Virus record (IMG/VR): IMGVR_UViG_3300044640_001495
Span: 62,001-126,000 of that record
Reading direction: 5' to 3' (one strand)
DNA: 64,000 nucleotides
Notes under the pieces: generated by a model
Databases searched by the model: none
What the model was told of the DNA's origin: nothing
What the model saw: only the letters and a program-made list of their open reading frames with translations
Made by a program: the position numbers and the translations under genes
Shown here: piece after piece, positions 1-64,000 of the stretch
Layout: the number at the start of each line of letters is the position of its first letter
Position numbering within the stretch: the stretch's first letter is position 1

Positions 1-32
1 AGTATAAACTCAACGAAGGTAAGTAAAATATT

Positions 33-107
33 GGGCTGTTGGTATAGATGGGAACACAGTAGCTTTGCAAGCTTCAATCCCCGGTTCGATCCCGGGACGG
101 TCCACCA
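33..107 (+). tRNA. tRNA-Ala(UGC)
   Basis: Cloverleaf: acceptor GGGCUGU/ACGGUCC with the G3.U70 Ala determinant, anticodon loop UU-UGC-AA, T loop UUCGAUC, encoded CCA. Confidence 0.93.
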
Positions 108-124
108 AGTTTTAAGTAAGTATT

Positions 125-198
125 GCCCCTTTAGTATAATGGTATTACACCTGTTTTGTAATCAGGTTACGGCAGTTCGATTCTGTCAAGGGGCACCA
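125..198 (+). tRNA. tRNA-Thr(UGU)
   Basis: Acceptor GCCCCUU/AAGGGGC, anticodon loop UU-UGU-AA, GUUCGAUUC T arm, ACCA end. Confidence 0.93.
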
Positions 199-212
199 TT
201 TTTTAGGTACAT

Positions 213-830
213 ATGAAATTTGCATATTTTAATCCAACTGTGATGGCTGTGGCCGATGTGCCGGCGGATGTATTCACCAATTTGAAAAGTCTAGTAGATA
301 CTGCACATACCAAGACAGAACTCAATGATGAGGGTAATCCTGCTATTAGCATACGTGGCGGACAGCAGATTCAACTCTTGCCAAATCAATTCAATCTAGA
401 CACAGGGCATATCAAACGCTATGTAGAAGCGCAGTGCCAGGAATACATGGATGCGCAGATCAAACAAAGCGGTCGCAACGATCTGTCAGCATTTCAACCC
501 ATGTTGGTTTCAGCATGGACTATACGTCAGACTGCAGGCGACTATCAGGCCATGCACAATCATGAAGCACATATCAGCGGCAACATCTACATTGATGTTC
601 CTGATCTTGATCTCACAGACAACATATCGGATGCTGTGATTGAGTTTAGATTGCCGGTGGTAAGAAACCCTGCACATTTTGTTTTTGTAGATCAATGGCG
701 GTTTACCCCAAATCCCATGAAGATGATCATATTTCCCAGCTATATTCCACACACTGTGTATCCGTGGAAAGGCAAGGGCCACAGAACAATTTTGGCTTGG
801 GATGTGAAATTAGTGGCAAAAAAGACTTGA
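213..830 (+). CDS. Putative 2OG-Fe(II) oxygenase (TIGR02466-like)
   Basis: HNH-x-x-x-ISG-x-x-Y motif and C-terminal FPSYIPHTVYP...R pattern typical of phage 2OG-Fe(II) oxygenases. Confidence 0.7.
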   Translation: MKFAYFNPTVMAVADVPADVFTNLKSLVDTAHTKTELNDEGNPAISIRGGQQIQLLPNQFNLDTGHIKRYVEAQCQEYMDAQIKQSGRNDLSAFQPMLVSAWTIRQTAGDYQAMHNHEAHISGNIYIDVPDLDLTDNISDAVIEFRLPVVRNPAHFVFVDQWRFTPNPMKMIIFPSYIPHTVYPWKGKGHRTILAWDVKLVAKKT

Positions 831-855
831 CATTTAGTCTAAAGAGTGCTATAAT
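827..855 (+). promoter_or_regulatory. Consensus sigma70 promoter
   Basis: TTGACA(827-832)-17 nt-TATAAT(850-855). Confidence 0.85.
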
Positions 856-878
856 AGTTTTGTTGTGTAGCAATACAT

Positions 879-1117
879 GACCGGTAAAGCGAAGGGTAGA
901 TGAGAATAGACACAAAGGTGTGAGCTTCATGCTTACTCCAAACTTACAACCATCTGAACAATGGCCGTGTTTATGTGATCCGATCCCTAATAGAATGTCA
1001 TTTGTTAATCGGAAATATATGGACCTCTGTGTATTGTATTTTGCACATTGTCAACGAAGACTACAACTCTTCATTGTATATTGTCCGGTCTATTACTTGA
1101 CCTTTCGTTGACCCGTT
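879..1117 (+). ncRNA. Candidate structured RNA or long 5' leader upstream of rpoZ
   Basis: Long-range complementary segments 888-897/1100-1109, 905-911/1088-1094 and 910-919/1023-1032 plus internal hairpins; lies just downstream of a consensus promoter; family not recognised. Confidence 0.55.
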
Positions 1118-1138
1118 ATTTTTAACCTAAAGGAATAT

Positions 1139-1387
1139 ATGAACAAACAACTTTCATCAGAAGACGCAGTGGCAGCATACGGCGATAGATTTGAAATGGT
1201 ATTGGCTGCAAGTCAACGAGCTCGAGAGTTGAAAAACGGTCATGCTCCTAGAGTTGATAAAGGTAGTCATGGATTTATTGTTACTGCTCTAAACGAAATC
1301 GAACAGGGCAAGTATACTAGACTTGATTTTTTAAAAACTGTTAAAACAAAGAAGAAAGGACAACGTGATGAACATTTCCCTACGTAA
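1139..1387 (+). CDS. rpoZ: RNA polymerase omega subunit homolog
   Basis: DRFEMVLAASQRAREL matches the omega core motif; strong SD (AAGGA) upstream; about 82 aa. Confidence 0.75.
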   Translation: MNKQLSSEDAVAAYGDRFEMVLAASQRARELKNGHAPRVDKGSHGFIVTALNEIEQGKYTRLDFLKTVKTKKKGQRDEHFPT

Positions 1388-1940
1388 GGCAAACGCAGTT
1401 CAGAATTCGATCAATGAAGCAATCAAGGGTATTAAGATTGATACCAGCATTGAGATCAACGAGTTCCAGAACGCACAAGATGAGATTCAAAAGGCCAATA
1501 ACCTTTTGATCACAAATGATGGTCGCCGACAAAAGCTGTTGTTGGCCTTGTACAACATTCGCGGACTGGTTGGTACAGCCAACGCAAATTGCGGAATTGA
1601 CCTGTCATTGGCCAAGGCTGCGTTCATTGACAAGCGTGTCACACAGTTGACTGAAATAGCCACATTGAATCCAGTGAGTGACTTGGCTGTGGTCAACGGC
1701 AAGTTGGACAAGATCCGCAGCCGCAAAGAAGAAAGCCGTGCAAGTTTGTACGGCCGTGACGACACGGTATCTACCAGTGTTGTTGGACGAGATCAAATTG
1801 ATCAAGCCAAGGCAGAGATCCAAAATCTCAAGAAGCAGAAACAAAAACTCAATGATGAAGTTCTTGAGTTAAATATCAAAACTGAAATTCCACTCAGTGA
1901 TGATGTTGTAGCAACACTGCAAGCTGAAGGCTTGATCTAA
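1365..1940 (+). CDS. Hypothetical phage protein (coiled-coil rich)
   Basis: 191-aa ORF with upstream AAGGA SD and codon usage consistent with neighbours. Confidence 0.75.
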   Translation: MMNISLRKANAVQNSINEAIKGIKIDTSIEINEFQNAQDEIQKANNLLITNDGRRQKLLLALYNIRGLVGTANANCGIDLSLAKAAFIDKRVTQLTEIATLNPVSDLAVVNGKLDKIRSRKEESRASLYGRDDTVSTSVVGRDQIDQAKAEIQNLKKQKQKLNDEVLELNIKTEIPLSDDVVATLQAEGLI

Positions 1941-1942
1941 CA

Positions 1943-2148
1943 GACCCCGGGCGCCCTTGCCCGTTATACAAAGGGGGTGGGGCAGTCACCATAAAGAGTG
2001 CTAGGTTTGTAGTGCAAAGGCCTTCCGATCCTGTGTAGGGAATCCGGAGACGCATTAGGTGAGGTTTAACACCTTCCCATAAGAATAAATGTTATGGACA
2101 GAGTAACCGCTCAGTCTAGGGCTCCTGTGGTGGGAGTAGCTAGGCACT
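1943..2148 (+). ncRNA. Candidate multi-branched structured RNA
   Basis: GC-rich intergenic stretch with no ORF; closing stem 1997-2004/2140-2148 encloses hairpins at about 2022-2049, 2057-2074, 2077-2097, 2097-2116 and 2122-2136. Confidence 0.55.
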
Positions 2149-2154
2149 AATTAT

Positions 2155-2230
2155 CGCGGGATGGAGAAGGTGGTATCTCGGAAGTCTCATAAGCTTCAGA
2201 TCGTCGGTTCGACTCCGACTCCCGCAACCA
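2155..2230 (+). tRNA. tRNA-Met(CAU), initiator-like acceptor (C1.A72)
   Basis: Acceptor CGCGGGA/UCCCGCA, anticodon loop CU-CAU-AA, GGUUCGACUCC T arm, ACCA end. Confidence 0.92.
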
Positions 2231-2240
2231 ATTTGAGGAC

Positions 2241-2993
2241 ATGATGTTTTTATTTCGAAGAAAAAAGATAATTGTAGATTGTTTTATAGATAATCCAGTT
2301 GTGCAGAATCTGTTCAAAATTGATCATGCTCATAAATTTGTTCCCGCAGAGTGGAAACAATTGCCACCTATGGTTGATGTAAAATCACTGCAGGATCCTA
2401 GAAGCAAGGAATTAATTCCAATACCAACAGCCAAGAGATGTGTTGGTATGGTCAATTTGTTTACCTCTGGATTTATACTACCTAGTTGGACAGATTTTAA
2501 AATTGAAATGATGAAGGACGGATTATTTTTTAAACATGATCCTATGGGCGGCCTAGATGCCAATCCCCATCCTCCCTTTATGTATTGGGAAGAATTGTAC
2601 AAGGGATACCAGCATGTGAAAATTTCTAGTCCTTGGTTAATCAAAGAAAAAACTGGTGTTAAATTTGCCTGGAATCAATGTACCTATCACAATACAGATA
2701 GACATGCTAACTACCATGCGTTATCGGGAATATTAGATTTTAAAGCACAGCATAATACACATGTGAATATTTTTGTGAAAAAGGGAACTACACTAACGGT
2801 TAATGCAGGTGATCCGTTGGTACAGCTTATCCCGTTAACTGAACGTGAAGTAGAATTAAAACATCATGAAGTTGATGCTAACGAGTACGAAAAGATTTCA
2901 AAAGAGTTTACTCAAAAATCTATGTGGGGAGGGCAACATAGATCATTATTAACTTCAATGCCCGCATCAAAATGTCCGTTTGGATTCAAATGA
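2241..2993 (+). CDS. Hypothetical phage protein
   Basis: 250-aa ORF with GAGG SD upstream; no diagnostic motif recognised. Confidence 0.75.
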   Translation: MMFLFRRKKIIVDCFIDNPVVQNLFKIDHAHKFVPAEWKQLPPMVDVKSLQDPRSKELIPIPTAKRCVGMVNLFTSGFILPSWTDFKIEMMKDGLFFKHDPMGGLDANPHPPFMYWEELYKGYQHVKISSPWLIKEKTGVKFAWNQCTYHNTDRHANYHALSGILDFKAQHNTHVNIFVKKGTTLTVNAGDPLVQLIPLTEREVELKHHEVDANEYEKISKEFTQKSMWGGQHRSLLTSMPASKCPFGFK

Positions 2994-3139
2994 AATTATA
3001 CGAAGCAACAATTAGAGTAGACGGCAAAGAATTTAAGGATCGTGTGGGTGCTAATTCGGCAGAGGAAGCACGTATGTTATTACAACAGAGACACGGTCCC
3101 AGAGCAGTACCATATGTTCCTCATATGATACCAAGTTAA
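2990..3139 (+). CDS. Small hypothetical protein (49 aa, MKLYEATIRVDGKEFKDRV...)
   Basis: ATG overlaps the previous stop (ATGA coupling) and the ORF fills the gap to tRNA-Pro; below the ORF-track length cut-off. Confidence 0.6.
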   Translation: MKLYEATIRVDGKEFKDRVGANSAEEARMLLQQRHGPRAVPYVPHMIPS

Positions 3140-3142
3140 TTT

Positions 3143-3219
3143 CGGAGTGTGGCGCAGTCTGGTAGCGCACCTGGTTTGGGACCAGGGGGTCCAAGGTTCG
3201 AATCCTTGTACTCCGACCA
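3143..3219 (+). tRNA. tRNA-Pro(UGG)
   Basis: CGGAGUG...UACUCCG acceptor, anticodon loop UU-UGG-GA, T arm GGUUCGAAUCC, ACCA end. Confidence 0.95.
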
Positions 3220-3239
3220 TTTTTTAAAAAGAGAAAACA

Positions 3240-3428
3240 ATGACTAAAGACGAATACGAAGCAGCTACAGCCACAGCCATGGCAGAGTTCCTGGCCAAGG
3301 GTGGTGTGATACAACAGATCGAAAGAAATGTCAGCAGCAGAGAAGAAGGAGCCAGTTATTCATCATGGTCTAAGAAAAAACCTTCAACTTCACCTTTGGC
3401 CAATCCTCCAGAGGATCACGAAACTTGA
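3240..3428 (+). CDS. Hypothetical protein
   Basis: 62-aa ORF between tRNAs; AEFLAKGGVIQQI pattern recalls small phage proteins. Confidence 0.6.
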   Translation: MTKDEYEAATATAMAEFLAKGGVIQQIERNVSSREEGASYSSWSKKKPSTSPLANPPEDHET

Positions 3429-3445
3429 TTGTTAAATAATAGTAT

Positions 3446-3519
3446 GCGGGGTTAGTTTAATGGTAAAACAGCAGATTTCCAATCTTCGGTCGAGAGTTCG
3501 ATTCTCTCACTCCGCTCCA
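3446..3519 (+). tRNA. tRNA-Gly(UCC)
   Basis: GCGGGGU/ACUCCGC acceptor, U73, anticodon loop UU-UCC-AA, CCA end. Confidence 0.92.
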
Positions 3520-3527
3520 AGGATATA

Positions 3528-4100
3528 ATGAAAGTAATAGATCAAAACGAAGTATTTCGCAAGTTTAATTTCAGTTCAGTAATTACACAATCTGACAATG
3601 AAGAAGCCATAGGCATTATAAAAGCAATCATTGCTGACGGGAATTACTTTACTAATAGTCCCAAATATCAAACTAAAGAAAATATATTTGCTAGACCCGA
3701 AGCTGTATGGTTAAAGTATCGTATGAGTTTTTTGTTCAGTGTATTCATGTACCTAGGACGTGAAGTAAAAGTTAATAACATGATGGCTTGGTCGTTTATG
3801 ACCAATCTTGAGAGTGCCGAGGATCGTGAAAATCTGTGGCATCATCACTGGCATCCTACTCATGACACTGCCAAAATGTTGAGTGGTGTTTTGTATCTGC
3901 ACATACCCGATGATGTTAAAGATTACGATTACTGTGGTACAGAAATGGCTCCTAACGGGCCAGCAGGTGACGGCAAGTTGTTTGTAAAACCTAGTGAATA
4001 CGCATGGTTGATCTATCCCAGTGATCAGTGGCACAGGCCGGGTGTTGTACAAAGCAATCAGTATCGTTTTATATTGGCAGCAGATATAGAATATGTTTAA
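3528..4100 (+). CDS. Putative 2OG-Fe(II) oxygenase-like protein
   Basis: WHHHWH...LSGVLYLH...WHRPG...R pattern. Confidence 0.55.
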   Translation: MKVIDQNEVFRKFNFSSVITQSDNEEAIGIIKAIIADGNYFTNSPKYQTKENIFARPEAVWLKYRMSFLFSVFMYLGREVKVNNMMAWSFMTNLESAEDRENLWHHHWHPTHDTAKMLSGVLYLHIPDDVKDYDYCGTEMAPNGPAGDGKLFVKPSEYAWLIYPSDQWHRPGVVQSNQYRFILAADIEYV

Positions 4101-4101
4101 T

Positions 4102-4175
4102 GCGGGATTAGTTTAATGGTCAAACGAAACCTTGCCAAGGTTTAGTCAGGAGTTCGATTCTCCTATCCCGCTCCA
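4102..4175 (+). tRNA. tRNA-Gly(GCC)
   Basis: GCGGGAU/AUCCCGC acceptor, AAACC-UUGCCAA-GGUUU anticodon arm, UCCA end. Confidence 0.95.
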
Positions 4176-4180
4176 AATTT

Positions 4181-4255
4181 CCGGCCATAGTATAATGGAT
4201 AATACAAAGAGCTTCTACCTCTTGAATGTGGGTTCGATTCCTGCTGGCCGGACCA
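4181..4255 (+). tRNA. tRNA-Arg(UCU)
   Basis: CCGGCCA/UGGCCGG acceptor, AAGAG-CUUCUAC-CUCUU anticodon arm, ACCA end. Confidence 0.93.
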
Positions 4256-4256
4256 C

Positions 4257-4330
4257 GCTCTTGTAGTAAAATGGTATTACACAGTCTTGGTAAGACTGAA
4301 TTCCAAGTTCAATTCTTGGCTAGAGCACCA
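4257..4330 (+). tRNA. tRNA-Thr(GGU)
   Basis: GCUCUUG/CUAGAGC acceptor, CAGUC-UUGGUAA-GACUG anticodon arm, ACCA end. Confidence 0.92.
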
Positions 4331-4331
4331 C

Positions 4332-4360
4332 TTGACAAATTGAAAGAAAGACAGTATAAT
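4332..4360 (+). promoter_or_regulatory. Consensus sigma70 promoter
   Basis: TTGACA(4332-4337)-17 nt-TATAAT(4355-4360). Confidence 0.85.
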
Positions 4361-4366
4361 AGTCGT

Positions 4367-4591
4367 ATGTACAAAGTAATAGAAAAACAAAGCTCAACGG
4401 AGTTTGCTAATTTGGATTTAGCAATGGCATTTGCCAAAGAATTAAATGTGTTCGTTACCATCCAAGGTGGCGAATTTGAAATCGTAGGAGTATTTGGTGT
4501 AGACAGCATCAAAGATGGTAAGTGTCCAGATGGCGTTAAATACGATTGGAACAAAGCGAGCCGAATTGGCCGCGTTAAAAAGGAAAGATAA
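4367..4591 (+). CDS. Hypothetical phage protein (start refined to MYKVIEK)
   Basis: ATG just downstream of the promoter; the longer ORF-track start lies inside tRNA genes. Confidence 0.7.
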   Translation: MYKVIEKQSSTEFANLDLAMAFAKELNVFVTIQGGEFEIVGVFGVDSIKDGKCPDGVKYDWNKASRIGRVKKER

Positions 4592-4598
4592 AAACTAG

Positions 4599-4817
4599 AT
4601 GGCCAAAGAAGATATAATCGAATTAACAGGCGTTGTAGAAGAAGTCTTGCCCGGTAATATGTTTAAGGTAAAAGTAGACAATCTACCCAATGTCTTATTG
4701 TGCTATACTAGTGGCAGACTCAAGCAACACAAAATTCGTATCATTCTAGGCGATCGTGTCAAGGTGGAAGTTAGCCCCTATGACATGACCAAAGGCCGAG
4801 TCTCTTATAGATTGTAA
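4599..4817 (+). CDS. infA: Translation initiation factor IF-1
   Basis: MAKEDIIELTGVVEEVLPGNMFKV...IRIILGDRVKVEVSPYDMTKGRVSYR is the canonical IF-1 sequence pattern. Confidence 0.95.
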   Translation: MAKEDIIELTGVVEEVLPGNMFKVKVDNLPNVLLCYTSGRLKQHKIRIILGDRVKVEVSPYDMTKGRVSYRL

Positions 4818-4854
4818 TAAAAGAAATTCAACAAATTGGCCCTGTTGATTTTGT

Positions 4855-4883
4855 TTGACAGGGCTTTGTTTTGACTGTATAAT
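4855..4883 (+). promoter_or_regulatory. Consensus sigma70 promoter
   Basis: TTGACA(4855-4860)-17 nt-TATAAT(4878-4883). Confidence 0.85.
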
Positions 4884-4908
4884 ATATACTTACACAGTAA
4901 AGGATTAT

Positions 4909-5082
4909 ATGGCAGGCAAAGCAAAATCGGTTTATTTGACTATAAACCCAAAAGGTACATTTACAACAGCATTTCACAAGGTGTTCTTTGATGCTAAAGC
5001 ATACAACGACTACATTAAGACAGATGAGTTCAAAGCTAAATGGCCTGCAGAAAAATTTGATATTGTAAAAGAAACTTACTAA
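4909..5082 (+). CDS. Small hypothetical protein (MAGKAKSVYL...)
   Basis: AAGGA SD then ATG at 4909, downstream of the promoter. Confidence 0.7.
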   Translation: MAGKAKSVYLTINPKGTFTTAFHKVFFDAKAYNDYIKTDEFKAKWPAEKFDIVKETY

Positions 5083-5095
5083 CAAGGAGGCAGAT

Positions 5096-5698
5096 ATGCC
5101 AAGTGTATTCTTAGTAAGCGACACGCACTTTGGACACACAGGTGTATGCCGCTTCACACGCAACGATGGTGAAAAATTAAGACCGTGGACGGATCCAGAT
5201 GAAATGGACGAAGCTATGGTTAAGGCGTGGAACGAACGGGTAAAACCCACTGACAAGGTCTACCACTTAGGTGATGTTGTTATTAACCGCAAAGCGTTAG
5301 GAACGTTACGTAGGTTAAACGGTGACAAGGTATTAATCCGCGGTAATCACGACATCTTCCGCGATGACGAGTATAGAATGTACTTTAGAGAATTACGTGC
5401 ATACCATGTTATGAACGGCATGATCTTAAGCCATATCCCGTTACACTCGGATTCGATGGGTCGTTTTGGAGTTAACATTCACGGACATTTACACTCAAAT
5501 CGAGTGCGTAAGGCCCGTGGAGTTGATGTTAAAACAGGAGAAATCTTATACAGTGATGAGATTGATCCTAGATATCATTGTGTTTGTGTAGAACAAACTC
5601 CGGACTTTGCTCCTATCTTGTTTGAAGATGTGTTAAAGCGCATCGAAGCAGAAGGCGGATCAGTAGGTTTTAAGAACGGCAACGGACCTACAATGTAA
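5096..5698 (+). CDS. Calcineurin-like metallophosphoesterase
   Basis: SDTHFGH, GD, GNHD, SH and HGHLH metal-binding motifs. Confidence 0.9.
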   Translation: MPSVFLVSDTHFGHTGVCRFTRNDGEKLRPWTDPDEMDEAMVKAWNERVKPTDKVYHLGDVVINRKALGTLRRLNGDKVLIRGNHDIFRDDEYRMYFRELRAYHVMNGMILSHIPLHSDSMGRFGVNIHGHLHSNRVRKARGVDVKTGEILYSDEIDPRYHCVCVEQTPDFAPILFEDVLKRIEAEGGSVGFKNGNGPTM

Positions 5699-5713
5699 TA
5701 AACTGTGCAGTTT

Positions 5714-5745
5714 AAAATAGGGCTCTTCGGAGCTCTATTTTTTTT
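5714..5745 (+). terminator. Rho-independent terminator
   Basis: AAAATAGGGCTC-TTCG-GAGCTCTATTTT hairpin followed by a T run. Confidence 0.85.
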
Positions 5746-5769
5746 GGTTCGAGGTTCTGATACAGTGGC

Positions 5770-5776
5770 ATAAATA
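5770..5776 (+). promoter_or_regulatory. T4-like late promoter motif (ATAAATA)
   Basis: ATAAATA about 30 nt upstream of a virion gene, after a terminator; the same motif recurs before other structural genes. Confidence 0.6.
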
Positions 5777-5806
5777 CTAGACTAACATTGCCCCGGAGTT
5801 ATTAAT

Positions 5807-7591
5807 ATGGCCTTACAAATCAGACGTGGACCGACTGCAGATCGAATGAGTTATACCCCAGTTGTGGGCGAACTTGTTTGGGATACCTCAACAAGTTCAC
5901 TGTATATTGGAAACGGTACCACTGCCGGCGGATTGCCCGCAGGTACCCTAGTCACAGAAGATGTACAAGATATTGCATCCTCAATGCTGATTAACGGCAC
6001 CCACCAAAACATTACTTTTACCTATGATGATACATTAGGTAGAATAAATTCCACATTTGATCTTTCCACATTTAATGGAACATTAACTGCTGATGGATTT
6101 ATTGGGTCACACTATGCCAACGATTCTACGCTGTTGTTAAACGCACTAACAGGTGCTGTTAATTTAAACGGAACAGTCAAAGGACACGTTATTCCGTCTA
6201 CAAACATTGCCTACGATTTAGGTAGCTCATCCTTTAGATTCAGAGATCTATATCTAAGCGGATCTAGTATTATACTTGGTAGTGCTACTATCACATCCAC
6301 AGGCTCGTCTGTTAATTTACCTGCGGGATCTACTGTAAACGGAATTGTTCTAGGTGCTGCAATTGAATCCGGAATGAATTACAACATCAATCTAGTAGGC
6401 GATGATAGCACAGTTATTATCAATGCTAGAACAAAAGCAGTCAATGCAGCCAGCTTAACCATCGGCTCAGCAGTGAATTTGCCTGCAGGATCTACTATAA
6501 ACGGAGTTGCAATTGGTGCTGGTTCAGGAATTGAAGCTGGTATGAACTACAATATTAATATTGTAGGAGATGATAGCACATTAATGCTGAATGCTAGCAC
6601 ACGGTCAATTACTGCGGCAGGTGGATTTACTGGCAATTTATTAGGTAATGTAACTGGAAATATAATAACCAATTTGATTTCATCTGCAGATTCAAGTGCT
6701 ATCATTTGCGACACTCCGATTACATTCCAAACTAACGCACGGGTTGAGGGCACTCTGAGGGTAGTAGATGGAGGCGACTTTCAATCTACGAATTACCTAA
6801 GTTTTCCTCTTGCGATCACTGCTGCTCATGAAGATGATCAAGCCGCTAGATTAGTTATAAGAAGATCTAGAGGAACAATTGATACTCCTTTATCATTAAT
6901 CAATAACGATAGAGTAGGAAGCATTCAGTTTAATGGTTATGACGGCACAAACACTATCTCAGCGGCATCAATTCAAGCAAGAGTTACTGGCACAGTATCC
7001 TCTGGCGTAATGCCCTCATCCTTGAGATTTTTAGTTACAAATACTGCAGGGAATGAACTAGAAGCAGGCCGCTTTACCGAAGCTGGAAATCTTTTTCTTT
7101 TCGCTGACGACGTTTCTGATGGACCTTTACAGATTTTTTCTGGGCATAACAGTGCTGTAAACGCCAGCAACATTATCTTAGTTAGGGCAAGAGGAGTACC
7201 AAGTTTCCCTGGACAAACTGGGACACCTTTAGCGGTTCAAAATGGAGACCCAATCTTCGACTTTGCCTTCGCTGGTTACGACGGAACAAACAATACCGGA
7301 GTAGCTCAAATGCGTGTGGTCACTGATGGTGCGGTTTCCACAGGAGTAGTTCCTGGTAGATTTGAATTTTTTACCAGCAATACCAGCGGAGTCTCTGCTA
7401 GCAGACTAACAATTGCTACAACTAAAACTACTTTTAATAATATGCCTGTGCTTCCTACATATGCCGACGAGACAGCAGCCGATACTGCTATTGGCGGATC
7501 AGGAAACAGAGTGAACGGTATGATGTACTACGACACAGGAGCAGCAAAAATAAAAGCTGTGGCCGGCGGTTCTTGGACAGCTATACATTAA
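5807..7591 (+). CDS. Virion structural / tail-fibre-like protein
   Basis: N-terminal LQIRRG...GELVWDT...LYIGNG-T-GG (Mtd-N-like) motif, Gly/Thr/Ser-rich beta repeats and internal duplications. Confidence 0.75.
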   Translation: MALQIRRGPTADRMSYTPVVGELVWDTSTSSLYIGNGTTAGGLPAGTLVTEDVQDIASSMLINGTHQNITFTYDDTLGRINSTFDLSTFNGTLTADGFIGSHYANDSTLLLNALTGAVNLNGTVKGHVIPSTNIAYDLGSSSFRFRDLYLSGSSIILGSATITSTGSSVNLPAGSTVNGIVLGAAIESGMNYNINLVGDDSTVIINARTKAVNAASLTIGSAVNLPAGSTINGVAIGAGSGIEAGMNYNINIVGDDSTLMLNASTRSITAAGGFTGNLLGNVTGNIITNLISSADSSAIICDTPITFQTNARVEGTLRVVDGGDFQSTNYLSFPLAITAAHEDDQAARLVIRRSRGTIDTPLSLINNDRVGSIQFNGYDGTNTISAASIQARVTGTVSSGVMPSSLRFLVTNTAGNELEAGRFTEAGNLFLFADDVSDGPLQIFSGHNSAVNASNIILVRARGVPSFPGQTGTPLAVQNGDPIFDFAFAGYDGTNNTGVAQMRVVTDGAVSTGVVPGRFEFFTSNTSGVSASRLTIATTKTTFNNMPVLPTYADETAADTAIGGSGNRVNGMMYYDTGAAKIKAVAGGSWTAIH

Positions 7592-7631
7592 CAAATTTTT
7601 TATCAGTTAGGTATAAGGTTAAATATCTTAT

Positions 7632-8183
7632 ATGTTAGATAAGATTTTATTCTGTCCCCTAGATATAGAATTAGATAATATAGAGTTTTCTGTAGTGGAC
7701 GGAACCCCCGTCATATCTAAATATAATCCTTATTGGAATTCTACTCTCATTTCTGATGAAACGATCAAAAAAAATAATTTTGATGAAGTTCTTAAACAAT
7801 TACCATTTGATAAGATTTCCAATTTACAATATAAAATACAACAACAGACCGTAGATTCTCACGTAGATGTTTATCCAGAAATGAAATTCGCTCCTGGAGA
7901 ATATAAACATATACTAGATACAGAACCGGCAGGGTATCGATTTATTGTAAAAGGAGCAGTTGATAGTTTAGAAGTTTTTGATGGTACATCGTGGATTACT
8001 ACTAGAGTTCCTAAAATTCCTTGTGCGTATATTTTAAATTCTACTTCTGCAATTCATAGAGTTAAAGAAGACAAACAACGAACAACGATCTATATAAGAG
8101 GTTGGTTAGATAAGGAACGACATCTAGAACTATTAGAAAAAAGCCTAGAAAAATATAGCCAATATGTTGTTTGGAAAAACTAG
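7632..8183 (+). CDS. Hypothetical protein, possible HxD...H dioxygenase fold
   Basis: SHVD ... SAIHRV ... RTTIY pattern. Confidence 0.5.
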   Translation: MLDKILFCPLDIELDNIEFSVVDGTPVISKYNPYWNSTLISDETIKKNNFDEVLKQLPFDKISNLQYKIQQQTVDSHVDVYPEMKFAPGEYKHILDTEPAGYRFIVKGAVDSLEVFDGTSWITTRVPKIPCAYILNSTSAIHRVKEDKQRTTIYIRGWLDKERHLELLEKSLEKYSQYVVWKN

Positions 8184-8884
8184 TGAGTATGTTGTAGACT
8201 AGAAATTACTTTGGCAACATTCTCTGTAGTCATAGCTACATTAAGTATAAGATGTAGACTGTTATCTACCCAACTAATAGTGCGATGTGTCATCCTTGTG
8301 TTGAGATAATAGACTCTGCCATGTTCTATCTGTAGTTTTCGATCATCCATCCACCAATCATAGTCCAATGGTCCACAATTGTTTAAGAACACAATTAAAC
8401 GGAAAACATCTCTAGGCATTGACGGATGGTCTCTATGGGGGACAAAATAACCCCCTGTATCCGACCGAATCAAAAATGTCCTGCCCAACTGATCCCACTC
8501 ATCTAAAAAAGGTCTAAGACTATGGCAGGTATCGTAGACTACAGTCTTTTGACTGAACTCCAACTCACTCAGCCGGCGTTTGGCTGCATATGATGCTTGT
8601 GCTAGACTAGGATTGGTTTTATGATCTGTGCCGGGCAAACATGTAAGGGTGAGAGATTTTCTGTTATTAGGCCTGTCTGTTCTAGGAAGATAGTCTTGCC
8701 AGTCGTCTTTAAACTGTGCAATCTCCTGCATAACTTGTCCGCAGTCTATCTTCCATTTTAGCGGTTCAAAAACTCCTAAGTTGAGTAGGCTGACTTCGTT
8801 AGTAAGATTCTCTAGGCTTACGTTATTAGGCGAATAAGATTGACTTCTTCCACTTACACCTGGGGGGACCACTATATTATTCAT
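8180..8884 (-). CDS. Aspartyl/asparaginyl beta-hydroxylase-like 2OG-Fe(II) enzyme
   Basis: GGYFVPHRDH, GRVYYLNTRMTH and LHLILNV motifs. Confidence 0.7.
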   Translation of the reverse strand: MNNIVVPPGVSGRSQSYSPNNVSLENLTNEVSLLNLGVFEPLKWKIDCGQVMQEIAQFKDDWQDYLPRTDRPNNRKSLTLTCLPGTDHKTNPSLAQASYAAKRRLSELEFSQKTVVYDTCHSLRPFLDEWDQLGRTFLIRSDTGGYFVPHRDHPSMPRDVFRLIVFLNNCGPLDYDWWMDDRKLQIEHGRVYYLNTRMTHRTISWVDNSLHLILNVAMTTENVAKVISSLQHTH

Positions 8885-8926
8885 TGACTAATCCTTAAAA
8901 ATTTTTCTAAAAGTTCTTGAAACATG

Positions 8927-9817
8927 TTATTTCGCCAATCTTCTTAGAAACTCACCAACAGGCATTTTCCATTTATCAGTATAAGGTTTATATGCTGATA
9001 AAAACTTCTGCTGTATTTGGTCACAACAATCTTGGATTAATTCGCATCCATGATATTTTTCCCTTATTTCTATATTCCAATTTTTTTGATAAATTCTATA
9101 TTTGGCATATCTAGAGTTTATAGTTTCACTTGGTGGAGATTGAAATAATTCCAACATAATAGGATCATAGCCAACTGATAACACAATTTCAGGAGTCATC
9201 TGAAAAAAATTAATAGCTGCTGTCATGTTGTTTGCTATGGCGTATCTACACCAAGATAAGATATATTCATATTCTACGTATTTCCATTCGCCATCTAATC
9301 TATTTGCATAAAAGTCACCATTCCCCAAAACAGGTATACCATTTAGGTTAAAATATACATGATCCATTAATTTCATTGTAGGCAACATTTCCGCTTGGAA
9401 ACATTTTCCTTGTTCTGCCATTCTTAGAGATTCCGGAGAACCTAACCAGGTTAGTACATCTATATCTACATAGATAACTTCAAAATTTAATTCTTTAGAT
9501 AATTTTTCAACCACTTCTATTTCGTGTAAGTTTAAATTTTTGTTAAATCTATTTGTTATAACCTTAAATGGTTGTCCTAATTCTAAGAAAGCTCTAACCA
9601 CAACTTCGCTATCAGCCCCTCCGCTTAACAACACATAAGGAAGTTTGTTCACAGTTTTTGAGTAATTGCTAATTATTTCACAGACATTGATACACTCATC
9701 TCTGAACGAGCTAGGAGTTCTAGTTGCTTTAGAGTACCAACATTGAAATGCGTCTGATTGGTGTTGTCTTAGATTGTACTGGTTTCCATTGTATCCAAAT
9801 CTAAAATTTTGATCCAT
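8927..9817 (-). CDS. PP-loop (adenine nucleotide alpha hydrolase / Asn-synthase-like) protein
   Basis: VLLSGGADSEVV PP-loop; start refined to MDQNF to avoid overlap with the desaturase. Confidence 0.65.
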   Translation of the reverse strand: MDQNFRFGYNGNQYNLRQHQSDAFQCWYSKATRTPSSFRDECINVCEIISNYSKTVNKLPYVLLSGGADSEVVVRAFLELGQPFKVITNRFNKNLNLHEIEVVEKLSKELNFEVIYVDIDVLTWLGSPESLRMAEQGKCFQAEMLPTMKLMDHVYFNLNGIPVLGNGDFYANRLDGEWKYVEYEYILSWCRYAIANNMTAAINFFQMTPEIVLSVGYDPIMLELFQSPPSETINSRYAKYRIYQKNWNIEIREKYHGCELIQDCCDQIQQKFLSAYKPYTDKWKMPVGEFLRRLAK

Positions 9818-9825
9818 CTCAAATT

Positions 9826-10593
9826 TTATTTTTTGACCGGATGAGCTAACAGAGTACATGCATCAAACTCCCATTTTTTTCCGCTTACAGATTTTCCAAA
9901 ATCAAAACTAGACGGCATTTGATGATGATTATTATGCCATCCGTTTCCCCAAAACATTAAGCCTAACATAGGGATATTTCTTGATTTATCTTTAGTTTCA
10001 AAATTTCTATATCCAACGTTGTCACTATGACAGAATGTATTAATAAGTCCCTCACCATGAAATGCAACAATTGTTGGCACAATAGCAAACCAATATAATA
10101 AATTTAAATCAATCAATCCCAGAACTATCCACGATAACAAAATAATTACTTCATAATACTTGGCTGTGAATGCCATTTTTTTATCACGTACTAGGTCAAC
10201 AGCAAACTTGTAGTTTACATTGGTAGGATCATGTTTTAAAATCCAACCCACAAAAGCATGCCATCTTCCAAAAATTGGAGAATGTTCGTCTTTTTCTGTA
10301 TCGGCAAATCTATGATGATATCCTCGGTGTACCGCGGCCCACCAGATTGGATGACCCTGGCATGATAACACACTGGCATAAATTATCAAATTCTCTGCCC
10401 ATGATTTTAAAATGATCGATCTATGAGATGCCCATCTATGAAGTCCTATTGCTACTCCGTACCCACCAATAAAAATATAGCCTGCTAGAAAATACAATAG
10501 ACTGGTAAAATTGTAATCTACGAAAAAAAACAACAAAACCAATAGTATGTGTAAAGGGAAAAACGTAGTTAACAGGTATTTGTAATTTTTCAT
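9826..10593 (-). CDS. Membrane fatty-acid (delta-9-type) desaturase
   Basis: His boxes HRWASH, HRGYHH and WHNNHH; hydrophobic segments; DPHSP-like DEHSP motif. Confidence 0.9.
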   Translation of the reverse strand: MKNYKYLLTTFFPLHILLVLLFFFVDYNFTSLLYFLAGYIFIGGYGVAIGLHRWASHRSIILKSWAENLIIYASVLSCQGHPIWWAAVHRGYHHRFADTEKDEHSPIFGRWHAFVGWILKHDPTNVNYKFAVDLVRDKKMAFTAKYYEVIILLSWIVLGLIDLNLLYWFAIVPTIVAFHGEGLINTFCHSDNVGYRNFETKDKSRNIPMLGLMFWGNGWHNNHHQMPSSFDFGKSVSGKKWEFDACTLLAHPVKK

Positions 10594-10623
10594 AGAGGGA
10601 TGATTCCGATTAAATATATTTAT

Positions 10624-11223
10624 ATGATGCCAAAATCCCTATCGCTTAAATCGAATCCCGGAGAGGACTTGTGGAATGAATGCATGGAAACTATAAAATC
10701 TCGGTGCTGTGCAGATCCATTGTATGAAAATTATGTAAATCTAACTCCTGCACAATATTATTATTTTGTGACAGCGATACACGAAAATAAGATTGTATCC
10801 TTTGGTGCCATAGAATATTCTCCTCACAAATGGGGAGAGAAAATTGCAAGAGTATTAACTAGATTTTGGATACATCCAGATTTTAGAAGCAACGGATTAA
10901 CCAAGTGGGGCCCTAGTGCTGTTAGATTTAGTCCAATTATACTTAACGCTCAGCTTGAATTTTTAAATTCACAGAATAAAATAAAAGTTGCTATGATCAC
11001 AAGAGAAGGAAAATACTCGAAAAGTTTTAAAGAAATAACAAAACTTGCATCGTCTGTTTCAGTTGATTCTTTTGAAATATTAGAAAATATATACAATGTC
11101 TGCGGAGACTCGAACGACGATTCGTGTTATCAAATGGTAGCACTGTCGTCAATAAGCCATGAAGACAAATGGAATGTCTTTTCCGAAGCAATATCTGCTG
11201 GATTCTTTAAAGGACCAAATTAA
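10624..11223 (+). CDS. GNAT-like acetyltransferase (putative)
   Basis: ARVLTRFWIHPDFRSNG resembles GNAT motif A. Confidence 0.5.
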   Translation: MMPKSLSLKSNPGEDLWNECMETIKSRCCADPLYENYVNLTPAQYYYFVTAIHENKIVSFGAIEYSPHKWGEKIARVLTRFWIHPDFRSNGLTKWGPSAVRFSPIILNAQLEFLNSQNKIKVAMITREGKYSKSFKEITKLASSVSVDSFEILENIYNVCGDSNDDSCYQMVALSSISHEDKWNVFSEAISAGFFKGPN

Positions 11224-12074
11224 TGAAGTTTTACGTAAAAGATTGTCCTGCGCACCTGTCATTGTTCCAGTGGATATACGAACAGAGCGATTTCTATACA
11301 GCAATAAATGATATTGCTACATCAACTAAAGTAGACGATATAATAGAATTGCCTCACAAAATTGATATTCCTTCACTTGTAAAAGATACCCTATCAGCAC
11401 TGGAAACGTTTGGAACCAAAGGTTGGCAAACAACCAAAGGTCAAAGTAAGGCCTACGGTGGTCTCAGCATGGTATACAACCCAGATCTAATAGACACAAT
11501 TGATCCTAATCAACATACACTAGGCACACCTGTAAACGCTCCGGATCAATTTTATTACGGCAGTACAGAAAATTTTCGTTCTACAAGAAATACATACTTT
11601 GACAGTTATGGATTTAGAAAACTATCACCATGCATCTCACAAACTAATCTTAAAAATTTTATCAGTGAATTTCGTCTTTCACCTACACGAAGTAGGATAG
11701 CTGTGTTAGATGCCGACATGCATGATAGGGTAGGTGAAGAATTCCTTTGGCACAAAGATGAAACTATATTCGAAAATCTCAGGATCAACATTCCTATCGA
11801 CACTGATTCTTCTTTTCTATTCCAACTCGAAAATAAGCTGCCGACTCATTTAGAGCTAGGAAAAATATATACTTGGGATACAAATTTACCACATAGGGTA
11901 TATGCCACAAAAAAATCTACTAAAAAAAGAACCCATTTAGTATTAGGATTCACGCCCTGGATTGATTATATAGAAAATGAAGATTGCTTTGTATTAAATT
12001 CCCACTTTGGTAAATTACATCCGTTTGATATTCTTCTAAACGGATCAGCACATCAAAGCATTGGTCAGGTATAA
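11223..12074 (+). CDS. AspH-like HxD...H dioxygenase (putative)
   Basis: LWHKDE, LRINIPI and YTWDTNLPHRV...RTHLVLG motifs. Confidence 0.6.
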   Translation: MKFYVKDCPAHLSLFQWIYEQSDFYTAINDIATSTKVDDIIELPHKIDIPSLVKDTLSALETFGTKGWQTTKGQSKAYGGLSMVYNPDLIDTIDPNQHTLGTPVNAPDQFYYGSTENFRSTRNTYFDSYGFRKLSPCISQTNLKNFISEFRLSPTRSRIAVLDADMHDRVGEEFLWHKDETIFENLRINIPIDTDSSFLFQLENKLPTHLELGKIYTWDTNLPHRVYATKKSTKKRTHLVLGFTPWIDYIENEDCFVLNSHFGKLHPFDILLNGSAHQSIGQV

Positions 12075-13306
12075 TTAACAATTATAGAAGAAATTAAATT
12101 TTGATATTTTTCGTTTAAATCGTTAAGATCACTACCTGATATATAAACATATCCGTTATTGCTAATTGCTAAATCGTTCCTTGGAAGATTAACTTTATTA
12201 TTAGTTGGTAATTTAATATAGTCTGCAAGAAAGTCTTTTTTAATCTCTATGCTTTTAATGAGACCCGGTTTTAATCCTAAATCTCTTTTCATACTACACT
12301 TGCTTTTGTTTAACAACATATTTTTATTTTTAAGAATAGAGTTAACTAACTTTGATGCATAGTGATTTTCTCCAGAGTATTGCAATAGATGGCATCCTAC
12401 GGAAACTCGAGCTGCAAAATCAATGAAATAAATATTTCCCTCTTTTAATATCACATCTAGCATGAACGGACAATTATCTAACTCAGTTAAAGAAATAAAC
12501 TTTTCTAATTTAATTTTGATATTTTCATAAAAATCGCTGTTAAAATATTTAGACGGATACACTAATGCTGTTTCAGCCGCATAGGGATATGAATTAGATT
12601 CTATATCATAAAAAAAATCTAAACTAAGAGATTTATTAAGTATGTGTCCAATCACAGAGATTATTGGTCCATCAATATATTCCTGAATTATGTAATCACT
12701 ATCTGCCGAATAATATTCAAAAGTTTTAAATTTTTCACCATGGCTTTCTTGATAATCGTGTACTTTAACATCGACGTCTTTAAAAAAATCTACAAGACTT
12801 TCTCTAGAAGAAATTATTTTTATCCCCAAACTTGCCATTCCCCCTGACGGTTTTACTAAACATGGAAATTTAATATCTGAAGATACAATGTTTAATGTTT
12901 TTTTATTTTTAACAATTTGATAAATTTTAGGAACATTGATCTTTAGATCTTTCCATATTTTGTAATAAACTATTTTTTCTTTAATTTTTTCGTATGATTT
13001 TAATTTAATTCCCGGTAGATCAAATTTACTGTTTATTTCAGCAATTAATTTCATATGATGATCGGGGAATGTAGGATAGATATATTGATATTTTTTTGTT
13101 TCTAATAATTGAGAAAGTAAATTTAAAAATTGATCGGTAGTATCAACAACAAATATGTTATCAAATTTAGATAGATGTGGCTTCATTAGATCAAATTCGG
13201 GATGATCTTTAGGAACAATTATATCTAAATTATAACCTTGATTTATTAAATCATAGATCGTAGATAAATGATGATATCCGCGACATAACAACAAAATATT
13301 ATTCAT
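12065..13306 (-). CDS. ATP-grasp ligase (L-amino-acid-ligase-like)
   Basis: FPCLVKPSGGMASLGI, YIIQEYIDGP and IYFIDFAAR motifs. Confidence 0.8.
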   Translation of the reverse strand: MNNILLLCRGYHHLSTIYDLINQGYNLDIIVPKDHPEFDLMKPHLSKFDNIFVVDTTDQFLNLLSQLLETKKYQYIYPTFPDHHMKLIAEINSKFDLPGIKLKSYEKIKEKIVYYKIWKDLKINVPKIYQIVKNKKTLNIVSSDIKFPCLVKPSGGMASLGIKIISSRESLVDFFKDVDVKVHDYQESHGEKFKTFEYYSADSDYIIQEYIDGPIISVIGHILNKSLSLDFFYDIESNSYPYAAETALVYPSKYFNSDFYENIKIKLEKFISLTELDNCPFMLDVILKEGNIYFIDFAARVSVGCHLLQYSGENHYASKLVNSILKNKNMLLNKSKCSMKRDLGLKPGLIKSIEIKKDFLADYIKLPTNNKVNLPRNDLAISNNGYVYISGSDLNDLNEKYQNLISSIIVNYT

Positions 13307-14474
13307 TTATTAATCTCACAAAATGCCACTTTGAAAATAAATGTTGATATCTTCCTCTTACTTTTCCAAAATCTCGTTGGCTTCTTTCCACTCCTAAATA
13401 CAATCTTTTATCTAATTGAGATAAAAATAGACTATTCATATCTAAAAAACTATCACGACATTTGGTTAATTCTGGATGCTCAAAAATCCAAAAATGTTTA
13501 TCTTCTCTGTCTGCAATATTTGGTTTATCAGCCTGAAAATTATTTGTCCAGTTATCATATAATACTTGCCTTGCTACAGAGTTTTGCATTCTAATAGATA
13601 ATAATGTAAAATCCAATGGCCAATCTTTACTTACATCTGAATAATAATATTGTCTTAAATGAAAATTATCATCAACATATGATGACAACTGATAGGCTTG
13701 TTCCATAGCTAATATTGGGAATTTTGGAGACCAATAAAAATATTCAGTTCCGTATCTATTTTCTTGTGAAGGAATTCCCATCCCTGTACCAGTGTCGGTA
13801 AAACTCATAAACCATTTATTATCTCTATAAGCTAACAACGGTTTATCTATTCCATAAATAGATCCAACTGTTTTACCCTTATTTAATTTGAGAAATTCCG
13901 ATTTACTATATGTCAGCATAAAAGGTATTTCTATATCATTCCATGTGTTAACATGATGCCATAAATCTTCTGTATAAATTTCAGGACTTAAATTATCTGT
14001 CCAATCTGCAATATTGATTTTAATCTGAGGATGATATTGTGACAGCCAATCAAGAACAGGTTTAATGGCAAAGTCCCATTCACTAAGAGTGTTCCTAGCC
14101 GAAGTGTCTAGTGTATTGGCCTTGTAAACTTGAGATTTTATAGCGGCCATTGGCCATTTCACACAAACTTCGTCTAATTTAATACCGTTGTCTATAAAGG
14201 ACCTAAGAACATTATAGCTGTCAGCGCCTCCCGAAAAATATAAAATTAGATAATCGTAGCTATCTCTAATCTGTTGAGCACGTTGTTGATAAAGTTTTTT
14301 GAGAGAAACTTTCCCCAACAAGGATCTATCAAAATTGTTCCAAATTTGATCAAAATATATGTAACTAACTTCCTGATTGGTGTCGGTAGCAAATACCAAT
14401 GCTTGAAATTTATTTTTAAATTTCGTAGCACCTACCTGCCAAAATCCTTCTACTTCTTGATTAAACATGTTCAT
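13299..14474 (-). CDS. PP-loop ATPase-like protein
   Basis: YDYLILYFSGGADSYNVL PP-loop; start refined. Confidence 0.65.
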   Translation of the reverse strand: MNMFNQEVEGFWQVGATKFKNKFQALVFATDTNQEVSYIYFDQIWNNFDRSLLGKVSLKKLYQQRAQQIRDSYDYLILYFSGGADSYNVLRSFIDNGIKLDEVCVKWPMAAIKSQVYKANTLDTSARNTLSEWDFAIKPVLDWLSQYHPQIKINIADWTDNLSPEIYTEDLWHHVNTWNDIEIPFMLTYSKSEFLKLNKGKTVGSIYGIDKPLLAYRDNKWFMSFTDTGTGMGIPSQENRYGTEYFYWSPKFPILAMEQAYQLSSYVDDNFHLRQYYYSDVSKDWPLDFTLLSIRMQNSVARQVLYDNWTNNFQADKPNIADREDKHFWIFEHPELTKCRDSFLDMNSLFLSQLDKRLYLGVERSQRDFGKVRGRYQHLFSKWHFVRLINE

Positions 14475-14524
14475 ATTTATAGACAAAAAAAATTATGGAA
14501 AATTAATATAATAAATACTTTACC

Positions 14525-15019
14525 ATGATATTACAGCCACTATATAAATTTATCAATTTCCAAACTTTACAGAAAGAAGTTTTGGAATTGGTAAAAAAAA
14601 TTAACGTTAACGACAATCAGCTAATATGTCAAGGATTAGAAAACGGTTCAAATGATTGGATCACAGGCATTGGTCGTATTGAAGAATTAGAAGAACAACA
14701 GGAACGAAATTATAAATTTATATATCCAGAGCTTCGTGGGACACTTCTAGAAAAATTTATTAAAGACCACAATGGTTTTAGAACTAGAATAATGTTAATG
14801 AATTCTAGAAAATGTTATTCTATCCATCGAGATCCAACCCCTAGATTGCATTTACCTATAATCACAAATGATCAGTGTTGGATGATATGGCCATATAAAA
14901 ATGAATGCCATCAGCTACATGAGGGAGTTGTGTATCGAGCAGATACAACACAAGATCACACTTTTATTAATGGATCTTTAGATCAAATTAGAATACACAT
15001 TGTAATGTGCATTGATTAA
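14525..15019 (+). CDS. AspH-like HxD...H dioxygenase (putative)
   Basis: YSIHRDP, RLHLPIITN and DTTQDHTFIN...RIHIV motifs. Confidence 0.7.
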   Translation: MILQPLYKFINFQTLQKEVLELVKKINVNDNQLICQGLENGSNDWITGIGRIEELEEQQERNYKFIYPELRGTLLEKFIKDHNGFRTRIMLMNSRKCYSIHRDPTPRLHLPIITNDQCWMIWPYKNECHQLHEGVVYRADTTQDHTFINGSLDQIRIHIVMCID

Positions 15020-15025
15020 TAATAT

Positions 15026-15601
15026 ATGAAAAATACTACAAATTACACCCAATTTAAATTTCCCTTCGATGACATCTTAAAGCCAGGCGTCATCTTAGAT
15101 GGAAGATTTTCAAGACATGATACCTGGGGTTTGGATTTCTTGCCTATAGATGAACTAGTGAAAGATGATGTATCGAAATTTTTTGAAGAAAAAGATCTTC
15201 CTTTAAAAAATATATATTTTATGTATGGTCCTGCGCAAGAATCTTTAGTTATTCATGTTGACGGATTTGTTGAAGAGAACGGAACCTTTCACGGAATTCA
15301 TTGCGGATTAAATTGGATTTATGGTTCTACAAATCATGTGATGAAATGGTATTCATCAGATACTGTTGGAGAAACATCTGTAAACAAAGAAGGACTCCGT
15401 AGAACAAGATGGTCAGCAAGTGACTGTGTATCTATTGAAGAATTAACCATCGCTGTACCAACTTTAGTGAGAACAGATATACCTCATAATGTAGTTAATT
15501 TTAGCAATGAAAAAAGATTCTGTGTAAGTTTAAGGTTCGCTGATATAACTTTGACATATCAGCAAGTTCGAGAAAAACTGCTAGATTATATTTTAATTTA
15601 A
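15026..15601 (+). CDS. Cupin/dioxygenase-like protein (putative)
   Basis: IHVDG ... RTDIPHNVVN ... RFCVSLRF. Confidence 0.55.
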   Translation: MKNTTNYTQFKFPFDDILKPGVILDGRFSRHDTWGLDFLPIDELVKDDVSKFFEEKDLPLKNIYFMYGPAQESLVIHVDGFVEENGTFHGIHCGLNWIYGSTNHVMKWYSSDTVGETSVNKEGLRRTRWSASDCVSIEELTIAVPTLVRTDIPHNVVNFSNEKRFCVSLRFADITLTYQQVREKLLDYILI

Positions 15602-15997
15602 TTACGGCAGTACTCTAGTTAGCTCTAGCTTTGTTTCATCCACAACAACAACAGGTTCGTTGTCTAATTTGATAAGTGTAGCAAACGCAGGTTCGTTTGA
15701 TATTCCGGTGAGTTTATGTCCGCATTTAATTAGATAGTTGTCTCTAGAAGAAAAATAGGTGGATATCTCAGAATTAATTACGGAGGTAAATTCTCTGCAT
15801 TTTGCAACAGATTCGTAATTATATACAGACACTAGTGTTAATCCGTCTTCAGTCCTAGAAATTTCACGACTGATTACTAATCCCGAATTTTGTCTAATAG
15901 TATCAATGATCTCCTGAAAGGCAGCTCCTTCGGGAGTATCCATGTAGAACGGATATTCTTGTGTTAGTCTTTCATAAGTCCAGGTTACTGTTAGCAT
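15602..15997 (-). CDS. Hypothetical protein
   Basis: 131-aa ORF with GAGG SD, preceded by ATAAATA on the minus strand. Confidence 0.7.
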   Translation of the reverse strand: MLTVTWTYERLTQEYPFYMDTPEGAAFQEIIDTIRQNSGLVISREISRTEDGLTLVSVYNYESVAKCREFTSVINSEISTYFSSRDNYLIKCGHKLTGISNEPAFATLIKLDNEPVVVVDETKLELTRVLP

Positions 15998-16039
15998 ATT
16001 AGTTCCTCGTTTAAATACACTATTATTTATCTAAGAGAT

Positions 16040-16963
16040 ATGACAACACTTTATACACCCATCCATTTTAAAAAAAATAACGAAATAGATCCGGAAAACA
16101 GCGAATTTAAAATAGTCTATGTAGACATCGTTCATCGTTGCAATATGGAATGCAGCAATTGCTATCTGCCAAACAGAAGCTACAAAGACATAGAATTTAA
16201 CAAGCTCATTGAAACTATAAGCAAATTTAAAAAAAGAACGGAATTTAGATTAATTGGTGGGGAGCCTACATTACACAAAGATTTACCTAAGATCATAAAA
16301 CTTATAACAAGTATGCCTATCAAGCATCGAATAGTTTTAGTCACAAACGGATTGCGTTTAGCAAATGAAACTTACGTAAAAAAATTAGTGGATGCTGGAT
16401 TAAAAACAGTGTATCTTAGCATGAACGGCGCCGACGATGACACGGTTTATGCTACCATGGATAATTTACGATGTGCAAAGAAAAAAGTTAGAGCATTTCA
16501 AAATTGCGTGGATAATAAGATAAAACTGGCCATTGGTTGTATTCTAGCTAAGGGAATAAACGAACATGTTCCAGATCGTCTGAAAGAGTTGATACAAAAA
16601 AATAATTATCCAGTGGCGTTGGAGTTTAGAAATGTAGGGCAAATTGGTAGATATTCCTTAGAAAAAAATCAAAATTATTCTAGAAAAGAAATTTTAGATA
16701 TTTTAGAAAAAGTTTTTAATTTTGATTCTAATACAGAAGATTGGAAAAATAGTTTAATAGATGATGATTCTTATAGCTGGCATTTTCCTTTAGAAAAAGC
16801 CAAGGCAAAACTGTGTAAGACTACTTCTCTACGTATTACTGATTGGAGTTTAATGGATGAGGGATATCCTGCACAGGACAATCTTAAAAGAGGTAGGATT
16901 ACGGAAAATTTTAAACTGGCTCCTTTTTTCGAGCACCTACGTGAAAACGAAAACGGATATTAA
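16040..16963 (+). CDS. Radical SAM protein (MoaA/NifB/PqqE-like core)
   Basis: CNMECSNC (CxxxCxxC), GGEPTLH and VTNG motifs. Confidence 0.9.
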   Translation: MTTLYTPIHFKKNNEIDPENSEFKIVYVDIVHRCNMECSNCYLPNRSYKDIEFNKLIETISKFKKRTEFRLIGGEPTLHKDLPKIIKLITSMPIKHRIVLVTNGLRLANETYVKKLVDAGLKTVYLSMNGADDDTVYATMDNLRCAKKKVRAFQNCVDNKIKLAIGCILAKGINEHVPDRLKELIQKNNYPVALEFRNVGQIGRYSLEKNQNYSRKEILDILEKVFNFDSNTEDWKNSLIDDDSYSWHFPLEKAKAKLCKTTSLRITDWSLMDEGYPAQDNLKRGRITENFKLAPFFEHLRENENGY

Positions 16964-16964
16964 A

Positions 16965-17795
16965 TTATTTTATTGTGACACGATACAGGGATCGTCGGTG
17001 CCCGTCATATCCACCAGTAGCTCTGTGTAAGGTACAACGATTATCCCAGAGCACTAGTTGATTATTAGCCCACCGATGTGTATAGATAAATTTTGGATTT
17101 TTCTGGTGATTAAAAATTTCTGCTAGTATTTTGTAAGATTTATCTTTGTCTAAACCTTCAATTCCAATAGTATAACCTCGATTGCAGTTGATTACTTTCT
17201 TTCCTGTTTCAGGATGCTCCAACACCAACGGATGATGTTGGATCTCATACGCTTCATCTGAATATCTAAGTTTCATTGACCTACCAACATCTGACACCCC
17301 GTATCTAGCATCGGGCGCATACCCGCGTCTAGCAGAATTTATTCCTCGATGATTTTCTAAAATCTGTTTAAGGTCATCGTGAAGTGTGTCGTATGCTTTA
17401 TACAGATCGGAAAATAGTGTATCGCCACCACTCGGTGGAATTTCTTTAGCATATAATGCAGTTCCTTTTGGTGGCTCTTTCATGTGGAACCAATCAGAAT
17501 GCCAACCTTCGGCAAATATTTCAGTAGATTCGTTAGGCTCTCTCAGCACTTCTGCTACATAGTCTGATCCGTTAATTGGATCAATAAACGGATCTCGACA
17601 ATGCTCACCAAAATATAATACAAATTTTTCCAAGTCATTCACTGTAAGATGCTGATCAACAAAAATCAATACTTGGTACTTATTCCATAATTCTTTTATT
17701 TCCGTTATGTAGTGTGAATCTATTTTGGAAGAAAAATCTACGCCACTAATATAGGCGCCGTATTGAGTGTCTGTTGGAGTAATTGAAATTTTCAT
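16965..17795 (-). CDS. TauD/TfdA-family 2OG dioxygenase
   Basis: WHSD, GGDTLFSD and WDNRCTLHRA...R motifs. Confidence 0.92.
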   Translation of the reverse strand: MKISITPTDTQYGAYISGVDFSSKIDSHYITEIKELWNKYQVLIFVDQHLTVNDLEKFVLYFGEHCRDPFIDPINGSDYVAEVLREPNESTEIFAEGWHSDWFHMKEPPKGTALYAKEIPPSGGDTLFSDLYKAYDTLHDDLKQILENHRGINSARRGYAPDARYGVSDVGRSMKLRYSDEAYEIQHHPLVLEHPETGKKVINCNRGYTIGIEGLDKDKSYKILAEIFNHQKNPKFIYTHRWANNQLVLWDNRCTLHRATGGYDGHRRSLYRVTIK

Positions 17796-18553
17796 AATTT
17801 AAAAAATTTGTTTATAATTATACCAAAAAAGTCATAGTCGTGAGATTCTACTTTGGTAGTAGAGCTTGCCGCATATGCGTGGTGATTATTATGGAGGTGA
17901 CCTCCTTTTAAAAGAAAAACCATTGCTCTTGAATTTTTGTTTCTGCTACTTTCCCCTGTGATAAAATCTTGTGTTCCTATTCCGTCATGGCAATAAATGT
18001 TTACCAATCCGTTTAAATACAATCCCAATATTGCTGAAAAACTAAAAATATAAACATAAGAAACGAGCCCAAAAAGAAATATAAAGATTATAGAAAATCC
18101 TATATATAATTCATAATACCATTTGGCAAGAAATCTAAATCTAAAATCTTTTAGGTAGTCCCGTACCATCGACGGATTTACTGAAATAGGATTTAACCAG
18201 TATAGAACTTTTAATTTTCCTTTAAGTGGAGTATGCGGATCTTTTTCTGTATCAGTAAATGCATGATGCATTCGATGTATACCTACATAGGATAACAACG
18301 GCCCTTGCATATTAAAGAAATGTAAAAAAATCAATAAATTCTCTTTAAATTTTGTAGTCTTAAAACTTTTATGTGTGAAATATCTATGGGCACCTATCTC
18401 GTCGCCTATACCTTTAAATAATTCTTTAGCAATTAAGCCAGCAATTATTCCTAAAAAACTAAAATGATAAAACAACACCCAAAGTAAAAGTCCATGTTGA
18501 ATCAATATTAACGAATGATGATAGCGATGAAAGGTGTAAGTTCCTATCTGCAT
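17792..18553 (-). CDS. Membrane fatty-acid (delta-9-type) desaturase
   Basis: HRYFTH, HRMHH, DPHTP and HNNHH motifs. Confidence 0.9.
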   Translation of the reverse strand: MQIGTYTFHRYHHSLILIQHGLLLWVLFYHFSFLGIIAGLIAKELFKGIGDEIGAHRYFTHKSFKTTKFKENLLIFLHFFNMQGPLLSYVGIHRMHHAFTDTEKDPHTPLKGKLKVLYWLNPISVNPSMVRDYLKDFRFRFLAKWYYELYIGFSIIFIFLFGLVSYVYIFSFSAILGLYLNGLVNIYCHDGIGTQDFITGESSRNKNSRAMVFLLKGGHLHNNHHAYAASSTTKVESHDYDFFGIIINKFFKL

Positions 18554-19365
18554 TAGTCTGTTCCTGTTCTAAGCGATCCAGGTTTAGCTATCAGCTCAAT
18601 AATTCGTCTAGCAAAATCAAAATCTCCAGGATGTGTTTCGTAGCTGTAATGTCCGGGACGTGCATGATGATTATTGTGCAGTCCGCTGCCCAGTGTAATC
18701 CAATTAAAGATACCCCTTAAATTTCTGCTGTTATCCCCTGTTTCATGTTCTCTAGTTCCATAGTTTGGCGTATGTCCAAAAGTTGCAATTATTGCTTCAC
18801 TGTGTGTTTGTAGAACTCCAGCACCCATAAAAAAGAAAACGGCCAATTCCCATTTTATAACAAATAACAATACAAATGTGATCCAGAAAATTTTATAGTA
18901 ATGATCGCTCATAAATTTCATTACAGGATCCCTAAGCATTTTTCTACAAAACATTGGGTTAAGTTTAGGAGGATTGTTCTGCCATGTCAAATACGCATGC
19001 CAAAAACCTTTAGTAGGAGTATGAGGATCTAGATCAGTATCACTATATCTATGATGATAGGGAGTATGTATGTTTGCCATCCAAACTGGACTGCCTCTAC
19101 CTGCTAGCAGTCCTAGATATACTCCAACAATTTCTAAAATTTTATGCGTCTGGAAGGCAGAATGTGAAATATACCTATGATAGAAAATATTAAATCCAAT
19201 GAATCCAATAAAGAACCATCCTACATACGCAGCTAACAGCCACCATGCCGATGTCATATCTAACAGTACCATCGCGATACCACTGATAAATATCACATGC
19301 TGCGGTATCGTTATTGTTCTTAGATTTTTATTGATTGAAATTTTTTGTAGTAGATTTGTTAACAT
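18553..19365 (-). CDS. Membrane fatty-acid (delta-9-type) desaturase
   Basis: HRYISH, HTPYHH, DPHTP and HNNHH motifs. Confidence 0.9.
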   Translation of the reverse strand: MLTNLLQKISINKNLRTITIPQHVIFISGIAMVLLDMTSAWWLLAAYVGWFFIGFIGFNIFYHRYISHSAFQTHKILEIVGVYLGLLAGRGSPVWMANIHTPYHHRYSDTDLDPHTPTKGFWHAYLTWQNNPPKLNPMFCRKMLRDPVMKFMSDHYYKIFWITFVLLFVIKWELAVFFFMGAGVLQTHSEAIIATFGHTPNYGTREHETGDNSRNLRGIFNWITLGSGLHNNHHARPGHYSYETHPGDFDFARRIIELIAKPGSLRTGTD

Positions 19366-19382
19366 ACCCTTATTTAATTAAA

Positions 19383-20195
19383 ATGATTCACACCACTCAA
19401 ATTCCTTCTCAACACTGGCCAAAAAAGTTTGATCAATTTCGAGATTTGATTTATATTCCTCTAGATCTCCCAGAACCTCCTAAGGTCGATATCGATCTAT
19501 TTACAGATTGGGCCTTCACAAAAGCCCCCAAACTTGTAGGAAATATTAATCATCCCGAGACCGGTCAAAAAATTATGCATTTCGAGGAACGGGGTATGAA
19601 AGGCTGGGGATTTTATCCCTGGATCCAAGTTAGTGCATTTCATCACGGATACAGCAATTCTTGGATTTCAGAGTTTGATAAGATATTTCCAGATGTAGTT
19701 GAATACATTCATCTTTTCCCCTACAATATATTGTCCGGAGTAACTATCCTTTTACAAAAATCAAACGTGGCAGCTCCATTGCACACCGATGCCGATGATT
19801 GGCTAGGGATGAGATTTTATCTTCACAACGAAGTTAAAGAGGATGCGTTATATTTTTGTCCTAGAAAAACCAACGAAAACAATCGCATATCCACTTACAT
19901 TATAGAATCAGAAAATGTGTACCCACAAGAATGGGAGAAATACGTAGATTTAAATAAAAAAATTTACAGCAGTCATCCTTGCCAGAGACACGCCTGGGCG
20001 TTGACTAGTACGAGAGCAGCACACGGTATCGAAGCATTTGAATACGATCGATGTGCTAGGGTGACATTTTTAGTTCATTCGCATCGACCTTCTGTGAATC
20101 ACAACGCCTGGAACCCTGATAAATTGTATGACTTACTTACAAGATCTGTAAACAAATATTCAGATTATGCAATATGGTGGGAATCTTCAAAATAA
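19383..20195 (+). CDS. Hypothetical protein, possible HxD...H dioxygenase
   Basis: PLHTDAD ... RAAHG ... RVT; start refined to MIHTTQ. Confidence 0.5.
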   Translation: MIHTTQIPSQHWPKKFDQFRDLIYIPLDLPEPPKVDIDLFTDWAFTKAPKLVGNINHPETGQKIMHFEERGMKGWGFYPWIQVSAFHHGYSNSWISEFDKIFPDVVEYIHLFPYNILSGVTILLQKSNVAAPLHTDADDWLGMRFYLHNEVKEDALYFCPRKTNENNRISTYIIESENVYPQEWEKYVDLNKKIYSSHPCQRHAWALTSTRAAHGIEAFEYDRCARVTFLVHSHRPSVNHNAWNPDKLYDLLTRSVNKYSDYAIWWESSK

Positions 20196-20198
20196 AAA

Positions 20199-21635
20199 AT
20201 GCAAGTACTCATACTCACTACTAACACTGATCCTCGTAGACAGGTACGATATCTTGGACCATACCAGATAGCTTGGTGGTTGAGATCTAATGGCTATTCA
20301 ACGCAGGTACTTGATTACATTTACTTTATGACAAAGGAACAGAGATTATCTCTATTAAAAAAATTCATTACGACAGAAACAAAAATAGTAGGATATGCTC
20401 CTTTTGCTTTGCTTAAAACAAATCAAAGATTTGTACATGGTGAACAACTAATTCATGATATCCTAGATGAAGTCAAAGAAAATTTTCCCTGGGTTAAAAT
20501 TGTCATCGGGGGAGTCTGGGCAATAAATTGGATCAACTACGGTCGGAAAAAAATTAATTGGAAGGTAGATGCTGTGTTTAAAGATGAAGCGGAACACAGC
20601 TTTCTCGAATACTGCCATTATATTTTTAAAGGATCTTCTCATCCTAAGTTTACCATAGAAAACGATGTTAAGATAATACATCCTACACAAAAATATGATA
20701 TTCAAAATTGTTCAATGCGTTATGAAAAAAATGATTTTATCCTACCAGAAGAATCTCTTCCTTTAGAATTAAGTAGAGGTTGTATATTTAAATGCAAGTT
20801 TTGTCAATATCCTAACATAGGAAAAGACAAAGATGATTTTAATAAATCTATGGAGAGTATTAAACAATCTTTAATTCATAACTATGAAAACTTTGGAACC
20901 ACTAGATATCATCTATCAGATGATACACTGAATAGCCATAGAGAAAGAACAAGAGCATTCTGTGAGATGGTAAAGCAATTACCTTTCACAATAGAATATA
21001 TAGGATATGCTAGACTAGACCTGTTGTACATATGGCCGGAACAACAAGAACTATTACCCGAAAGTGGTTTGGTAAGTTGCCATTTTGGTATCGAATCATT
21101 CGACCCCGAATCTTGTAAAATCATAGGAAAAGGTTGGGGCGCCAAAAATAATAAATCTTCACTTAGAGACATCAGAACAAAATGGGGTGATGATGTGATA
21201 ATAAACTGCTCTATGATAGTGGGCCTTGGAAAAGAAACAGAACAAGACTGGCAAGATTCTCAAGAATGGTTTATACAGAATAAAATTCACGACTGGTTTT
21301 ATAATGTGCTATCGATACATAAAGGCGTTGCATCAAGTGAATTTGAAAGAGAATATGAAAAATATGGTTATAGATTTATTAATGATAGTGATTGGGAATG
21401 GGTTTCTAGCCATATGACTAGAGACAGAGCCACCGAATGGGTTAACAATAATATAAAAAAAATAGCTGGTATAGCAGTTCCTAGTGTTTGGAATTATTCG
21501 GCGCATAGAAATATAGGATTTTCCAAACAAGAGATTCTCGACAGCAATTATCTAGATCTTTTCGAAATCCGAGTAAAAAATCAGATGACAGAAAAACTTA
21601 TAGAAAAATATTATAAGCTGGCAATGGAGTATTAA
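20199..21635 (+). CDS. Cobalamin-binding-type radical SAM enzyme (class B methyltransferase-like)
   Basis: N-terminal Rossmann-like domain (LGPYQIAWWLR, IVIGG), SRGCIFKCKFC, DDT, and FGIES motifs. Confidence 0.85.
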   Translation: MQVLILTTNTDPRRQVRYLGPYQIAWWLRSNGYSTQVLDYIYFMTKEQRLSLLKKFITTETKIVGYAPFALLKTNQRFVHGEQLIHDILDEVKENFPWVKIVIGGVWAINWINYGRKKINWKVDAVFKDEAEHSFLEYCHYIFKGSSHPKFTIENDVKIIHPTQKYDIQNCSMRYEKNDFILPEESLPLELSRGCIFKCKFCQYPNIGKDKDDFNKSMESIKQSLIHNYENFGTTRYHLSDDTLNSHRERTRAFCEMVKQLPFTIEYIGYARLDLLYIWPEQQELLPESGLVSCHFGIESFDPESCKIIGKGWGAKNNKSSLRDIRTKWGDDVIINCSMIVGLGKETEQDWQDSQEWFIQNKIHDWFYNVLSIHKGVASSEFEREYEKYGYRFINDSDWEWVSSHMTRDRATEWVNNNIKKIAGIAVPSVWNYSAHRNIGFSKQEILDSNYLDLFEIRVKNQMTEKLIEKYYKLAMEY

Positions 21636-21636
21636 C

Positions 21637-22218
21637 ATGGAAAAATGTTTTAGAAAACTTAATCTTGGAATTCCCGAAGATCATAAAATTTTTAAAGAAT
21701 ATCGTAGTTTCAATTATAGTCAGGTAGAAGTTAAATTATATGATTCGTCAAAAACTTTTAAACAATATAATCTACCTAAAGACTATTTTTTAGGAACCGA
21801 AGTACACAAAGTAATGTGTGATCTAAATTTACGTGCATCTATATTTTTAATAGAAGCCAACCATTTTTACAATTGGCATAGAGACGCATGGCGGAATATA
21901 ACTCTTAACTTGACGCTAGGTGAGGATGAAAATTATCTTGTTTTATTCGCTCCTGATGCAAATCCTAAAGAATCTACTGGGTCTATGATGTACGAAAGAT
22001 TTATCGAACTCAAATACGATCACAACAAATTTGTGTTATTGAACACACAAATTCCACATTTCACTGTCACTACAGGAATCAAAGATAGGTATCTATTAAC
22101 AATTGCACATTATTCTGGAAAACCAACAGAGTCTCTAAAAAATCGACCATGCGACGATTACACAGAATTTGAAAATACACTTCAATATTTCGCTGAACGG
22201 AATCTAGTCAAAGATTGA
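21637..22218 (+). CDS. HxD...H dioxygenase-like protein (putative)
   Basis: YNWHRDA ... LLNTQIPHFT ... RYLLT. Confidence 0.55.
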   Translation: MEKCFRKLNLGIPEDHKIFKEYRSFNYSQVEVKLYDSSKTFKQYNLPKDYFLGTEVHKVMCDLNLRASIFLIEANHFYNWHRDAWRNITLNLTLGEDENYLVLFAPDANPKESTGSMMYERFIELKYDHNKFVLLNTQIPHFTVTTGIKDRYLLTIAHYSGKPTESLKNRPCDDYTEFENTLQYFAERNLVKD

Positions 22219-22860
22219 TTATAAAGAAATTAAAAAATCATTATTTCTATATTGATTTTTCAAATAACCAATTCGATAAAGAAGATCTACATTCCAGGTT
22301 CTATTTCTCATCATTTGCCTATATCTTGGATGTGACGGCATTGTACCAGCAGGAATAATTGCCTCGTCAAAAAATTCATACCTATCTTTTATTATTGGTA
22401 TCTGTTGTCTCATTCTATTCCAGCGGTTGGTAGTTTTAGGATTAGCCACAATAAAATCATAGGAATAATATCCTATACTTTCTGCATGTGAAATGAGCAA
22501 TGTGCTGGTGTCAGCAATGCCATTATCCACAGCATTGAAAATAGAATTATTAGGACTACAAAGTATTATACATTGCCGCCAAGATTTGATCATATTCCAG
22601 AACTGACCAATAGCAATACATTTAATATTTTCTTCTTTGTCAAATACTAGAGCAATCTTATTTTTAGTTTGAGTTTCATTAGAAATCATTGTTTCGATAG
22701 ATTTGATAAAAACAGAGATATCAAAATCTTTATCATCAAAAGGATACGACCAAATTTTGGAAGTGTTCTGTTTATAATTTTTGGTGTCAACTAATAATTT
22801 TTCTAGATATACTAGATCATCTATAGTTCCAAACCTAGAGGAATATTCAGGATTTATCAT
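22219..22860 (-). CDS. Hypothetical protein (possible GNAT-like fold)
   Basis: 213-aa ORF; only weak pattern resemblance. Confidence 0.5.
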   Translation of the reverse strand: MINPEYSSRFGTIDDLVYLEKLLVDTKNYKQNTSKIWSYPFDDKDFDISVFIKSIETMISNETQTKNKIALVFDKEENIKCIAIGQFWNMIKSWRQCIILCSPNNSIFNAVDNGIADTSTLLISHAESIGYYSYDFIVANPKTTNRWNRMRQQIPIIKDRYEFFDEAIIPAGTMPSHPRYRQMMRNRTWNVDLLYRIGYLKNQYRNNDFLISL

Positions 22861-23782
22861 AGAAGTTGTGCGGCAACATTTCTGATTTTAGATATTTTGA
22901 AAAACAAAGTCTATTTTCTTTTATTCCACGATTGTATTCTTCGAATGACTCAGTAGAAGTTGCGAAAAAAACACACTTTGACATTTCTACTTTTAAAATT
23001 TCACAAAACTTTTCTTGTACTGCACGATATTTTTGATAATTGTAATCGGCAGTATATCGTTGTAATAGTTTTAATCCAACCGCAGCCGACAGTCTATTGA
23101 CGTATTTGTTTTTATTATAAACATATAAAGCATCATCATTGTCTTCTTTGGTTAGTCTCATGCCGATTCTAAGGTGTTGTACCGGAAAATTTTTACTAAG
23201 GCTGAATGTGATATCAGTAATACATTCATAAGAAAAATCAAAATTGATTCCGCCACAAACTCCAAAGTAGCAACAGTCGATTAACACTGGAACTTTTAGT
23301 GCTTCACAAGTTTCTAAAACCGAATCAGTCATTACATGTTCATTTCCGGTGCCAGCGAACGGAAGACTAAAAATCACCACGTCATTTTCTTGTATTGGTT
23401 CATCTTCAATACAGACACTCTGATCAAAATATAGCTTGGCAGCTATTGAATGATACATGTATTCGCCTCGAAAATACCTTAACCTACGATTACGATTTTT
23501 TAGATAAAATTTATCAAAAGCTTCTGTGGTTCCGTTTGAAAAAGCGAGGCCTTGGAATTTTTCCAAACCTATAACTTGATTAGAGGTGGTTTTCATTATC
23601 CATGCTTTATACTCTTTTGTAAATTTATCGTGTATTTCATCATCATTCATACAATCATTTTGCAGAACATCAACAATGATATCAGATACTTCTTGTTCTA
23701 AATCTTGATCTTTAATGCAATGTACACTGCCAAAAGGTAATTTTTTTAATTCTAGTAATTTATTCCAAGTATTGTTTTTCAT
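22847..23782 (-). CDS. PLP-dependent aminotransferase-like enzyme (fold type I)
   Basis: IDCCY and FSLSK..LRIG motifs; start refined to MKNNTW. Confidence 0.7.
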   Translation of the reverse strand: MKNNTWNKLLELKKLPFGSVHCIKDQDLEQEVSDIIVDVLQNDCMNDDEIHDKFTKEYKAWIMKTTSNQVIGLEKFQGLAFSNGTTEAFDKFYLKNRNRRLRYFRGEYMYHSIAAKLYFDQSVCIEDEPIQENDVVIFSLPFAGTGNEHVMTDSVLETCEALKVPVLIDCCYFGVCGGINFDFSYECITDITFSLSKNFPVQHLRIGMRLTKEDNDDALYVYNKNKYVNRLSAAVGLKLLQRYTADYNYQKYRAVQEKFCEILKVEMSKCVFFATSTESFEEYNRGIKENRLCFSKYLKSEMLPHNFYDKS

Positions 23783-23838
23783 GAAATATTTATCATAGCA
23801 CTTTATTGCATAAATATTTTCACTTACGGAGATGAGTA

Positions 23839-24741
23839 GTGATACAAAAATTTTTATTAGGACTGAGCATGATGTTTTTTTTATCTGCTCCCAGCCAAGC
23901 ATTCGACGCTGGTTCCCAACTCATTAAAGTGGTGATGCCATTTGCTCCAGGAGGCGGTGTTGATCAAACTTTTAGGCATTTTGAAAATTGGGCAGCGAAA
24001 AAAAACATTAAGTTTGTAGCAGTTTACAGACCAGGAGCCGAAGGATTGATTGGCATGAATGAAATTGCCGCAATGCCCAAAGACGGATATCATATTTCTT
24101 TTGCAACAGCCGGCACCATAGCCGTCCAAAGATTGAAAAATCCTCAAGCAGAATTAGAAACAGTGACGTTGATAAAAAATAGTATTATGGCGTTTGTCAC
24201 TCATAAAGATAGTGGCATACGGTCTCTAACTGATTTGTATCAAGGTAATCCAAAAACTCTAGCCTACGGCGCACCCGGACAACTAATGACTATACAGCAG
24301 TTAATAGAACTTTCAGATGGAAAAATGAAAAGTGCCACTCTTGTGCCCTACAAAGGTGGAGCTCCAGTAGTACAAGATATTGCAGGCAATCATGTGCAGT
24401 TTGCAGCAGTACCATTGTTGATCACAAAGAGTTTTGTTGATTCGGGAACCATCCGATTACTGGCTGTAGACAGCACAACTAGATTAGCAGAATATCCCAA
24501 CATTCCCACGTTTAAAGAAATCTTCCCTAAGTGGAAAAGTACTGACGGATTTGCCGTGGTATTGCCCAAGGGAACTGATACAAAAGCTGTAGAATTTTGG
24601 AATTCTATATTGAAAGAATATGTCACAGATCAAAAAGTACAAGCTGACTTTTTGAAAGACTACAATATGTCGCAAAAATTTGGTAAAGAAGAATTGGAAA
24701 AAACTGTTTCTAATGCAATTAACGCATTAGAAAAAAAATAA
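23839..24741 (+). CDS. Tripartite tricarboxylate transporter substrate-binding protein (Bug/TctC family)
   Basis: Signal peptide, VVMPFAPGGGVD, PGAEGLIG..., VPYKGGAPVVQDIAGNHV and IPTFKE motifs. Confidence 0.85.
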   Translation: MIQKFLLGLSMMFFLSAPSQAFDAGSQLIKVVMPFAPGGGVDQTFRHFENWAAKKNIKFVAVYRPGAEGLIGMNEIAAMPKDGYHISFATAGTIAVQRLKNPQAELETVTLIKNSIMAFVTHKDSGIRSLTDLYQGNPKTLAYGAPGQLMTIQQLIELSDGKMKSATLVPYKGGAPVVQDIAGNHVQFAAVPLLITKSFVDSGTIRLLAVDSTTRLAEYPNIPTFKEIFPKWKSTDGFAVVLPKGTDTKAVEFWNSILKEYVTDQKVQADFLKDYNMSQKFGKEELEKTVSNAINALEKK

Positions 24742-24771
24742 TATGCACCTTGCTGTCATAAGAAAAATGTC

Positions 24772-25536
24772 ATGAATATCAACCAATACATCGATAGGGT
24801 AAAATTTAAAACCCTACCACAAGATTTTAATCATCAAGATGGTAAGAACTATGAAAGCTCTTACGAATACACCAAGACCTTTAGCAACTATCATTTTGAT
24901 AAATTTAAACAGGAGCATGAGGGTGAATGGTATCATCGGCTGGGAAGATTCAAAGGAGATTGGGCAGACGATGTTGCTAAAATTATAGATAAATCAAAAT
25001 CATTATCCTGGGATCAAAGTACGGCGGCAGGTCAACGTCCGGGATTCCCTGGGGGTGTTAGTCCAATGAGAACACAAGAGCAAAACGACAGAAAGGCTCA
25101 CGGTTTAGACCATGTTGATCATACTAACTTAGTTTTAGAAGAATATCTAGATCAGTTTCCTAAAATTAAAAAAATGGTAGACCATTGGCATTTAGAAAAA
25201 GTTAGTTATCGTTGCCATGTGCAATGGCCTGGTCAGACGTTCGCCATGCACATTGATAAATTATGGCATCGCAATCCCACAGACCCGTCAAAAATAGTTA
25301 GGATTATTGTACATCTAGAAGATTACGAACCCGGCCAGATCCTTATATACGGTAATGCAGTACACACTCAGTGGAGAGCTGGCGATGTTCATATGTTCGA
25401 TACCTTGAATGTTCCGCATGGAACTTTTAATATTTCAAATAAACCAAGACCAAATATCACTATCACAGGATTGAGATCAGCCCTTACTGATCAAAGATTG
25501 CAAGAAGCTACTGCTGAATCAGAATATTGTATATAA
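24772..25536 (+). CDS. AspH-like HxD...H dioxygenase (putative)
   Basis: PGQTFAMHIDK ... WRAGDV...NVPHGTFN...R. Confidence 0.65.
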   Translation: MNINQYIDRVKFKTLPQDFNHQDGKNYESSYEYTKTFSNYHFDKFKQEHEGEWYHRLGRFKGDWADDVAKIIDKSKSLSWDQSTAAGQRPGFPGGVSPMRTQEQNDRKAHGLDHVDHTNLVLEEYLDQFPKIKKMVDHWHLEKVSYRCHVQWPGQTFAMHIDKLWHRNPTDPSKIVRIIVHLEDYEPGQILIYGNAVHTQWRAGDVHMFDTLNVPHGTFNISNKPRPNITITGLRSALTDQRLQEATAESEYCI

Positions 25537-25574
25537 TGCATCCGTAAAAAACATCGCATATGGTAAAATAAAAA

Positions 25575-26315
25575 ATGAATAAAAACTTTGTTATTGTTGG
25601 GACTCCTCGTAGCGGCACTACGTTTGTCTGCGATGTGCTGAACGAATTTGATGATATTTGGATTCCAGAGTTTCCTAATTACGAACCGTTTAATCCGCAT
25701 AACTTACACAGATTAGCTAACTCGATGAAAAATAATTCATTCGATCAAGATTTAATCATTAAAAAATTTATTAGTGTAAAATCAAAGAAAAATGTAGATT
25801 ATTTTGGTTTTAAAACTTTCTTGTCCTTTCACTCAGATTTAAAAAATTTAATTAAAGATAATAATCTAGATGTGATCTTAATTTTAAGAAAAGATATTTG
25901 GAAAGTCATAGGAAGTATGCTGATCGCAATAGACCATAATGACTACATAGGTAGCTCTAAAAAACATGATCCGTTTATTTTTGTTGAATCCAAAAGAGAA
26001 GTAAGAAGAATAATGACATTTTTCAATCAACTTTGTAGAACATATTGGGAACTAGAGAATTTATTTGCTAAAGATTCTAATATTATCGAAAAACTATATT
26101 TTGAAGATATTGTAAATAATAACATTGCAAACAATTTAGACACTTATTTTAACAAAAAAATTATTTTTGATCATAATTATAACGACACCGACGATATCAA
26201 TTCTTATATTGGAAATTTTGAAGAACTGCAAAGTTTAATTATAAAAGAAGTTAAAAAAAATCACACACATTATTCAGCCCTTCCTTCATATATTGTTAAT
26301 CAATTAGTGTTATGA
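25575..26315 (+). CDS. Sulfotransferase (Stf0-like)
   Basis: IVGTPRSGTT 5'-PAPS-binding loop; ILILRKD 3'-PB-like motif. Confidence 0.8.
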   Translation: MNKNFVIVGTPRSGTTFVCDVLNEFDDIWIPEFPNYEPFNPHNLHRLANSMKNNSFDQDLIIKKFISVKSKKNVDYFGFKTFLSFHSDLKNLIKDNNLDVILILRKDIWKVIGSMLIAIDHNDYIGSSKKHDPFIFVESKREVRRIMTFFNQLCRTYWELENLFAKDSNIIEKLYFEDIVNNNIANNLDTYFNKKIIFDHNYNDTDDINSYIGNFEELQSLIIKEVKKNHTHYSALPSYIVNQLVL

Positions 26316-26686
26316 TACTACAAAAAGTTATATTCGAAGAAAAAAATAGAAATGGCACAAGTGTGGATGATTTTTATTATCGAGGATTAGAAGAAAAACT
26401 CCAAGGAAAAAAAGGCACAGGAGTTAGAGCGTTAGCAGCTGATTTTATCAGACAGGGCAGAATCCTAGATAGATTTTTAATCTTAGATGAAACAGGATGT
26501 AAATTAGAAATTTATACTTTTTTTAAAGATGAAGAATCATTTTCTGAATTTATTAATCATCCTGTAAATCAAAATGCAAAAAAGTTTTGGCAAGATCGAG
26601 ATTGGCAAAGAACTGCCACAAAAACTGTAATTGCTGATTTTTTGAACGTGAGAAACAGACTCGGACAACTTAAATCTATAATCTAA
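26312..26686 (+). CDS. Hypothetical protein
   Basis: 124-aa ORF translationally coupled to the sulfotransferase. Confidence 0.65.
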   Translation: MILQKVIFEEKNRNGTSVDDFYYRGLEEKLQGKKGTGVRALAADFIRQGRILDRFLILDETGCKLEIYTFFKDEESFSEFINHPVNQNAKKFWQDRDWQRTATKTVIADFLNVRNRLGQLKSII

Positions 26687-27125
26687 TTGATCGATTTGTT
26701 TTAAAGACCCAATCCCAAAAAGGTGTTCCGATACCATAATTGCATCTACTTTCTGTATGATGCAAATAATGCCATTGACCAGATGTGTACCAAGGATACA
26801 AATTGAATTTTCTATTGTGTTCTAGCCTTTCTTGTATAATGGCTGCATAAACATAAAATAAAATAATTATCCACCATTGACCGGTGATCCAGCTGAAAAT
26901 AAAAGTAGGTAGAACTTCAGTTATCCAATAATCAAACGTGCTAGGCCAATTGTCATTGAACAGAAAAATGTTATTCCAATGCCAAACTATCTTGTGTTTT
27001 TTAATATAAGCGTGATGATGAAAATGTAGTTTTGACAGAAATGAAATTTTATGACTGGCTCGGTGTATCCAGTATATCATAAAAGTCCATAGAAAGAAAT
27101 AAAATATTATTTCAATACCGATCAT
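26676..27125 (-). CDS. Fatty-acid hydroxylase / sterol desaturase family protein
   Basis: His boxes HRASH, HFHHH and HYLHH; NYG...WDWVFKT C-terminus. Confidence 0.85.
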   Translation of the reverse strand: MIGIEIIFYFFLWTFMIYWIHRASHKISFLSKLHFHHHAYIKKHKIVWHWNNIFLFNDNWPSTFDYWITEVLPTFIFSWITGQWWIIILFYVYAAIIQERLEHNRKFNLYPWYTSGQWHYLHHTESRCNYGIGTPFWDWVFKTNRSIRL

Positions 27126-27916
27126 ACTAGACCTAGATTTTTCCGAATTTTAGTAGCACTGATGTCAGTAATAGATTCATCAAACGTTTCCTCACCACTG
27201 GTATATCCTACACCACGACCCCAGCCAATATGAACAATATTTGGGACAACTTGAATTTCGTATTGCCCTTGATAAAGCATATCTAAATCACGTTTGATAA
27301 ATCCTTTAACTTTGTCAACTTCGAAAGGATTACTACCTTGCCATCCTTGTACATCACGTACTTGGATGATGACCTGTCCAGTCTTGGCCAGTAATCTTTC
27401 AAAGAGTGCTCGATGACCTGCATGCCATGGTTGCCATCTGCCTAACATCTGAACAGTTTCTTTTTTCCAGTCAAACACAGGACGACGACGATTGTCTATA
27501 ATGTGTGCGGCAATAAACTCCCCCCATTTTTCTCCATCTTGTTCTGTAATCCTAAAGTCGTAAATCTCTGGCGGAATAAAGGCTTTGTTAGTATCTTCAA
27601 ACCGACCTTTGTCAATTGTATCTACCCAGATAGTCCAATCTGCTTTAAAGTTGTTACGCATCTCAACTAGAGGAGCAACAAAGTCACAGATGACGTAATC
27701 AACATCAGTCATTGCATCTGCTAATTCGCGCATACGATGACTTTGACGAATACGACCTTCGTTGCTAAAATCCCAGTCGTTATACTTTTTACGCACATCG
27801 TCAGCATTTAACCAACCTACACGTTTTTTATCTGCTTGTAAATGGTCAACAATATGTTGTGCCAAATATGTTTTACCTGAACCAGGTAGGCCCATAACTA
27901 AAATACGTTTGTTCAT
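27122..27916 (-). CDS. cysC: Adenylylsulfate kinase fused to an HxGH nucleotidyltransferase domain
   Basis: GLPGSGKT P-loop, NADDVR and FSNEGR APS-kinase-like motifs; C-terminal GRWQPWHAGH and ISATKIR. Confidence 0.75.
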   Translation of the reverse strand: MNKRILVMGLPGSGKTYLAQHIVDHLQADKKRVGWLNADDVRKKYNDWDFSNEGRIRQSHRMRELADAMTDVDYVICDFVAPLVEMRNNFKADWTIWVDTIDKGRFEDTNKAFIPPEIYDFRITEQDGEKWGEFIAAHIIDNRRRPVFDWKKETVQMLGRWQPWHAGHRALFERLLAKTGQVIIQVRDVQGWQGSNPFEVDKVKGFIKRDLDMLYQGQYEIQVVPNIVHIGWGRGVGYTSGEETFDESITDISATKIRKNLGLV

Positions 27917-27995
27917 GTAATTTCCTTTAGAATTAACCTATCTTCTCAACTACCAAAAAATGGAGTTATACAAAATTTATTTATTTGGAAAATCA

Positions 27996-28024
27996 TTGAC
28001 CTTTGTTCATTATGATTATATAAT
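27996..28024 (+). promoter_or_regulatory. Near-consensus sigma70 promoter of the tRNA-like gene
   Basis: TTGACC-17 nt-TATAAT ending 7 nt before the first base of the tRNA-like gene. Confidence 0.75.
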
Positions 28025-28030
28025 ATAGTT

Positions 28031-28141
28031 GTGGTCGTGAGTGGAATTGGCAGACCTCCCGCTCGACTCATAGTCGAGAATGGGGACGGGGCAAAGTCGT
28101 AGACAGCGCCTTTGTAGGTTCGAAACCTACCGACCATACCA
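28031..28141 (+). tRNA. Oversized (111 nt) tRNA-like RNA with Leu/Ser-type body, CAU loop and extended anticodon and variable arms
   Basis: Acceptor GUGGUCG/CGACCAU+ACCA, D loop GGAAUUGGCAGAC, T arm GUAGG-UUCGAAA-CCUAC, hairpin CUCGA-CUCAUAG-UCGAG on a further CCCG/UGGG stem. Confidence 0.8.
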
Positions 28142-28146
28142 GTTTT

Positions 28147-28170
28147 AAGCCCCTGTAAACAGGGTGGCTT
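28147..28170 (+). terminator. Hairpin after the tRNA-like gene (possible terminator or processing signal)
   Basis: AAGCC-CCTGT-AA-ACAGG-GT-GGCTT; only a weak U tract. Confidence 0.4.
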
Positions 28171-28206
28171 ATAAGTATTAGAACATAACTATAAGGAAAA
28201 AATATT

Positions 28207-28395
28207 ATGTCAACAGTTGATCAATTAAAAGCAGACTTCGAAGCATTCTTAGCCGAGGACGCAAAATTCACAGCCGGCAACGGTGCAGCAGGAACTCGTG
28301 CTCGCAAAGCTCTTCAAGAAGTTGCCAAGGGTGTTAAAGCTCGTCGCAACGAAATCACAGAAGAAAAGAACGCCCGCAAAGAAGCCAAGGCCTAA
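28207..28395 (+). CDS. Histone H1-like (Hc1-type) small basic protein
   Basis: KF..GNGAAGTRARKALQE...KARR motif. Confidence 0.7.
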   Translation: MSTVDQLKADFEAFLAEDAKFTAGNGAAGTRARKALQEVAKGVKARRNEITEEKNARKEAKA

Positions 28396-28397
28396 TT

Positions 28398-28907
28398 ATG
28401 AGCAACAAGGACGATATCACATTCGATGATATTGAAATTGATCTAAGTGATTATGGTGCTGCTCAGGCAAGCACCATGATCGATACCTTAGATACTATTA
28501 CACTGACTGGCTCAGATCAATATTCAAATATTAATACAATAACTCTACCTAGTACTACATTTACTTACGGTGGAGCAACAGTTGGTGGTATTACTACAAT
28601 TAATAATATTAATTCCAACAGTCAATGGACTACTGGAACTAGTGGATATACTATAAGCCCTAGCTACGGAGTTAGTCCTAGCACGGTTAACATTAACACC
28701 ACTGGTATCGAAATGGCAGCAGGTACTGATATTAAAATTGATGGTCAGAGCCTAAAAGAATTTATGAAGAAGATGGAGCAGAGATTAGCTATACTTGTTC
28801 CTGATCCTACAAAACTCGAAAAGTTCGAAGCACTTAAAAAAGCCTACGAACATTACAAGACTATGGAAAGTCTTTGTTTTGACGAACCTATTGAAGAACC
28901 AAAGTGA
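28398..28907 (+). CDS. Hypothetical phage protein
   Basis: Thr/Ser-rich N-terminus; C-terminal LEKFEALKKAYEHYKTMESL. Confidence 0.7.
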   Translation: MSNKDDITFDDIEIDLSDYGAAQASTMIDTLDTITLTGSDQYSNINTITLPSTTFTYGGATVGGITTINNINSNSQWTTGTSGYTISPSYGVSPSTVNINTTGIEMAAGTDIKIDGQSLKEFMKKMEQRLAILVPDPTKLEKFEALKKAYEHYKTMESLCFDEPIEEPK

Positions 28908-29452
28908 ATATCAAAATCTATGATGACTTGATTCCCAAGCATCTTCAAGATTATTATGAGTTGAGTATTTTAGGAAAGACCAGTGTGGAAGAAGAGATCA
29001 TGCACCCCACAGTTGATCTGCGGTGCAAGTACGAATCAACTGCCAATGAACCGGGAGTTAACTCTATTTCGTTTGTTCACGTGCTAAAGTCTAGTTCACA
29101 ACGTTCTGACCATCTAGATAATTTTGCATTAATACCGCAGGTTGTTTGTCAAGACCTAGGATTAATATTAAAAGAAATAATGGTGGCTAGGATTTATCTT
29201 ATATTGCCCTATAAAACAAAATTAAAAAATTACGCAGCACATCAAGACTTCCCTTTTAAACATACCGTGGTATTATATTATGTCAACGATGCAGATGGAG
29301 ACACTGTATTCTTTGACAAGGACAATAACGTAGTTCAATCAGTTTCTCCTAAACGTGGCCGAGTGGTTGTGTTTGACGGAGAAATATATCACGGTGGTGG
29401 CATTCCTAAAACAGGGCCACGATGTGTTGTAAACTTCGATATACTAACCTAA
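28904..29452 (+). CDS. 2OG-Fe(II) oxygenase-like protein
   Basis: AHQDF, VLYYVNDADGDTVFF and PKRGRVVVFDGEIYH...R motifs. Confidence 0.75.
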   Translation: MNIKIYDDLIPKHLQDYYELSILGKTSVEEEIMHPTVDLRCKYESTANEPGVNSISFVHVLKSSSQRSDHLDNFALIPQVVCQDLGLILKEIMVARIYLILPYKTKLKNYAAHQDFPFKHTVVLYYVNDADGDTVFFDKDNNVVQSVSPKRGRVVVFDGEIYHGGGIPKTGPRCVVNFDILT

Positions 29453-29465
29453 GCAGTAAATAAAC

Positions 29466-30128
29466 ATGAATGTTAAACTTTTATCATATAGTCAACCCGC
29501 AGCCGAATTTCGAAATATGGGCATCGAAGATGCGCAGGAACTCATTGCGTATTGCGCCCGTGTCAGCAATCCTTCCAATCAGCTCAACACAGACACATCA
29601 GAAAAACTCATCAGATACTTGGTCAAACACCAACACTGGAGCCCACTCGAAATGGTCAGTGCCTGTATCGAAATCACCACAACCAGAGATATTGCCCGAC
29701 AAATCTTGCGACACAGAAGTTTCAGTTTCCAAGAGTTCAGTCAGCGATATGCTGACCCTACTAAAGACCTGTCGTTTGTATGTAGAGAAGCACGACTCCA
29801 AGATCCAAAAAATAGACAGAACAGCGTCCCAGTCGATGATCAGCTGTTACAAAATGAATGGTATCGTGCTCAACAGCGAGTTATCTACGCTGCCAAACGA
29901 GAATATGAATGGGCCATTGCTAACGGTATAGCCAAGGAACAGGCTCGTGCTGTGCTGCCGGAAGGTCTTACAGAAAGTCGCTTGTACATGAATGGTACAC
30001 TACGTTCATGGGTACACTTCATTGAACTACGATCAGCTAACGGCACACAACTAGAGCATCAGGAAGTTGCCAAGGCCTGTGCAAAAGTGATTGCAGAAAT
30101 CTTTCCATTGGCTGAAAGTCTTGTATAA
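29466..30128 (+). CDS. thyX: FAD-dependent thymidylate synthase
   Basis: HWSPLEM, RQILRHRSFSFQEFSQRY and EQARAVLP motifs. Confidence 0.96.
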   Translation: MNVKLLSYSQPAAEFRNMGIEDAQELIAYCARVSNPSNQLNTDTSEKLIRYLVKHQHWSPLEMVSACIEITTTRDIARQILRHRSFSFQEFSQRYADPTKDLSFVCREARLQDPKNRQNSVPVDDQLLQNEWYRAQQRVIYAAKREYEWAIANGIAKEQARAVLPEGLTESRLYMNGTLRSWVHFIELRSANGTQLEHQEVAKACAKVIAEIFPLAESLV

Positions 30129-30511
30129 TGAAAGAACAAATTGATCAGTTTTGCAAAAACTACGAAATACAAATCGTAGATGATCAAAAACGGAGGGCCA
30201 GATATCATCCTCCTAAGTATTTTACAGATCCCTTACGAGCAGATATAGTGAGGAAAGATTTTGTAGAATATGAAACAGAAAAAGTCTTCACCGTTCAAAT
30301 ACCCGAAAGCCGTTTTCGAGCTCTTGTAGAAATGGAACAGAGATTTTTTGGCAATCACAATCACGGATATAGCGATGCCGATATGTTTGCCATACTTATG
30401 GAAAAGGAACGTGAAGAAAGTTGGTATCGGCAATCAAATACGGCTGTCCAAAAAGCCTACGAGCAGTATTCGATCATGCTCAATTTGGCTGGCTATCAAA
30501 GAAAAATTTGA
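30128..30511 (+). CDS. Hypothetical phage protein
   Basis: 127-aa ORF coupled to thyX. Confidence 0.7.
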   Translation: MKEQIDQFCKNYEIQIVDDQKRRARYHPPKYFTDPLRADIVRKDFVEYETEKVFTVQIPESRFRALVEMEQRFFGNHNHGYSDADMFAILMEKEREESWYRQSNTAVQKAYEQYSIMLNLAGYQRKI

Positions 30512-30528
30512 GTCAAAAAAGAATCATC

Positions 30529-30557
30529 TTGACATGTTATCTAAAAGATAGTATAAT
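30529..30557 (+). promoter_or_regulatory. Consensus sigma70 promoter
   Basis: TTGACA-17 nt-TATAAT. Confidence 0.85.
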
Positions 30558-30587
30558 TAAGTTGTTCAACAGAGAAAACACACTATA

Positions 30588-31427
30588 ATGGCACATCACA
30601 CAAACTACTGGTCATGCACTCCCTTTGCAGATTGGCTTCGCGGCACTAAAAAACTCAGTGCGGGTACCTCAGAAGAATGGGACGACTGGACCACTGCGGC
30701 TCAGATGAAGCACAATTTTCGTTACTGGCTAGCTGAAGAGGCCCTAGGCTATATCCAGGATTTTGTCACTTGGCCCGTTAGAAAGATCTACGATGTTAAG
30801 TATTACATCAATAATCGCTGGGTTAGTCGTACTCACTCTCTTACCGCTCATACTCGTGACATCAAGCCTGGTGCTTGGTGCGATGTTGGCAATCGGTTCC
30901 TGCCATGCCTATTTAATGAGTTGGTGGATTTCGTCGAAATCGAATCCGCATGGTCGCACATCGCTTGGGGAGATAAAGAAGCTCGTGCTAAGTATGATCC
31001 TCCCTTTTGGGCTAGCGGTTGGTTCCGTTGGCGCACTTGGCGTTGTCCTCAAGCAGGTCTTGATCATTTAGATTGGGCAATGACATTGACCAACACTGAT
31101 TGGTGTGAACCAGACGATCCTGAATACGGCAAGCCAACTGGACAAGCCCTTCGTGCAAAAGAGATCAAAGAGCTTTATGTGTGGTGGACTGTGACTTATC
31201 GTGCTCGTCCTGATCCATATGAAGCAAGTGGCTGGACTGCGGCCTGCGAAGCACAGCGTGAAGCCAATGGTGGCAAGCTAAGTTTCAGTACCCCTAAAGA
31301 TCCTGTACTTAAAAAAGCCAGCGATAAGGCTCATAAGTTGCTTCAAAAGATCGAAGAGGGTTATGAAAAAGAAGATGAAGCTATGATGATTCGACTGATC
31401 AAAGCTCGTGATAGTCTATGGACCTGA
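30588..31427 (+). CDS. Hypothetical Trp-rich phage protein
   Basis: 279-aa ORF directly after the promoter. Confidence 0.75.
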   Translation: MAHHTNYWSCTPFADWLRGTKKLSAGTSEEWDDWTTAAQMKHNFRYWLAEEALGYIQDFVTWPVRKIYDVKYYINNRWVSRTHSLTAHTRDIKPGAWCDVGNRFLPCLFNELVDFVEIESAWSHIAWGDKEARAKYDPPFWASGWFRWRTWRCPQAGLDHLDWAMTLTNTDWCEPDDPEYGKPTGQALRAKEIKELYVWWTVTYRARPDPYEASGWTAACEAQREANGGKLSFSTPKDPVLKKASDKAHKLLQKIEEGYEKEDEAMMIRLIKARDSLWT

Positions 31428-31576
31428 ACCCAAACTATTGTGATTGCGAGAATAAAAAATCGTACTCGCAAGAGTATGATGCTTATTATTGCAGATCTTG
31501 CGATAAATGGTTAGAGGATAAATGTGATGACCCAACGTGTGAATATTGTACCAAACGACCGCCAACACCCGTCTAG
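31418..31576 (+). CDS. Small Cys-rich (putative zinc-binding) protein, 52 aa
   Basis: MDLNPNYCDC...YCRSC...KCDDPTCEYC; overlaps the previous stop; not in the ORF track. Confidence 0.6.
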   Translation: MDLNPNYCDCENKKSYSQEYDAYYCRSCDKWLEDKCDDPTCEYCTKRPPTPV

Positions 31577-31727
31577 TGCCTTTAGACACTGGGTCAACGA
31601 ACTCTGGATGGAGAATCGCGAAGAACGGTTGCTCTACGGTGAAGAACCTGCTACAATAAATCAGTATTGGGAACGATACAAATACTGGCTCAAACGAGAA
31701 TACAAACATCAACGAGATAAAACATGA
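31524..31727 (+). CDS. Hypothetical protein (start uncertain)
   Basis: WMENREE...QYWERYKYWLKREY; coupled to the next gene. Confidence 0.5.
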   Translation: MMTQRVNIVPNDRQHPSSAFRHWVNELWMENREERLLYGEEPATINQYWERYKYWLKREYKHQRDKT

Positions 31728-32053
31728 AAGCACAAACACCTGCCGAAGGAATTTTAAAAACCAATGACTGGGGAGATAGTCGTGCCTACCATGTGGTCTG
31801 CGAGTGTGGCAGTCCAGACTGTTCACACAATCTATGGATCGAAGCAGACGACTCGGGCGTTGCTGTAATGGTTTATACCACTGTTAGAACCAACTTTTGG
31901 TCTAAGAGTCGTTGGACACACATTTGGACTCTGTTGACTAAAGGCTATGTAGACTTCGAAGGCAGTATTCATCTAAAAGAACAGACAGCATTAAACTACG
32001 CAGAAACTCTCAAATTGGCAATCGAAGATGTTAAAGATTTCAAAAAGCCCTAA
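31724..32053 (+). CDS. Hypothetical protein with CEC..DC.H metal-binding motif
   Basis: 109-aa ORF with ATGA coupling. Confidence 0.7.
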   Translation: MKAQTPAEGILKTNDWGDSRAYHVVCECGSPDCSHNLWIEADDSGVAVMVYTTVRTNFWSKSRWTHIWTLLTKGYVDFEGSIHLKEQTALNYAETLKLAIEDVKDFKKP

Positions 32054-32576
32054 TCGAATGACCTTCCAACAGGAACGTTCTGAAAAGCAATTGGAAGATC
32101 CCGCTATCACTGAAGAACAACGAGTCAACGCACAGGCCTATGTTGACATGTGGGCCAAGTGGCGAGCTGAAGCAGACTCACGAGAACTTACTCTCGAGTG
32201 GCAGGAAAACAACATGGAGTACGATCTTCGCACCTGCGAACTGATGTTAAATAAAGTTCGAAACAGTGACTCCTATGCTCAAAACTTATATGCCGCTATA
32301 TGCAATAGACAATTCCAAAAATTGGATGTCATGCCCGTTCTCAAAGACGAACGGTGGTCAGCTAGTTGGCGCAGTGCCGGTGGGATAATTGCCAATATGC
32401 GTGAACAAGGCGATTACATTGATTGGTACTGCTCTGGTATTGGAGAAGGCCTGGGCAATGGTGATCTAGATGGCACTAAGGGATATGTTCCGGAGAGTGT
32501 AGTCACTGATGAAATTCGCGAGGATCTAAAACAATTGGGTTGGATTGTTTTAGACGTTGAAGATGATAACCGTTAA
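32028..32576 (+). CDS. Hypothetical phage protein
   Basis: YAQNLYAAICN...SWRSAGGIIA...YIDWYCSG pattern. Confidence 0.7.
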   Translation: MLKISKSPNRMTFQQERSEKQLEDPAITEEQRVNAQAYVDMWAKWRAEADSRELTLEWQENNMEYDLRTCELMLNKVRNSDSYAQNLYAAICNRQFQKLDVMPVLKDERWSASWRSAGGIIANMREQGDYIDWYCSGIGEGLGNGDLDGTKGYVPESVVTDEIREDLKQLGWIVLDVEDDNR

Positions 32577-32597
32577 GGAGGTTAGAAAGCAACCAAA

Positions 32598-32804
32598 ATG
32601 ACATATATGCTATACGAAGTTTGGGCCGAAGATGAAGCCGGTCACAATGAATTATTAGAAACCACTGCAAGCCAAAAGGAAGCATTTGGAATAGCCCAAT
32701 CTAGTCTCAGTGACGGCTACATATTATCCACAGTCTATCAAGAAACAGACGATGGTGATCCAATCCTTATCAAAACTTTTCAAAATGACCCACTTGACAA
32801 ATAG
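32598..32804 (+). CDS. Hypothetical protein
   Basis: 68-aa ORF with AAGGAGG SD upstream. Confidence 0.6.
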   Translation: MTYMLYEVWAEDEAGHNELLETTASQKEAFGIAQSSLSDGYILSTVYQETDDGDPILIKTFQNDPLDK

Positions 32805-32822
32805 ATCAAACGATGCTATAAT
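32794..32822 (+). promoter_or_regulatory. Consensus sigma70 promoter
   Basis: TTGACA-17 nt-TATAAT. Confidence 0.85.
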
Positions 32823-32853
32823 ATTAGTATTGTTTAATTAATAGGAGTGCGGA

Positions 32854-34020
32854 ATGGCCACAAAAGCAAAACATCTAGCAGAAGCTCGTGCATCTAAAGG
32901 CAAAGACTTTAGTCCAAAGTGGGACGGCCACGAAGCTTGGGATACCAATCAGTTCCTGCGTCATTTTCATGTTGCCATGAGCTGGTATCGGTTAGAGTCC
33001 AGTGGTAAAGAACTCAAACCCAAAGTGATCAATTGGATGAGTGCTAACGGCTACACCAAAGAGCAAATTGCTGAATTTAAAAAGACCAAAGACAATCGCT
33101 GTGGTACAACTGTAGGTGCCATTGCTGCCTGTTTGTTGAAAGGCATGCCTCCTGTTCGTGTAGACTTCAATGAGGGTCGTAGTTCGGCAGTTTGGTTAGG
33201 CCAAGCCATTGCCAAGATTGTTAGCGAAGGCAAAGATGACACAGACGACAGCGAGGAAGTTGAGATTAAACCTACAGGCCCTGTTGTCAGTATTCAAGAT
33301 CGTGTGCGTGAATCATCGTACAAAATGACTGAAGAAATTGAAACAGCCATCGAAGCGTTTCAAACAGATCCAGAAACATTTGACCCCAAGGCATTCAAAG
33401 TTCTTAACCTGTTAAAGGCACATCAGGCCAAAGCGGCTCATGCTCGTGTTATTCGAGATTTTTATGTTAAAGATCTAGATGAACTCGTAGAGGTTGCAAC
33501 AACCAAAGACGAGCAACTCAAAGAAGCCTACAGCCATTTAAGCAAGGTGCAACTGCGTAAGATTACAGCATTCTATCAGGAAATTGTCAGTGCCTGCGAG
33601 ATGTTGGCGCAAGAAGCCAAGGTTAATCGCAAGCCCAAGGCCAAAAAGGCTGTGCCTGCAGAGAAGATTATTGCCAAACTCAAGTACAAGAAGGCAGATG
33701 AGCCGCTTAAATTGGTATCTATCAATCCTGCTGATATTCTGGGTGCTAAAGAATTGTGGACCTACAATACCAAGAGCCGCAAGTTGGGCAAGTACTTGGC
33801 TGCTGAGTTCCAAGAACTTGGCGTCAAAGGCACCACAATTACAGGCTTCAACGAAGCAACATCTGTACAAAAGACACTGCGTAAGCCAGCTGATCAACTT
33901 AAAGAATTTAAGGCAGCAGGCAAAGTGGTGTTACGCAAGTTCCTCGAAGATATCAATGCAGTTGATACACGCATGAACGGGCGTATCAACGAAGACATAA
34001 TTCTGCTAAAAATTGTCTAA
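32854..34020 (+). CDS. Hypothetical conserved-looking early phage protein
   Basis: 388 aa, strong promoter and AGGAG SD, highly expressed-type codon bias; C-terminal KTLRKP...NGRINED. Confidence 0.8.
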   Translation: MATKAKHLAEARASKGKDFSPKWDGHEAWDTNQFLRHFHVAMSWYRLESSGKELKPKVINWMSANGYTKEQIAEFKKTKDNRCGTTVGAIAACLLKGMPPVRVDFNEGRSSAVWLGQAIAKIVSEGKDDTDDSEEVEIKPTGPVVSIQDRVRESSYKMTEEIETAIEAFQTDPETFDPKAFKVLNLLKAHQAKAAHARVIRDFYVKDLDELVEVATTKDEQLKEAYSHLSKVQLRKITAFYQEIVSACEMLAQEAKVNRKPKAKKAVPAEKIIAKLKYKKADEPLKLVSINPADILGAKELWTYNTKSRKLGKYLAAEFQELGVKGTTITGFNEATSVQKTLRKPADQLKEFKAAGKVVLRKFLEDINAVDTRMNGRINEDIILLKIV

Positions 34021-34050
34021 TGTTTAGATCGGAGTTTGATAAATACTGGT

Positions 34051-34926
34051 ATGAACAATACCAATATCGATCAAACTCTCACTGATTTAAGCAGAGTTCT
34101 TAAAGAACTTGTTGAATCGGCCCATCAACCTGTTGCTCAAGAAATCACGCAGTTCCTAGAATTCCGGGCTCGCAAGGGCGAGGAAAACTTTGGTAAAGGC
34201 ATTATCTGGAGCGGCAAAGGCTACACCAAACAGTTGGTGTACAACGGAAATCCTGATAGATTTTTCTCTTCAGAAAGCATTGATCTAGATAAAGACAAGA
34301 ATTTCTCCATTGGCAACACTGTGGTGCTGTCCACTAAAGAACTAGGGTCTACCGTACTTAAAAGTAACCTACAAACTGTGGGTAGACTTCAAGGGTTGAT
34401 CGTAGATGGATCGGTTAATATCAATCAGTATTTGATCTACAATGGCACTACAGACCGATTAGGTCTAGGCACAGAAGCTCCTAATGCTGCATTCAGCGTG
34501 GCGGAAAATGCCATTGAGGTAATGCTGGGCACCAATGATGACTTTCACGGAATGGTTGGCACTTTTGCCAGCACGGATTTTGACATTGTCACTGACAATA
34601 CTTCTCGTATTTCAGTCAAGGCCAATGGTAATATTGATCTAGGTAATGCCAATAGAAATCCCATACAAGTTAAAGTCAACGGCAAACTAAGTGTGGGCGT
34701 TGAAAATCCAGATCCTGCTGTAGATCTACATGTGGCGGGTGCGGTGAGATTCAGTGGTCACATACAAATGTATGCTAGCAATTCTCCGCAAGAAGGTACT
34801 TATGCCGTAGGCGACATTGTTTGGAATACCGCTGCCAGAGTTGGTACTGGTGTCGGCTGGGTCTGTCTAAGAGCAGGCAGTCCCGGTGCATGGTATCCCT
34901 TTGGCGAGATCAAAGAACGAGGTTAA
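34051..34926 (+). CDS. Putative virion structural protein
   Basis: Preceded by ATAAATA (34039-34045); beta-rich with RLGLGTEAP and LSVGVENP repeats typical of fibre proteins. Confidence 0.6.
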   Translation: MNNTNIDQTLTDLSRVLKELVESAHQPVAQEITQFLEFRARKGEENFGKGIIWSGKGYTKQLVYNGNPDRFFSSESIDLDKDKNFSIGNTVVLSTKELGSTVLKSNLQTVGRLQGLIVDGSVNINQYLIYNGTTDRLGLGTEAPNAAFSVAENAIEVMLGTNDDFHGMVGTFASTDFDIVTDNTSRISVKANGNIDLGNANRNPIQVKVNGKLSVGVENPDPAVDLHVAGAVRFSGHIQMYASNSPQEGTYAVGDIVWNTAARVGTGVGWVCLRAGSPGAWYPFGEIKERG

Positions 34927-34929
34927 CAC

Positions 34930-35562
34930 ATGGGCTCACAGGCCCTAGTTATAGGCAACGGCGAAAGTCGTGGTAGAATCAACCTAAACGATTTTAAAGA
35001 CACGCATGTTCTTATAGGCTGCAATGCCATACATAGAGATCTTGTTGTTGATCATTTGATCTGTTGTGATCATAGAATGGTTAGAGAAGCATTAGAAAAT
35101 CCTGCAACTGCTAATACTATGATCCACGTTCGAGACAACTGGCATCACTATTTTAGAAAGATAGAAAAAAACAAAAATATAAAACTGCTGCCAGACTTGC
35201 CCTATCAGGGAGAGCTTCGTCCCGACAATCCTATACATTGGGGATCTGGCCCGTATGCTGTTCTTGTTGCCGCACAATTAAATTTACCTACGGTATCACT
35301 TGTTGGTTTTGATTTATACGGCAGGCAAGAACACGTGAACAATGTTTACAAAGGAACCAATAATTATTCTCATCCAAACTCTAATGCTGTTGATCCCAGC
35401 TATTGGATATACCAAATAGGCAAATTGTTTTCATTGTTTCCCCATATTCAATTTAATATCATCAATACAGAAGGTTGGACGTTGCCTACAGAATGGCAAA
35501 AAAATAATGTTAAAAAAGAATCTATTGGAGTTGCATTACCTATAAATACCTTGTATACTTAA
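34930..35562 (+). CDS. Rossmann-type transferase-like protein (GT42/MAF-like GNG-x-S motif)
   Basis: LVIGNGESR, LIGCNAI and LVGFDL motifs. Confidence 0.5.
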   Translation: MGSQALVIGNGESRGRINLNDFKDTHVLIGCNAIHRDLVVDHLICCDHRMVREALENPATANTMIHVRDNWHHYFRKIEKNKNIKLLPDLPYQGELRPDNPIHWGSGPYAVLVAAQLNLPTVSLVGFDLYGRQEHVNNVYKGTNNYSHPNSNAVDPSYWIYQIGKLFSLFPHIQFNIINTEGWTLPTEWQKNNVKKESIGVALPINTLYT

Positions 35563-35660
35563 TCTATACACACAGGCACAGCGGACTTTTTACGTCATTC
35601 ATCCCGCTTTATAAACTCTGCATGTCGTCAAACTTGCTACCTTAATAAAGGAGACTAGAG
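35541..35660 (+). promoter_or_regulatory. TATAAATA late-type promoter plus structured 5' leader of queD
   Basis: Exact TATAAATA at 35541-35548; nested stems 35572-35578/35619-35625 and 35580-35584/35604-35608. Confidence 0.5.
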
Positions 35661-36167
35661 ATGGCAAATCTTCAACCCGTACAATATAAGTACACTTCAA
35701 CAAAAGAATATCACGACTCATTCCCATGCGCCTATAGGCAATGGCGAGCTGATAGTCATTGTAATCTAATTCACGGTTATTCATTTAATATGAAATTTTA
35801 CTTTGGCACCAACGACCTTGACGCTCGTAATTGGGCTGCTGACTACGGAGGTCTTAAAGAACTCAAAGGCATCTTAGAAAGTCAATTTGATCATACCCTG
35901 TTAGTAGCAGAAGACGATCCTGAGTTAGACTTTTACAAGGAAATGGAAAAGCGTAAGTTGGCTAAACTTACTATCCTTCCTAAACTAGGTTGCGAAGGCC
36001 TAGCTGATCAACTCTACAAGTATGTTAATGGTGTATACATTCCAGACATGTGGGGTGATGGTGAAAGCAAACGCCTATGGTGCTATCGTGTTGAAGTTCG
36101 CGAAACGCAGAGCAATATGGCGTTCCGTGAAGGTCATAGAGAATGGAATGAGGATTTATTTGCGTGA
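35661..36167 (+). CDS. queD: 6-carboxy-tetrahydropterin synthase (QueD / PTPS family)
   Basis: HC.LIHGYS, DYGGLKELK...QFDHTLL and E motifs. Confidence 0.9.
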   Translation: MANLQPVQYKYTSTKEYHDSFPCAYRQWRADSHCNLIHGYSFNMKFYFGTNDLDARNWAADYGGLKELKGILESQFDHTLLVAEDDPELDFYKEMEKRKLAKLTILPKLGCEGLADQLYKYVNGVYIPDMWGDGESKRLWCYRVEVRETQSNMAFREGHREWNEDLFA

Positions 36168-36355
36168 ACTCGTTTGAACGCATATGGGCTCGAGCAACCG
36201 GGCACCTAATGGGGCAGACAGATGAAGATAGGCCAGATGTGCCTATCCTCTCTCTAAGCGAAGCTCGCATAGTATTATTCTTAAAAACATTTTGGGTTGT
36301 CATTCACGTTATAACCTGTTGCTTTATTATTGCCAACACCATTAGGCATTGGTAA
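36164..36355 (+). CDS. Small membrane protein
   Basis: IWARATG...KTFWVVIHVITCCFIIANTIRHW hydrophobic C-terminus. Confidence 0.65.
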   Translation: MNSFERIWARATGHLMGQTDEDRPDVPILSLSEARIVLFLKTFWVVIHVITCCFIIANTIRHW

Positions 36356-36363
36356 ATAATAAT

Positions 36364-37197
36364 ATGCGCACATTTAATATTAGCTCTTTACCTATTGGCA
36401 ACGATTTGCCGTTTGTTCTTATTGCTGGACCGTGCCAAATAGAAAGTCAGGACCATGCCGAGGCAACCTGTGCTAGACTTATTGCTATCACAGCATTGCT
36501 TGGCATTCCTTTGATATACAAAAGCAGTTTTGACAAAGCTAATCGTTCTAGCATTAGCACCAAACGAGGCGTTGGCATTGACGAAGGTTTGCAAATACTT
36601 AATACTATCAAGCACACTTTCGGAGTGCCTGTTTTAACAGATATTCACGAATCGTGGCAGGCAAAAGAATGTGCAGAGGCAGGCATTGACATACTACAGA
36701 TTCCAGCGTTCCTGTGCAGACAAACTGATCTATTACTAGCCGCAGGCGAAACCGGATGTGCTATCAATGTCAAGAAGGGGCAGTTCCTTGCTCCTCACGA
36801 TATGAAGAACGTTGCGGCAAAGATTGCTTCAACTGGCAATGAACGCATTATGTTATGCGAAAGAGGATACACTCATGGATACAATAATCTTGTGGTCGAC
36901 ATGCGCAGTTTACCTATCATGGCAAGCACTGGCTATCCAGTGGTCTTTGATGCCACACATTCTGTTCAACAGCCTGGGGGAATGGGAGAAAGATCTGGAG
37001 GAGATAGGACCATGGTCCCGTACTTGGCGAGAGCTGCTATAGCCACAGGTTGCGTATCAACTTTGTTTATGGAATGTCACGAAGATCCAGATAACGCACC
37101 CAGCGACGGTCCTAATATGATCAAGTTGGACGACCTCAGCAATATTTTAAAAGACCTAGTAGCCATCGATGAAATTGTCAAGAGAAAATCTCACTAA
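36364..37197 (+). CDS. kdsA: KDO8P synthase (2-dehydro-3-deoxyphosphooctonate aldolase)
   Basis: IAGPCQIES, KSSFDKANRSS, QIPAFLCRQTDLL, KKGQF and FDATHSVQ motifs. Confidence 0.95.
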   Translation: MRTFNISSLPIGNDLPFVLIAGPCQIESQDHAEATCARLIAITALLGIPLIYKSSFDKANRSSISTKRGVGIDEGLQILNTIKHTFGVPVLTDIHESWQAKECAEAGIDILQIPAFLCRQTDLLLAAGETGCAINVKKGQFLAPHDMKNVAAKIASTGNERIMLCERGYTHGYNNLVVDMRSLPIMASTGYPVVFDATHSVQQPGGMGERSGGDRTMVPYLARAAIATGCVSTLFMECHEDPDNAPSDGPNMIKLDDLSNILKDLVAIDEIVKRKSH

Positions 37198-37990
37198 AGA
37201 TCAGTGGAGACACTATAAAAAATTTGGTTTCCCTTCTACTGAAATTACTGTAGAAGAACCAATACCAGTACCTACCTCTATACAAACTCAAGTCCAACCA
37301 ATTTCTGTATTGTGTGTTCGATTTGGTACACGCTATGGTAGAGAATATGTTGAGCGTCTGCGTAACATGGTTGCTAGACATCTAACCGTTCCCTATGAGT
37401 TTTTCTGTTTAACTGATGATCAACATCCCATAGACGGTGTTACCAGCATTGTAAGACCACATGCCGGGTATGCAAAAGGGTGGTGGCACAAGGTTCACAT
37501 GTTTGATCCCGGGCTAAATCTGCGAGGCCGAGTTTTATATTTTGATCTAGATATTGTTATACATCAGAATATTGATAAATTAATTTTAGGCTATGACCGA
37601 GAGTTTTTAGGCATTAGAGACTTTAATAGAAAGTTTAATCCCCAGTGGAACATTCTCAACAGTTCTGTCATGAGTTGGCCCGCAGGACTACATCCAGATA
37701 TCTTTACCACCTTCCAAAACAATCCCAAGCAGGCTCAAAAATTGCACGGCGACCAAGATTGGATTTGGCAAGTAGCAAAAAGCCGTATAACCTTTTGGCC
37801 CGAACGATGGATACAGAGTTACAAATGGGAGATCCGTGATCGAAATGAATTGGTGTATCAGGGCGGCAAAAGGTTTTTCAAAGATGTGCGCAGTCCAAAG
37901 ATACATCTAGAGTGCGCTGTCTGTGTGTTTCACGGAGATCCAAAACCCGACGAAGTTATGGATCAGTTTGTAATTGACAACTGGCGGTAA
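37169..37990 (+). CDS. Glycosyltransferase (GT-A, GT8-like)
   Basis: FCLTDD, GWWHKV, YFDLD (DxD), NSSVM, GDQDWI and VFHGDPKP motifs. Confidence 0.8.
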   Translation: MKLSRENLTKDQWRHYKKFGFPSTEITVEEPIPVPTSIQTQVQPISVLCVRFGTRYGREYVERLRNMVARHLTVPYEFFCLTDDQHPIDGVTSIVRPHAGYAKGWWHKVHMFDPGLNLRGRVLYFDLDIVIHQNIDKLILGYDREFLGIRDFNRKFNPQWNILNSSVMSWPAGLHPDIFTTFQNNPKQAQKLHGDQDWIWQVAKSRITFWPERWIQSYKWEIRDRNELVYQGGKRFFKDVRSPKIHLECAVCVFHGDPKPDEVMDQFVIDNWR

Positions 37991-38002
37991 TTGTGTTATA
38001 CT
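37974..38002 (+). promoter_or_regulatory. Near-consensus sigma70 promoter
   Basis: TTGACA-17 nt-TATACT. Confidence 0.75.
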
Positions 38003-38008
38003 AGTAGT

Positions 38009-38320
38009 ATGACAAATACTATTACAGCCGAAGCATTACGCACTCTGCTTCTTGAAAACGAGTGCATTGTAGAATTTACCAAAGTGAATGGTGAGATTCG
38101 ATCGATGCCTTGTACACTTAAGGCAGAGTTTATTCCTGATCCTATCCCTGCTCCAAATTTTCAACACTTTACTAATACAGATAATCCCATTGACTTTCCT
38201 ATAGTAAAGAAAGAAAAGAAACAAAACCCAGATGTGATGAGCGTTTGGTGCTTGGACAAAAAGGAATGGCGTTCCTTTCGTATCGCCAATGTAATTTCAG
38301 CGAAAGTAAAAAATGACTAA
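38009..38320 (+). CDS. WYL_2 / Sm-like phage protein
   Basis: VEFTKVNGEIRSMPCTL ... VWCLDKKEWRSFR motif. Confidence 0.75.
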   Translation: MTNTITAEALRTLLLENECIVEFTKVNGEIRSMPCTLKAEFIPDPIPAPNFQHFTNTDNPIDFPIVKKEKKQNPDVMSVWCLDKKEWRSFRIANVISAKVKND

Positions 38321-39338
38321 ACGTATAGGTTTTGCCTGCAAGTGGATTGATGGCCCCAGTCAGATCGATGGTATCAAACAGGCTGACAATTGCAAACAGT
38401 ATAACACTGGTAGCACTACCGTGGCTTGGTTAAATAGACAAACTAAACAGATTGCAGAACAAAAACTATGGGACCTAATGGTAGGTAACATAGAATCTAC
38501 TCGCAAGCTGGTAGAATTAGTTGGAGAACAACATGAAGATCTTAGAATGGTACGACTCAGTAGCGATATACTACCTGTATATACTCAGCAGGATTGGTGC
38601 GGGTTTTGGCGGCGTGCCGATGTACGAGCCTATTGCGAAAGAGCATTTGGACAAGTGGGAGATTTGGCTCGCAAGAGGCGTGTTCGGTTGTCTATGCATC
38701 CTGGTCAGTTCACTGTGCTTGCATCTATTAACGAAGGTATTGTAGAACGATCGATTGAAGAATTTGAATATCATACCGATATGGCTCGCTGGATGGGCTA
38801 CGGTCGAACATTTCAAGATTTTAAAATTAACGTACACATTTCAGGCAAGCAAGGACCCGAAGGTATTCGCAGAGCGTTGACTAGGCTTTCACCCGAAGCT
38901 CGAAATTGTATTACTATCGAAAACGATGAAATGACTTGGGGCATCGATTCTAGCATCGAACTAGTGAATGATTGTGCCCTAGTACTAGATATTCATCACC
39001 ATTGGATTAACTCAGGAGAATATATTGACCCGAATGATGACCGTGTTAAAAGGATTATTGATAGCTGGCGTGGTGTTAGGCCTGTTATACATTATAGTGT
39101 TTCACGGGAAGACGTTGTTATTGGCCATGCCACAGACACCCTTCCCGCCCTTGATGCGCTAATCGAATCCGGACACAAAAAACAAAAACTCAGAGCACAC
39201 TCAAACTTCTACTGGAATACAGCAGCGAATGAATGGGCACTGAGATTCAGAGACCAATTTGATATCATGTGCGAAAGCAAGGCCAAGAACTTGGCCAGCT
39301 TTGCACTTTATGAACAAGCTAAAAAATTAGGCTTGTGA
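38313..39338 (+). CDS. uvsE: UV-damage endonuclease
   Basis: IGFACK, RLSSD, RLSMHPGQF, ENDE, LDIHHHW and HS...ESKAK motifs. Confidence 0.93.
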   Translation: MTKRIGFACKWIDGPSQIDGIKQADNCKQYNTGSTTVAWLNRQTKQIAEQKLWDLMVGNIESTRKLVELVGEQHEDLRMVRLSSDILPVYTQQDWCGFWRRADVRAYCERAFGQVGDLARKRRVRLSMHPGQFTVLASINEGIVERSIEEFEYHTDMARWMGYGRTFQDFKINVHISGKQGPEGIRRALTRLSPEARNCITIENDEMTWGIDSSIELVNDCALVLDIHHHWINSGEYIDPNDDRVKRIIDSWRGVRPVIHYSVSREDVVIGHATDTLPALDALIESGHKKQKLRAHSNFYWNTAANEWALRFRDQFDIMCESKAKNLASFALYEQAKKLGL

Positions 39339-39623
39339 TTTTGGTTTTTTAGGAGCAGGTGGCTTTTTAGCTGTTGCAGGCTTTTTAGCGAACTGTTGCT
39401 TCTTTGGGGCTGCTTTCTTTGCAGGAGCAGCCTTTTTCTGTGGCTCTGCCGTTGGTGCTGCAACTACAGCCGCCGGAACAACTGCATCCGGAACCACTAC
39501 CACTGCCTCAACTGCTGGTGCAGGCGCTGCCTCAACCACTGGTTCTGCCTCTACTTTATATGGAACTTCCGCAGTTTGTTCTGCTGGCTTACCACCAAAT
39601 AGTTTCTTTAATAAACCGATCAT
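39327..39623 (-). CDS. Ala/Pro/Lys-rich low-complexity protein
   Basis: MIGLLKKLFG start, AGGAG SD, TATAAATA on the minus strand upstream. Confidence 0.65.
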   Translation of the reverse strand: MIGLLKKLFGGKPAEQTAEVPYKVEAEPVVEAAPAPAVEAVVVVPDAVVPAAVVAAPTAEPQKKAAPAKKAAPKKQQFAKKPATAKKPPAPKKPKSQA

Positions 39624-39664
39624 ATTAAAATCTCCTTGTAGGTTATTTATACACTAAATACAGC

Positions 39665-40225
39665 ATGGCGCTACATTTCATCAAATACCTACACGAAGAT
39701 ACAGATACTAGGGAAATTGTTCAAAACAAGTTAAGTTTTGGCAAAGAAGAACTTGATCCTGTAATGAGCAAAGATACGCTTGACTATCATTACTCTGGAC
39801 TAGCTGCTAAGTATTTTGAAAGATACAATGCAGGCGAAGGTGATTCTAAATTTAATTATGGTGGTGCAATGCTACATAATTTGTTCTTTGGAAATCTAAC
39901 TCCTCCCAGAGCTGCTAACAAGCCTGCAGAAGCAGCAGGCGAATTAATCGACAACATATACGGTAGCTTTGACAAGTTCAAAGAGGCTGTGGAAAAAGAA
40001 GCTATGGCTATTCAAGGATCTGGTTGGGTCTATATGGATACCGCGGGCAAACTGCACACTATCCCCAATCACGAATATACTAAAGGCATGAAGATTTCCC
40101 TGCTTATTGATTGGTGGGAACACGCTTGGGCATTAGACTACCAACAGAATAAAGCCAAATATCTAAATAATATTTGGCGTGTTATCGACTGGTCTGTCGT
40201 TAACGACCGCTTAATAGGAGAATGA
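39665..40225 (+). CDS. sod: Fe/Mn superoxide dismutase
   Basis: HNLFF, QGSGW and DWWEHAWALDY...YLNNIW motifs. Confidence 0.9.
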   Translation: MALHFIKYLHEDTDTREIVQNKLSFGKEELDPVMSKDTLDYHYSGLAAKYFERYNAGEGDSKFNYGGAMLHNLFFGNLTPPRAANKPAEAAGELIDNIYGSFDKFKEAVEKEAMAIQGSGWVYMDTAGKLHTIPNHEYTKGMKISLLIDWWEHAWALDYQQNKAKYLNNIWRVIDWSVVNDRLIGE

Positions 40226-40226
40226 C

Positions 40227-40343
40227 ATGTTAGAAACATTATTTTGGTTAGCACTGGGTGCATTCATTGGTTGGAATTTCCCTCAGCCCGACTTTGCCAA
40301 GACAATTCAGGCTAAGATTTTAAGTCTGTTTAAAAAGGATTAG
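40227..40343 (+). CDS. Small membrane protein (38 aa)
   Basis: MLETLFWLALGAFIGWNFPQP...; AGGAG SD; fills the gap between sod and iscU. Confidence 0.6.
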   Translation: MLETLFWLALGAFIGWNFPQPDFAKTIQAKILSLFKKD

Positions 40344-40344
40344 G

Positions 40345-40734
40345 ATGGCCTATTCAGAAAAGGTAATTGATCATTATGAGAATCCCAGGAACGTCGGATC
40401 TTTTGACAAGGGTGATCCTAGTGTTGGTACTGGTATGGTTGGTGCCCCTGCTTGCGGCGATGTTATGAAACTTCAAATAAGGGTTGATCATGATACAGGT
40501 ATTATTACAGATGCAAAATTTAAAACGTATGGCTGCGGATCGGCTATTGCGAGCTCGAGCCTCATTACAGAGTGGGTCAAAGGAAAAACCCTTGATCAAG
40601 CCGGATCAATCAAAAACTCCGACATCGCCGAAGAATTAGCTCTACCCCCAGTTAAGATACATTGTTCGATACTGGCAGAAGATGCTATCAAAGCAGCCGT
40701 AAATGATTACCGTAACCGACACAGCCAAAACTAA
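40345..40734 (+). CDS. iscU: Fe-S cluster scaffold IscU
   Basis: MAYSEKVIDHYENPRNVG, GAPACGD, KTYGCGSAIASSS and LPPVKIHCS motifs. Confidence 0.96.
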   Translation: MAYSEKVIDHYENPRNVGSFDKGDPSVGTGMVGAPACGDVMKLQIRVDHDTGIITDAKFKTYGCGSAIASSSLITEWVKGKTLDQAGSIKNSDIAEELALPPVKIHCSILAEDAIKAAVNDYRNRHSQN

Positions 40735-41029
40735 AATTAAAGAAATGCTTGCTAAACGTGGCAAAGGTGTGGGTATTCGTATAGGTGTAAGAACTACAGG
40801 TTGCAGTGGCCTAGCATATACCATTGAGTACGTAGATGAGTACACCGCAGAAATTGGAATAACAAATTTTGCACACGACGGTTTTGTTGTATTGGTAGAT
40901 GAAAAAAGCCTAGCCTATTTGGACGGGTTAACTATGGACTGGGTCCGCAATGGGCTTAATGAGGGATTTGATTTTCAAAATCCTAACGAACGAGACCGTT
41001 GCGGCTGTGGAGAAAGTTTTAGAGTCTAG
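40703..41029 (+). CDS. iscA: Fe-S assembly protein IscA (HesB family)
   Basis: TTGCSGLAY and NPN...CGCGESF motifs. Confidence 0.95.
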   Translation: MITVTDTAKTKIKEMLAKRGKGVGIRIGVRTTGCSGLAYTIEYVDEYTAEIGITNFAHDGFVVLVDEKSLAYLDGLTMDWVRNGLNEGFDFQNPNERDRCGCGESFRV

Positions 41030-41313
41030 TATTTGCCCACTGGCAAGGTGGTACTGGCGGGCATGTCCCAGATCTGCTTGCGTTCAACCCCCTTGCGTTG
41101 AGCAAACTTTTTTGCATCGCATAATGCACATACATGAAAATAGTTGTTGCTCAATCTTCTGTGATCCATCTTGCGTAGCTCACGTGTAAATTCTCTATCA
41201 CAGTTATCACAACGAAAAACTGCAATAGTTTTTCTTCTGGTGTAGTTGTGTGCAACTCCTAGTTTACTGAGTCTAACATGTTGAGTTTGTTGAGTTTCTT
41301 TTTTTAAGAACAT
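41026..41313 (-). CDS. Hypothetical zinc-binding protein
   Basis: FRCDNC ... HVCALC. Confidence 0.65.
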   Translation of the reverse strand: MFLKKETQQTQHVRLSKLGVAHNYTRRKTIAVFRCDNCDREFTRELRKMDHRRLSNNYFHVCALCDAKKFAQRKGVERKQIWDMPASTTLPVGKY

Positions 41314-41383
41314 CTTGTATTTACATTCGGCTTATAAAACTTTGGGCTAAATAGTAGAGCAACCATAAATCTTAGGATCGACC

Positions 41384-44300
41384 ATGGCAAGAAAAATTAT
41401 TGATATCGGCGTTGTAGGCAACGACGGCACAGGCGACAGTATTCGCGACTCGTTCCGCAAGGTGAACGACAACTTTCGTGAGCTGTACAGCTCATTGGGT
41501 CTAGGTGAAAAGCTAACTTTTAAAAATCTAGACGACACTCCAAATAGCTACCTCGGACAGGAAAATGCCATACTCAGTGTTAACAACACAGAAACAGGTA
41601 TTGTATACAAACAGATCACTTCAGGTGCCGGTATAAATCTTGATTTTACCACCAATCAAAATGAAATACGTATCAGCTCAGAGTTCTCTGAAGTGGTCGG
41701 TGACACCAGTCCACAGTTGGGGGGCAATCTCAGCGCACGATCTGGCAGTACTCAATTTAGGATCAGAGACCTAGGTACTGATAATATTCCACTGGTCCCT
41801 GTATTTGATCACGAAGCCATCAACAAACGCTATGCTGATGGCAAAGTTTCCAGGTCAGGCACCAATGCCATCGATCCAAGAACTGGGCTGGTAAATGGTG
41901 CTTTTGGCACAATGAGCGGCCCGTTAATCCTATCCAGAGATCCTGAGCCAGATGACGATGATGTCTATGATGGATTGATCGCTGCGACCAAACGATATGT
42001 GGATAATTCTGCCTTTGGCAGTAGCATCAATCTATATGTGGCTACATCGGGTCAAGACGATCGACCAGGTGTCAGCGCAGCACTACAAGGTCGAGCATTG
42101 GCCTATGCCTATAGAACTATTGAAGCGGCACTGAAAAGAGCAGAAGAAATTGTGCTAGAGGCTAGAAACGAAATAGGCCCCTACAAAAAAACATTGACCT
42201 ACAACAACGGAGTATCTAACTGTACATTGACTAGGATTGAAGATGCTCCGGGCAGCGGTTCAGGATTCAGCGGCAGTGCCCTAATGAGTGTTGACACTGT
42301 GGTTGTGAATACAGTGGGTGTAAATTATCAAGTTGGCGATATACTAACTGTGACTGGGGGAACATTTAGCGAACCAGCTAGACTACAGATATTATCTACA
42401 ACAGAAGCAGGTGGCGTGTTAACATTCCGCATCGTGTCCTCTGGAGTGTACACTATATTGCCTCTCTCCAACACCAATGTGGCAACCACAGATGACAGCG
42501 ACAATGGTCAGTTAGCTACTGTGGATTTGACCTACAAGGTCAACAACGTGGTAGTAAACAGTGGTGGCAGTGGATTTGGTCTAGCATCTGTTAGGATTGT
42601 ACCAGCACCCGGCGACACTACTGGAGCAGGCGCATTTGGTACTGCCGACGTGGTAGGTGGCAGTGTGATCAGCATCACAGTCACAGATCAAGGATCTGGA
42701 TTCACCAGCCAGCCGTTGGTCACTGTATCCCTTCCTAGATTTTTCATAGAAACTGGAGGCTATCGCACAGACTTTACTGGAGACTACACTACATCAACTC
42801 CCAGTGCTATCAGAAGCAGAGACATACGAGAAGGTCTTTTCCTAAGAGGCGAAACATCGGGAGCCTTGGCTCAGATCCTTGGACACACAGGCGCTCTAGA
42901 CTCAGAAGGGGATGAAATTTTTGACGTTGATCTTAGATTTGGCACATTCCAACCTGGTGAAGTTATATCATATGGTGATGTACAGAAAAATATACAACTG
43001 AGTGTTCTAGTTGAAAGTGGAGTCTACGAAGAAAATCTACCCCTGAGACTGCCGGCCAACGTGTCCATAGTTGGTGATGAATTCAGACGCTGTATCATAA
43101 GACCAAAACCCGGTATAAGTTCTAGTCCATGGGCCTTCTTGTATTTCAGAAGAGACCTCACTGTAGGAGTAGTGGGCACTGATCAGATCACATTGACTGA
43201 TAGACTATTTGGTTATCACTATCTACAAGGCACAGATGAACCTGTGTATCCATTAATTAATAACAGAGGATTCTATAGGGCGGCGGCGCAACTGTTGACT
43301 TTGAACAGAACATTTATACAAAAAGAAGTCATAGGTTGGATTACTGATCAAATTGACAATGAAATTTCACCATTCACTGCTAGTTTTTTATACGACAGTG
43401 ATCTCTGTGAAAGAGATATTGGACTACTGTTAGATGCCATGATATTTGATCTGAAGTACGGAGGTGCCAATAGAACAATATCTGCGGCATTGAAGTACTT
43501 TGGATCTGCCAGTGGTTTGATTGCAATTGGTGCTCAGGGATCTCAAACCCTTGCGGCCATTAGCAGAGTAGGAACATTGGCTCAACTGGTAGTTAGAAAT
43601 GTACCAATACAGGAACTTTTCCAAACGTCATACCCGCAAATAGTAGACGGTGCCTACGTGGCTGAAACTGGAACCACCGGAACTTCATTCAATATTACAG
43701 GTGTTACCAATGCCAATCCTATGGCCGTTACCACTGGCACTGCCCATGGATTAGTTGACGGCGATCAGATATTGATTAGCACAGTTGGTGGCACCACGGA
43801 AATAAACGGCAATGACTATTACGTAGATGTAATCGATCCCACAAGTTTTTACATATACAGTGACGCTCTACTAACCATTCCCGTTAATGGTGCTGCCTTT
43901 GGCACATACACTTCAGGTGGTAATGCTGTCAGTATAGGAGGTGTATTGGGTGCCTTGTTTGATGCTGTGATAGATATCCTCGATGGTGTGGGCAGTAGCA
44001 ATGTCAACTTGCCAAAAAACAACAATGAAATGGATGTGCTGTTGTGCAATGACGCAACTAGGGTACAGGCCATTACCTTTCAAGGACATGGCGGGTTTGC
44101 CATGGTGCTTGACCCAGAAGGACAAATTCTTGCTAAATCTCCGTATGCACAAGAATGTGCATCATTTTCTCGCAGTACAGGTAGGCAAACGTTTGCCGGT
44201 GGCCAATATATTGACGGCTTCACTGGCAACTTGAAATTCACAATCCTGAGCAAAGACTCAGACACATTCCTACGTGTTGGCAATCTAAAACGCTTGCCTC

Positions 44301-47300
44301 AATTGCCTGGATCATTTATCGTTGACGATACTATCTACAGAATCAACTATGTGAGAGACTACACATTCAATGTGGCAGGATCAACTGCGTCATTTGTTAT
44401 GGATGAGACCACACCGTGGCCATTTGCACTATTCAGTTACAATGAAGCCATATGTCGAAGAGATGTGGGATTGATTCTTGATGGTGTTGGCTATGACGTG
44501 GTATTCGGCACCAATTATCATGCCAGACGTTCTGGACTTACATACAGACTGGCCAGTGCTGCTGTGGTAATCAATGATCAATTAGATCTCACTGTAAGAG
44601 CCATTGAACAGGCTCATGATGATGCCAGCACCTATCTTGAACTTTATCCCACAGCACAGGCAGTGGTGGCCAGCAGTAAAACAATCATAGCCAACATAGT
44701 GAGAGAAGGCGCGATATTTGCTCCTGCGTTGAGTTTTACCGCTCCTCCAGGGTTGGCAGCTAATAGAGCCAATGCTAAAATATTGTTACAGGCTAATATC
44801 ACCTACATTGTAGATCAAGCAGTAGGATATCTTGCCACAACATATCCAGCACTGACCTTTAATGACTTTGCAAGAGATATAGAATATGCCATTGAATCAT
44901 TAATTTATGACATCATCTATGGCGGCAATAGTGAAACACGTAAAATAGGTTTAAAATATTGGGATGGCGTAGGCGATGCTGTAGTACTGCAGATACCTGT
45001 GCTGATCCAAGCAGCAACAGCCGCAGGCATTGATCATGCCAAATATGTGGCCAAACAGGTCATACTTGACCTTGCACCCGCAGTATCCTATTCAGCCACA
45101 GTCCGGGTAACTGGCACACCTAGCGATGCTGCTATAGAAACAATTATAGAAACACTGTTTACCAATGTAAGTGCCATACTCACTGGTGGCGTCGGATCGG
45201 CCGCAGCAGAAACACTGCCCGACTTGACCGCCTATGCCTATTTGGCGACGGGTGTGTCTGCACGTAGCACCATTGTGGCAAATAAAACTCTTGTGCAAGA
45301 TTCGGTGATAGCATTTGTCAATGAAAATGCCAACGTCTATGAAGTGCTGATGCCGGGTAACAGAAGCATGTTGAGCAACGACTTCACACAGATCAATGAC
45401 CTTGGTTATGGTATTGTGGTCAACAACGGCGGTTTAGCAGAGTGCGTGAGCATGTTTACCTACTACTGCCACATATCATATTATTCCATAGGTGGCGGAC
45501 AGATTCGATCAATCGGTGGTTCCAGTGCGCACGGTAATTTTGCGTTGGTGGCAGAAGGCAGTGACCCATTAGAAGTGCCCACACCAGTGACCTTGTACTA
45601 TGACCTAGCACAGGGCGCAGAATGTTATTTTCCATCGGGCTCATATGCCAACACCGTAGGTGGTCTACAATTATTTGTAACTAATTATACACATCCTCCA
45701 TTGCCAAATGGTGAACTGGAAGTTGATCACGGACTTGGAGACATCTACAGATATCCCATCACAGGCGTTTCCACAGATGCAAGTCTGCCTGTGGGAGTGG
45801 CAAGACTGAGCCTGCGTAGTTCGGAAGGTGCAGGCGTAGACGGTCTTGCAGCAGTGATTGCCAACGGCACTCCATTGACCATTAGACAAAACAGCAATGT
45901 GGTGTTAACTGGAAATGCTGTTGACGTTGCTGTTCGACCAAGCACTGGTCTAGTACTGGCAGAATCTCCTGAAGTTTATCGAGTACTGCAATTTGAAGCC
46001 TATGCAGACTTTGTGGGCGCAAGAACATTTACTGTGAGTCTAGGCACACCTGCTATTATTACCAGAGCAGCACACGGGCTCCAACCTGGCTATCAAATCA
46101 CATTGGCCACTACGGGCGCACTGCCAACAGGACTTGTTGCTGGTGAAACTTATTTTGTGCAAGCAGATGGATTCACTGCCAACACGTTTAGACTGGCCTC
46201 AACCAGACGTGGCACAGCCATTAATACTTCAGGCAGCCAAAGCGGTACGCACACCTATATTGTGTTTGGATTGGCTCAAACCACTCTGAGAGAAAACTAC
46301 AACTATGTAGATCTTTCTCTGTATCCTCAGCAGCCTTTTGTAACTTCAGCGGCCACGTGTACTATCACGATAAACAATCCTGCTGTGGTGACTCTAGTAT
46401 CACATGGTTTCATTGCCAATGACGTTGTTAGATTTACCACAACTGGCGCATTGCCTGGCGGCATATTGGCCAATAGACTGTATTTTGTTAAGACTACACC
46501 AACTCCAGATACATTTACCATCACTGATGTGGCAACTAGCGCAGCGGTAGCACTTGAAACCACAGGCACGCAGAGTGGTGTACAGAGCGTGGGCAAGGTC
46601 ATAGGAAGAGCAGGTGACAGCACAGTGGCAGTGGTTCCAATCAGCAGCGCCGATGAAGGAAGACTGCTTGGTACCAAACTGGTGTTTAAAGGAGTGGAGT
46701 ACACAGTACAGGCCTATCAAAATGAACTCATCACCGGTGACAATTATGGGCTGTTAACACTGAACACTCCATTGGTTGACTCGGTGATCTATTTTACCAA
46801 TCTGCCAACGCTCAAGGCCGCGGTGCCCAAAGATGAATCCGGCACACTGACTATTAGGATTTCATTAACTCGTGTGACTTCACATGATCTATTAGAAATT
46901 GGTACTGGATCTTATGCGGATACCAATTACCCTAATGAAATTTATGGACCTCCTGTGAATGCGCTGGATCCCGATTCAGAAACACAGGAACGTGACGTAG
47001 GCCGTGTATTCTACGTGACCACTGACCAATTTGGTAATTTCTCAGTAGGTCCTTACTTCCGTGTTGATCAAGGCACTGGTACTGTGACCTTTGCAGCCGC
47101 TATTGCACTGAGCAACCTAGATGGTCTTGGTTTTAAACGGGGAGTACCAGTCAGTGAATTTTCTACAGACAGTTCATTTGCAGACAATGCTACAGACACT
47201 GTGCCAACAGAAAACGCTGTCAGAGGCTATATTGATCGCAGACTGGGCATAAGTCATACTGGTGCAGCGGTTGTTCCTGGCAGTGTTATTCCAGCATTCA

Positions 47301-48745
47301 GCGGCGGTTTTATGGCATTAGATGGTCAACTGGCCATGAAAGCCGATATGGATCTTGGCTCGTTTAAGATTTTTAATCTGGCCAATCCCGTGAACCCCAC
47401 AGATGCTGTAAACCTTCAAACGTTGACACTGAACAATCTCAATGATGTAGCTGTAACTGCCAGCAAGAGTGCTGACATTTTGACCTTTACCGGTGCCGGT
47501 GATTTTGCCCAAAACAGCACCATGGTAGGGGACATCAGTCTCAGCATCGACTCCACGGCCAATACTGTAGATGCACAGATCAATCCCAATGTGATTGTGA
47601 ATGCAGACATTAATAGTGCTGCTGGTATAGTGCAGAGCAAATTGGTATTGTCATCAGCCGCTACCAGAGCCAATTCCACCGGAATCACCCAGGCAGAAAA
47701 AGGTATATCCAGTTTTGATAGTGCGCAGTTTGACGTCACTGACGGTTGGGTCACATTAAAAGACAATGGTATTAATTTAACAGATCTTCCACAGATAGCA
47801 ACTAAAACAGTATTAGGTAACTCAACCCTAGCCACTGCCAACGTGGCAGCAGTACTGTTTAGCACAGTGGTCAGTGACGGTGGTGCAATTAAAAAATCGC
47901 AGTACAACACATCAACCGGATACCTGCGCAGAATTGGTTTTACTTCTACTAACGATGGCGACTATGCTGTGATTGATGAAGCCACAGCTGCCACTGCCAG
48001 TACATTGGTCAAGCGTGATGTCAATGCAGACTTTGCTGGTAGATTCATCAGCATGGAAAAGTTGATCATTGACACAAAAACCATACTCGATACCACTACC
48101 ACTGCAACAGGTGGATATACTCAACTGTATGGATTTTCTAACAACGTTGGCATATTGATCGGTGACGGCTCAGTGGCCACAGACAAGCGCACATTCTATG
48201 ACAATGATTCTCATGTGTTTAGAACCTACAACGGACTAAGCAATGCTCCTATCACTGTGGGATCAATTACCACCCCAGTGATTACCACAGGAGCAGCAGG
48301 CACTGGAGGAACCATAACAGGTAACTGGACCTTGACTGCAGGCAGTAAGTTGCAGTCAACCTATTCTGCGGACCTTGCAGAATACTATGAAGGAGACCAA
48401 GAATATGCAGTAGGCACTGTGTTAATATTTGGTGGAGATAAAGAAGTTACTGTGTCTCAGAACTATGGCGATCATAGAGTTGCAGGAGTGGTCAGCGACA
48501 CAGCTGGCTATACCATGAATGGTGCATGCCCTGGACATAAAAATCTCATAGCACTGCAAGGTCGTGTGCCATGTAGAGTGGTTGGCAAGATCAAGAAAGG
48601 AGATTTGATAGTGACATCCAATATACCAGGTGTGGGAATATCTGCAACGGGTGATGTTAAAGCTGGCACGATCATAGGAAAATCTTTGGTTGATTACAAT
48701 TCAGATCATATTGGCACTGTTGAAGTTGCCGTAGGAAGAACATAA
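41384..48745 (+). CDS. Very large virion structural protein (baseplate/tail), 2453 aa
   Basis: N-terminal IDIG..GNDGTGDSIRDSFRKVNDNF (T4 gp9/10-like); repeated RD-x-G...D...YG motifs; C-terminal ADLAEYYEGD...GRVPC peptidase G2-like autocleavage domain. Confidence 0.85.
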   Translation: MARKIIDIGVVGNDGTGDSIRDSFRKVNDNFRELYSSLGLGEKLTFKNLDDTPNSYLGQENAILSVNNTETGIVYKQITSGAGINLDFTTNQNEIRISSEFSEVVGDTSPQLGGNLSARSGSTQFRIRDLGTDNIPLVPVFDHEAINKRYADGKVSRSGTNAIDPRTGLVNGAFGTMSGPLILSRDPEPDDDDVYDGLIAATKRYVDNSAFGSSINLYVATSGQDDRPGVSAALQGRALAYAYRTIEAALKRAEEIVLEARNEIGPYKKTLTYNNGVSNCTLTRIEDAPGSGSGFSGSALMSVDTVVVNTVGVNYQVGDILTVTGGTFSEPARLQILSTTEAGGVLTFRIVSSGVYTILPLSNTNVATTDDSDNGQLATVDLTYKVNNVVVNSGGSGFGLASVRIVPAPGDTTGAGAFGTADVVGGSVISITVTDQGSGFTSQPLVTVSLPRFFIETGGYRTDFTGDYTTSTPSAIRSRDIREGLFLRGETSGALAQILGHTGALDSEGDEIFDVDLRFGTFQPGEVISYGDVQKNIQLSVLVESGVYEENLPLRLPANVSIVGDEFRRCIIRPKPGISSSPWAFLYFRRDLTVGVVGTDQITLTDRLFGYHYLQGTDEPVYPLINNRGFYRAAAQLLTLNRTFIQKEVIGWITDQIDNEISPFTASFLYDSDLCERDIGLLLDAMIFDLKYGGANRTISAALKYFGSASGLIAIGAQGSQTLAAISRVGTLAQLVVRNVPIQELFQTSYPQIVDGAYVAETGTTGTSFNITGVTNANPMAVTTGTAHGLVDGDQILISTVGGTTEINGNDYYVDVIDPTSFYIYSDALLTIPVNGAAFGTYTSGGNAVSIGGVLGALFDAVIDILDGVGSSNVNLPKNNNEMDVLLCNDATRVQAITFQGHGGFAMVLDPEGQILAKSPYAQECASFSRSTGRQTFAGGQYIDGFTGNLKFTILSKDSDTFLRVGNLKRLPQLPGSFIVDDTIYRINYVRDYTFNVAGSTASFVMDETTPWPFALFSYNEAICRRDVGLILDGVGYDVVFGTNYHARRSGLTYRLASAAVVINDQLDLTVRAIEQAHDDASTYLELYPTAQAVVASSKTIIANIVREGAIFAPALSFTAPPGLAANRANAKILLQANITYIVDQAVGYLATTYPALTFNDFARDIEYAIESLIYDIIYGGNSETRKIGLKYWDGVGDAVVLQIPVLIQAATAAGIDHAKYVAKQVILDLAPAVSYSATVRVTGTPSDAAIETIIETLFTNVSAILTGGVGSAAAETLPDLTAYAYLATGVSARSTIVANKTLVQDSVIAFVNENANVYEVLMPGNRSMLSNDFTQINDLGYGIVVNNGGLAECVSMFTYYCHISYYSIGGGQIRSIGGSSAHGNFALVAEGSDPLEVPTPVTLYYDLAQGAECYFPSGSYANTVGGLQLFVTNYTHPPLPNGELEVDHGLGDIYRYPITGVSTDASLPVGVARLSLRSSEGAGVDGLAAVIANGTPLTIRQNSNVVLTGNAVDVAVRPSTGLVLAESPEVYRVLQFEAYADFVGARTFTVSLGTPAIITRAAHGLQPGYQITLATTGALPTGLVAGETYFVQADGFTANTFRLASTRRGTAINTSGSQSGTHTYIVFGLAQTTLRENYNYVDLSLYPQQPFVTSAATCTITINNPAVVTLVSHGFIANDVVRFTTTGALPGGILANRLYFVKTTPTPDTFTITDVATSAAVALETTGTQSGVQSVGKVIGRAGDSTVAVVPISSADEGRLLGTKLVFKGVEYTVQAYQNELITGDNYGLLTLNTPLVDSVIYFTNLPTLKAAVPKDESGTLTIRISLTRVTSHDLLEIGTGSYADTNYPNEIYGPPVNALDPDSETQERDVGRVFYVTTDQFGNFSVGPYFRVDQGTGTVTFAAAIALSNLDGLGFKRGVPVSEFSTDSSFADNATDTVPTENAVRGYIDRRLGISHTGAAVVPGSVIPAFSGGFMALDGQLAMKADMDLGSFKIFNLANPVNPTDAVNLQTLTLNNLNDVAVTASKSADILTFTGAGDFAQNSTMVGDISLSIDSTANTVDAQINPNVIVNADINSAAGIVQSKLVLSSAATRANSTGITQAEKGISSFDSAQFDVTDGWVTLKDNGINLTDLPQIATKTVLGNSTLATANVAAVLFSTVVSDGGAIKKSQYNTSTGYLRRIGFTSTNDGDYAVIDEATAATASTLVKRDVNADFAGRFISMEKLIIDTKTILDTTTTATGGYTQLYGFSNNVGILIGDGSVATDKRTFYDNDSHVFRTYNGLSNAPITVGSITTPVITTGAAGTGGTITGNWTLTAGSKLQSTYSADLAEYYEGDQEYAVGTVLIFGGDKEVTVSQNYGDHRVAGVVSDTAGYTMNGACPGHKNLIALQGRVPCRVVGKIKKGDLIVTSNIPGVGISATGDVKAGTIIGKSLVDYNSDHIGTVEVAVGRT

Positions 48746-51234
48746 TGTCTAGACAAACAATAAATTCAGGTTCTGCTCCGATACTGTGGAGTACAGTCGA
48801 CGAAGCATTTAATAGAATAAATGACAACTTCACAGAACTATATCTAAGTGTTGGTGGCGGTGGTGCTGTTGATTTAACTTCACTGAGCACTAGTGTAATT
48901 CCCAGCACCAACGAAACTTTTGATTTGGGATCACCAACTAAACGTTGGAGAGACATTTACCTCAGTGGCAGTTCTATACATTTGGGCACGGCAGTAATAA
49001 CGTCAACTGCGGGTGCAGTGAATCTACCTGCGGGATCTACCATTGGTAGTTTGGCGCTGGACGAAAACTATTTCAAAACTATTGCTGTACCTGGTCAGTC
49101 AAGTATTATTGCTGACACTGGAACTGATACATTGATTATTGAGGCTAGTAGCGGTATTTCACTAACTACAAATGCAGGAATTGATAAATTAACCATTGCT
49201 AACAGTGGTGTATTATCTAATATATCAGGTACCGGTATTGCAGTTAGTGGCGCCACAGGCAATGTAACAATTACCAATGCAGGTGTGTTGTCGACTATTG
49301 CAGGCTATGGTATAAGTGTTAGTGGTGCAACTGGCAACATTACTATTGCCAATACCGGTATAGTCAGTGTGATCACTGATCCGGGATCGGGTATTACCCT
49401 TGACACCAGCACACCTGGCACAGTGCGTATAACAAATGCGGCTCCCAGTGTGCCCCAGAACATATTCCAGACCATAGCAGTGAGTGGTCAATCCAATGTG
49501 GTAGCCGACCTTCCAACAGATACACTGACCTTGGTCAACGGTACTGGTGTTAGTATTACTACCAATGCTGGCGCTGACTCAATTACATTTACCAACTCGG
49601 GTGTGACTAGTTTTGCAGTATCTGGAGTAGGACTAAGTGCAAGTGCTGCCACAGGCTCTATTACGTTATCAAACACAGGTGTAGTGGCAATTTCAGCAGG
49701 CGACGGAATTTCAATTAATCAAAGTACTGGTACAGTGGTTGTCACAAATACTAGATTTGGATTTACTTCTATTGCAGTCAGTGGTCAAAGTTCTGTACTA
49801 GCTGATAACAGTACAGATACACTAGTATTAGTAGCAGGTGAAGGCATACAGTTAACAACTAATACAGTTAATGATAGTATTACATTCGATGTGACTTACC
49901 TTAAGGGATCTGTATTCTCAGATACGTCTACACTGATTATCAATGGTGCCACTGGTACAGTGGTTGGTCCTATTGATACATCAAGTTTACGCACTTCAGA
50001 AAGTGAAATAAAATTAGGATATCAAGCAGGTCTAACCAATCAAGGTAGTAGCGGTATAGCCATAGGATATAGAGCTGGAAAGGTAAATCAAGCACAGGGT
50101 GCTATTTCTATCGGCGATGATAGCGGACTAGCTGATCAAGGTCAAAGAGCAGTAGCTATTGGTTTTGTTGCAGGCACTAGCAACCAAGGAGCGGATGCTA
50201 TCGCAATTGGCAACGGGACTGCTCAGGCTAGTCAAGGGGCAGGTGCTATTGCGATTGGTTCGTTGGCTGGGTCGACTAACCAAGGAGCCAACTCTATAGC
50301 TATCGGATATTATGCAGGTCCAACTACTACATTTGCTTCCAGTATTATATTAAATGCCAGCGGGTCTGCACTTAATAGTTCGGCAGCTGGTTTCTATGTT
50401 GCACCTATTAGAGAAGTCACTGGACCGCAAACTGTATACTACAATCCTGCAACATATGAAGTCACGTGGGGACCAGTACCATCAGGTGGAGTAGGCGGTG
50501 GAGGCACCAGCAGTTATGAATTCAGTGTGGCCGGTGATGACTCCACACAGCGAGTGATTAGCAATGGTGAAACACTGCGCTTTGCAGGTGCCAGTGGAAT
50601 TACCACAACCACAGACGGTGAAGGTCGAGTCACTATTACCGGTCCAACATTGGCCGCTGTGGCCACTACTGGTGCATATAGTTCTTTAAGTGGATTACCA
50701 ACTATACCGGCAGCCTACTCTGCAACCAGCATTGACGCCCTAAGCGATGTTGACACAACCACTAGTGCGCCTACGGACGGTCAAACACTGGTTTGGAGTT
50801 CGGCCGGTGGCAAATGGTTGCCGGGAACAATATCAGGCGGTGGCGGCGGCACCCTGGCAGCAAGGGCCGCGGTTGCAGCAACAACTGCCAGTCTGGCAAA
50901 TTCAGCAACAGGCAACTTGACCATTGTTGGATACAAAGGTTATATGCTTTATAAAATTCAAACATCAGCTGCGGCATGGGTTAGAATTTACACAGATACA
51001 ACCAGTAGAACAGCAGACGCAACTAGAGTGGAAGGCGCTGACCCAACTCCAGGTTCAGGTGTTGTGGCCGAAGTGATTACAACCGGCGCACAAACTATTT
51101 TAATCAGTCCCGGAGCATTGGGATTCAGCAACGAAACTGTTCCAGATACAAATATACAATTAGCAGTGACCAACAAGAGTGGCGGAACAACCACTATTAC
51201 GGTCACGCTAACTGCTGTACAACTAGAGGCATAA
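48745..51234 (+). CDS. Tail fibre / baseplate-attached protein
   Basis: gp9/10-like N-terminus (AFNRINDNFTELY), Gly/Thr repeats, YadA-head-like AIAIG repeats. Confidence 0.8.
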   Translation: MSRQTINSGSAPILWSTVDEAFNRINDNFTELYLSVGGGGAVDLTSLSTSVIPSTNETFDLGSPTKRWRDIYLSGSSIHLGTAVITSTAGAVNLPAGSTIGSLALDENYFKTIAVPGQSSIIADTGTDTLIIEASSGISLTTNAGIDKLTIANSGVLSNISGTGIAVSGATGNVTITNAGVLSTIAGYGISVSGATGNITIANTGIVSVITDPGSGITLDTSTPGTVRITNAAPSVPQNIFQTIAVSGQSNVVADLPTDTLTLVNGTGVSITTNAGADSITFTNSGVTSFAVSGVGLSASAATGSITLSNTGVVAISAGDGISINQSTGTVVVTNTRFGFTSIAVSGQSSVLADNSTDTLVLVAGEGIQLTTNTVNDSITFDVTYLKGSVFSDTSTLIINGATGTVVGPIDTSSLRTSESEIKLGYQAGLTNQGSSGIAIGYRAGKVNQAQGAISIGDDSGLADQGQRAVAIGFVAGTSNQGADAIAIGNGTAQASQGAGAIAIGSLAGSTNQGANSIAIGYYAGPTTTFASSIILNASGSALNSSAAGFYVAPIREVTGPQTVYYNPATYEVTWGPVPSGGVGGGGTSSYEFSVAGDDSTQRVISNGETLRFAGASGITTTTDGEGRVTITGPTLAAVATTGAYSSLSGLPTIPAAYSATSIDALSDVDTTTSAPTDGQTLVWSSAGGKWLPGTISGGGGGTLAARAAVAATTASLANSATGNLTIVGYKGYMLYKIQTSAAAWVRIYTDTTSRTADATRVEGADPTPGSGVVAEVITTGAQTILISPGALGFSNETVPDTNIQLAVTNKSGGTTTITVTLTAVQLEA

Positions 51235-51235
51235 T

Positions 51236-53923
51236 ATGTCAGAACTGCTGTCTTACATACAGACTAGAAAGTATATTGTTACTGTGTACAACTACGATGA
51301 CCTTGATGCTGTCTATGAAGAATTAGAAACAGCAGGCAAGGCACCACCTAATACAGAAATACAGCGTGATGTTGAATGTCTAGAACGTAGACCTATGAGT
51401 AGGAATACCGTTTATAGGTTAGCTGATTGGGAAGCTGATCAATTAAAAGCTGATCCTAGAGTTAAGTCAGTAACTATACATCCAGACGAGTTAGGAATTC
51501 AAGCAGGTATTAATACAACTACTCAGTCTAGTTCTGCTTGGGATAAGTCTTCCGGTACTTCGTCTAATATGAAAAATTGGGCGTTGTTGCGATGCACCGA
51601 AGGTCAACAACGTGCAGGATGGGGCGGAACTGGCTATCAAGGTAACGGTTCGGGTACTGCTGCACAAACTGGCACAATTGAACTGACTCAAACTGGCCGC
51701 AACGTGGATGTGGTTATATGCGATGGCAACGGCATAGTGTTCAACCATCCTGAGTATGCAGTCAATGCGGACGGCACCGGTGGTTCTAGAGCTGTGCAAT
51801 ACAACTGGTTTCAACACAATCCCACAGTGACTGGCGGAGCTGTAGGCAATTACTCTTATGCTTCAATCAGCGATCATGCCACGCATGTGACTGGTACTGT
51901 GGCCGGCAACACACAAGGCTGGGCTCGTAGCAGCAACATCTACACACTGTTTTATGACACTGGCAACAGTGGCAATTTCAGTTTGGTGTTTGATTATGTT
52001 CGAGCGTTTCATGCTGCCAAGTCTGTAAATGTGGCCACTGGCAGACGTAACCCTACCATAGTCAACAACAGTTGGGGACAAAGTATATTTCCCGGCGAAT
52101 GGAGTTTAACTGACATTACCGCTGTAACTTATAGGGGGACTAGATTTACCCCAGGCGGAGACACTACCTTTCTTGGAACCAGTGGTGTATGTACCAGTTC
52201 AACTAGACTGGCAAATTTATTAGGGTTAGAAAATTTTGGTAATAGAATAACTACTACAGGACCAGTAGGCGCTACAGGTGGAACTATTAACTCAAAACCT
52301 GCATCGTGGACTTTAGAATCTAATCAATCAGCATATCTTCTAGGCATATCTCCTCCAGATACATCTTATACAATAACACTAACTACCACAGGTAATAATA
52401 CCACAATAAGAGTTAAAAACGATGTTGCCTCGGGCGGTCAGACAGGACAGACTAGTTTGTTAATTAGCATACAGGTAGTTCGACAAAGTGATAACTCTGT
52501 TATAACATCATTTAGTCAAGGACCGTTTACATCAATCGAAGGCGGTGATGTTGAAGCTGTTATCGATGAAAATGTAATACTACCTACTACCGGCGCATAT
52601 ACTATTACCTATACAACAAATTTAAATATTAGTAATGTTACTAATCCCTTAACAGCATTTGCCATGCTGTGTACTATTACACAAACACCAAGTGGTAGCG
52701 AGGCTGCTACAGTGAGTTCTATTACAAACAGCTTATTAGGGGCCGCAAGCCTAACAGCATCAACCACTCCCACTGTGGGCAGCAACGACGATGGCTATTG
52801 GACACTGCCTTTACCGTTTGCTATTACATATTTAGGCACCACACATACCACACTGTATCCCAGCACAAACTTTTATCTAACATTTGGCGGCGGGTCAACT
52901 GTGTGGAGTGGCGTTAGTATTACCAATCCCGCACTGCCTAAAATCATGTGGTGTGCTAAAGACAATTCAGTACAAAGAATTTACTACGGAACCGAAGGCG
53001 TTGCACCGAATAGACGATTTAGGATAAGACAAGAAGGAACGTCATCTACCGGCGGAACTGTGGGTAGTCCCTCAATGGTGTGTGAGTGGACCTTTTACGA
53101 AAACGCTCCTAGCCAAATAGATCTACAGGTTGGTGTTAATAGTGCCAAAACTACTGGCGGTGGATTTACCACCACACAACTTAATGCTTGGGGATTTATC
53201 AGCGGGCAGCGAATACCAGCTAGAGTCAGTGCCTGCGATGACGACATCGAAGACCTGTACAACGAAGGCATCATTATGGTAGGAGCAGCGGGCAACGGGC
53301 GATGGAAACACGATGTTCCAGGAGGGTCAGACTGGAACAACACATTCGAAATGGCTACTAGATATCCTGCCAGTGTCTTGCAACCCTACTACTACATGCG
53401 GGGTACCAGTCCTACCGCCAATGACACGCTGGCCTCAGGCACACACAATTTGCCGGCCATATGTGTGGGCGCTGTAGATACTATTCAGATAGATCAAAAG
53501 GTGTTGTTTAGTGATTGTGGTGGTGGCGTTGATCTGTTTGCTCCAGGAACATACATTGTGAGTGCATTGCCCAGCGGTACTGCGGATCCTAGAAACAGCA
53601 GTTTTTATATTGGTAAATTCAGTGGTACATCAATGGCCAGTCCGCAGGTATGCGGAGTATTGGCCTGTGCATTAGAAGTTTACCCGGACATGAATCAAGA
53701 GCGTGCCAAGGCCTATATAACGGCCATTGCTAAATCAGGACAACTTGTAGCAACATCAGGCGGGCCAACAGACGGTCAAGATCTACAGGGTGCTGCCAAT
53801 TTATATTTGTTTTACAAAAAAGAACGAGAGACCAGTGGCAATGTGTTTCCAAAAATCAATTATAAACCAAGACCCACGACGGGATCGGTTTATCCTAGAC
53901 CCAGAATTAAAAGAACATTATAA
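51236..53923 (+). CDS. Subtilisin-like (S8) serine protease with a large insertion, in the tail gene cluster
   Basis: VDVVICDG (Asp), DHATHVTGT (His), AAGN (oxyanion Asn) and FSGTSMASP (Ser). Confidence 0.9.
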   Translation: MSELLSYIQTRKYIVTVYNYDDLDAVYEELETAGKAPPNTEIQRDVECLERRPMSRNTVYRLADWEADQLKADPRVKSVTIHPDELGIQAGINTTTQSSSAWDKSSGTSSNMKNWALLRCTEGQQRAGWGGTGYQGNGSGTAAQTGTIELTQTGRNVDVVICDGNGIVFNHPEYAVNADGTGGSRAVQYNWFQHNPTVTGGAVGNYSYASISDHATHVTGTVAGNTQGWARSSNIYTLFYDTGNSGNFSLVFDYVRAFHAAKSVNVATGRRNPTIVNNSWGQSIFPGEWSLTDITAVTYRGTRFTPGGDTTFLGTSGVCTSSTRLANLLGLENFGNRITTTGPVGATGGTINSKPASWTLESNQSAYLLGISPPDTSYTITLTTTGNNTTIRVKNDVASGGQTGQTSLLISIQVVRQSDNSVITSFSQGPFTSIEGGDVEAVIDENVILPTTGAYTITYTTNLNISNVTNPLTAFAMLCTITQTPSGSEAATVSSITNSLLGAASLTASTTPTVGSNDDGYWTLPLPFAITYLGTTHTTLYPSTNFYLTFGGGSTVWSGVSITNPALPKIMWCAKDNSVQRIYYGTEGVAPNRRFRIRQEGTSSTGGTVGSPSMVCEWTFYENAPSQIDLQVGVNSAKTTGGGFTTTQLNAWGFISGQRIPARVSACDDDIEDLYNEGIIMVGAAGNGRWKHDVPGGSDWNNTFEMATRYPASVLQPYYYMRGTSPTANDTLASGTHNLPAICVGAVDTIQIDQKVLFSDCGGGVDLFAPGTYIVSALPSGTADPRNSSFYIGKFSGTSMASPQVCGVLACALEVYPDMNQERAKAYITAIAKSGQLVATSGGPTDGQDLQGAANLYLFYKKERETSGNVFPKINYKPRPTTGSVYPRPRIKRTL

Positions 53924-53951
53924 CGGGTAAATATACTAAAGAGAGCGTATT

Positions 53952-54494
53952 ATGACAATACAAACAATCAATATCGGTAATGTGGTAAATGATGGCCTAG
54001 GCGATGATCTACGCACAGCATTTAACAAAGTTAATGCTAATTTTACAGACTTAGCTGCTAGCATCACTGTTACTGCAAGTAATTTAGGAACAGGTGCAGG
54101 TGTATTTAAAGAAAAAGTAGGCGTTGATCTACAGTTTAAATCATTGGTAGCTGGTACTAAAATGTTCATAGATGAACTAACAAATACCATTGTTATTAAC
54201 AATCAACAGCCCGACGGGTTTGCCAGAATTGACACAGACAACGGGATTGTTAATGCTAGCAACCATCTTAACATAACGCTCGAAGGCGGAGATAATGTTA
54301 ACGTTTCTGCTGTAGGTTCAGTAATTACTGTCGATACAAATTTAGATCTAAATCAAATTATTGCAGGATTCGACTTCGGTGTATTAGGAAATAATTTTCA
54401 ATTCTCTCCACAACTTGCACTTGCCGCATCTAACGTAGATTTTGGAACTATTACAAACCCAGGGACCATTAGTTTAGACCTTGGTGTATTTTAA
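53952..54494 (+). CDS. Baseplate structural protein (gp9/gp10-like N-terminus)
   Basis: INIGNVVNDGLGDDLRTAFNKVNANF motif. Confidence 0.8.
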   Translation: MTIQTINIGNVVNDGLGDDLRTAFNKVNANFTDLAASITVTASNLGTGAGVFKEKVGVDLQFKSLVAGTKMFIDELTNTIVINNQQPDGFARIDTDNGIVNASNHLNITLEGGDNVNVSAVGSVITVDTNLDLNQIIAGFDFGVLGNNFQFSPQLALAASNVDFGTITNPGTISLDLGVF

Positions 54495-54506
54495 GGATTT
54501 TGATCA

Positions 54507-56972
54507 ATGACCATTACTTGGGTCACTCCTGCAGGCAGCCTGGGCACAATCGTAGAAAGAAACACTCTAGAAATTGCTGTGCTGGCCACTTCCTCATATG
54601 GCACAGTCACCTACAGTCTCATTGCAGGAAGATTGCCACGTGGACTGCGACTTACTAACAATGTGATCAAAGGCAGTCCTGTAGAAGTAAGACGCTTCAC
54701 AGACTATAGATTTGTCATACGTGCCAACGATGGTGTTGACATAGAAGACCGAACTTTCAGCATTTCAGTGGACGGCAGCGATCTGCCCTATTGGTTGACT
54801 CAACAGGGATTCTTGCAGGTGGGTCAAAACAATGCCTACTTTGTGTTGGACAATGCCTATGTGGAATTTCAACTTGAAGCAGACGACACTGACATCAATG
54901 CCGGTGATGTACTAGAATACTACCTAGTACCAGTTGGCGGAGAATTGCCTCCAGGACTGTCATTGAGTAGAACCGGCCTAATATCTGGTTTTACTGATCC
55001 TGTGTTTGCCATAGATTATTCAGCTGTACAAACCGGATCATACGATACCGCAGCATTTGACATATTGCCATTGGATAGACCCGAAGCAAGATCCAATGGC
55101 TTTGACAGCTTTCTCTATGACAATGTGACCTTTGACTACAATGAACCCAGTCGTGCTCCAAGGCGTCTAAGTAGATTTTACACGTTTATTGTTGCTGTCA
55201 GTGATGGTGTTAACGAAGTACGCAGAGTATTTCGTATCTATGTGGTCACCGAAGAATTCCTACAGGCCGATAACAGTATACTACAGGTTGATACCAATCT
55301 GTTCCAAGCAGACGCCACAGGCGATCGGGTGCCGCTGTGGATCACCGAAAGCAATTTGGGTAGATTTAGAGCAGACAATTACATCACCATATATCTAGAT
55401 GTCTACGATCCAGTTTCTTTGTCAGGCACAATCACTTACTTTCTGTTAGCCACAAATCCCGATGGGTCGGCCAGCGTGATACCTCCGGGACTTGTGCTGG
55501 ATACCATTACTGGTGAGTTAGCAGGGCGTGTGCCTTATCAAGCAGCTATCACCAAGACCTATCAGTTTACCATGCAGGCTGTGAACTTTCCGTCCAGTTT
55601 GGCAGATATCAATTACACCATAGTAGGTGATTGGACCTCTACAAGAATCTACAAAGAAAATGAAGCGGTACGTTATTTGGGATTTGTTTATATTTGTCTG
55701 CAAGAAAATAGAAACGTGGTTCCCGCGGATGGCACTGTGTGGGAACTGGGAGTAGCCACTGCTGAAAAAACATTCACTGTGGACATCATAGGCGAAATCG
55801 AAAGCGCCATACGATGGATCAGCCCCACAGACATAGGCACAATTAAACCCAATCAGCCTAGCACAATAAATGTACTGGCAGAAAGTCTGTTGTATGGTAA
55901 CAAAGTTGTATACGAATTATACTCGGGACTGTTACCTCCGGGACTGAGTTTGCTGTCCACAGGCATCATACAGGGCAAGGTGAAACAATTTGCAGATAGT
56001 CAGGGGCCGGGATTAACTAGATTTTTTGATAGAGATTCCTCGTTGATAGACTCAACTGGCACAATAACTTTCAATACCACGTTTGATGGTGACACTACTA
56101 GCTTTGGTAAAAAATTCACATTTAAAATAAAAGCTAGAGATACTGCACAATTTGCAGAAAATATCAAAGAGTTTTTTATTAATGTTGTTTCAAGTACAGA
56201 AAAAACTTTTGCAAATTTATATTTAAAAGCGTTCCAGACCAAAGACAAGAGACTAAATTGGTATAATTTTATTACTGATTCTAATATTTTTAGACCAACC
56301 GATATCTATAGATACGGAGATTCAAATTTCGGAATTCAAACTGAATTAAGAGTATTGGTATTTGCCGGTATTGAAAGCGTCGGTGCAGTAAATTATGTCC
56401 AAGCTATGAGCCAGAACCACTATAGGAAGAATTTAAAATTTGGAAATGTTAAATATGCAGTAGCAAAAGATCTACTGACTCAAGAACCTATATACGAAGT
56501 AATATATATAGATGTAGTTGACGAATTTGAAAAAAACGGCACTAGTATTAGTAGTACTATAAATTTATCTAATAGTATTAACAGTAAGGTGTTAGTCAGT
56601 TATGATGCTATTAAAGTAGACAGCAATATTCCATTTGCCAGTGACAGTGATCATCAACGCATATTTCCTAACAGCATCAAGAACATGCGTAGACGAATTC
56701 GAGGTGTAGGTGAAAGAGATCGAGAATTTTTGCCGTTATGGATGAGAAGTATACAAGCAGATAGCTTTGTAGAAACAGGTTATATGAAAGCATTAATACT
56801 GTGTTATCTGCAACCGGGAAAGTCCGAGGGAGTTATTTCTAGAATAAAATCCAGTGGCTTTGACTTTAAATCGATTGATTTTACCGCTGATCGATACGTG
56901 ATAGATATTTTAGACGGAGAAATAGAGGATAAATACCTTGTATTTCCGCAACGTGGAGAAAAATTACCGTGA
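54507..56972 (+). CDS. Virion structural protein with Ig/cadherin-like repeats (baseplate wedge-like)
   Basis: Repeated G-x-LPPGL-x-L...G-x-I-x-G Ig-like motifs. Confidence 0.75.
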   Translation: MTITWVTPAGSLGTIVERNTLEIAVLATSSYGTVTYSLIAGRLPRGLRLTNNVIKGSPVEVRRFTDYRFVIRANDGVDIEDRTFSISVDGSDLPYWLTQQGFLQVGQNNAYFVLDNAYVEFQLEADDTDINAGDVLEYYLVPVGGELPPGLSLSRTGLISGFTDPVFAIDYSAVQTGSYDTAAFDILPLDRPEARSNGFDSFLYDNVTFDYNEPSRAPRRLSRFYTFIVAVSDGVNEVRRVFRIYVVTEEFLQADNSILQVDTNLFQADATGDRVPLWITESNLGRFRADNYITIYLDVYDPVSLSGTITYFLLATNPDGSASVIPPGLVLDTITGELAGRVPYQAAITKTYQFTMQAVNFPSSLADINYTIVGDWTSTRIYKENEAVRYLGFVYICLQENRNVVPADGTVWELGVATAEKTFTVDIIGEIESAIRWISPTDIGTIKPNQPSTINVLAESLLYGNKVVYELYSGLLPPGLSLLSTGIIQGKVKQFADSQGPGLTRFFDRDSSLIDSTGTITFNTTFDGDTTSFGKKFTFKIKARDTAQFAENIKEFFINVVSSTEKTFANLYLKAFQTKDKRLNWYNFITDSNIFRPTDIYRYGDSNFGIQTELRVLVFAGIESVGAVNYVQAMSQNHYRKNLKFGNVKYAVAKDLLTQEPIYEVIYIDVVDEFEKNGTSISSTINLSNSINSKVLVSYDAIKVDSNIPFASDSDHQRIFPNSIKNMRRRIRGVGERDREFLPLWMRSIQADSFVETGYMKALILCYLQPGKSEGVISRIKSSGFDFKSIDFTADRYVIDILDGEIEDKYLVFPQRGEKLP

Positions 56973-57556
56973 CAAGCAATATTAACTATTTGGGCATAAA
57001 TGAAAACTTTCCTGTAGCAGGAGAGGACAACGACACGCAGGTGTTTAGAGATAACTTTGATACTATCAAAACCAGTCTCAACACAGCTAAAACTGAGATT
57101 ACAGATCTGCAGACCAATGCTGCACGTACAGACGTCGATAATGATTTCAACAACAAGTTGATCAGCGGTGCAGTTATGCTAAACAACTACGATAAAAAGT
57201 TTGACGGTGGGGTAATTAATGCTCCGTTGACTGTGGATTATGAAAATGGCAACTATCAAATTTTTAGATTCGGTGCCACTACCACTGTGGAATTTTTAAA
57301 TTTCCCAGATGACACATCATTACCTACTGGTTTGGGCAAGGTCACTCTAGAACTGTACGGAGATGGCACTGCTAGAACTCTAACATTTGTAACCAGTGGT
57401 GGCACAGTGATCAAAAAGAATGCAACATTCCCTGCAACATTTACTGTGACTTCAGCAGAAGCCGCAGCCGGCAGCGGCAATCCAATAATGATCGAAGTTT
57501 GGCAACATAAATCGGATAGAATCTTTTTGAACTATCTAGGCCAATTTAGTTCATAA
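56969..57556 (+). CDS. Virion structural protein
   Basis: FPVAGEDND-x-Q-x-FRDNF...EITDLQ motif; located in the tail operon. Confidence 0.7.
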   Translation: MTSNINYLGINENFPVAGEDNDTQVFRDNFDTIKTSLNTAKTEITDLQTNAARTDVDNDFNNKLISGAVMLNNYDKKFDGGVINAPLTVDYENGNYQIFRFGATTTVEFLNFPDDTSLPTGLGKVTLELYGDGTARTLTFVTSGGTVIKKNATFPATFTVTSAEAAAGSGNPIMIEVWQHKSDRIFLNYLGQFSS

Positions 57557-57792
57557 TGCTACATCCATTGTCTGTTGATCTCACAACTTTGAAAGATTCC
57601 GAAGTTGAAGAAAAATTACAGGAATTGACAAGAAAATATTTTGCAGCTCAGCGTTTAGGCAAGCCTGAGCTCTTGACACAGATCTCAACTTTTGTTACAA
57701 TATATAAACAAGAGTTATCAAGACGGTATTTAGAAAAAACTAATCCCGAACTTGATGGAGATTTGGATCAATTGATAAATGTCAACAAGTAA
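57556..57792 (+). CDS. Hypothetical protein
   Basis: 78-aa coupled ORF. Confidence 0.65.
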   Translation: MLHPLSVDLTTLKDSEVEEKLQELTRKYFAAQRLGKPELLTQISTFVTIYKQELSRRYLEKTNPELDGDLDQLINVNK

Positions 57793-58246
57793 CAGCCAAG
57801 AAGAACTAATTGAAGGTGTACTAAGACATGGGCCGGATATATTGGCTCATTGTCAGACTTCTGCTGATATCCAACAGTATCTAGATAGATTGTTGGCAGA
57901 ACATCTGCACTATCCCATTCCTCCAACATCCATAGACACATCTTGCTGGTTTGTACCGGAAGAGTATAAAACCATGGATATCATAGATTGGCTATATCAC
58001 CGATGCCCTACTCCTGAAATTAGAGAACGAGTGGTTCAAGAACTTAGATTATTTGCCAAACACGATATGATTCCCATGTTAAAAACCATGAAATATGTTG
58101 TGGACACTCTAAGAGCCAATAACATAGTTTGGGGTGTAGGGCGTGGATCTAGTGTAGCCAGTTATGTACTTCACATTATAGGTGTACACAAAATAGACAG
58201 TGTTAAATACAATATACCAATAGAAGAATTCTTTAAGGAGATATAA
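57779..58246 (+). CDS. Short DNA polymerase III alpha (DnaE)-like protein
   Basis: R...EL.LF...YVVD..RANNIVWGVGRGSSVASYVL..IGVHKID matches the DnaE GRGS region. Confidence 0.75.
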   Translation: MSTSNSQEELIEGVLRHGPDILAHCQTSADIQQYLDRLLAEHLHYPIPPTSIDTSCWFVPEEYKTMDIIDWLYHRCPTPEIRERVVQELRLFAKHDMIPMLKTMKYVVDTLRANNIVWGVGRGSSVASYVLHIIGVHKIDSVKYNIPIEEFFKEI

Positions 58247-58247
58247 C

Positions 58248-58484
58248 ATGGGTAGAGTCTACACAAGTATGCAGGGCAAACAAATTGACATGGAAAAGCT
58301 TCAGCTTCGAAATGAATTGGCGCCTGCCATAGGAAATATGAAAGTGAATGCCAGAGGCGATGAGCTAGGCGCCGGCGGAAAGATTGTAAGAACTAGAGAA
58401 CAGATCCTACAAGATTACTATAAAAATAATCCAAGATCCCTAGACCAAGAAGTGGTGTCTACTCGGGCAGGCGGAAAGAAATAA
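58248..58484 (+). CDS. Hypothetical phage protein
   Basis: YTSMQGKQIDMEKL...GNMKVNARGDELG; strong AAGGAG SD. Confidence 0.7.
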   Translation: MGRVYTSMQGKQIDMEKLQLRNELAPAIGNMKVNARGDELGAGGKIVRTREQILQDYYKNNPRSLDQEVVSTRAGGKK

Positions 58485-58486
58485 AA

Positions 58487-58846
58487 ATGGCTACAAACTT
58501 TGATGTTAAACATGTTAAGATACGAGCCCTGCATGACTGGGTTATTGTTTCAGATATGGACTTTGGTGAAATTACCACCGCAGCTGGTTTAGTTATTCGC
58601 AGCGACAATGGCAAAACGCATGGTATCAAGCCTCGATGGGGCAAGGTCTATTGCATTGGTCCCGAACAAAAAGATGTCAAAGTAGGCGATTGGATTCTCA
58701 TCGAACACGGGCGATGGACCAGAGCCATGCACATTAACGATGGTGACGGTGAAAAGAAAATCCATCGAGTGGATGCTAATTGCATTATAGGCATATCTGA
58801 TACTCCGCCTACCTCGGAAGAATGGTACGTTGCTAGTTCGATGTAA
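58487..58846 (+). CDS. groES: Co-chaperonin GroES (gp31-like)
   Basis: IRALHDWVIV, TAAGLVI, GKVYCIGP and VKVGD motifs. Confidence 0.85.
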   Translation: MATNFDVKHVKIRALHDWVIVSDMDFGEITTAAGLVIRSDNGKTHGIKPRWGKVYCIGPEQKDVKVGDWILIEHGRWTRAMHINDGDGEKKIHRVDANCIIGISDTPPTSEEWYVASSM

Positions 58847-58849
58847 TAT

Positions 58850-59089
58850 ATGCACATGAAGAAACAGTCATGGAGCGTGGAAGACATAGCTACGCAAATC
58901 CATGCCATTGCTAGGGAATGTTCTAGTCCCTACAATGAGGGATTCACAGCATTTGAACTCAAAAAAGATCTCTACCAAATCAAAGAAATACTAGATACAG
59001 CTATTTCTCTTAGTCCCACCTTTTATGGCGAACAAGAGTGGTTGACAGAACAGGAACAACAGCGTATAATTAAGATATTGAAATCTTAA
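58850..59089 (+). CDS. Hypothetical protein
   Basis: 79-aa ORF in the operon. Confidence 0.6.
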   Translation: MHMKKQSWSVEDIATQIHAIARECSSPYNEGFTAFELKKDLYQIKEILDTAISLSPTFYGEQEWLTEQEQQRIIKILKS

Positions 59090-59098
59090 GGAGATACT

Positions 59099-59482
59099 GT
59101 GACTAATCCATTTCGTGATCAAGAAAAATTCATGCGTGCCTGCGATCAAAGTGTAGGTGAAGTAAATGAAAAGCAATTTGATCTTTATAAAAATCTCATA
59201 GAAGAAGAGTTCAACGAATTAACAACAGCCGAACTAGATAACAATCGTGTAGAACAACTGGATGCGTTGATAGATATTTTGGTAGTCACTATTGGTGCTA
59301 TTCATTCAATGGGTGCGGATGCTGAAGGTGCATGGAAAGAAGTTATGAGTACAAACTTTGCCAAAATTGATAAAAAGACCGGTAAAGTAATCAAACGTGA
59401 AGATGGAAAAGTTCTCAAGCCCGATGGGTGGACTCCACCGAACCTTAAAGAGTTTTTGAGTAAAAAAATAAAAAAGAGATGA
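59099..59482 (+). CDS. MazG-like nucleotide pyrophosphohydrolase
   Basis: LIEEEFNEL, LDALIDILVV and SNF-like STNFAK...REDGKVLKP motifs. Confidence 0.85.
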   Translation: MTNPFRDQEKFMRACDQSVGEVNEKQFDLYKNLIEEEFNELTTAELDNNRVEQLDALIDILVVTIGAIHSMGADAEGAWKEVMSTNFAKIDKKTGKVIKREDGKVLKPDGWTPPNLKEFLSKKIKKR

Positions 59483-59483
59483 T

Positions 59484-59675
59484 ATGAGAAATATTGTATT
59501 GGTCGATGCGGTCATCGCATTACACGACATTGCAAGAACTGTTGCAGAAGAAATTGGACAAGGACAACTGCACGACGATATATGTAAGTGTGCTGATCGG
59601 CTACACGAGTTCTCGCTTGTTGACAGTAAAAATAGTACAATAACACAAGACATTATCACAAAGGCAAAAGAATGA
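59484..59675 (+). CDS. Hypothetical protein
   Basis: 63-aa ORF coupled to the clamp loader. Confidence 0.55.
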   Translation: MRNIVLVDAVIALHDIARTVAEEIGQGQLHDDICKCADRLHEFSLVDSKNSTITQDIITKAKE

Positions 59676-60586
59676 AAGAACTATGGGTAGAAAAATATCG
59701 TCCTAAGACAGTGGACGGGTATGTGTTTAGAGATGATCATCAGCGCAGGCAAATTTCTACATGGATCAAAGAAAAATCTATTCCCCATCTATTGTTTAGT
59801 GGATCTGCAGGTATAGGTAAAACCACCTTGGCCAAGATGCTGATCAATGAAATAGGCATTGAAGACTATGATGTGTTGGAAATAAATGCGTCACGTGAAA
59901 ACAGCGTGGATGTGATTAGAGACAAGATTACAAACTTTGTGCAGATGATTCCGTTTGGACCATTCAAAGTTGTGTTGTTAGATGAAGCAGATTATCTCAC
60001 ACTAAACGCACAGGCCATACTTCGTGGCTTGATGGAGACCTATGCTAGTACCAGTAGATTTATTCTAACCTGCAATTATCCCAATAAGGTGATTCCCGCA
60101 CTGCATTCTAGATGCCAAGGATTCCACGTTGAGAAAACTGATCAAACTGAATACACTGCTCGAGTGGCCACAATACTTGTAGAAGAAAACATTGAGTTTG
60201 ATCTCGATACCTTGGATCTATATGTCAAGGTGGCCTATCCAGATTTACGTAAATGCATACAGTTGGTGCAACAGAATTCCACTGAAGGCAAGTTATCTCA
60301 ACCTAATACTGGTGACGCTGGGGGTGTTGAGTGGAAATTTGACATGGTGACTCTTTTCAAAGCAGGTAAAATCACAGAAGCCCGCAAACTGTTGTGTGGT
60401 AAAATACGTGCTGAAGAAATGGAAGAGGTCTATCGATGGCTCTATGATAATCTAGAAATATTTGGCGATGATCAAAAACAGGATTCTGCTATTATCATTA
60501 TCAAGCAAGGACTGGCCGATCACACTCTGGTGGCAGACGTTGAGATAAATTTAGCAGCCACGTTGGTAAAACTAGCAAGACTCTAA
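59672..60586 (+). CDS. Sliding-clamp loader AAA+ subunit (T4 gp44 / RFC-like)
   Basis: WVEKYRP, GSAGIGKTT, EINAS, LDEAD, CNY and SRC motifs. Confidence 0.93.
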   Translation: MKELWVEKYRPKTVDGYVFRDDHQRRQISTWIKEKSIPHLLFSGSAGIGKTTLAKMLINEIGIEDYDVLEINASRENSVDVIRDKITNFVQMIPFGPFKVVLLDEADYLTLNAQAILRGLMETYASTSRFILTCNYPNKVIPALHSRCQGFHVEKTDQTEYTARVATILVEENIEFDLDTLDLYVKVAYPDLRKCIQLVQQNSTEGKLSQPNTGDAGGVEWKFDMVTLFKAGKITEARKLLCGKIRAEEMEEVYRWLYDNLEIFGDDQKQDSAIIIIKQGLADHTLVADVEINLAATLVKLARL

Positions 60587-61059
60587 TGTCAGATGATAAG
60601 TCCAACTCTGCCAAGGGTCGAACTAGCTATGACTCTACATCGACTGGTTCTCTAATACCATTCTTTAATAGGAATGTGTCAGAGTATCCTACTGAGGCTG
60701 GAGGGGTTAATTTTGATCTAGTGCCTGTAACCAAGCAAAAAGATCTCATGATCAATCATGCTAGGATATATGCCCAGCAAGAATACGATAGAATTATGGA
60801 ACTGGTTTCTGTACTAGAAGGTCAAGCGCAGGCAATTAAACGACGATTAGAAATAACTGATTCTGTTCATGCGGCTGTATATCAATTCCAACCTGTTATG
60901 GGAAACGTCTATTGGCTAGTATGGGACCAGAGGAAACAGCATACCTTATTAACACAGCATGGTCCTAACGATTGGTCCAGTAGTGCTCCAGAAGATTACA
61001 AATACAAAGCTCAGGTAAAATACATGGGCGACCACACCTGGATGGAAATAAATGAATAA
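60586..61059 (+). CDS. DUF2452-like phage protein
   Basis: AQQEYDRIMELV ... YQFQPVMG..Y pattern recalled for this family. Confidence 0.55.
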   Translation: MSDDKSNSAKGRTSYDSTSTGSLIPFFNRNVSEYPTEAGGVNFDLVPVTKQKDLMINHARIYAQQEYDRIMELVSVLEGQAQAIKRRLEITDSVHAAVYQFQPVMGNVYWLVWDQRKQHTLLTQHGPNDWSSSAPEDYKYKAQVKYMGDHTWMEINE

Positions 61060-61300
61060 TAGATATATGATTGTAACCTATGTTAAAAAGCCCAGCGGCA
61101 AGTGGGACGAATTAACAGAATTTAAAAACAGTCTCAAGCAGAAACACATGCAAACGGCCAAGGTCATCCTAGATTTCAAAGAAAAGAAATGCGTCATAAA
61201 CAGCCTCAATCGAGAAGCGAGTTATGACGACATGTTAGAATTCTATAAAAGGCAGTTAGGGGATCAGTTGACCCCCTACCTTCCTCAAGAGTCTCCGTAA
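61052..61300 (+). CDS. Hypothetical protein
   Basis: 82-aa coupled ORF. Confidence 0.6.
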   Translation: MNNRYMIVTYVKKPSGKWDELTEFKNSLKQKHMQTAKVILDFKEKKCVINSLNREASYDDMLEFYKRQLGDQLTPYLPQESP

Positions 61301-62019
61301 ATTTCTAGTATCTCCTTGACAGCTTCGTGCCGTTCTACGTCACCCACAGTGAAGTGACATATGTCTACATATCTGTGATTTTCAAAGTTATTATATAACT
61401 TCAGGAATTCAAGCAACCCGTTATTGCTTGGGCGGTCGGCCTGCTGTAGATCTCCAGTCACAACCATTTTAGATCCCTGACCCAGCCTAGTCAGCAGCAT
61501 TTTCATCTGACTGGGTGTTGTGTTTTGCATTTCGTCGGCTATGATCACAGCGTTTTTAAATGTCCTACCTCGCATGTAGGCCAATGGACTGGTTTCGATG
61601 ATTCCCTCCGCAACCATGTGTTCAATCTCTTTGGCTGTGTAATTTTCTGCGATTACGTCAAAAATAGGTCTTGTCCATGGAGCCATCTTTTCATTGAGAT
61701 CTCCAGGTAAAAACCCATGCTCTTCATCTACTGAAACCGCTGGTCTGGTAATTATAATTTTGCTAGCATCACCGTACTTGAGTTGATCCACGGCCCATTG
61801 AACCGCTAGCATGGTTTTGCCCGTGCCAGCTGGACCTGTAGCAAATACGATCATTTTACTTGGATCGTTTAGCTTGAACAGGTAATCTTCTTGGTTTAGA
61901 TTTTTGGGATATAGTTGGACTCTAGGACGCTTTTGTGGTTGTTTATCTACTAGTTTGATTACGTTAGACGCTTGATAATGCTGGTTAGCGTTCAGTACTG
62001 CTGCTCTTTTTCGCTTCAT
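61285..62019 (-). CDS. phoH: PhoH-family ATPase
   Basis: GPAGTGKT, TRPAV, GFLPG, PLAYMRGRTF, DEMQN, TRLG and GDLQQAD motifs. Confidence 0.96.
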   Translation of the reverse strand: MKRKRAAVLNANQHYQASNVIKLVDKQPQKRPRVQLYPKNLNQEDYLFKLNDPSKMIVFATGPAGTGKTMLAVQWAVDQLKYGDASKIIITRPAVSVDEEHGFLPGDLNEKMAPWTRPIFDVIAENYTAKEIEHMVAEGIIETSPLAYMRGRTFKNAVIIADEMQNTTPSQMKMLLTRLGQGSKMVVTGDLQQADRPSNNGLLEFLKLYNNFENHRYVDICHFTVGDVERHEAVKEILEIYGDS

Positions 62020-62021
62020 AT

Positions 62022-62097
62022 AAGGTTAGCCCTCCTTTTACGTGTAGGCACGGACCTCAAACCGTTTGTGTCCGTGGCCGAACACAAAAGTATTTAA
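62022..62097 (-). promoter_or_regulatory. TAAATA motif plus leader with two mutually exclusive hairpins upstream of phoH
   Basis: Minus strand: UUUGUGUUCG/CGGACACAAA versus CACGGAC/GUCCGUG; SD AAGGAGG follows. Confidence 0.5.
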
Positions 62098-62161
62098 CGA
62101 TAACTCAAAAAAGTAATGTGTAATGATTATGTTTTGACGATAAATACAATTAGGAGAAATC

Positions 62162-62692
62162 ATGGCCGATATTAAAGACATCATTACAAACATAGAACAG
62201 CTTTACGGCTCAAACAGCAGCTTGAACATGCTCAAAGATTTTGAACGTGTTGTAGATGAGTTGGATGTCTATGTTTACGAAAACTGGATCGATGGCGAAC
62301 TGGTTGCCGGTCCCAAAGAATCACGCTACTTTGTAGAGTGTACGTTTATGTGGCCTGAAGAAAAAATGCCTGAACCTAAAGGTGGCAAGCGCCTACTAGA
62401 CTACGGTTGCAAAGTTCAATATGCCGAAAGCAGTATTTCTAAAGTAAGAAAGATTAAAACCGTAGATGATGTTCGTCCGGGTACAAAGAAAGGCAAAATT
62501 GATCATGAGCCTGTGTGGATGGTTAAAATTGTTATGCCTAAAAAATTAATGAACGACATCAATCGTGGTTATAAAAATCTTGATGCAAATAAGGTAGAAG
62601 ATATACTAAATCAAAACGGAGTAGTGGCATCTCAACCAGAAGATGCTGCACCAGCAGAGGGAGCCGCAGATGCCGCACAACCAACAGCTTAA
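62162..62692 (+). CDS. Hypothetical phage protein
   Basis: 176 aa, AGGAG SD, ATAAATA at 62140-62146. Confidence 0.75.
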   Translation: MADIKDIITNIEQLYGSNSSLNMLKDFERVVDELDVYVYENWIDGELVAGPKESRYFVECTFMWPEEKMPEPKGGKRLLDYGCKVQYAESSISKVRKIKTVDDVRPGTKKGKIDHEPVWMVKIVMPKKLMNDINRGYKNLDANKVEDILNQNGVVASQPEDAAPAEGAADAAQPTA

Positions 62693-63416
62693 CGAAGGAC
62701 TGCGTCCAATGGACCTAGCAGAGATGGTCAATGATACATTTGAAGTTGATACCTTTCGATCAAAGATGGGCGAGGATCGTGATGTATGCGTGTTAACATT
62801 TACTGTCCTTGATAGAAATCCTGCAAAGGATCTAATGGAGTTTATTGAAAAGGGCTACGACTTTGTGTTAGACGCTGATGTCAGCAGTGGCGAAAATACC
62901 AACGGCGAGTATAGTGTATTTGTTGAACTGTCAAGAACTAAAGACCTTGCTGAACAGATTAAAGAATTAACCTATGGTATTAAAAAACTTACAGGTATTA
63001 GTGATTGGGAATTTCGTTATCACAAAGACGGCAAGAAGTTTCAAGTATCTGAAGAAACTCTTAAGTCAGTTATTCCTCCAACGCCTGGAGCCTATGACGG
63101 CCTAATGAGCAAAATGCGTGTCGAAGGAATCAAACGTTTCTTTAGTAAAACACTAATGGACGACTTAACCTTAGATGGAGATGTAATTACCATTCACAAA
63201 CCGTTTAATCGACAGGTTAAACTTCGTATGGTTAAAGAAGCTGCCACTGATTCTATCCTAGAAGGTGTGGTAGATCCCATCACAATGGATGATGTTTCTA
63301 CTAGTGAAGTGTTTTGGCTAACTAAAGTTTTAGGTGACTATAATATCAACAAGGTTGGTAATAATTTTATGTTTGACAACAAGGGTCAAGCAATGCTACT
63401 TCAAAGGATGGAATAA
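62670..63416 (+). CDS. Hypothetical phage protein
   Basis: LNEGLRPMDL...DTFRSKMGED...DADVSSGE pattern; start refined. Confidence 0.75.
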   Translation: MPHNQQLNEGLRPMDLAEMVNDTFEVDTFRSKMGEDRDVCVLTFTVLDRNPAKDLMEFIEKGYDFVLDADVSSGENTNGEYSVFVELSRTKDLAEQIKELTYGIKKLTGISDWEFRYHKDGKKFQVSEETLKSVIPPTPGAYDGLMSKMRVEGIKRFFSKTLMDDLTLDGDVITIHKPFNRQVKLRMVKEAATDSILEGVVDPITMDDVSTSEVFWLTKVLGDYNINKVGNNFMFDNKGQAMLLQRME

Positions 63417-64000
63417 TGAGCTTTACATTTAACTTCACAAAACAACAACTTAAAGAAATGATTCCAAAGAATCCCTATGTGGATCAATGGTTTGAAGCCA
63501 TAAGTGAAATACTTCCCGAGTATGAAATCACAACGCCCCAGCGTGTGGCAGCTTTCCTAGCACAGTGCGCTCACGAAAGCGGTGGCTTTGTTTTCCTAAA
63601 AGAAAACCTAAACTACAAGGCAGCTAGTCTACGCAGAGTGTTTCCTAAGTATTTTCCAGATGATGCCATTGCTGCTCAGTATGCAGGCAAGGGCGAAATG
63701 ATTGCCAACCGAGTCTATGCTAACCGTATGGGTAATGGTGACGAAGCCAGCGGTGACGGATGGCGCTACTGTGGTCGTGGTCTTATTCAATTGACTGGCA
63801 AGAACAACTATACATTCTTTGCAGGATCACTAGATATCCCTGTAGAAGAAGCCAGCGAATACCTACAGACATTTGAAGGCGCTGTGCAATCCGCCTGCTT
63901 CTTCTGGGAACAAAACAAATTGAACCAATGGGCAGATGCCGGTGACATTCTAACACTGACAAAAAGAATCAACGGTGGCACTATTGGTCTAGAAGATCGC
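63416..64000 (+). CDS. Glycoside hydrolase family 19 endolysin (truncated at window end)
   Basis: Translation from ATG 63416: RVAAFLAQCAHESGGF...ENLNY...ANRVYANRMGNGDEASGDGWRYCGRGLIQLTGKNNY; missing from the ORF track because there is no stop codon. Confidence 0.92.
   Translation, partial: MSFTFNFTKQQLKEMIPKNPYVDQWFEAISEILPEYEITTPQRVAAFLAQCAHESGGFVFLKENLNYKAASLRRVFPKYFPDDAIAAQYAGKGEMIANRVYANRMGNGDEASGDGWRYCGRGLIQLTGKNNYTFFAGSLDIPVEEASEYLQTFEGAVQSACFFWEQNKLNQWADAGDILTLTKRINGGTIGLEDR

What the first reader, a model, noticed from the sequence alone, without database searches (positions are those of the whole stretch)
7632..25536. Array of at least nine divergent HxD...H dioxygenase-like proteins
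Seen: a metal-triad pattern in ORFs at 7632 (HVD..H), 8180 (HRD..H), 11223 (HKD..H), 14525 (HRD..H), 15026 (HVD..H), 16965 (HSD..H), 19383 (HTD..H), 21637 (HRD..H) and 24772 (HID..H). Several share the AspH-like R-x-H/N-x-P-I and D/N-T-x-x-x-H signatures. Three more oxygenase-like genes lie outside the island (213, 3528, 28904). Established: AspH-type enzymes hydroxylate protein Asp/Asn or lipid A acyl chains (LpxO). Inference: position-specific hydroxylases acting on related substrates.
Basis: partly seen in the sequence, partly recalled or inferred. Interest (0 to 1): 0.6.

Follow-up and report, generated by a model that had tools for sequence, protein, structure and literature searches.

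The report
Nine iron/2-oxoglutarate oxygenases in phage island
A low-GC accessory island of a 353-kb marine jumbo phage really does carry nine very different Fe(II)/2-oxoglutarate oxygenase-type genes, but they are separate gene cassettes from three lineages, a pattern already known from marine myophages, not one duplicated array.

Summary
All nine ORFs carry HxD...H at the stated places. Eight also carry an Arg 8-12 residues after the second His; 8180 does not.

The bare motif is weak evidence: 10 of 22 island ORFs match, against about 4 expected by shuffling. Independent tests support all nine:
- 16965 is a clear TauD-family enzyme (3.5e-56).
- 14525 passes Pfam Asp_Arg_Hydrox and matches the solved small-molecule beta-hydroxylase Cpz10 (3.5e-16), with triad and Arg aligned.
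- 11223, 8180, 21637, 15026 and, marginally, 24772 join the same AspH-like group by profile-profile comparison (81-98%; controls below 1%).
- 7632 is homologous to 19383 (96.7%). Together they form a family with no Pfam model.

The genes are not tandem paralogues. They are interleaved, on both strands, with desaturases, radical SAM, PLP, PP-loop, ATP-grasp and sulfation genes. The island lies between a tail-fibre gene and thyX. Related phages carry the same families in shuffled order.

Two conserved gene pairs stand out: TctC binding protein with the 254-aa oxygenase, and a 478-aa radical SAM with a 21637-type oxygenase. Substrates remain unknown. "Related substrates" is not supported.

The parts
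7632..8183 (+). 183-aa oxygenase-like protein of a family without a Pfam model ('PLD...KYxDYAIW' family); H77, D79, H142, R150
   Evidence: Pfam, PHROGs and NCBIfam give no hit. There are 17 homologue clusters, with H77/D79/H142/R150 invariant. hhalign to the 19383 family gives 96.7%, E 3.2e-10, with HxD, H, R and the C-terminal motif aligned. The fold is inferred from the 19383 model.
8180..8884 (-). 234-aa AspH-like oxygenase; H150, D152, H200; no Arg at the usual 2OG-binding position (Ser/Leu there)
   Evidence: Its orthologue in Pelagibacter phage Mosig is annotated as an Asp_Arg_Hydrox domain protein (32.5% identity, E 2e-22); that orthologue scores 18 bits for PF05118, below the cut-off. 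hhalign to Pfam-positive phage AspH proteins gives 87.2%. An HMM built from those proteins hits it at 4.2e-3. Motif columns align.
11223..12074 (+). 283-aa AspH-like oxygenase; H177, D179, H224, R236; 'LRINIPI' strand
   Evidence: No direct Pfam hit. hhalign to Pfam-positive AspH proteins gives 93.4%, and to the 21637/15026 family 91.4%. The HMM of Pfam-positive AspH proteins hits it at 1.2e-6. Homologues occur in Ralstonia jumbo phages RsoM2USA and RSP15.
14525..15019 (+). 164-aa Cpz10-like AspH-family beta-hydroxylase; H101, D103, H145, R156
   Evidence: Pfam Asp_Arg_Hydrox 24.8 bits, above the 22.6 cut-off. PDB 7v4f (Cpz10) matches at E 3.5e-16 over residues 16-162. Its H101/D103/H145/R156 align with Cpz10 H115/D117/H160/R170, and the Cpz10 H123 and H172 positions are also His here (PMC9814697).
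15026..15601 (+). 191-aa probable AspH-like oxygenase; H77, D79, H154, R164. This is the least supported of the nine.
   Evidence: phmmer to L004:12074 gives 9e-10. hhalign to the 21637 group gives 89.4%. It aligns with the invariant H/D/H/R columns of A6. Atlas feature search gives leads to PF05118 and PF13640 at 0.88 only. It was not folded.
16965..17795 (-). 276-aa TauD/TfdA-family 2OG dioxygenase; H99, D101, H257, R267
   Evidence: Pfam TauD 3.5e-56, full length. PDB matches: RdpA 1.2e-46, TauD 4.3e-35, AtsK 2.5e-23.
19383..20195 (+). 270-aa oxygenase of the same unmodelled family as 7632; H134, D136, H214, R226
21637..22218 (+). 193-aa AspH-like oxygenase; H81, D83, H141, R151; starts 1 nt after radical SAM 478
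   Evidence: No direct Pfam hit. A profile search finds 1283 representative relatives. In a 101-sequence alignment the only invariant columns are H81, D83, H141 and R151. hhalign of that family to the 14525 family gives 96.3%, and to Pfam-positive AspH proteins 94%. A paralogue lies at genome 306916-307740 (E 1e-32).
24772..25536 (+). 254-aa oxygenase of a large family without a Pfam model; H160, D162, H216, R226; always next to a TctC gene
23839..24741 (+). TctC-family periplasmic solute-binding protein with an N-terminal signal-peptide-like segment; conserved upstream partner of the 254-aa oxygenase
   Evidence: Pfam TctC 3.1e-27. It is the only TctC in the genome, and no TctA was found. A TctC gene lies at most one gene upstream of the 254-aa gene in 8 of 9 independent contexts.
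20199..21635 (+). 478-aa radical SAM enzyme; conserved neighbour of 21637/15026-type oxygenases
   Evidence: Pfam Radical_SAM 3.9e-14. It is adjacent to a 21637/15026-type gene in the window, in L006 and in L004.
22847..23902 (-). 351-aa PLP aminotransferase-like protein ('SLSKNF...LRIG'); recurs in related islands
   Evidence: Weak NCBIfam transaminase hits. Orthologues in L006 and L008 score E 1e-139 and 1e-163.
13299..14486 (-). 395-aa PP-loop (SGGADS) protein; recurs in every related island examined that has DNA
   Evidence: The motif is seen in the translation. Orthologues occur in L004, L006, L008 and L009.
8927..19365 (.). Other interleaved island genes: PP-loop/QueC-like 8927(-), desaturases 9826(-), 17792(-) and 18553(-), GNAT 10600(+), ATP-grasp 12065(-), radical SAM 16040(+)
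   Evidence: Pfam. Radical SAM 16040 matches PDB 7tol (GDGT/MAS lipid synthase) at 4.9e-19.
25575..27916 (.). Right end of the island: sulfotransferase 25575(+), unknown 26312(+), FA_hydroxylase 26676(-), APS-kinase-like plus nucleotidyltransferase-like 27122(-)
   Evidence: Pfam.
213..830 (+). 2OG-FeII_Oxy_5 oxygenase outside the island, among tRNA genes
   Evidence: Pfam 1e-13, 51.9 bits. tRNAs.
3528..4100 (+). Probable 2OG-FeII_Oxy_5-like oxygenase (sub-threshold)
   Evidence: Pfam 6.4e-4, 20.5 bits, below the cut-off of 27. Orthologue in L009.
28904..29452 (+). 2OG-FeII_Oxy_3 (prolyl-hydroxylase-type) oxygenase just upstream of thyX
   Evidence: Pfam 3.9e-7, 31.4 bits.

Best explanation
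The nine genes encode soluble, single-domain Fe(II)/2-oxoglutarate-dependent oxygenases of the double-stranded beta-helix fold. They come from three lineages:
- one TauD-family enzyme (16965);
- an AspH/Cpz10-like group (14525, 11223, 8180, 21637, 15026, and peripherally 24772);
- a previously unmodelled family (7632 and 19383).

Inferred mechanism: each binds Fe(II) through the HxD...H triad. In eight of nine, the C5 carboxylate of 2OG is bound through the Arg 8-12 residues after the distal His. 2OG is decarboxylated to form an Fe(IV)-oxo species, which oxidises (most likely hydroxylates) a C-H bond.

They are not a duplicated array. They are separate 1-3-gene cassettes in a low-GC, mixed-strand, hypervariable accessory island. 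The island lies between a tail-fibre gene and thyX in a 353-kb marine jumbo phage whose clamp loader is closest to PA5oct. It is the same kind of island already described in pelagimyophages and cyanomyophages.

My best reading is that the oxygenases act in the infected cell on different small-molecule or lipid substrates, as tailoring or catabolic steps alongside their conserved neighbours:
- the 254-aa enzyme acts on a solute delivered by the adjacent phage TctC binding protein through a host TTT permease, analogous to TauA/TauD;
- the 21637-type enzyme works with the 478-aa radical SAM.

Shown: the motifs, the fold of two proteins, the homology links and the gene linkage. Inferred: catalysis, substrates and physiological role.
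For: - Pfam: TauD 3.5e-56 and Asp_Arg_Hydrox 24.8 bits.
- 14525 matches Cpz10 (7v4f) at 3.5e-16, with triad and Arg aligned. Cpz10 is a characterised small-molecule hydroxylase (PMC9814697).
- H, D, H and R are invariant in four family alignments. In a 101-sequence alignment with 15% mean column identity, they are the only invariant columns.
- hhalign links are 81-98%, while six unrelated island proteins score below 1%.
- An HMM built only from Pfam-positive AspH proteins of other phages finds 14525, 11223, 8180 and the 21637 paralogue.
- There is no pairwise similarity among the nine.
- GC is 0.28-0.36 in the island against 0.40-0.47 in the flanks, and the strand switches about 12 times.
- Related contigs carry the same families in shuffled order at the same genomic position.
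- Pelagibacter phage Mosig has an analogous island next to a tail-fibre gene.
- The literature describes such islands and multi-copy 2OG oxygenases (PMC7029224; PMC3037559).
- TctC is linked to the 254-aa gene in 8 of 9 contexts.
- None of the nine has a membrane-spanning segment: maximum KD19 is 1.26 or less, against 2.2-2.5 for the desaturases.
Against: - No activity, metal or cofactor binding was measured.
- Only two of the nine were folded.
- 15026 rests on a two-step homology chain (89%) plus motif conservation.
- 8180 lacks the usual Arg.
- 24772 joins the AspH-like group only at 81% (44% to the Pfam-positive set).
- The substrate proposals rest on gene neighbourhood alone.
- The repeated co-occurrence of the same families across phages could equally mean one joint pathway.
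Confidence: 0.6

Rival explanations
1. One coherent biosynthetic gene cluster. The oxygenases, three desaturases, FA hydroxylase, two radical SAM enzymes, PLP enzyme, PP-loop enzymes, ATP-grasp, GNAT, sulfotransferase and kinase act in sequence on one scaffold (a lipid, aminolipid, nucleoside-like or peptide molecule) to make a heavily oxidised or sulfated product. That product could, for example, remodel the host envelope.
For: - The same set of families recurs together in related phages.
- L006 adds AMP-binding, PP-binding, KR, BKACE and carbamoyltransferase genes.
- 14525's closest solved relative is a natural-product tailoring enzyme.
- Radical SAM 16040 resembles a lipid-modifying enzyme (7tol, 4.9e-19).
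- Published pelagimyophage islands are thought to modify the host surface (PMC7029224).
Against: - Gene order and content are shuffled between relatives, and the strand switches about 12 times.
- I identified no scaffold-forming enzyme in the window (PKS, NRPS, glycosyltransferase or precursor peptide).
- A secreted binding protein (TctC) fits uptake better than biosynthesis.
Confidence: 0.2
2. One reading: a family of position-specific hydroxylases acting on related substrates such as protein Asp/Asn residues (virion or host proteins) or lipid A acyl chains (LpxO-like).
For: - Six of the nine are AspH/PF05118-like.
- PF05118 includes AspH and LpxO (established knowledge).
- The best structural neighbours include protein prolyl hydroxylases.
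- Lipid-modifying genes lie in the island.
Against: - Three unrelated lineages are present and there is no pairwise similarity.
- Each has its own orthologues and its own gene partners.
- There are no TPR or other substrate-recognition domains and no membrane anchor.
- The closest characterised relative acts on a small molecule.
Confidence: 0.12
3. Nucleotide or DNA hypermodification. The oxygenases work with the P-loop kinase/nucleotidyltransferase, PLP enzyme, radical SAM enzymes, GNAT and PP-loop (QueC-like) proteins to modify bases of phage DNA.
For: - The island abuts thyX.
- Relatives carry dCMP deaminase, GTP cyclohydrolase I, PTPS and QueC-like genes nearby.
- Cpz10 acts on a uridine derivative.
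- The enzyme classes overlap those of known thymidine hypermodification clusters (my own knowledge, not tested).
Against: - None of the nine matched a Pfam nucleic-acid oxygenase family such as Tet_JBP or AlkB.
- The desaturases, FA hydroxylase, TctC and sulfotransferase do not fit this model.
- No DNA glycosylase or transferase-type enzyme was identified.
Confidence: 0.06
4. The motif matches are coincidental, and several of the seven Pfam-negative ORFs are not oxygenases.
For: - The bare motif is expected by chance in about 4 of 22 island ORFs.
- Seven of the nine have no Pfam, PHROGs or NCBIfam hit.
- Profile searches against PDB found nothing for A1, A2 or A3.
Against: - Two DSBH models.
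- Motif residues are invariant in deep alignments.
- hhalign links with clean controls.
Confidence: 0.02

Closest known systems
Cpz10, the caprazamycin beta-hydroxylase (PDB 7V4F/7V4M; PMC9814697)
   Same: - Small (about 180 aa), soluble, single-domain AspH-like Fe(II)/2OG hydroxylase.
- 14525 aligns over nearly its full length (E 3.5e-16), with H115/D117/H160, R170 and also H123/H172 conserved.
   Different: - Cpz10 sits in a Streptomyces nucleoside-antibiotic cluster and acts on an aminoacyl-glycyluridine.
- I recognised no gene for the rest of that pathway here.
- Only 14525 is this close. The other eight are much more distant or unrelated.
Pfam PF05118 Asp_Arg_Hydrox (human AspH, Salmonella LpxO, OlsC)
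   Same: - HxD...H triad, 'RxHxPI' strand and 'DTxxxH' motif.
- 14525 passes the gathering score.
- 11223, 8180, 21637 and 15026 link to the family by profile-profile comparison.
   Different: - No TPR domain (AspH) and no membrane segment (LpxO).
- Five of the six AspH-like genes fail the Pfam threshold.
- Human AspH lacks the carboxylate ligand, whereas these keep it (established knowledge).
Hypervariable 'host recognition cluster' islands of pelagimyophages and cyanomyophages (PMC7029224; Pelagibacter phage Mosig MT647606)
   Same: - A variable island next to tail-fibre genes, holding AspH-like genes, TauD, desaturase, radical SAM cassettes, aminotransferases, GNAT and transport-related genes.
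- 8180 has an orthologue in Mosig.
   Different: - This phage is a 353-kb jumbo phage whose clamp loader is closest to Pseudomonas phage PA5oct (55.6%), not a T4-like Kyanoviridae member.
- It holds nine oxygenases in 18 kb, against two AspH-like genes plus one TauD in the Mosig stretch.
- No glycosyltransferases were seen in this island.
Multi-copy 2OG-Fe(II) oxygenases of marine cyanomyophages (Sullivan et al. 2010, PMC3037559)
   Same: Several divergent 2OG oxygenase genes per marine phage genome, some near tRNA hot-spots. The window's 213 and 3528 genes lie among 8 tRNAs.
   Different: - Cyanophages list 1-5 copies per genome.
- This genome has about 18 candidates.
- Most island copies belong to families other than PF13640 and PF13759.
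TauABC/TauD-type 'binding protein plus 2OG dioxygenase' scavenging modules
   Same: - A periplasmic solute-binding protein gene lies directly upstream of a cytoplasmic 2OG oxygenase gene: TctC then the 254-aa gene, in 8 of 9 contexts.
- A true TauD-family gene is also in the island.
   Different: - The binding protein is of the TTT (TctC) type, not ABC.
- The permease is absent from this phage.
- The oxygenase is a new AspH/prolyl-hydroxylase-like family, not TauD.
- The ligand is unknown.
Proline 3-hydroxylase (1E5R), PHD2 and bacterial P4H
   Different: - Sequence identity is only 10-19%.
- There is no sequence-level hit.
- A shared fold does not indicate the substrate.

Membership tests
Fe(II)/2OG-dependent oxygenase superfamily (DSBH fold) | Double-stranded beta-helix (jelly-roll) core | tested here: met
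Fe(II)/2OG-dependent oxygenase superfamily (DSBH fold) | HxD/E...H facial triad conserved across the family | tested here: met
   Present in all nine. Invariant in alignments A1, A2, A3/A4 and A6. In 14525 it aligns with the crystallographic triad of Cpz10.
Fe(II)/2OG-dependent oxygenase superfamily (DSBH fold) | Basic residue (Arg/Lys) binding the 2OG C5 carboxylate, usually about 10 residues after the distal His | tested here: inconclusive
   Arg lies at +8 to +12 in eight of nine and is invariant in the family alignments. 8180 and its orthologues have Ser/Leu there; another residue may substitute.
Fe(II)/2OG-dependent oxygenase superfamily (DSBH fold) | Triad side chains converge on one metal site; 2OG-dependent turnover | not testable with these tools
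   Model coordinates were not exposed to the scripts. In both models the triad residues sit at the strand positions expected for strands II and VII, and the Arg at the start of the last strand.
Pfam PF05118 Asp_Arg_Hydrox | Score above the curated gathering threshold (22.6 bits) | tested here: not met
   Only 14525 passes (24.8 bits). 7632, 8180, 11223, 15026, 19383, 21637 and 24772 give no hit at E of 0.01 or less. Orthologues of 8180 and 15026 reach only 18 and 13 bits. Only 4 of 101 relatives of 21637/15026 reach E of 1e-3 or less.
Pfam PF05118 Asp_Arg_Hydrox | Profile-profile relatedness to bona fide members, with the motif columns aligned | tested here: met
   hhalign to Pfam-positive phage AspH proteins: 14525 97.6%, 21637/15026 94%, 11223 93.4%, 8180 87.2%. 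24772 reaches only 44% (81% to the 21637 family). The 7632/19383 family reaches 1.6%, so this feature is not met for those two. Controls score below 1%.
AspH proper (EGF-domain Asp/Asn beta-hydroxylase) | TPR substrate-recognition domain fused to the oxygenase domain | tested here: not met
   The proteins are 164-283 aa and single-domain. No TPR or other second domain appears in the Pfam or NCBIfam scans.
LpxO/OlsC lipid hydroxylases | Membrane association through hydrophobic segments; acts on acyl chains | tested here: not met
   No 19-residue window exceeds a Kyte-Doolittle mean of 1.26 in any of the nine, whereas the island's desaturases reach 2.2-2.5. Activity on lipids was not tested.
TauD/TfdA family (PF02668) | Full-length match above threshold, with H-x-D...H...R | tested here: met
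   16965 only: 191.5 bits over profile positions 4-267 of 267. PDB matches are RdpA, TauD and AtsK at 1e-46 to 1e-23. The substrate is not predictable from this.
Tandem paralogue array (recent duplication) | Detectable pairwise similarity and adjacency of the copies | tested here: not met
   No pair among the nine reaches E below 0.1 by phmmer against the genome's ORFs. Only 14525/15026 are adjacent. The closest paralogue of 21637 lies about 223 kb away.

The most novel reading that the evidence does not exclude
The conserved core of the island is TctC binding protein, 254-aa oxygenase, 478-aa radical SAM with its 21637-type oxygenase, PLP enzyme, 395-aa PP-loop enzyme and Cpz10-like hydroxylase. 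In the most novel reading, this core is a phage-borne pathway of a kind not yet described. One version: the phage secretes its own solute-binding protein, hijacks a host TTT permease to import a specific dissolved organic acid or sulfonate, and oxidises it during infection. The other version: the genes together make a phage-specified oxidised metabolite or lipid. On either version, the 254-aa family and the 7632/19383 family would be two new 2OG oxygenase families with new chemistry.
Probability: 0.2. Interest if true: 0.7.

Novelty: new member of a known kind. Interest (0 to 1): 0.42.

Why it matters
The result turns a motif-level guess into a tested annotation for seven 'hypothetical' phage proteins.

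It also defines two widespread families of Fe(II)/2OG oxygenases that have no Pfam model. One is the 254-aa family, with more than 120 clusters at 90% identity. The other carries an N-terminal PLD motif and a C-terminal KYxDYAIW motif.

It shows that a PA5oct-like marine jumbo phage carries the same oxygen-dependent accessory island described in pelagimyophages and cyanomyophages, but enlarged: about 18 oxygenase candidates per genome.

The conserved pairs give concrete, testable handles on what these abundant marine phage oxygenases do, a question open since they were first listed in cyanophage genomes. The pairs are TctC with the 254-aa oxygenase, and radical SAM with the 21637-type oxygenase.

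Tried and rejected
- Megablast of the island and of its flank against 50,697 phage records found no match.
- tblastn of 7632 against phages found nothing.
- The search for related loci with 21637 returned only two 100%-identical contigs, so it was no use for building alignments.
- PHROGs and NCBIfam scans of the Pfam-negative ORFs gave nothing useful.
- Profile searches of A1, A2 and A3 against PDB sequences gave no credible hit. A6 gave only a marginal hit to Cpz10 (E 0.061).
- hhalign of the 7632 family against the 24772 family was negative (0.1%). The 7632/19383 family is unrelated to all other groups at profile level. I therefore rejected the idea that all nine form one sequence superfamily detectable by profiles.
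- ESM Atlas feature search for 15026 and 21637 gave only leads: PF05118 and PF13640 at 0.88-0.92, below or near the reliability limit.
- Promoter and terminator scans of the island gave counts equal to shuffled sequence (93 against 94; 10 against 9.4). Nothing can be said about operon structure.
- The PhyH search of the genome found nothing, and the controls were silent too, so it is uninformative.
- A literature search for jumbo-phage 2OG oxygenases returned nothing. The Mosig genome announcement does not discuss its island.
- The iterative jackhmmer chain is treated as supportive only, because inclusion steps near E 1e-3 in a small database can drift. The hhalign matrix with negative controls replaces it as the main evidence.
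- I did not use reads tools, complex prediction or any alternative genetic code.

Full report
**Setting.** The window is bases 62,001-126,000 of a single 353,123-bp IMG/VR virus record estimated 98% complete. Its flanks look like a large myophage: thyX at 29466, a clamp loader at 59672, baseplate and tail-fibre-like proteins, and an Mtd_N tail-fibre gene at 5807. The clamp loader is closest to Pseudomonas jumbo phage PA5oct and relatives (55.6% identity). From about 7.6 to 28 kb the GC content drops to 0.28-0.36, against 0.40-0.47 on either side. In that stretch genes lie on both strands in runs of 1-3, whereas the flanks are almost entirely on the + strand. Two other IMG/VR contigs carry the island at 100% protein identity, so it is not an assembly accident.

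**The observation.** All nine ORFs exist and each has HxD followed 44-158 residues later by a His. Eight also have an Arg 8-12 residues after that His, followed by an alternating hydrophobic strand. This is the usual position of the 2OG C5-carboxylate ligand (established knowledge of the superfamily). 8180 is the exception. The bare pattern is not strong evidence: HxD..H..R matches 10 of 22 island ORFs of 120-320 aa, shuffled versions of the same proteins give 3.9 on average (maximum 9), and 28 of 202 ORFs elsewhere match. The tenth island match, sulfotransferase 25575, is a chance hit. Independent evidence was therefore needed.

**Direct family scans.** Pfam recognises only two of the nine: 16965 as TauD (3.5e-56, full length) and 14525 as Asp_Arg_Hydrox (24.8 bits against a 22.6 cut-off). 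PHROGs and NCBIfam add nothing. The three genes outside the island are 2OG-FeII_Oxy_5 (213, 51.9 bits), sub-threshold 2OG-FeII_Oxy_5 (3528, 20.5 bits) and 2OG-FeII_Oxy_3 (28904, 31.4 bits). phmmer of the nine against all ORFs of the genome shows no significant similarity between any two of them. The only clear paralogue is a copy of 21637 at genome position 306916-307740 (1e-32). They are therefore not a recently duplicated array.

**14525.** This protein matches the solved structure 7v4f at E 3.5e-16 over residues 16-162. 7v4f is Cpz10, a 182-aa AspH-like Fe(II)/2OG beta-hydroxylase from caprazamycin biosynthesis. It hydroxylates an aminoacyl-glycyluridine intermediate. Its facial triad is H115/D117/H160, and an R170A mutant was crystallised (PMC9814697). 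Counting along the printed alignment, 14525's H101, D103, H145 and R156 fall on exactly those residues. Cpz10's H123 and H172 are also conserved.

**11223, 8180, 21637 and 15026.** I collected divergent relatives from related contigs and, for 21637/15026, from the one large profile search. That search found 1283 representative proteins at E of 1e-3 or less. In a 101-sequence alignment of those relatives, with a mean column identity of 15%, the only invariant columns are H81, D83, H141 and R151. Only 4 of the 101 reach Pfam PF05118, and no other family appears.

Profile-profile comparisons:

| Pair | hhalign probability |
|---|---|
| 14525 family vs Pfam-positive AspH proteins of other phages | 97.6% |
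| 14525 family vs 21637/15026 family | 96.3% |
| Pfam-positive set vs 11223 | 93.4% |
| Pfam-positive set vs 8180 | 87.2% |
| Pfam-positive set vs 21637/15026 | 94.0% |
| 21637/15026 vs 24772 family | 81% |

15026 alone links to the 21637 group at 89.4%. Six other island proteins used as negative controls never exceed 0.7%. An HMM built only from four Pfam-positive AspH proteins of other phages finds 14525 (2e-9), 11223 (1e-6), the 21637 paralogue (6e-4) and 8180 (4e-3) among the genome's 1052 ORFs. 8180 also has an orthologue in Pelagibacter phage Mosig that its authors annotated as an Asp_Arg_Hydrox domain protein, although it scores below the Pfam cut-off. An iterative jackhmmer run gave the same grouping, with the HxD, RxHxPI, DTxxPH and R columns in register. 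I treat it as supportive only. 15026 is the least secure of the nine.

**Three lineages.** The nine therefore fall into three lineages: TauD (1 gene), AspH/Cpz10-like (6, with 24772 peripheral), and the 7632/19383 family (2). The last is unrelated to the others at profile level (below 8%). Genome-wide, I count about 18 oxygenase candidates by adding the PF13759 and PF13640 hits and the 21637 paralogue.

**Context.** The other island genes are:
- two PP-loop proteins (8927, 13299);
- three stearoyl-CoA-desaturase-type membrane desaturases (9826, 17792, 18553) and a FA_hydroxylase-family protein (26676);
- a GNAT (10600) and an ATP-grasp enzyme (12065);
- two radical SAM enzymes; 16040 resembles the lipid-crosslinking GDGT/MAS enzyme (7tol, 4.9e-19), and 20199 is 478 aa;
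- a PLP aminotransferase-like protein (22847);
- a TctC solute-binding protein with a signal-peptide-like N-terminus (23839);
- a sulfotransferase (25575) and an APS-kinase-like/nucleotidyltransferase-like protein (27122).

Contigs carrying homologues of the 254-aa gene show islands at the same place, between an Mtd_N tail-fibre gene and Hc1/thyX. They hold the same families in different order and number, plus extras: AMP-binding, carrier protein, KR, BKACE, carbamoyltransferase, Rieske, DctP, TctA and an FAD monooxygenase.

Two linkages stand out:
- A TctC gene lies on the same strand, at most one gene upstream of the 254-aa gene, in 8 of 9 independent contexts.
- The roughly 478-aa radical SAM abuts a 21637/15026-type oxygenase in the window, L006 and L004.

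The phage has one TctC and no TctA, so its binding protein would have to use a host permease.

**Comparison with what is known.** Pelagibacter phage Mosig has an analogous stretch beside a tail-fibre gene. It holds two Asp_Arg_Hydrox genes, a desaturase, TauD, aminotransferases, MoaA-like radical SAM genes, a GNAT and a carbamoyltransferase. Zaragoza-Solas et al. describe such hypervariable 'host recognition cluster' islands in pelagimyophages, with radical SAM cassettes, transport and LPS genes. They list aspartyl/asparaginyl beta-hydroxylase as core to the group (PMC7029224). Sullivan et al. tabulated 1-5 2OG-Fe(II) oxygenase genes per cyanomyophage and suggested a link to 2OG and nitrogen status (PMC3037559). 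The kind of thing is therefore known.

What is new here:
- the density, with nine oxygenases in 18 kb;
- the host phage lineage;
- fold-level assignment of two unmodelled families;
- the two conserved gene pairs.

**Interpretation.** I consider it well supported that all nine are Fe(II)/2OG-type oxygenases. I put this at about 0.85 overall, lower for 15026 and for cofactor use by 8180. My preferred reading is a set of independently mobile cassettes acting on different small-molecule or lipid substrates, with the TctC/254-aa pair as an uptake-plus-oxidation module. A single joint pathway is the main rival.

**Limits.**
- Only two proteins could be folded.
The first criterion, the DSBH fold, was tested and passed for two.
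- Substrates rest on neighbourhood only.
- The linkage counts come from 9 and 4 contexts.

Noticed in passing
window 23839-25536; also L006, L008, L009, L013, L014, L015: A TctC-family solute-binding protein gene lies directly, or one gene, upstream of the 254-aa oxygenase in 8 of 9 independent phage contexts. One relative (L013) also carries TctA and DctP. This phage has no TctA.
   Followed up: partly
window 20199-22218; L006:10762-12768; L004:12074-14064: A roughly 478-aa radical SAM gene abuts a 21637/15026-type oxygenase gene, with gaps of 1-3 nt or an overlap, in three of four related islands. This suggests a two-enzyme unit.
   Followed up: partly
window 16040-16963: The best PDB match of this 307-aa radical SAM protein is the archaeal tetraether lipid synthase GDGT/MAS (7tol, E 4.9e-19), ahead of MoaA (1.1e-10).
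   Followed up: no
window 9826-10593(-), 17792-18553(-), 18553-19365(-), 26676-27125(-): Three paralogous stearoyl-CoA-desaturase-type membrane desaturases share DNA-level similarity around a His box (repeat family D2). A 149-aa FA_hydroxylase-family protein also lies in the same island.
   Followed up: no
window 25575-26315(+) and 27122-27916(-): A sulfotransferase-like gene lies near a fusion of an APS-kinase-like P-loop domain with a cytidylyltransferase-like domain. Together they could form a sulfation module.
   Followed up: no
window 8180-8884(-): The 8180 family, including its Mosig and L004 orthologues, keeps HxD...H but has Ser/Leu where the other families have the 2OG-binding Arg. 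Its co-substrate binding may differ.
   Followed up: partly
window 33-4330: Eight tRNA genes (Ala, Thr x2, Met, Pro, Gly x2, Arg) are interleaved with the two 2OG-FeII_Oxy_5-type genes at 213 and 3528.
   Followed up: no
window 1139-1387: An 82-aa ORF matches the RNA polymerase Rpb6/omega subunit family (PF01192, E 7e-12), which is unusual for a phage.
   Followed up: no
window 4328-4382 and 32790-32844: A 55-nt repeated element contains a perfect TTGACA-17-TATAAT promoter-like core (71% identity between the two copies). It may be a phage promoter motif.
   Followed up: no
window 5807-7591: A 594-aa tail-fibre-like protein has a Major tropism determinant N-terminal domain (Mtd_N, 5.6e-7) and an internal 108-nt direct repeat (6343-6450 and 6511-6618, 72%). 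It marks the left border of the island here and in relatives. Whether a diversity-generating retroelement is present was not checked.
   Followed up: no
genome 295-332 kb (outside the window; L010 = G000:C1:295001-312000): A second region is rich in oxygenase-like ORFs. It includes the 274-aa paralogue of 21637 at 306916-307740(-), weak PF13759 and PF13640-type candidates at 300784 and 307856, and a PF13640 gene at about 329613-330227.
   Followed up: partly
window 41384-48745: A very large ORF of 2453 aa lies upstream of the baseplate and tail-fibre-like genes. It was not examined.
   Followed up: no
L006:20270-20765, L008:18667-19170, L013:16627-16768, L006:8050-8571: Relatives carry GTP cyclohydrolase I, PTPS (QueD-like) and dCMP deaminase genes near their islands. 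Together with the QueC-like PP-loop proteins, this hints at 7-deazaguanine or other nucleotide modification pathways.
   Followed up: no

Follow-up and report, generated by a model that had tools for sequence, protein, structure and literature searches.

Four divergent SCD/DesC-type desaturases in a lake-water jumbo phage and their possible role in acyl-lipid tailoring

Viral membrane desaturases of the delta-9 type have been described from cyanophages (vFAD-I and vFAD-II) and from cryopeg viruses, where they lie in hypervariable regions of large myoviruses and are, by published description, single genes regarded as fluidity AMGs (PMC5776448, PMC7300359). Hypervariable islands, the 'host recognition clusters', are found in pelagimyophages and cyanomyophages (PMC7029224); that of the cultured Pelagibacter phage Mosig, located beside tail-fibre genes, combines one desaturase of 216 residues with TauD, two Asp/Arg hydroxylases (LpxO-like), MoaA-like radical-SAM genes, and a GNAT. 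In polyyne pathways, three desaturases work jointly on an ACP-bound acyl chain (PMC9828172). Besides the JamABC alkyne cassette there is the bacterial polyyne cassette, which comprises a FAAL, an ACP, three desaturases, a thioesterase, and a rubredoxin, and adjacency of desaturase and ACP is the synteny of both JamB-JamC and the polyyne 'desaturase triad' (PMC9828172, PMC8406139). Lipids are also modified by 2-hydroxylases of the Asp/Arg-hydroxylase family, namely OlsC, OlsD, and LpxO, and by OlsE, an enzyme of the FA_hydroxylase superfamily (PMC12971839).

The locus described here shares features with each of these systems. It lies in a window of 64,000 nucleotides (positions 62,001 to 126,000 of IMG/VR record IMGVR_UViG_3300044640_001495), the complete record being 353,123 bp long with a CheckV completeness of 98%. 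A first-pass annotation of the window had assigned it to a tailed phage, which is borne out by genes for a T4 gp9/10-like baseplate protein, tail-fibre-like proteins, and a clamp loader, the last being nearest to that of Pseudomonas phage PA5oct (55.6%). The phage was found in 17 lake-water metagenome runs. As in Mosig, the desaturases Des1–Des3 stand in an island next to a tail-fibre-like gene, crowded with further oxidative and tailoring enzymes (Table 1); in contrast to Mosig, the genome has more than one desaturase and, at 353 kb, is that of a jumbo phage. The GC content of the island is 0.28–0.36, compared to 0.40–0.47 in its flanks. The island is a mosaic whose content varies among relatives; the same island occurs in four IMG/VR contigs, and a 22-kb contig from a lake-water run carries it with zero differences. 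A KdsA-like gene is also present in the window.

Table 1. Features of the window and of the phage genome discussed in the text (window positions unless marked).
Feature	Position	Strand	Evidence or remark
Tail-fibre-like gene, Mtd_N	5807-7591		one flank of the island
Accessory island, low-GC, ~20 kb	8000..28400	both	between Mtd_N gene and thyX
PP-loop ATP-pyrophosphatase-fold protein, SGGxDS	8927..9859	-	QueC-like P-loop match, residues 76-141 only; overlaps Des1 end
Des1, SCD/DesC-type membrane desaturase, 255 aa	9826..10593	-	PF00487 56.2 bits
GNAT-fold acyltransferase	10600..11223	+	PF00583 weak match; divergent from Des1
ATP-grasp ligase	12065..13306	-	PF13535 4.9e-9
395-aa protein, virus-only family	13299..14486	-	without Pfam match
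2OG oxygenase of the Asp/Arg beta-hydroxylase (LpxO/OlsC) family	14525..15019	+	PF05118 24.8 bits, marginal; cut-off 22.6
Radical-SAM enzyme, MoaA/Tes-like core	16040..16963	+	PF04055 63 bits
TauD/TfdA-family Fe(II)/2OG dioxygenase	16965..17795	-	PF02668 191.5 bits; final gene of operon Des3-Des2-TauD
Des2, SCD/DesC-type desaturase, 253 aa	17792..18553	-	PF00487 33.8 bits
Des3, SCD/DesC-type desaturase, 270 aa	18553..19365	-	PF00487 50.5 bits
B12-binding radical-SAM (methyltransferase-like) enzyme	20199..21635	+	PF04055 53.6 bits
TctC-family periplasmic solute-binding protein	23839..24741	+	PF03401 96 bits
Sulfotransferase-like protein, weak	25575..26315	+	PF00685 and PF13469, both under cut-off
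FA_hydroxylase-superfamily di-iron mini protein, 149 aa	26676..27125	-	PF04116 50.9 bits; cut-off 31
APS-kinase-like P-loop kinase	27122..27916	-	PF01583 44 bits; coupled to hydroxylase gene
thyX	29466-30128		other flank of the island
Fe/Mn superoxide dismutase	39665-40225	+	PF02777 80 bits
IscU/NifU_N Fe-S scaffold	40345-40734	+	PF01592 185 bits
Des4, fourth desaturase	genome 6105-6809		outside the window

The three desaturase frames and the short hydroxylase frame picked out by the first-pass annotation were recovered exactly, all four on the minus strand. Its count of three desaturases is right for the window; the genome count is four, Des4 having been missed. The sole alpha/beta hydrolase seen adjoins Des4. 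Des1, Des2, and Des3 all exceed the Pfam FA_desaturase cut-off (PF00487, 29.7 bits), and the complete histidine boxes claimed for them are present with all nine ligand histidines: HRWASH, HRGYHH, and HNNHH in Des1, HRYFTH, HRMHH, and HNNHH in Des2, and HRYISH, HTPYHH, and HNNHH in Des3. The spacing is thus HX4H/HX3HH/HX2HH in Des1 and Des3, and HX4H/HX2HH/HX2HH in Des2; Des1 and Des2 also have the N-x3-H motif, and in Des3 the Asn preceding the ninth histidine is replaced by Ala. The homology with the SCD/DesC family (SCD1, PDB 4YMK/4ZYO) covers approximately 210 residues. Residues 37-247 of Des1 align with mouse SCD1 (4YMK; E 1.2e-15), with the boxes and the extra N-x3-H in register; boxes 1 and 3, the ninth histidine after TM4, and the GYR...SRN loop coincide, and two hydrophobic hairpins are likewise found in the phage enzymes. 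These differ from SCD1 in being shorter (234–270 residues compared to 318–339 in the solved SCD1 chains), in having HX3HH instead of HX2HH as box 2 of Des1 and Des3, and in the Ala of Des3 at the position of the water-bridging Asn, and from SCD1 and DesC in belonging to a separate, virus-dominated clade. Since the alignment is in register, the label 'delta-9-type' given earlier is justified for fold and family, but not as proven regiospecificity.

The desaturase superfamily includes enzymes for non-acyl substrates such as sphingoid bases, quinones, carotenoids, and hopanoids. The same is true of the hydroxylase superfamily (PMC12971839), and the phage proteins might act on such a substrate, for example a sphingoid base, a quinone, a carotenoid, or a hopanoid side chain, or might be non-catalytic membrane proteins. 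The variant second box, the Asn lost in Des3, and the occurrence of an ABC1/UbiB kinase and Rieske oxygenases in related phages would fit such a role. However, the closest solved relative is an acyl-CoA desaturase with every ligand aligned, the nine histidines are retained under low pN/pS, and ACP adjacency in relatives indicates acyl chains, all of which makes a non-acyl or non-catalytic role highly improbable.

The paralogues share only 24–33% identity with each other and each has orthologues of its own in other phage contigs; they are old paralogues and not redundant recent duplicates. Des1 has 114 homologues at 50–95% identity and Des3 has 223, with Des3 orthologues in the related loci L022, L020, L019, and L105; the Des2 orthologue of L022 (74–75%) follows the Des3 orthologue there. 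Identities are 26–36% for the best among 600 listed pattern matches from GTDB species genomes, and 32–37% for the best matches in 401 alphaproteobacterial genomes. Between strains, pN/pS is 0.13 for Des1, 0.07 for Des2, 0.05 for Des3, and 0.06 for the TauD-family gene, and all four are under strong purifying selection. The tandem, coupled arrangement noted for Des3 and Des2 is confirmed by their TAATG stop/start overlap, and it extends through an ATGA overlap between Des2 and the TauD-family gene, the product of which has RdpA (163 bits), TauD (125 bits), and AtsK (86 bits) as its best solved relatives. Adjacency of a desaturase and a TauD gene was seen two more times, both in L020. Des1 lies 7 kb from Des2 and Des3 and stands with the GNAT gene only; because such GNAT-Des modules are typical of loci with a single desaturase copy, Des1 may serve a different pathway.

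In a phylogenetic tree, every desaturase of the viral loci falls into one clade (SH-aLRT 99%) that is mostly viral, and the nine histidines are kept in 172 of 178 viral copies. Multiple copies are common, with 2–11 desaturases in 33 of the 63 dereplicated loci, and orthologous paralogue sets are common to distant loci (L019 and L020; the window and L022). The genes found most often directly beside the viral desaturases encode ACP (12/12 loci, with DSL motif and passing the Pfam PP-binding threshold), GNAT-fold acyltransferases (14/16), and radical-SAM enzymes of the MoaA/Tes-like family (13/14), the latter two families each having a member in the island, while KS, PPTase, and PP-loop genes recur nearby. 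ACP genes are more frequent in multi-copy loci than in the others (12/33 vs 3/30, p=0.018). Such paralogue arrays, often beside phage ACPs, suggest lipid tailoring over simple membrane fluidisation. They also set this family, whose arrays reach 11 copies with adjoining ACPs, apart from the vFADs, as do the four old paralogues of the present phage, two of them coupled with a TauD-type oxygenase.

We therefore favor, with a probability of roughly 45%, a reading in which Des1–Des4 and the island enzymes make or remodel a specialised acyl lipid by non-redundant tailoring, bulk fluidisation being less likely. Observed are the family to which the enzymes belong, their complete set of metal ligands, the operon, the purifying selection, and the recurring neighbours. 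Des1–Des4 would be functional di-iron desaturases of acyl chains, with four membrane helices, from a virus-dominated SCD/DesC radiation. The phage would express them in the host inner membrane alongside the island's GNAT-fold acyltransferase, its ligases of the PP-loop and ATP-grasp types, both radical-SAM enzymes, the 2OG oxygenases related to TauD and LpxO, and the mini di-iron hydroxylase. The product might be a fatty-acyl lipid with several double bonds, hydroxyl groups, or both. Because the phage encodes no ACP, KS/PPTase/ligase parts, or electron donor, it would have to draw on the acyl-ACP or membrane lipids of its host, and on ferredoxin-type reductants from the same source. The acyl-chain tailoring proposed in the first-pass annotation is thus supported as regards its non-redundant character, for which the divergence, separate orthologues, selection, enzyme-rich island, and multi-copy sets with ACPs all speak; that the enzymes act jointly and sequentially on one acyl chain, we infer.

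Plain remodelling of the host membrane offers a simpler account, in which the desaturases act independently on acyl chains of host phospholipids, each with its own preference for position, chain length, or head group. Membrane fluidity would thereby be maintained in cold lake water, or adjusted to what infection by a jumbo phage demands, and the oxygenases would be unrelated cargo of a hypervariable island. It agrees with the tested single viral desaturases, which are DesC-like, plain delta-9 enzymes on C16 lipids (PMC5776448), with the interpretation of cold-habitat viral desaturases (PMC7300359), and with the lake-water habitat, the variable mosaic island, and the missing ACP and ligase, and the KdsA-like gene hints at envelope remodelling. 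But 4–11 divergent paralogues exceed what fluidisation needs, and neither the conservation of paralogue sets across distant loci, nor the tight recurrence of neighbours, nor the translational coupling of Des2 with an oxygenase is readily accommodated, and we consider this account rather unlikely.

In many relatives the desaturases are linked to a phage ACP, and sometimes also to a KS, PPTase, or acyl-AMP ligase, and their chemistry there is probably thiotemplated in the manner of JamABC and the polyyne pathways. As a precedent for the present phage, the first-pass annotation had cited JamB/TtuB-type formation of polyenes or alkynes, and in its strictest form this would mean three desaturases that turn a fatty acid carried on an ACP into a toxin of the alkyne or polyyne type. 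Like the polyyne triad (PMC9828172, PMC8406139), the window has three SCD-type desaturases, and relatives have an ACP gene directly next to a desaturase gene, those for PPTase, KS, or acyl-AMP ligase being close by. A tblastn search of plasmid records with Des1 also placed a desaturase of a Streptomyces cassette (pADI95-16a; FAAL-Des-Des-ACP-Des-hydrolase-rubredoxin) in the top-scoring set, but its margin over ordinary cyanobacterial desaturases is small (108 vs 95–101 bits). The defining partners are missing: no ACP, AMP-binding ligase (FAAL), or rubredoxin was found in the phage genome, nor was a 2Fe-2S ferredoxin, and when the KS, PPTase, and FabA-like sequences from a related phage were used as tblastn queries, zero matches were obtained there. 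The partners in the phage are instead GNAT, radical-SAM, PP-loop, and 2OG-oxygenase proteins. Furthermore, of the six ACP-linked reference desaturases in the tree, four (polyyne A and B, that of a Polaromonas FAAL-Des-ACP cluster, and an ACP-linked one from Ralstonia) fall in a clade separate from the viral one; neither of the remaining two joins the JamB-like group, the first lying with ordinary cellular desaturases and the second on a very long branch with unsupported placement. Given the absent partners and the separation in the tree, alkyne or polyene chemistry is an analogy and not a finding, and a polyyne toxin pathway is the least probable of the readings considered.

The hydroxylase predicted at the far end of the island is likewise upheld by its Pfam match and three histidine boxes (HRASH, HFHHH, and HYLHH). 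Its atlas clusters consist of proteins of 135–147 residues that are 96–100% viral; L156 has a 57% orthologue, and in L020 a homologue lies immediately behind the Des3 orthologue. For the coupled APS-kinase-like gene, an orthologue (69%) occurs in L177, a locus with several desaturases. With LpxO/OlsC-type and FA_hydroxylase families both in the island, GNAT-Des adjacency, and ATP-dependent ligases, one may picture an aminolipid or lipid A kit, in which the GNAT N-acylates an amine, like OlsB or an N-acyl amino acid synthase, and the hydroxylases and desaturases decorate the product or lipid A, altering the cell surface and, for example, blocking superinfection; similar pelagimyophage islands beside tail-fibre genes have been interpreted as surface modification (PMC7029224). 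However, the predicted GNAT structure (pLDDT 85.6) matches a generic GNAT fold (Z ~12) that is not specific for OlsB, FeeM, or LuxI, no PlsC/OlsA-type acyltransferase was found in the phage genome, the PF05118 match, the only one in the genome, is marginal, and the mini hydroxylase comes from virus-dominated clusters without a tested member. Unlike the Ols system (PMC12971839), the phage thus offers matches that are marginal or from virus-only subfamilies, and we regard an aminolipid kit as improbable.

The remaining members of the putative tailoring set also recur among related phages. The PP-loop gene is found in 24–30 of 83 desaturase loci, its model (pLDDT 88.8) weakly resembling TtuA, NAD synthetase, and Asn synthetase; the ATP-grasp ligase has an orthologue in L014; and the 395-residue protein, the atlas clusters of which are 100% viral, recurs near viral desaturases in 14 loci. 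For the MoaA/Tes-like radical-SAM enzyme, the NCBIfam matches TrsS, Tes, and MoaA are all under cut-off, as is the PhpK-family match (73.6 bits) of the B12-binding enzyme, which BLAST detects in 17 desaturase loci. The superoxide dismutase and the IscU/NifU_N scaffold could possibly support the many iron enzymes of the phage; in L016, a related phage, the Des1 orthologue is preceded at a distance of ~1.2 kb by a gene homologous to NifU. Further copies of the TctC-family gene occur in the islands of L020, L112, L114, and L131.

The desaturases of this jumbo phage are best understood as enzymes that are predicted to be active and functionally distinct, and that would work within a phage lipid-tailoring programme, a tentative view to which we assign a probability of roughly 0.45. 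The three desaturases and the short hydroxylase proposed in the first-pass annotation are genuine, and all four open reading frames lie on the minus strand where they had been placed. Des1, Des2 and Des3 score 56.2, 33.8 and 50.5 bits against the Pfam family FA_desaturase (PF00487, cut-off 29.7). The count of three was nevertheless incomplete, as a fourth copy (Des4, 46.2 bits) is encoded outside the window. The His boxes, reported to be complete, could be read from the translations. The desaturase signature consists of eight histidines in HX4H, HX2HH and HX2HH boxes and a ninth after TM4; all nine align in Des1–4 and are kept in 172 of 178 viral homologues. Des1 aligns with the structure of mouse SCD1 (4YMK) over ~210 residues (E 1.2e-15), with both outer boxes in register, as are the ninth His, which follows the fourth helix, and the Asn located four positions upstream of it. 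This Asn corresponds to N265 of SCD1, a water-bridged iron ligand, and is present in Des1, Des2 and Des4; across the viral clade the position is occupied by N (116), T (27), G (10), D (7), S (7) or A (5). Compared with the SCD/DesC family, Des1 and Des3 differ in having an HX3HH second box, and Des3 also in having Ala in place of the Asn. Taken together, the SCD1 alignment, the Pfam scores and the His boxes indicate that "delta-9-type" is an apt family label. The hydroxylase matches FA_hydroxylase (PF04116) with 50.9 bits (cut-off 31), and its motifs HRASH, HFHHH and HYLHH conform to the HX3-4H, HX2-3HH, HX2-3HH pattern of that family; it is unusually short (149 aa), and its clusters are virus-dominated.

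Des3 and Des2 had been described as tandem and coupled, which is borne out by the sequence TAATG, where the Des3 stop codon and the Des2 start codon overlap. Des2's own stop codon shares ATGA with the start of a gene for a TauD-family Fe(II)/2OG dioxygenase, so that Des3, Des2 and TauD form one coupled unit. A prediction of a Des3–Des2 complex scored 0.00, which counts neither way. The four paralogues share only 24–33% pairwise identity, and comparison with strain variants in IMG/VR gave pN/pS ratios of 0.05 for Des3, 0.06 for TauD, 0.07 for Des2 and 0.13 for Des1. Judged from their sequences, the four copies are old, constrained paralogues. Des4 is very divergent, sits on a long branch, and is flanked by genes for a GT2 glycosyltransferase, a HAD-like protein and a 191-aa PGAP1-like alpha/beta hydrolase. 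In a metagenome protein collection we found 114 homologues of Des1 and 223 of Des3, nearly all unnamed and ~255 aa long. Relatives of TauD, Des2, Des3 and their neighbours (15161-19730) with 92–97% identity occur on short contigs from two freshwater metatranscriptome libraries (runs X18 and X19), which hints at transcription of this region in nature, although contigs assembled from RNA libraries cannot prove it.

Features of the phage genome and of related loci (coordinates refer to the window unless another record is named)
Feature	Location	Strand	Remarks
Des1	9826-10593	minus	
Des2	17792-18553	minus	
Des3	18553-19365	minus	
Des4	genome G000:C1:6105-6809 (L003:1489-2193)	+	SCD-type desaturase, 234 aa; HRSQAH / HRKHH / HNGHH
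TauD-family dioxygenase	16965-17795		
FA_hydroxylase ORF	26676-27125	minus	
PP-loop protein	8927-9859		
GNAT-like protein	10600-11223		
395-aa protein	13299-14486		
Radical-SAM enzyme	16040-16963		
tRNA cluster	33-4330		eight tRNAs: Ala, Thr x2, Met, Pro, Gly x2, Arg
PTPS/QueD-like gene	35661-36167		
DAHP_synth_1 family gene	36349-37197		size fitting KdsA (Kdo-8-phosphate synthase, LPS core)
Fe/Mn superoxide dismutase and IscU/NifU_N Fe-S scaffold (185 bits)	39665-40734		12 kb downstream of the desaturase island
2453-aa ORF, then three structural ORFs of 820-895 aa	41384-48745		T4 gp9/10-like N-terminus and E1 FCCH-like domain in the 2453-aa ORF
Desaturase array of L179 (IMGVR_UViG_3300013006_001903)	1308-16635		17.8 kb with eleven desaturase genes, all full-length and divergent from one another; six in one overlapping run
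Desaturase array of L134 (IMGVR_UViG_3300009703_000012)	10004-15538		seven desaturase genes head-to-tail; five form a lineage-specific clade
Desaturases of L019 (ENA scaffold, 256 kb)	9181-11489		three tandem "viral"-clade desaturases after a methyltransferase

A profile of the Des3 group retrieved more than 516 relatives from IMG/VR, and we fetched 78 loci, each covering ±10 kb. Many of these loci have core genes in common with this phage at 40–85% identity, and they therefore come from one broad jumbo-phage lineage. The same profile searched against GTDB species genomes gave, among the 600 matches listed, ordinary acyl-CoA desaturases at 26–36% identity at best, and the best matches in 401 sampled alphaproteobacterial genomes reached 32–37% and were nearly always single-copy. 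In a tree of 113 sequences (quick search, SH-aLRT support only), one clade with 99% support holds all 55 desaturases from viral loci, that is, those of the fetched IMG/VR and metagenome loci (L019 included) and the four of this phage, together with 28 unnamed metagenome matches, apart from solitary bacterial and cyanobacterial desaturases. Among 63 dereplicated locus groups, 17 carry at least three copies within ~10 kb, 16 carry two and 30 carry one. Some sets, shared by the distant loci L019 and L020, and by the window and L022, are ancient, and the five lineage-specific copies in L134 indicate that arrays grow by local tandem duplication too. The largest array, in L179, shares its stretch with genes for an ACP, a PPTase, a ketosynthase, a Rieske protein and a PP-loop protein. 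The L019 contig looks cellular and alphaproteobacterial, with a GroEL 69% identical to that of Rhizobiales, LysR and GreA genes, and a GC content of 0.35–0.42; the clade is thus virus-dominated rather than virus-exclusive, and L019 may belong to a host lineage or to a donor of the desaturase genes.

The commonest direct neighbours of the viral desaturases are a GNAT-like protein of ~184 aa (adjoining in 14 of 16 loci), a radical-SAM enzyme of ~298 aa (13 of 14) and an ACP of ~80 aa with a DSL motif (12 of 12; Pfam-confirmed at 44–54 bits). ORFs 10600-11223 and 16040-16963 of the window belong to the first and second of these families, respectively. The ACP is commoner in multi-copy than in single-copy loci (12/33 vs 3/30, p=0.018), whereas the GNAT gene is commoner in single-copy ones (11/30 vs 3/33, p=0.014). 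Genes for a ketosynthase, a PPTase, a FabA-like dehydratase, a Rieske oxygenase and an acyl-AMP ligase occur in subsets of the loci. The main competing explanation, that each enzyme independently desaturates the bulk membrane, agrees with the only viral desaturases tested so far (PMC5776448) and with the absence of an ACP from this phage, but accounts poorly for the copy number, the conserved sets and the fixed neighbours, and we regard it as rather unlikely. Around the Des1 orthologue of a related phage (L017/L018, 3000-11000) there is a small type II FAS/PKS-like set, comprising a KS, two ACPs, a FabA/ApeP-like dehydratase, a PPTase, a Rieske oxygenase and an ABC1/UbiB kinase.

A link to JamB/TtuB-type acetylenases, suggested in the first-pass annotation, found no support for this phage. 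Searches of the whole 353-kb genome gave no match for any fatty acyl-AMP ligase (PF00501, the JamA counterpart), which is found in the relatives L014 and L111, for a dedicated ACP (PF00550, the JamC counterpart), which stands beside a desaturase in 12 related viral loci, or for rubredoxin or Fer2 (2Fe-2S ferredoxin). A tblastn search of the genome for KS, PPTase and FabA found none, and the sole alpha/beta hydrolase seen is the one beside Des4. As proxies for the named JamB, TtuB, DesC and OLE1, we used six ACP-linked references from annotated Streptomyces, Polaromonas and Ralstonia plasmid cassettes, assigned by annotation and gene order, and the tree shows no special affinity to them. Four of the six lie outside the viral clade (polyyne desaturases A and B, Polaromonas desaturase 1, and the ACP-linked enzyme of Ralstonia), and a fifth, Polaromonas desaturase 2, clusters among ordinary desaturases of cellular origin. 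The sixth, Streptomyces desaturase C, has a very long branch and is the only one placed inside the viral clade, without a resolved position. The polyyne "desaturase triad" acts on an ACP-bound chain (PMC9828172, PMC8406139) and would, by analogy, be the closest mechanistic counterpart for the desaturase family at large.

A bolder version, which we consider doubtful, is that an aquatic jumbo-phage lineage has its own lipid natural-product machinery, of which this phage carries a reduced version that uses the host ACP. In such a system, 2–11 diversified SCD-type desaturases would cooperate with a phage ACP, PPTase, ketosynthase, GNAT acyltransferase and radical-SAM enzymes to make, during infection, a polyunsaturated and possibly alkyne- or polyene-bearing lipid, which might serve as a toxin, a signal or an envelope component. 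Viral desaturases have so far been treated as lone "fluidity" genes; in the literature searched we found only single ones, and no multi-copy arrays or desaturase–ACP modules in phages. If phages keep specialised desaturase sets connected with carrier proteins and with tailoring enzymes, defined lipid products would be expected. This would be a new kind of secondary metabolism encoded by phages and would open up a large reservoir of so far unexploited, regio-diverse membrane desaturases, which, being short (~250 aa), may express easily.

The desaturases of the window lie in a 20-kb island with a GC content of 0.28–0.36 (vs 0.40–0.47 in the surrounding sequence), with a tail-fibre-like gene on one side and thyX on the other. 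The island also encodes a PP-loop ligase, an ATP-grasp ligase, the GNAT-fold protein, a hydroxylase of the LpxO family, two radical-SAM enzymes, a TctC binding protein, a sulfotransferase-like protein and an APS-kinase-like kinase; for ten island ORFs without an assigned function, Pfam at loose thresholds gave nothing usable. The presence of LpxO- and OlsE-type families (PMC12971839) would fit a kit for decorating aminolipids or lipid A, a reading that is improbable and lacks its defining acyltransferases: PF01553 has no match in the whole genome that would represent an OlsA/PlsC-type O-acyltransferase, and an OlsB-type N-acyltransferase is not recognizable in the GNAT-fold protein, which matches generic GNATs only. 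For the model of this protein, the best Foldseek matches were CoA-dependent AHL synthases (BjaI), but the list was flat and re-alignment with VIA returned generic GNATs at Z ~12, so a LuxI- or FeeM-type identity was abandoned. The model of the PP-loop protein likewise matches at superfamily level only, as a generic PP-loop fold. The 395-aa protein falls in virus-only clusters, and its language-model features lie close to those of the PP-loop family; the two proteins may therefore be distant paralogues.

The record itself, a 353,123-bp virus judged 98% complete by CheckV (the window being 62001-126000), had been called a tailed phage, which agrees with its T4 gp9/10-like baseplate giant and tail-fibre-like proteins. 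Its clamp loader is nearest (55.6%) to that of the Pseudomonas jumbo phage PA5oct, and it also encodes thyX, phoH and eight tRNAs. Megablast of the island (9000-28000) against phage records found no match, and a tblastn search with the Des1 sequence retrieved nothing beyond Pelagibacter phage Mosig and one entry named Acinetobacter phage MD-2021a (CAKLQH020000002.1, L024). The desaturase region of the latter is plainly chromosomal (trpB/C, btuB, baeSR, aidB), and we rejected it as a phage relative, since it is probably bacterial sequence filed under a phage name. The stretch 16965-19365 is identical, word for word, in 17 lake-water metagenome runs. Finally, the superoxide dismutase and the IscU scaffold encoded downstream of the island could plausibly support its many iron and Fe-S enzymes.

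Follow-up and report, generated by a model that had tools for sequence, protein, structure and literature searches.

A phage-encoded fusion of a trimmed APS kinase and a very small nucleotidyltransferase is a candidate minimal PAPS synthase with counterparts in SAR11

A lake phage carries a 264-residue fusion of a trimmed APS kinase and a very small HxGH nucleotidyltransferase (NT) that, judged by its gene neighbours in phages and in SAR11 bacteria, most likely activates sulfate. We propose that the protein is a minimal bifunctional PAPS synthase whose sulfurylase module is a new enzyme family. This proposal rests on comparative genomics, no biochemical evidence exists for any member, and our confidence in it is moderate only. 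The gene lies at 27122-27916 (-) of the window, by which we mean the whole stretch of 64,000 nucleotides analysed here (positions 62,001 to 126,000 of the IMG/VR record IMGVR_UViG_3300044640_001495). A sequence-only reading had suggested a miniature one-gene PAPS synthase next to a sulfotransferase, with an NMNAT- or cytidylyltransferase-like domain as the alternative. The PAPS synthase reading remains the best-supported explanation after testing, but two corrections are needed. The NT domain is not Sat-type; its nearest relatives are NadM/archaeal NMNATs. The sulfotransferase-like ORF beside it is not a conserved partner.

Translation table 11 was used throughout. The fusion matches phrog_10255 'kinase' over its full length (E 2.6e-46), and its AF2 model has a pLDDT of 94.2. 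It is not a chance ORF, as more than 8000 clusters at 90% identity match it, and 2019 representatives at 50% identity match at E<=1e-3. The N-terminal, APS-kinase-like domain (aa 1-145; 27482-27916 (-)) matches PF01583 APS_kinase at E 2.4e-11 (44.3 bits against a cut-off of 21.1), albeit only over profile positions 5-94 of 152, and scores 34.1 bits against the TIGR00455 cut-off of 138.7. The best PDB sequence hit is the APS kinase 2yvu (E 2.8e-7). In line with this, the Foldseek list is led by APS kinases and mostly made of them (7yq1, 1xjq, 2yvu, 4rfv; E about 5e-6, TM by target 0.65-0.76), with T4 polynucleotide kinase and gluconate kinase further down. In the P-loop GLPGSGKT and the LDGDxxR-type motif, residues G9, G14, K15, T16, D39 and R42 are invariant or nearly invariant across 49 homologues and align with canonical CysC, although the first Asp of the motif is Asn here. 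The probable acceptor-side residues F50 and R55 are likewise conserved and align with the Phe of (G/D)FS and the Arg of DR in CysC. In contrast, a 19-residue deletion removes most of the mobile lid (KGLYKKAR...FTGI), of which only an F/Y-x-[DN]-T remnant remains, and the domain measures about 140 aa instead of the 175-200 aa of canonical CysC.

The C-terminal domain (aa 146-264; 27125-27481 (-)) comprises only 119 aa, with three strands called by DSSP plus a short fourth and three main helices (AF2 domain model pLDDT 94.6). It contains GRWQPWHAGH at aa 159-168 and ISATKIR at aa 252-258. G159, R160, Q162, H165, H168, G233, R234, G237 and R258 are invariant, and R187, Y238 and S253 nearly so. 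Matches to curated models are weak: PF01467 is hit only weakly, and NCBIfam NMNAT models are hit at E 5e-5, far below their cut-offs (NF002243, 22.9 against 127 bits; TIGR01527, 22.4 against 181.2 bits). The closest relatives by sequence and fold are NadM/archaeal NMNATs (1f9a, 1ej2, 2qjo, 2qjt), with profile hits at E 1.6e-12 (MJ NMNAT 1f9a) to 1e-7, Z 9.2-10.2, and shared GRFQPFHxGH and ISxTxIR motifs. However, the match covers only the first ~75 residues, and about 30 residues of MJ NMNAT (roughly 76-106), a segment that probably contacts the nicotinamide moiety, have no counterpart.

There is no detectable membership of the Sat family. PF01747 matches neither the protein nor anything else in the 353-kb virus record, which CheckV rates 98% complete, and no ATP sulfurylase appears among PDB sequence hits up to E = 10. 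The domain is about a third the size of a Sat and lacks the PUA-like N-terminal domain and the catalytic domain of about 200 aa. The two appear to share the HxGH Rossmann-like superfamily: T. thermophilus ATP sulfurylase (1v47) aligns over 114 of 119 residues with Z 8.7 and an rmsd of 3.3, while other Sats give Z 5.5-6.5, and PPAT and NMNAT score higher at Z 10.2. A GR(D/G) loop follows the fourth strand, which may correspond to the Sat GRD loop. The animal PAPS synthases PAPSS1/2 (PDB 1x6v, 1xjq) have the same kinase-then-sulfurylase order and a homologous kinase domain, PAPSS1 being among the top Foldseek hits, but they are about 620 aa long, and their sulfurylase is a Sat-type domain with a PUA-like N-terminal part.

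Four independent lines of evidence tie the small NT to APS metabolism. One is its association with APS kinases. The two halves occur fused, as adjacent overlapping genes in kinase>NT order (at seven loci and in many SAR11 genomes), and in NT>kinase order (at two loci). The NT is also fused to a full-length canonical CysC in the protein P0261 (PF01583 5.7e-63), seen on 4 short contigs, three of them fetched from different samples. A search for relatives of P0261 in IMG/VR returned 80 hits that were ordinary kinase-NT genes or NT-only genes, not the fusion. Interestingly, another kinase fusion, P0182, carries a C-terminal domain that aligns over 184 aa with the window sulfotransferase-like protein.

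The family is also strongly linked to sulfotransferases in phage contigs. Of 174 phage loci centred on it, 47 carry a Sulfotransfer_3/_1 gene (PF13469 5e-18 and PF00685 8e-11 for positions 6540-7361 of one such locus, L043), always on the same strand and within 6 kb, and 13 of these abut or overlap the gene. None of 80 ThyX-centred control loci carries one (Fisher p = 3e-9); a TauD-centred control set gave only 4 loci and was not used. In the phage studied here, the single sulfotransferase-like gene of the record, a Stf0-like ORF of 246 aa at 25575-26315 (+), lies 807 bp from the fusion, but the two genes are on opposite strands and converge, so they are not one operon. The sulfotransferase assignment is weaker than the sequence-only reading implied. 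The ORF has a 5'-PSB loop (GTPRSGTT) and a conserved R105-K106, yet its Pfam scores fall just under the cut-offs (PF00685, 21.1 against 22; PF13469, 21.8 against 27). A profile comparison with bona fide phage sulfotransferases aligns only the first 32 residues, and the profile of this small family of 45 clusters gave only weak TPST hits in the PDB (E 0.17), whereas all nearest ESM-Atlas clusters are sulfotransferase families (score 0.97). The ORF is absent from the 80 closest related loci; the link to sulfotransferases is general, not specific to this one.

A third line of evidence comes from SAR11, where the family is near-core. In 10 near-complete or complete genomes, Sat is found in 0/10 and there is no CysD-like full match, whereas aprA is present in 10/10 and sulfotransferases in 8/10. 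The mini-kinase is the only APS-kinase homologue in 6/10. In a 121-genome family sample, NT and aprA co-occur 86/7/5/23 (Fisher p = 4e-14, not corrected for phylogeny). In line with this, SAR11 sulfate pathways have been called 'incomplete', while aprAB is core under strong purifying selection (PMC12636525), and what happens to the APS that SAR11 makes has no assigned enzyme.

Finally, in several SAR11 genomes and one SAR116 genome the NT gene sits directly upstream of aprM-aprB-aprA, where sat sits in sulfur oxidisers. The SAR11 NT gene that precedes aprMBA is 53% identical to the phage domain. At one locus, L362, the order is NT > AprM-like > AprB (TIGR02060, 188.6 bits) > AprA (TIGR02061, 994.6 bits). 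The five genomes of this NT-next-to-aprA group that were searched have no APS-kinase match over the cut-off and no Sat. The same order plus a canonical CysC occurs in the SAR116 genome, although this genome also has a canonical Sat on another contig. SAR116 pairs aprABM with sat (PMC8547437). Of 80 bacterial loci, 7 have aprA within 8 kb downstream, including the fused form.

On this basis, we infer that the NT domain transfers AMP from ATP to sulfate in a reversible reaction, giving APS + PPi. HxGH, R160 and the ISATxxR arginine would hold ATP and PPi, and the family-specific arginines R187 and R234 may take the place of the segment that archaeal NMNATs have at this position. The trimmed kinase, assigned by homology and inferred to be catalytic, would then phosphorylate the 3'-OH of APS to give PAPS, which pulls the unfavourable first step forward. 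In phages, the PAPS may feed phage-encoded sulfotransferases, here probably the Stf0-like ORF, perhaps acting on a hydroxylated lipid or a glycan, which would make sulfation independent of the host's sulfate-activation capacity. In SAR11 and SAR116, the same small NT would work with the APS reductase AprMBA, most likely in the ATP-forming direction (APS + PPi -> ATP + sulfate), and so fill the role of the missing Sat. We consider it slightly more likely than not that the NT domain defines a third, previously unrecognised family of ATP sulfurylase derived from NadM, which lets SAR11 finish sulfite oxidation through AprBA and make PAPS, and which phages of lakes and oceans carry within the smallest known PAPS synthase. 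The many metagenomic 'cysC' auxiliary genes, listed under assimilatory sulfate reduction and never validated, would then be self-sufficient PAPS suppliers for phage sulfotransferases, whose role is called unclear in the literature. Our literature searches found no paper on a small sulfurylase or on phage PAPS synthesis. An NMNAT-like scaffold would have been re-used for an inorganic anion, and a compact PAPS-regenerating enzyme would be useful in biocatalytic sulfation.

Some observations sit less easily with this model. Every characterised close relative uses a phosphate monoester, not sulfate, as the nucleophile. The cultured phages Sano, Bacata and DLP_6 carry the fusion but have no recognisable sulfotransferase, and there it sits beside COG3236/NADAR-like and MazG genes. 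In most SAR11 genomes the pair is next to neither aprBA nor a sulfotransferase, but lies in a conserved block that, from N-terminal sequence alone, appears to encode enoyl-CoA hydratase, CoA-binding protein and ETF genes. Moreover, SAR11 could obtain APS from AprBA alone, so the kinase does not strictly need a sulfurylase. It is possible, though in our view unlikely, that a genuine APS kinase tops up PAPS from host-made APS, while the NT half performs unrelated adenylyl transfer, for example as a cut-down NMNAT that regenerates NAD+ during infection, or is a regulatory nucleotide-binding domain. The NadM-like motifs and the NADAR-type neighbour in Sano-like phages are in line with this. However, the truncated match to NMNAT and the missed curated cut-offs weaken this reading without excluding it, the phage has no NAPRTase or Nampt, and SAR11 already has a NadD-size enzyme. 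Nor does it explain the NT-only genes directly upstream of aprMBA in genomes with no APS-kinase match over the cut-off, or the NT fusion to canonical CysC.

An equally doubtful alternative is that the pair makes a different PAPS-like donor, a 3'-phospho-nucleoside-5'-diphospho-X compound, in which the NT joins an NMP to a small phosphorylated or other anionic group, such as phosphoramidate or phosphonate, and the kinase adds the 3'-phosphate. This would parallel the Campylobacter O-methyl-phosphoramidate pathway, where the transferase Cj1416 and the APS-kinase homologue Cj1415 probably act on CTP and phosphoramidate in this manner. Indeed, APS-kinase homologues in SAR11 islands sit beside PPDK-like proteins of 756-775 aa or a cytidylyltransferase-PEP-mutase fusion, which look like phosphoramidate or phosphonate decoration pathways. 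Neighbouring phage genes include other cytidylyltransferases, epimerases and SGNH enzymes typical of glycan decoration, and all characterised small HxGH transferases use phosphate esters. Against this, the partners found most often are Pfam-positive sulfotransferases, the NT and the kinase cluster with APS reductase, which acts on adenylyl-sulfate, the kinase keeps the positions that align with conserved CysC residues, and the NT fuses to a CysC that passes the curated apsK-type Pfam model. We rejected a non-canonical CoA synthase, with the NT as phosphopantetheine adenylyltransferase and the kinase as dephospho-CoA 3'-kinase, as very unlikely. PPAT is the joint best fold match, dephospho-CoA kinase also phosphorylates an adenosine 3'-OH, and the SAR11 block contains the apparent CoA-related ORFs, but all 10 SAR11 genomes keep a canonical CoaE and a 167-aa PPAT-size gene. 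RibF-size genes are present as well, so no CoA, NAD or FAD gap needs filling. The kinase is APS-kinase-like, not CoaE-like, and the links to sulfotransferases and aprMBA would be left unexplained.

The fusion is the only clear APS-kinase match in the virus record. A tRNA-like element at 28031-28141 was not confirmed by ARAGORN or Rfam. One freshwater RNA library holds short contigs, 90-99% alike, over parts of the kinase-NT gene, which do not by themselves show transcription, but none over the sulfotransferase-like ORF. A 124-aa ORF of unknown function at 26312-26686 (+) overlaps the stop of the sulfotransferase-like ORF by 4 bp and has no Pfam, NCBIfam or PHROG match. A fatty-acid-hydroxylase-family membrane protein of 149 aa (26676-27125 (-); PF04116, E 2.7e-13) is, like the 124-aa ORF, found in 0 of the 80 closest loci, but its start overlaps the kinase-NT stop by 4 bp, so it probably shares a transcript with the fusion.

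The virus record, of which the window covers bases 62001-126000, is 353 kb long and 98% complete by CheckV, and its DNA recurs in many lake-water metagenomes. ORF 27122-27916 (-) encodes 264 aa and ORF 25575-26315 (+) encodes 246 aa, with 807 bp between them. Both lie in a low-GC island (window 8000-28000; 0.28-0.36 against about 0.43 elsewhere) that is packed with auxiliary genes. These include three fatty-acid desaturases, a TauD-family dioxygenase (E 3.5e-56), two radical-SAM proteins, an ATP-grasp protein, a QueC-like protein, an Asp/Asn-hydroxylase-like protein, a TctC-type binding protein and a fatty-acid hydroxylase, which may point to lipid modification linked to the sulfation genes. 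The two genes of interest converge. The gene encoding the fused kinase and nucleotidyltransferase (NT) overlaps the start of the downstream fatty-acid-hydroxylase gene by 4 bp, and the sulfotransferase-like gene overlaps a 124-aa ORF of unknown function, also by 4 bp. Evidence for transcription is weak, because the RNA-library evidence consists of contigs from related strains only.

Residues 5-92 of the kinase half match PF01583 at E 2.4e-11, and the best solved relatives by sequence are APS kinases, with 2yvu at E 2.8e-7 followed by the PAPSS1 kinase domain. An AlphaFold model built on 49 homologues has a pLDDT of 94.2, and its Foldseek hits are led by APS kinases and mostly consist of them. 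Alignment with canonical CysC showed that the P-loop, D39 and R42 of the LDGDxxR motif, F50 and R55 are all conserved, while a 19-residue deletion removes the lid. The kinase half is a trimmed member of the APS-kinase family, which passes the Pfam cut-off but not the NCBIfam equivalog cut-off.

The NT half (residues 146-264) is predicted with high confidence (pLDDT 94.6) to fold into a very small HxGH Rossmann-like domain. A profile of 47 such domains hits archaeal and NadM NMNATs at E 1.6e-12 to 1e-7. However, the match covers only the first ~75 residues, and about 30 residues of the NMNATs after that point have no counterpart. Fold searches put PPAT and NMNAT first, at Z 10.2, followed by the T. 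thermophilus ATP sulfurylase at Z 8.7 with the longest alignment (114 of 119 residues). No PF01747 match was found. In addition to the general GRxQPxHxGH and ISATxxR motifs, R187, G233, R234, G237 and Y238 are family-specific invariant or near-invariant residues. By descent, the domain is NadM-like and not Sat-type.

Among 174 IMG/VR loci, the two domains are usually fused, but they also occur as adjacent overlapping genes in kinase>NT and in NT>kinase order, and as kinase-only genes. One rare protein, P0261, fuses the small NT to a full-length canonical CysC (PF01583 5.7e-63) and is seen on four contigs, three of them fetched from different samples. Another, P0182, fuses the trimmed kinase to a domain that aligns over 184 residues with the window's sulfotransferase-like protein and shares its PSB loop. 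The trimmed kinase also occurs fused to a C-terminal SGNH/GDSL-like domain of about 200-290 aa (weak PF00657) in the metagenomic proteins P0141, P0217 and P0222. Interestingly, SGNH genes are also frequent neighbours of the kinase-NT gene in phage contigs.

In phages, we clustered the neighbours of the 80 closest loci. The most frequent neighbour family is a Pfam-positive sulfotransferase (PF13469 5e-18 and PF00685 8e-11). Across the 174 loci (2.39 Mb), 47 carry such a gene, always on the same strand and within 6 kb, and in 13 loci it abuts or overlaps the kinase-NT gene. In contrast, none of 80 ThyX-centred control loci from related phages (1.12 Mb) carries one (Fisher p = 3e-9). In the window's own genome, the single sulfotransferase-like gene is the one 0.8 kb away. 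This ORF belongs to a small family of 45 clusters and is not a conserved neighbour, and the association is therefore with sulfotransferases in general. Two families of small P-loop proteins of about 208 aa (N-termini ...GAPGSKWSS... and ...TGPQGSGNHLW...; for example 7027-7653 and 9370-9999 of the phage locus L030) also often abut the kinase-NT gene in phage contigs. One has a weak PF13469 hit at E 0.006 and the other has none, and they may be divergent sulfotransferases. The cultured phages Sano, Bacata and DLP_6 carry the fusion but have no recognisable sulfotransferase, which remains unexplained. In cultured Casjensviridae phages of Xylella, Xanthomonas and Stenotrophomonas (for example Xylella phage Sano, 15406-16143), the fusion has about 40% identity and is annotated as 'kinase', 'adenylylsulfate kinase' in one record, or 'hypothetical protein'. 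It lies next to a COG3236/NADAR-like gene and MazG, with a 'cysteine dioxygenase' 3 kb upstream.

The family is also bacterial. A scan of one genome per prokaryote species found the pair in dozens of Pelagibacteraceae, including complete genomes of cultured strains, and in SAR86 and SAR116, mostly as two overlapping genes. In ten SAR11 genomes, Sat is absent in 10 of 10 and there is no CysD-type full-length match, while AprA is present in all ten at about 990 bits. Sulfotransferases are present in eight, and the trimmed kinase is the only APS-kinase homologue in six. Canonical CoaE, PPAT-size, NadD-size and RibF-size genes are all present, so the small NT is not needed for CoA, NAD or FAD synthesis.

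In a 121-genome sample of the family, the NT is present in 93 genomes and aprA in 91. Both are present in 86, the NT alone in 7, aprA alone in 5 and neither in 23 (Fisher p = 4e-14), although this test is not corrected for phylogeny. In at least ten of these genomes, the NT lies within 6 kb of aprA on the same contig. In L362, a locus of the SAR11 genome G031, the order is NT-only (126 aa) > QmoC-like membrane anchor (AprM) > AprB > AprA, with the Apr subunits passing curated cut-offs. The five genomes of this group that we searched have no APS-kinase match over the cut-off and no Sat. This cluster is flanked, at L362:3902-4573 and L362:8590-9693, by a CADD-family gene, a putative folate-metabolism protein (TIGR04305, 301.7 bits), and by a 367-aa membrane protein with only a weak MamO-C-terminal-like hit, possibly a TauE/SafE-type anion exporter. 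A SAR116 genome shows NT > AprM > AprB > AprA, then two further genes, then a canonical CysC. Seven of the 80 bacterial loci have aprA within 8 kb downstream, including loci with the fused form. The window's NT domain is 53% identical to the SAR11 NT that precedes aprMBA.

The small NT is thus found beside or fused to three kinds of APS- or PAPS-handling enzyme, namely APS kinase, APS reductase and sulfotransferases, and in genomes that, as far as they were searched, lack every known ATP sulfurylase. The one reaction that connects these partners, and that an HxGH adenylyltransferase can plausibly catalyse, is ATP + sulfate <-> APS + PPi. We therefore read the window protein as a minimal PAPS synthase and the NT as a new sulfurylase family, although there are no biochemical data. 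We found no paper that proposes this enzyme. Published work calls the SAR11 sulfate pathways incomplete and treats aprAB as a sulfite-removal system (PMC12636525), while in SAR116 the same system is paired with sat (PMC8547437). Phage cysC is listed as an unvalidated auxiliary gene, and the role of phage sulfotransferases is called unclear.

The nearest characterised relatives of the NT use phosphate esters as nucleophiles, AprBA alone could supply APS to the kinase in SAR11, and one SAR116 genome carries both the NT and a canonical Sat. In addition, full-length APS-kinase homologues in SAR11 variable islands (L359:5143-7958 and L360:1865-6050 in genomes G001 and G003; L358:2286-5224 in G008) sit beside 756-775-aa PPDK/PEP-utiliser-like proteins, or beside a cytidylyltransferase-PEP-mutase fusion plus a TPP decarboxylase, with sulfotransferase-like genes nearby. 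These look like phosphoramidate- or phosphonate-type surface decoration rather than sulfate assimilation. A PAPS-like donor other than PAPS is therefore a real rival.

Elsewhere in the window, positions 33-4330 hold a cluster of eight tRNA genes (Ala, Thr x2, Met, Pro, Gly x2, Arg). A tRNA-like element at 28031-28141 (+), just upstream of the kinase-NT gene, has a 7-bp acceptor-like stem, a T-arm-like GTAGGTTCGAAACCTAC, an encoded ACCA 3' end and a long extra arm. Default ARAGORN does not call this element and Rfam gives no hit; only a lowered threshold with introns allowed gives 'tRNA-Pro(cgg) with an 18-nt intron'. Interestingly, a 109-nt contig in a DNA run spans exactly this element, and the main contig of that run ends inside it at 28062.
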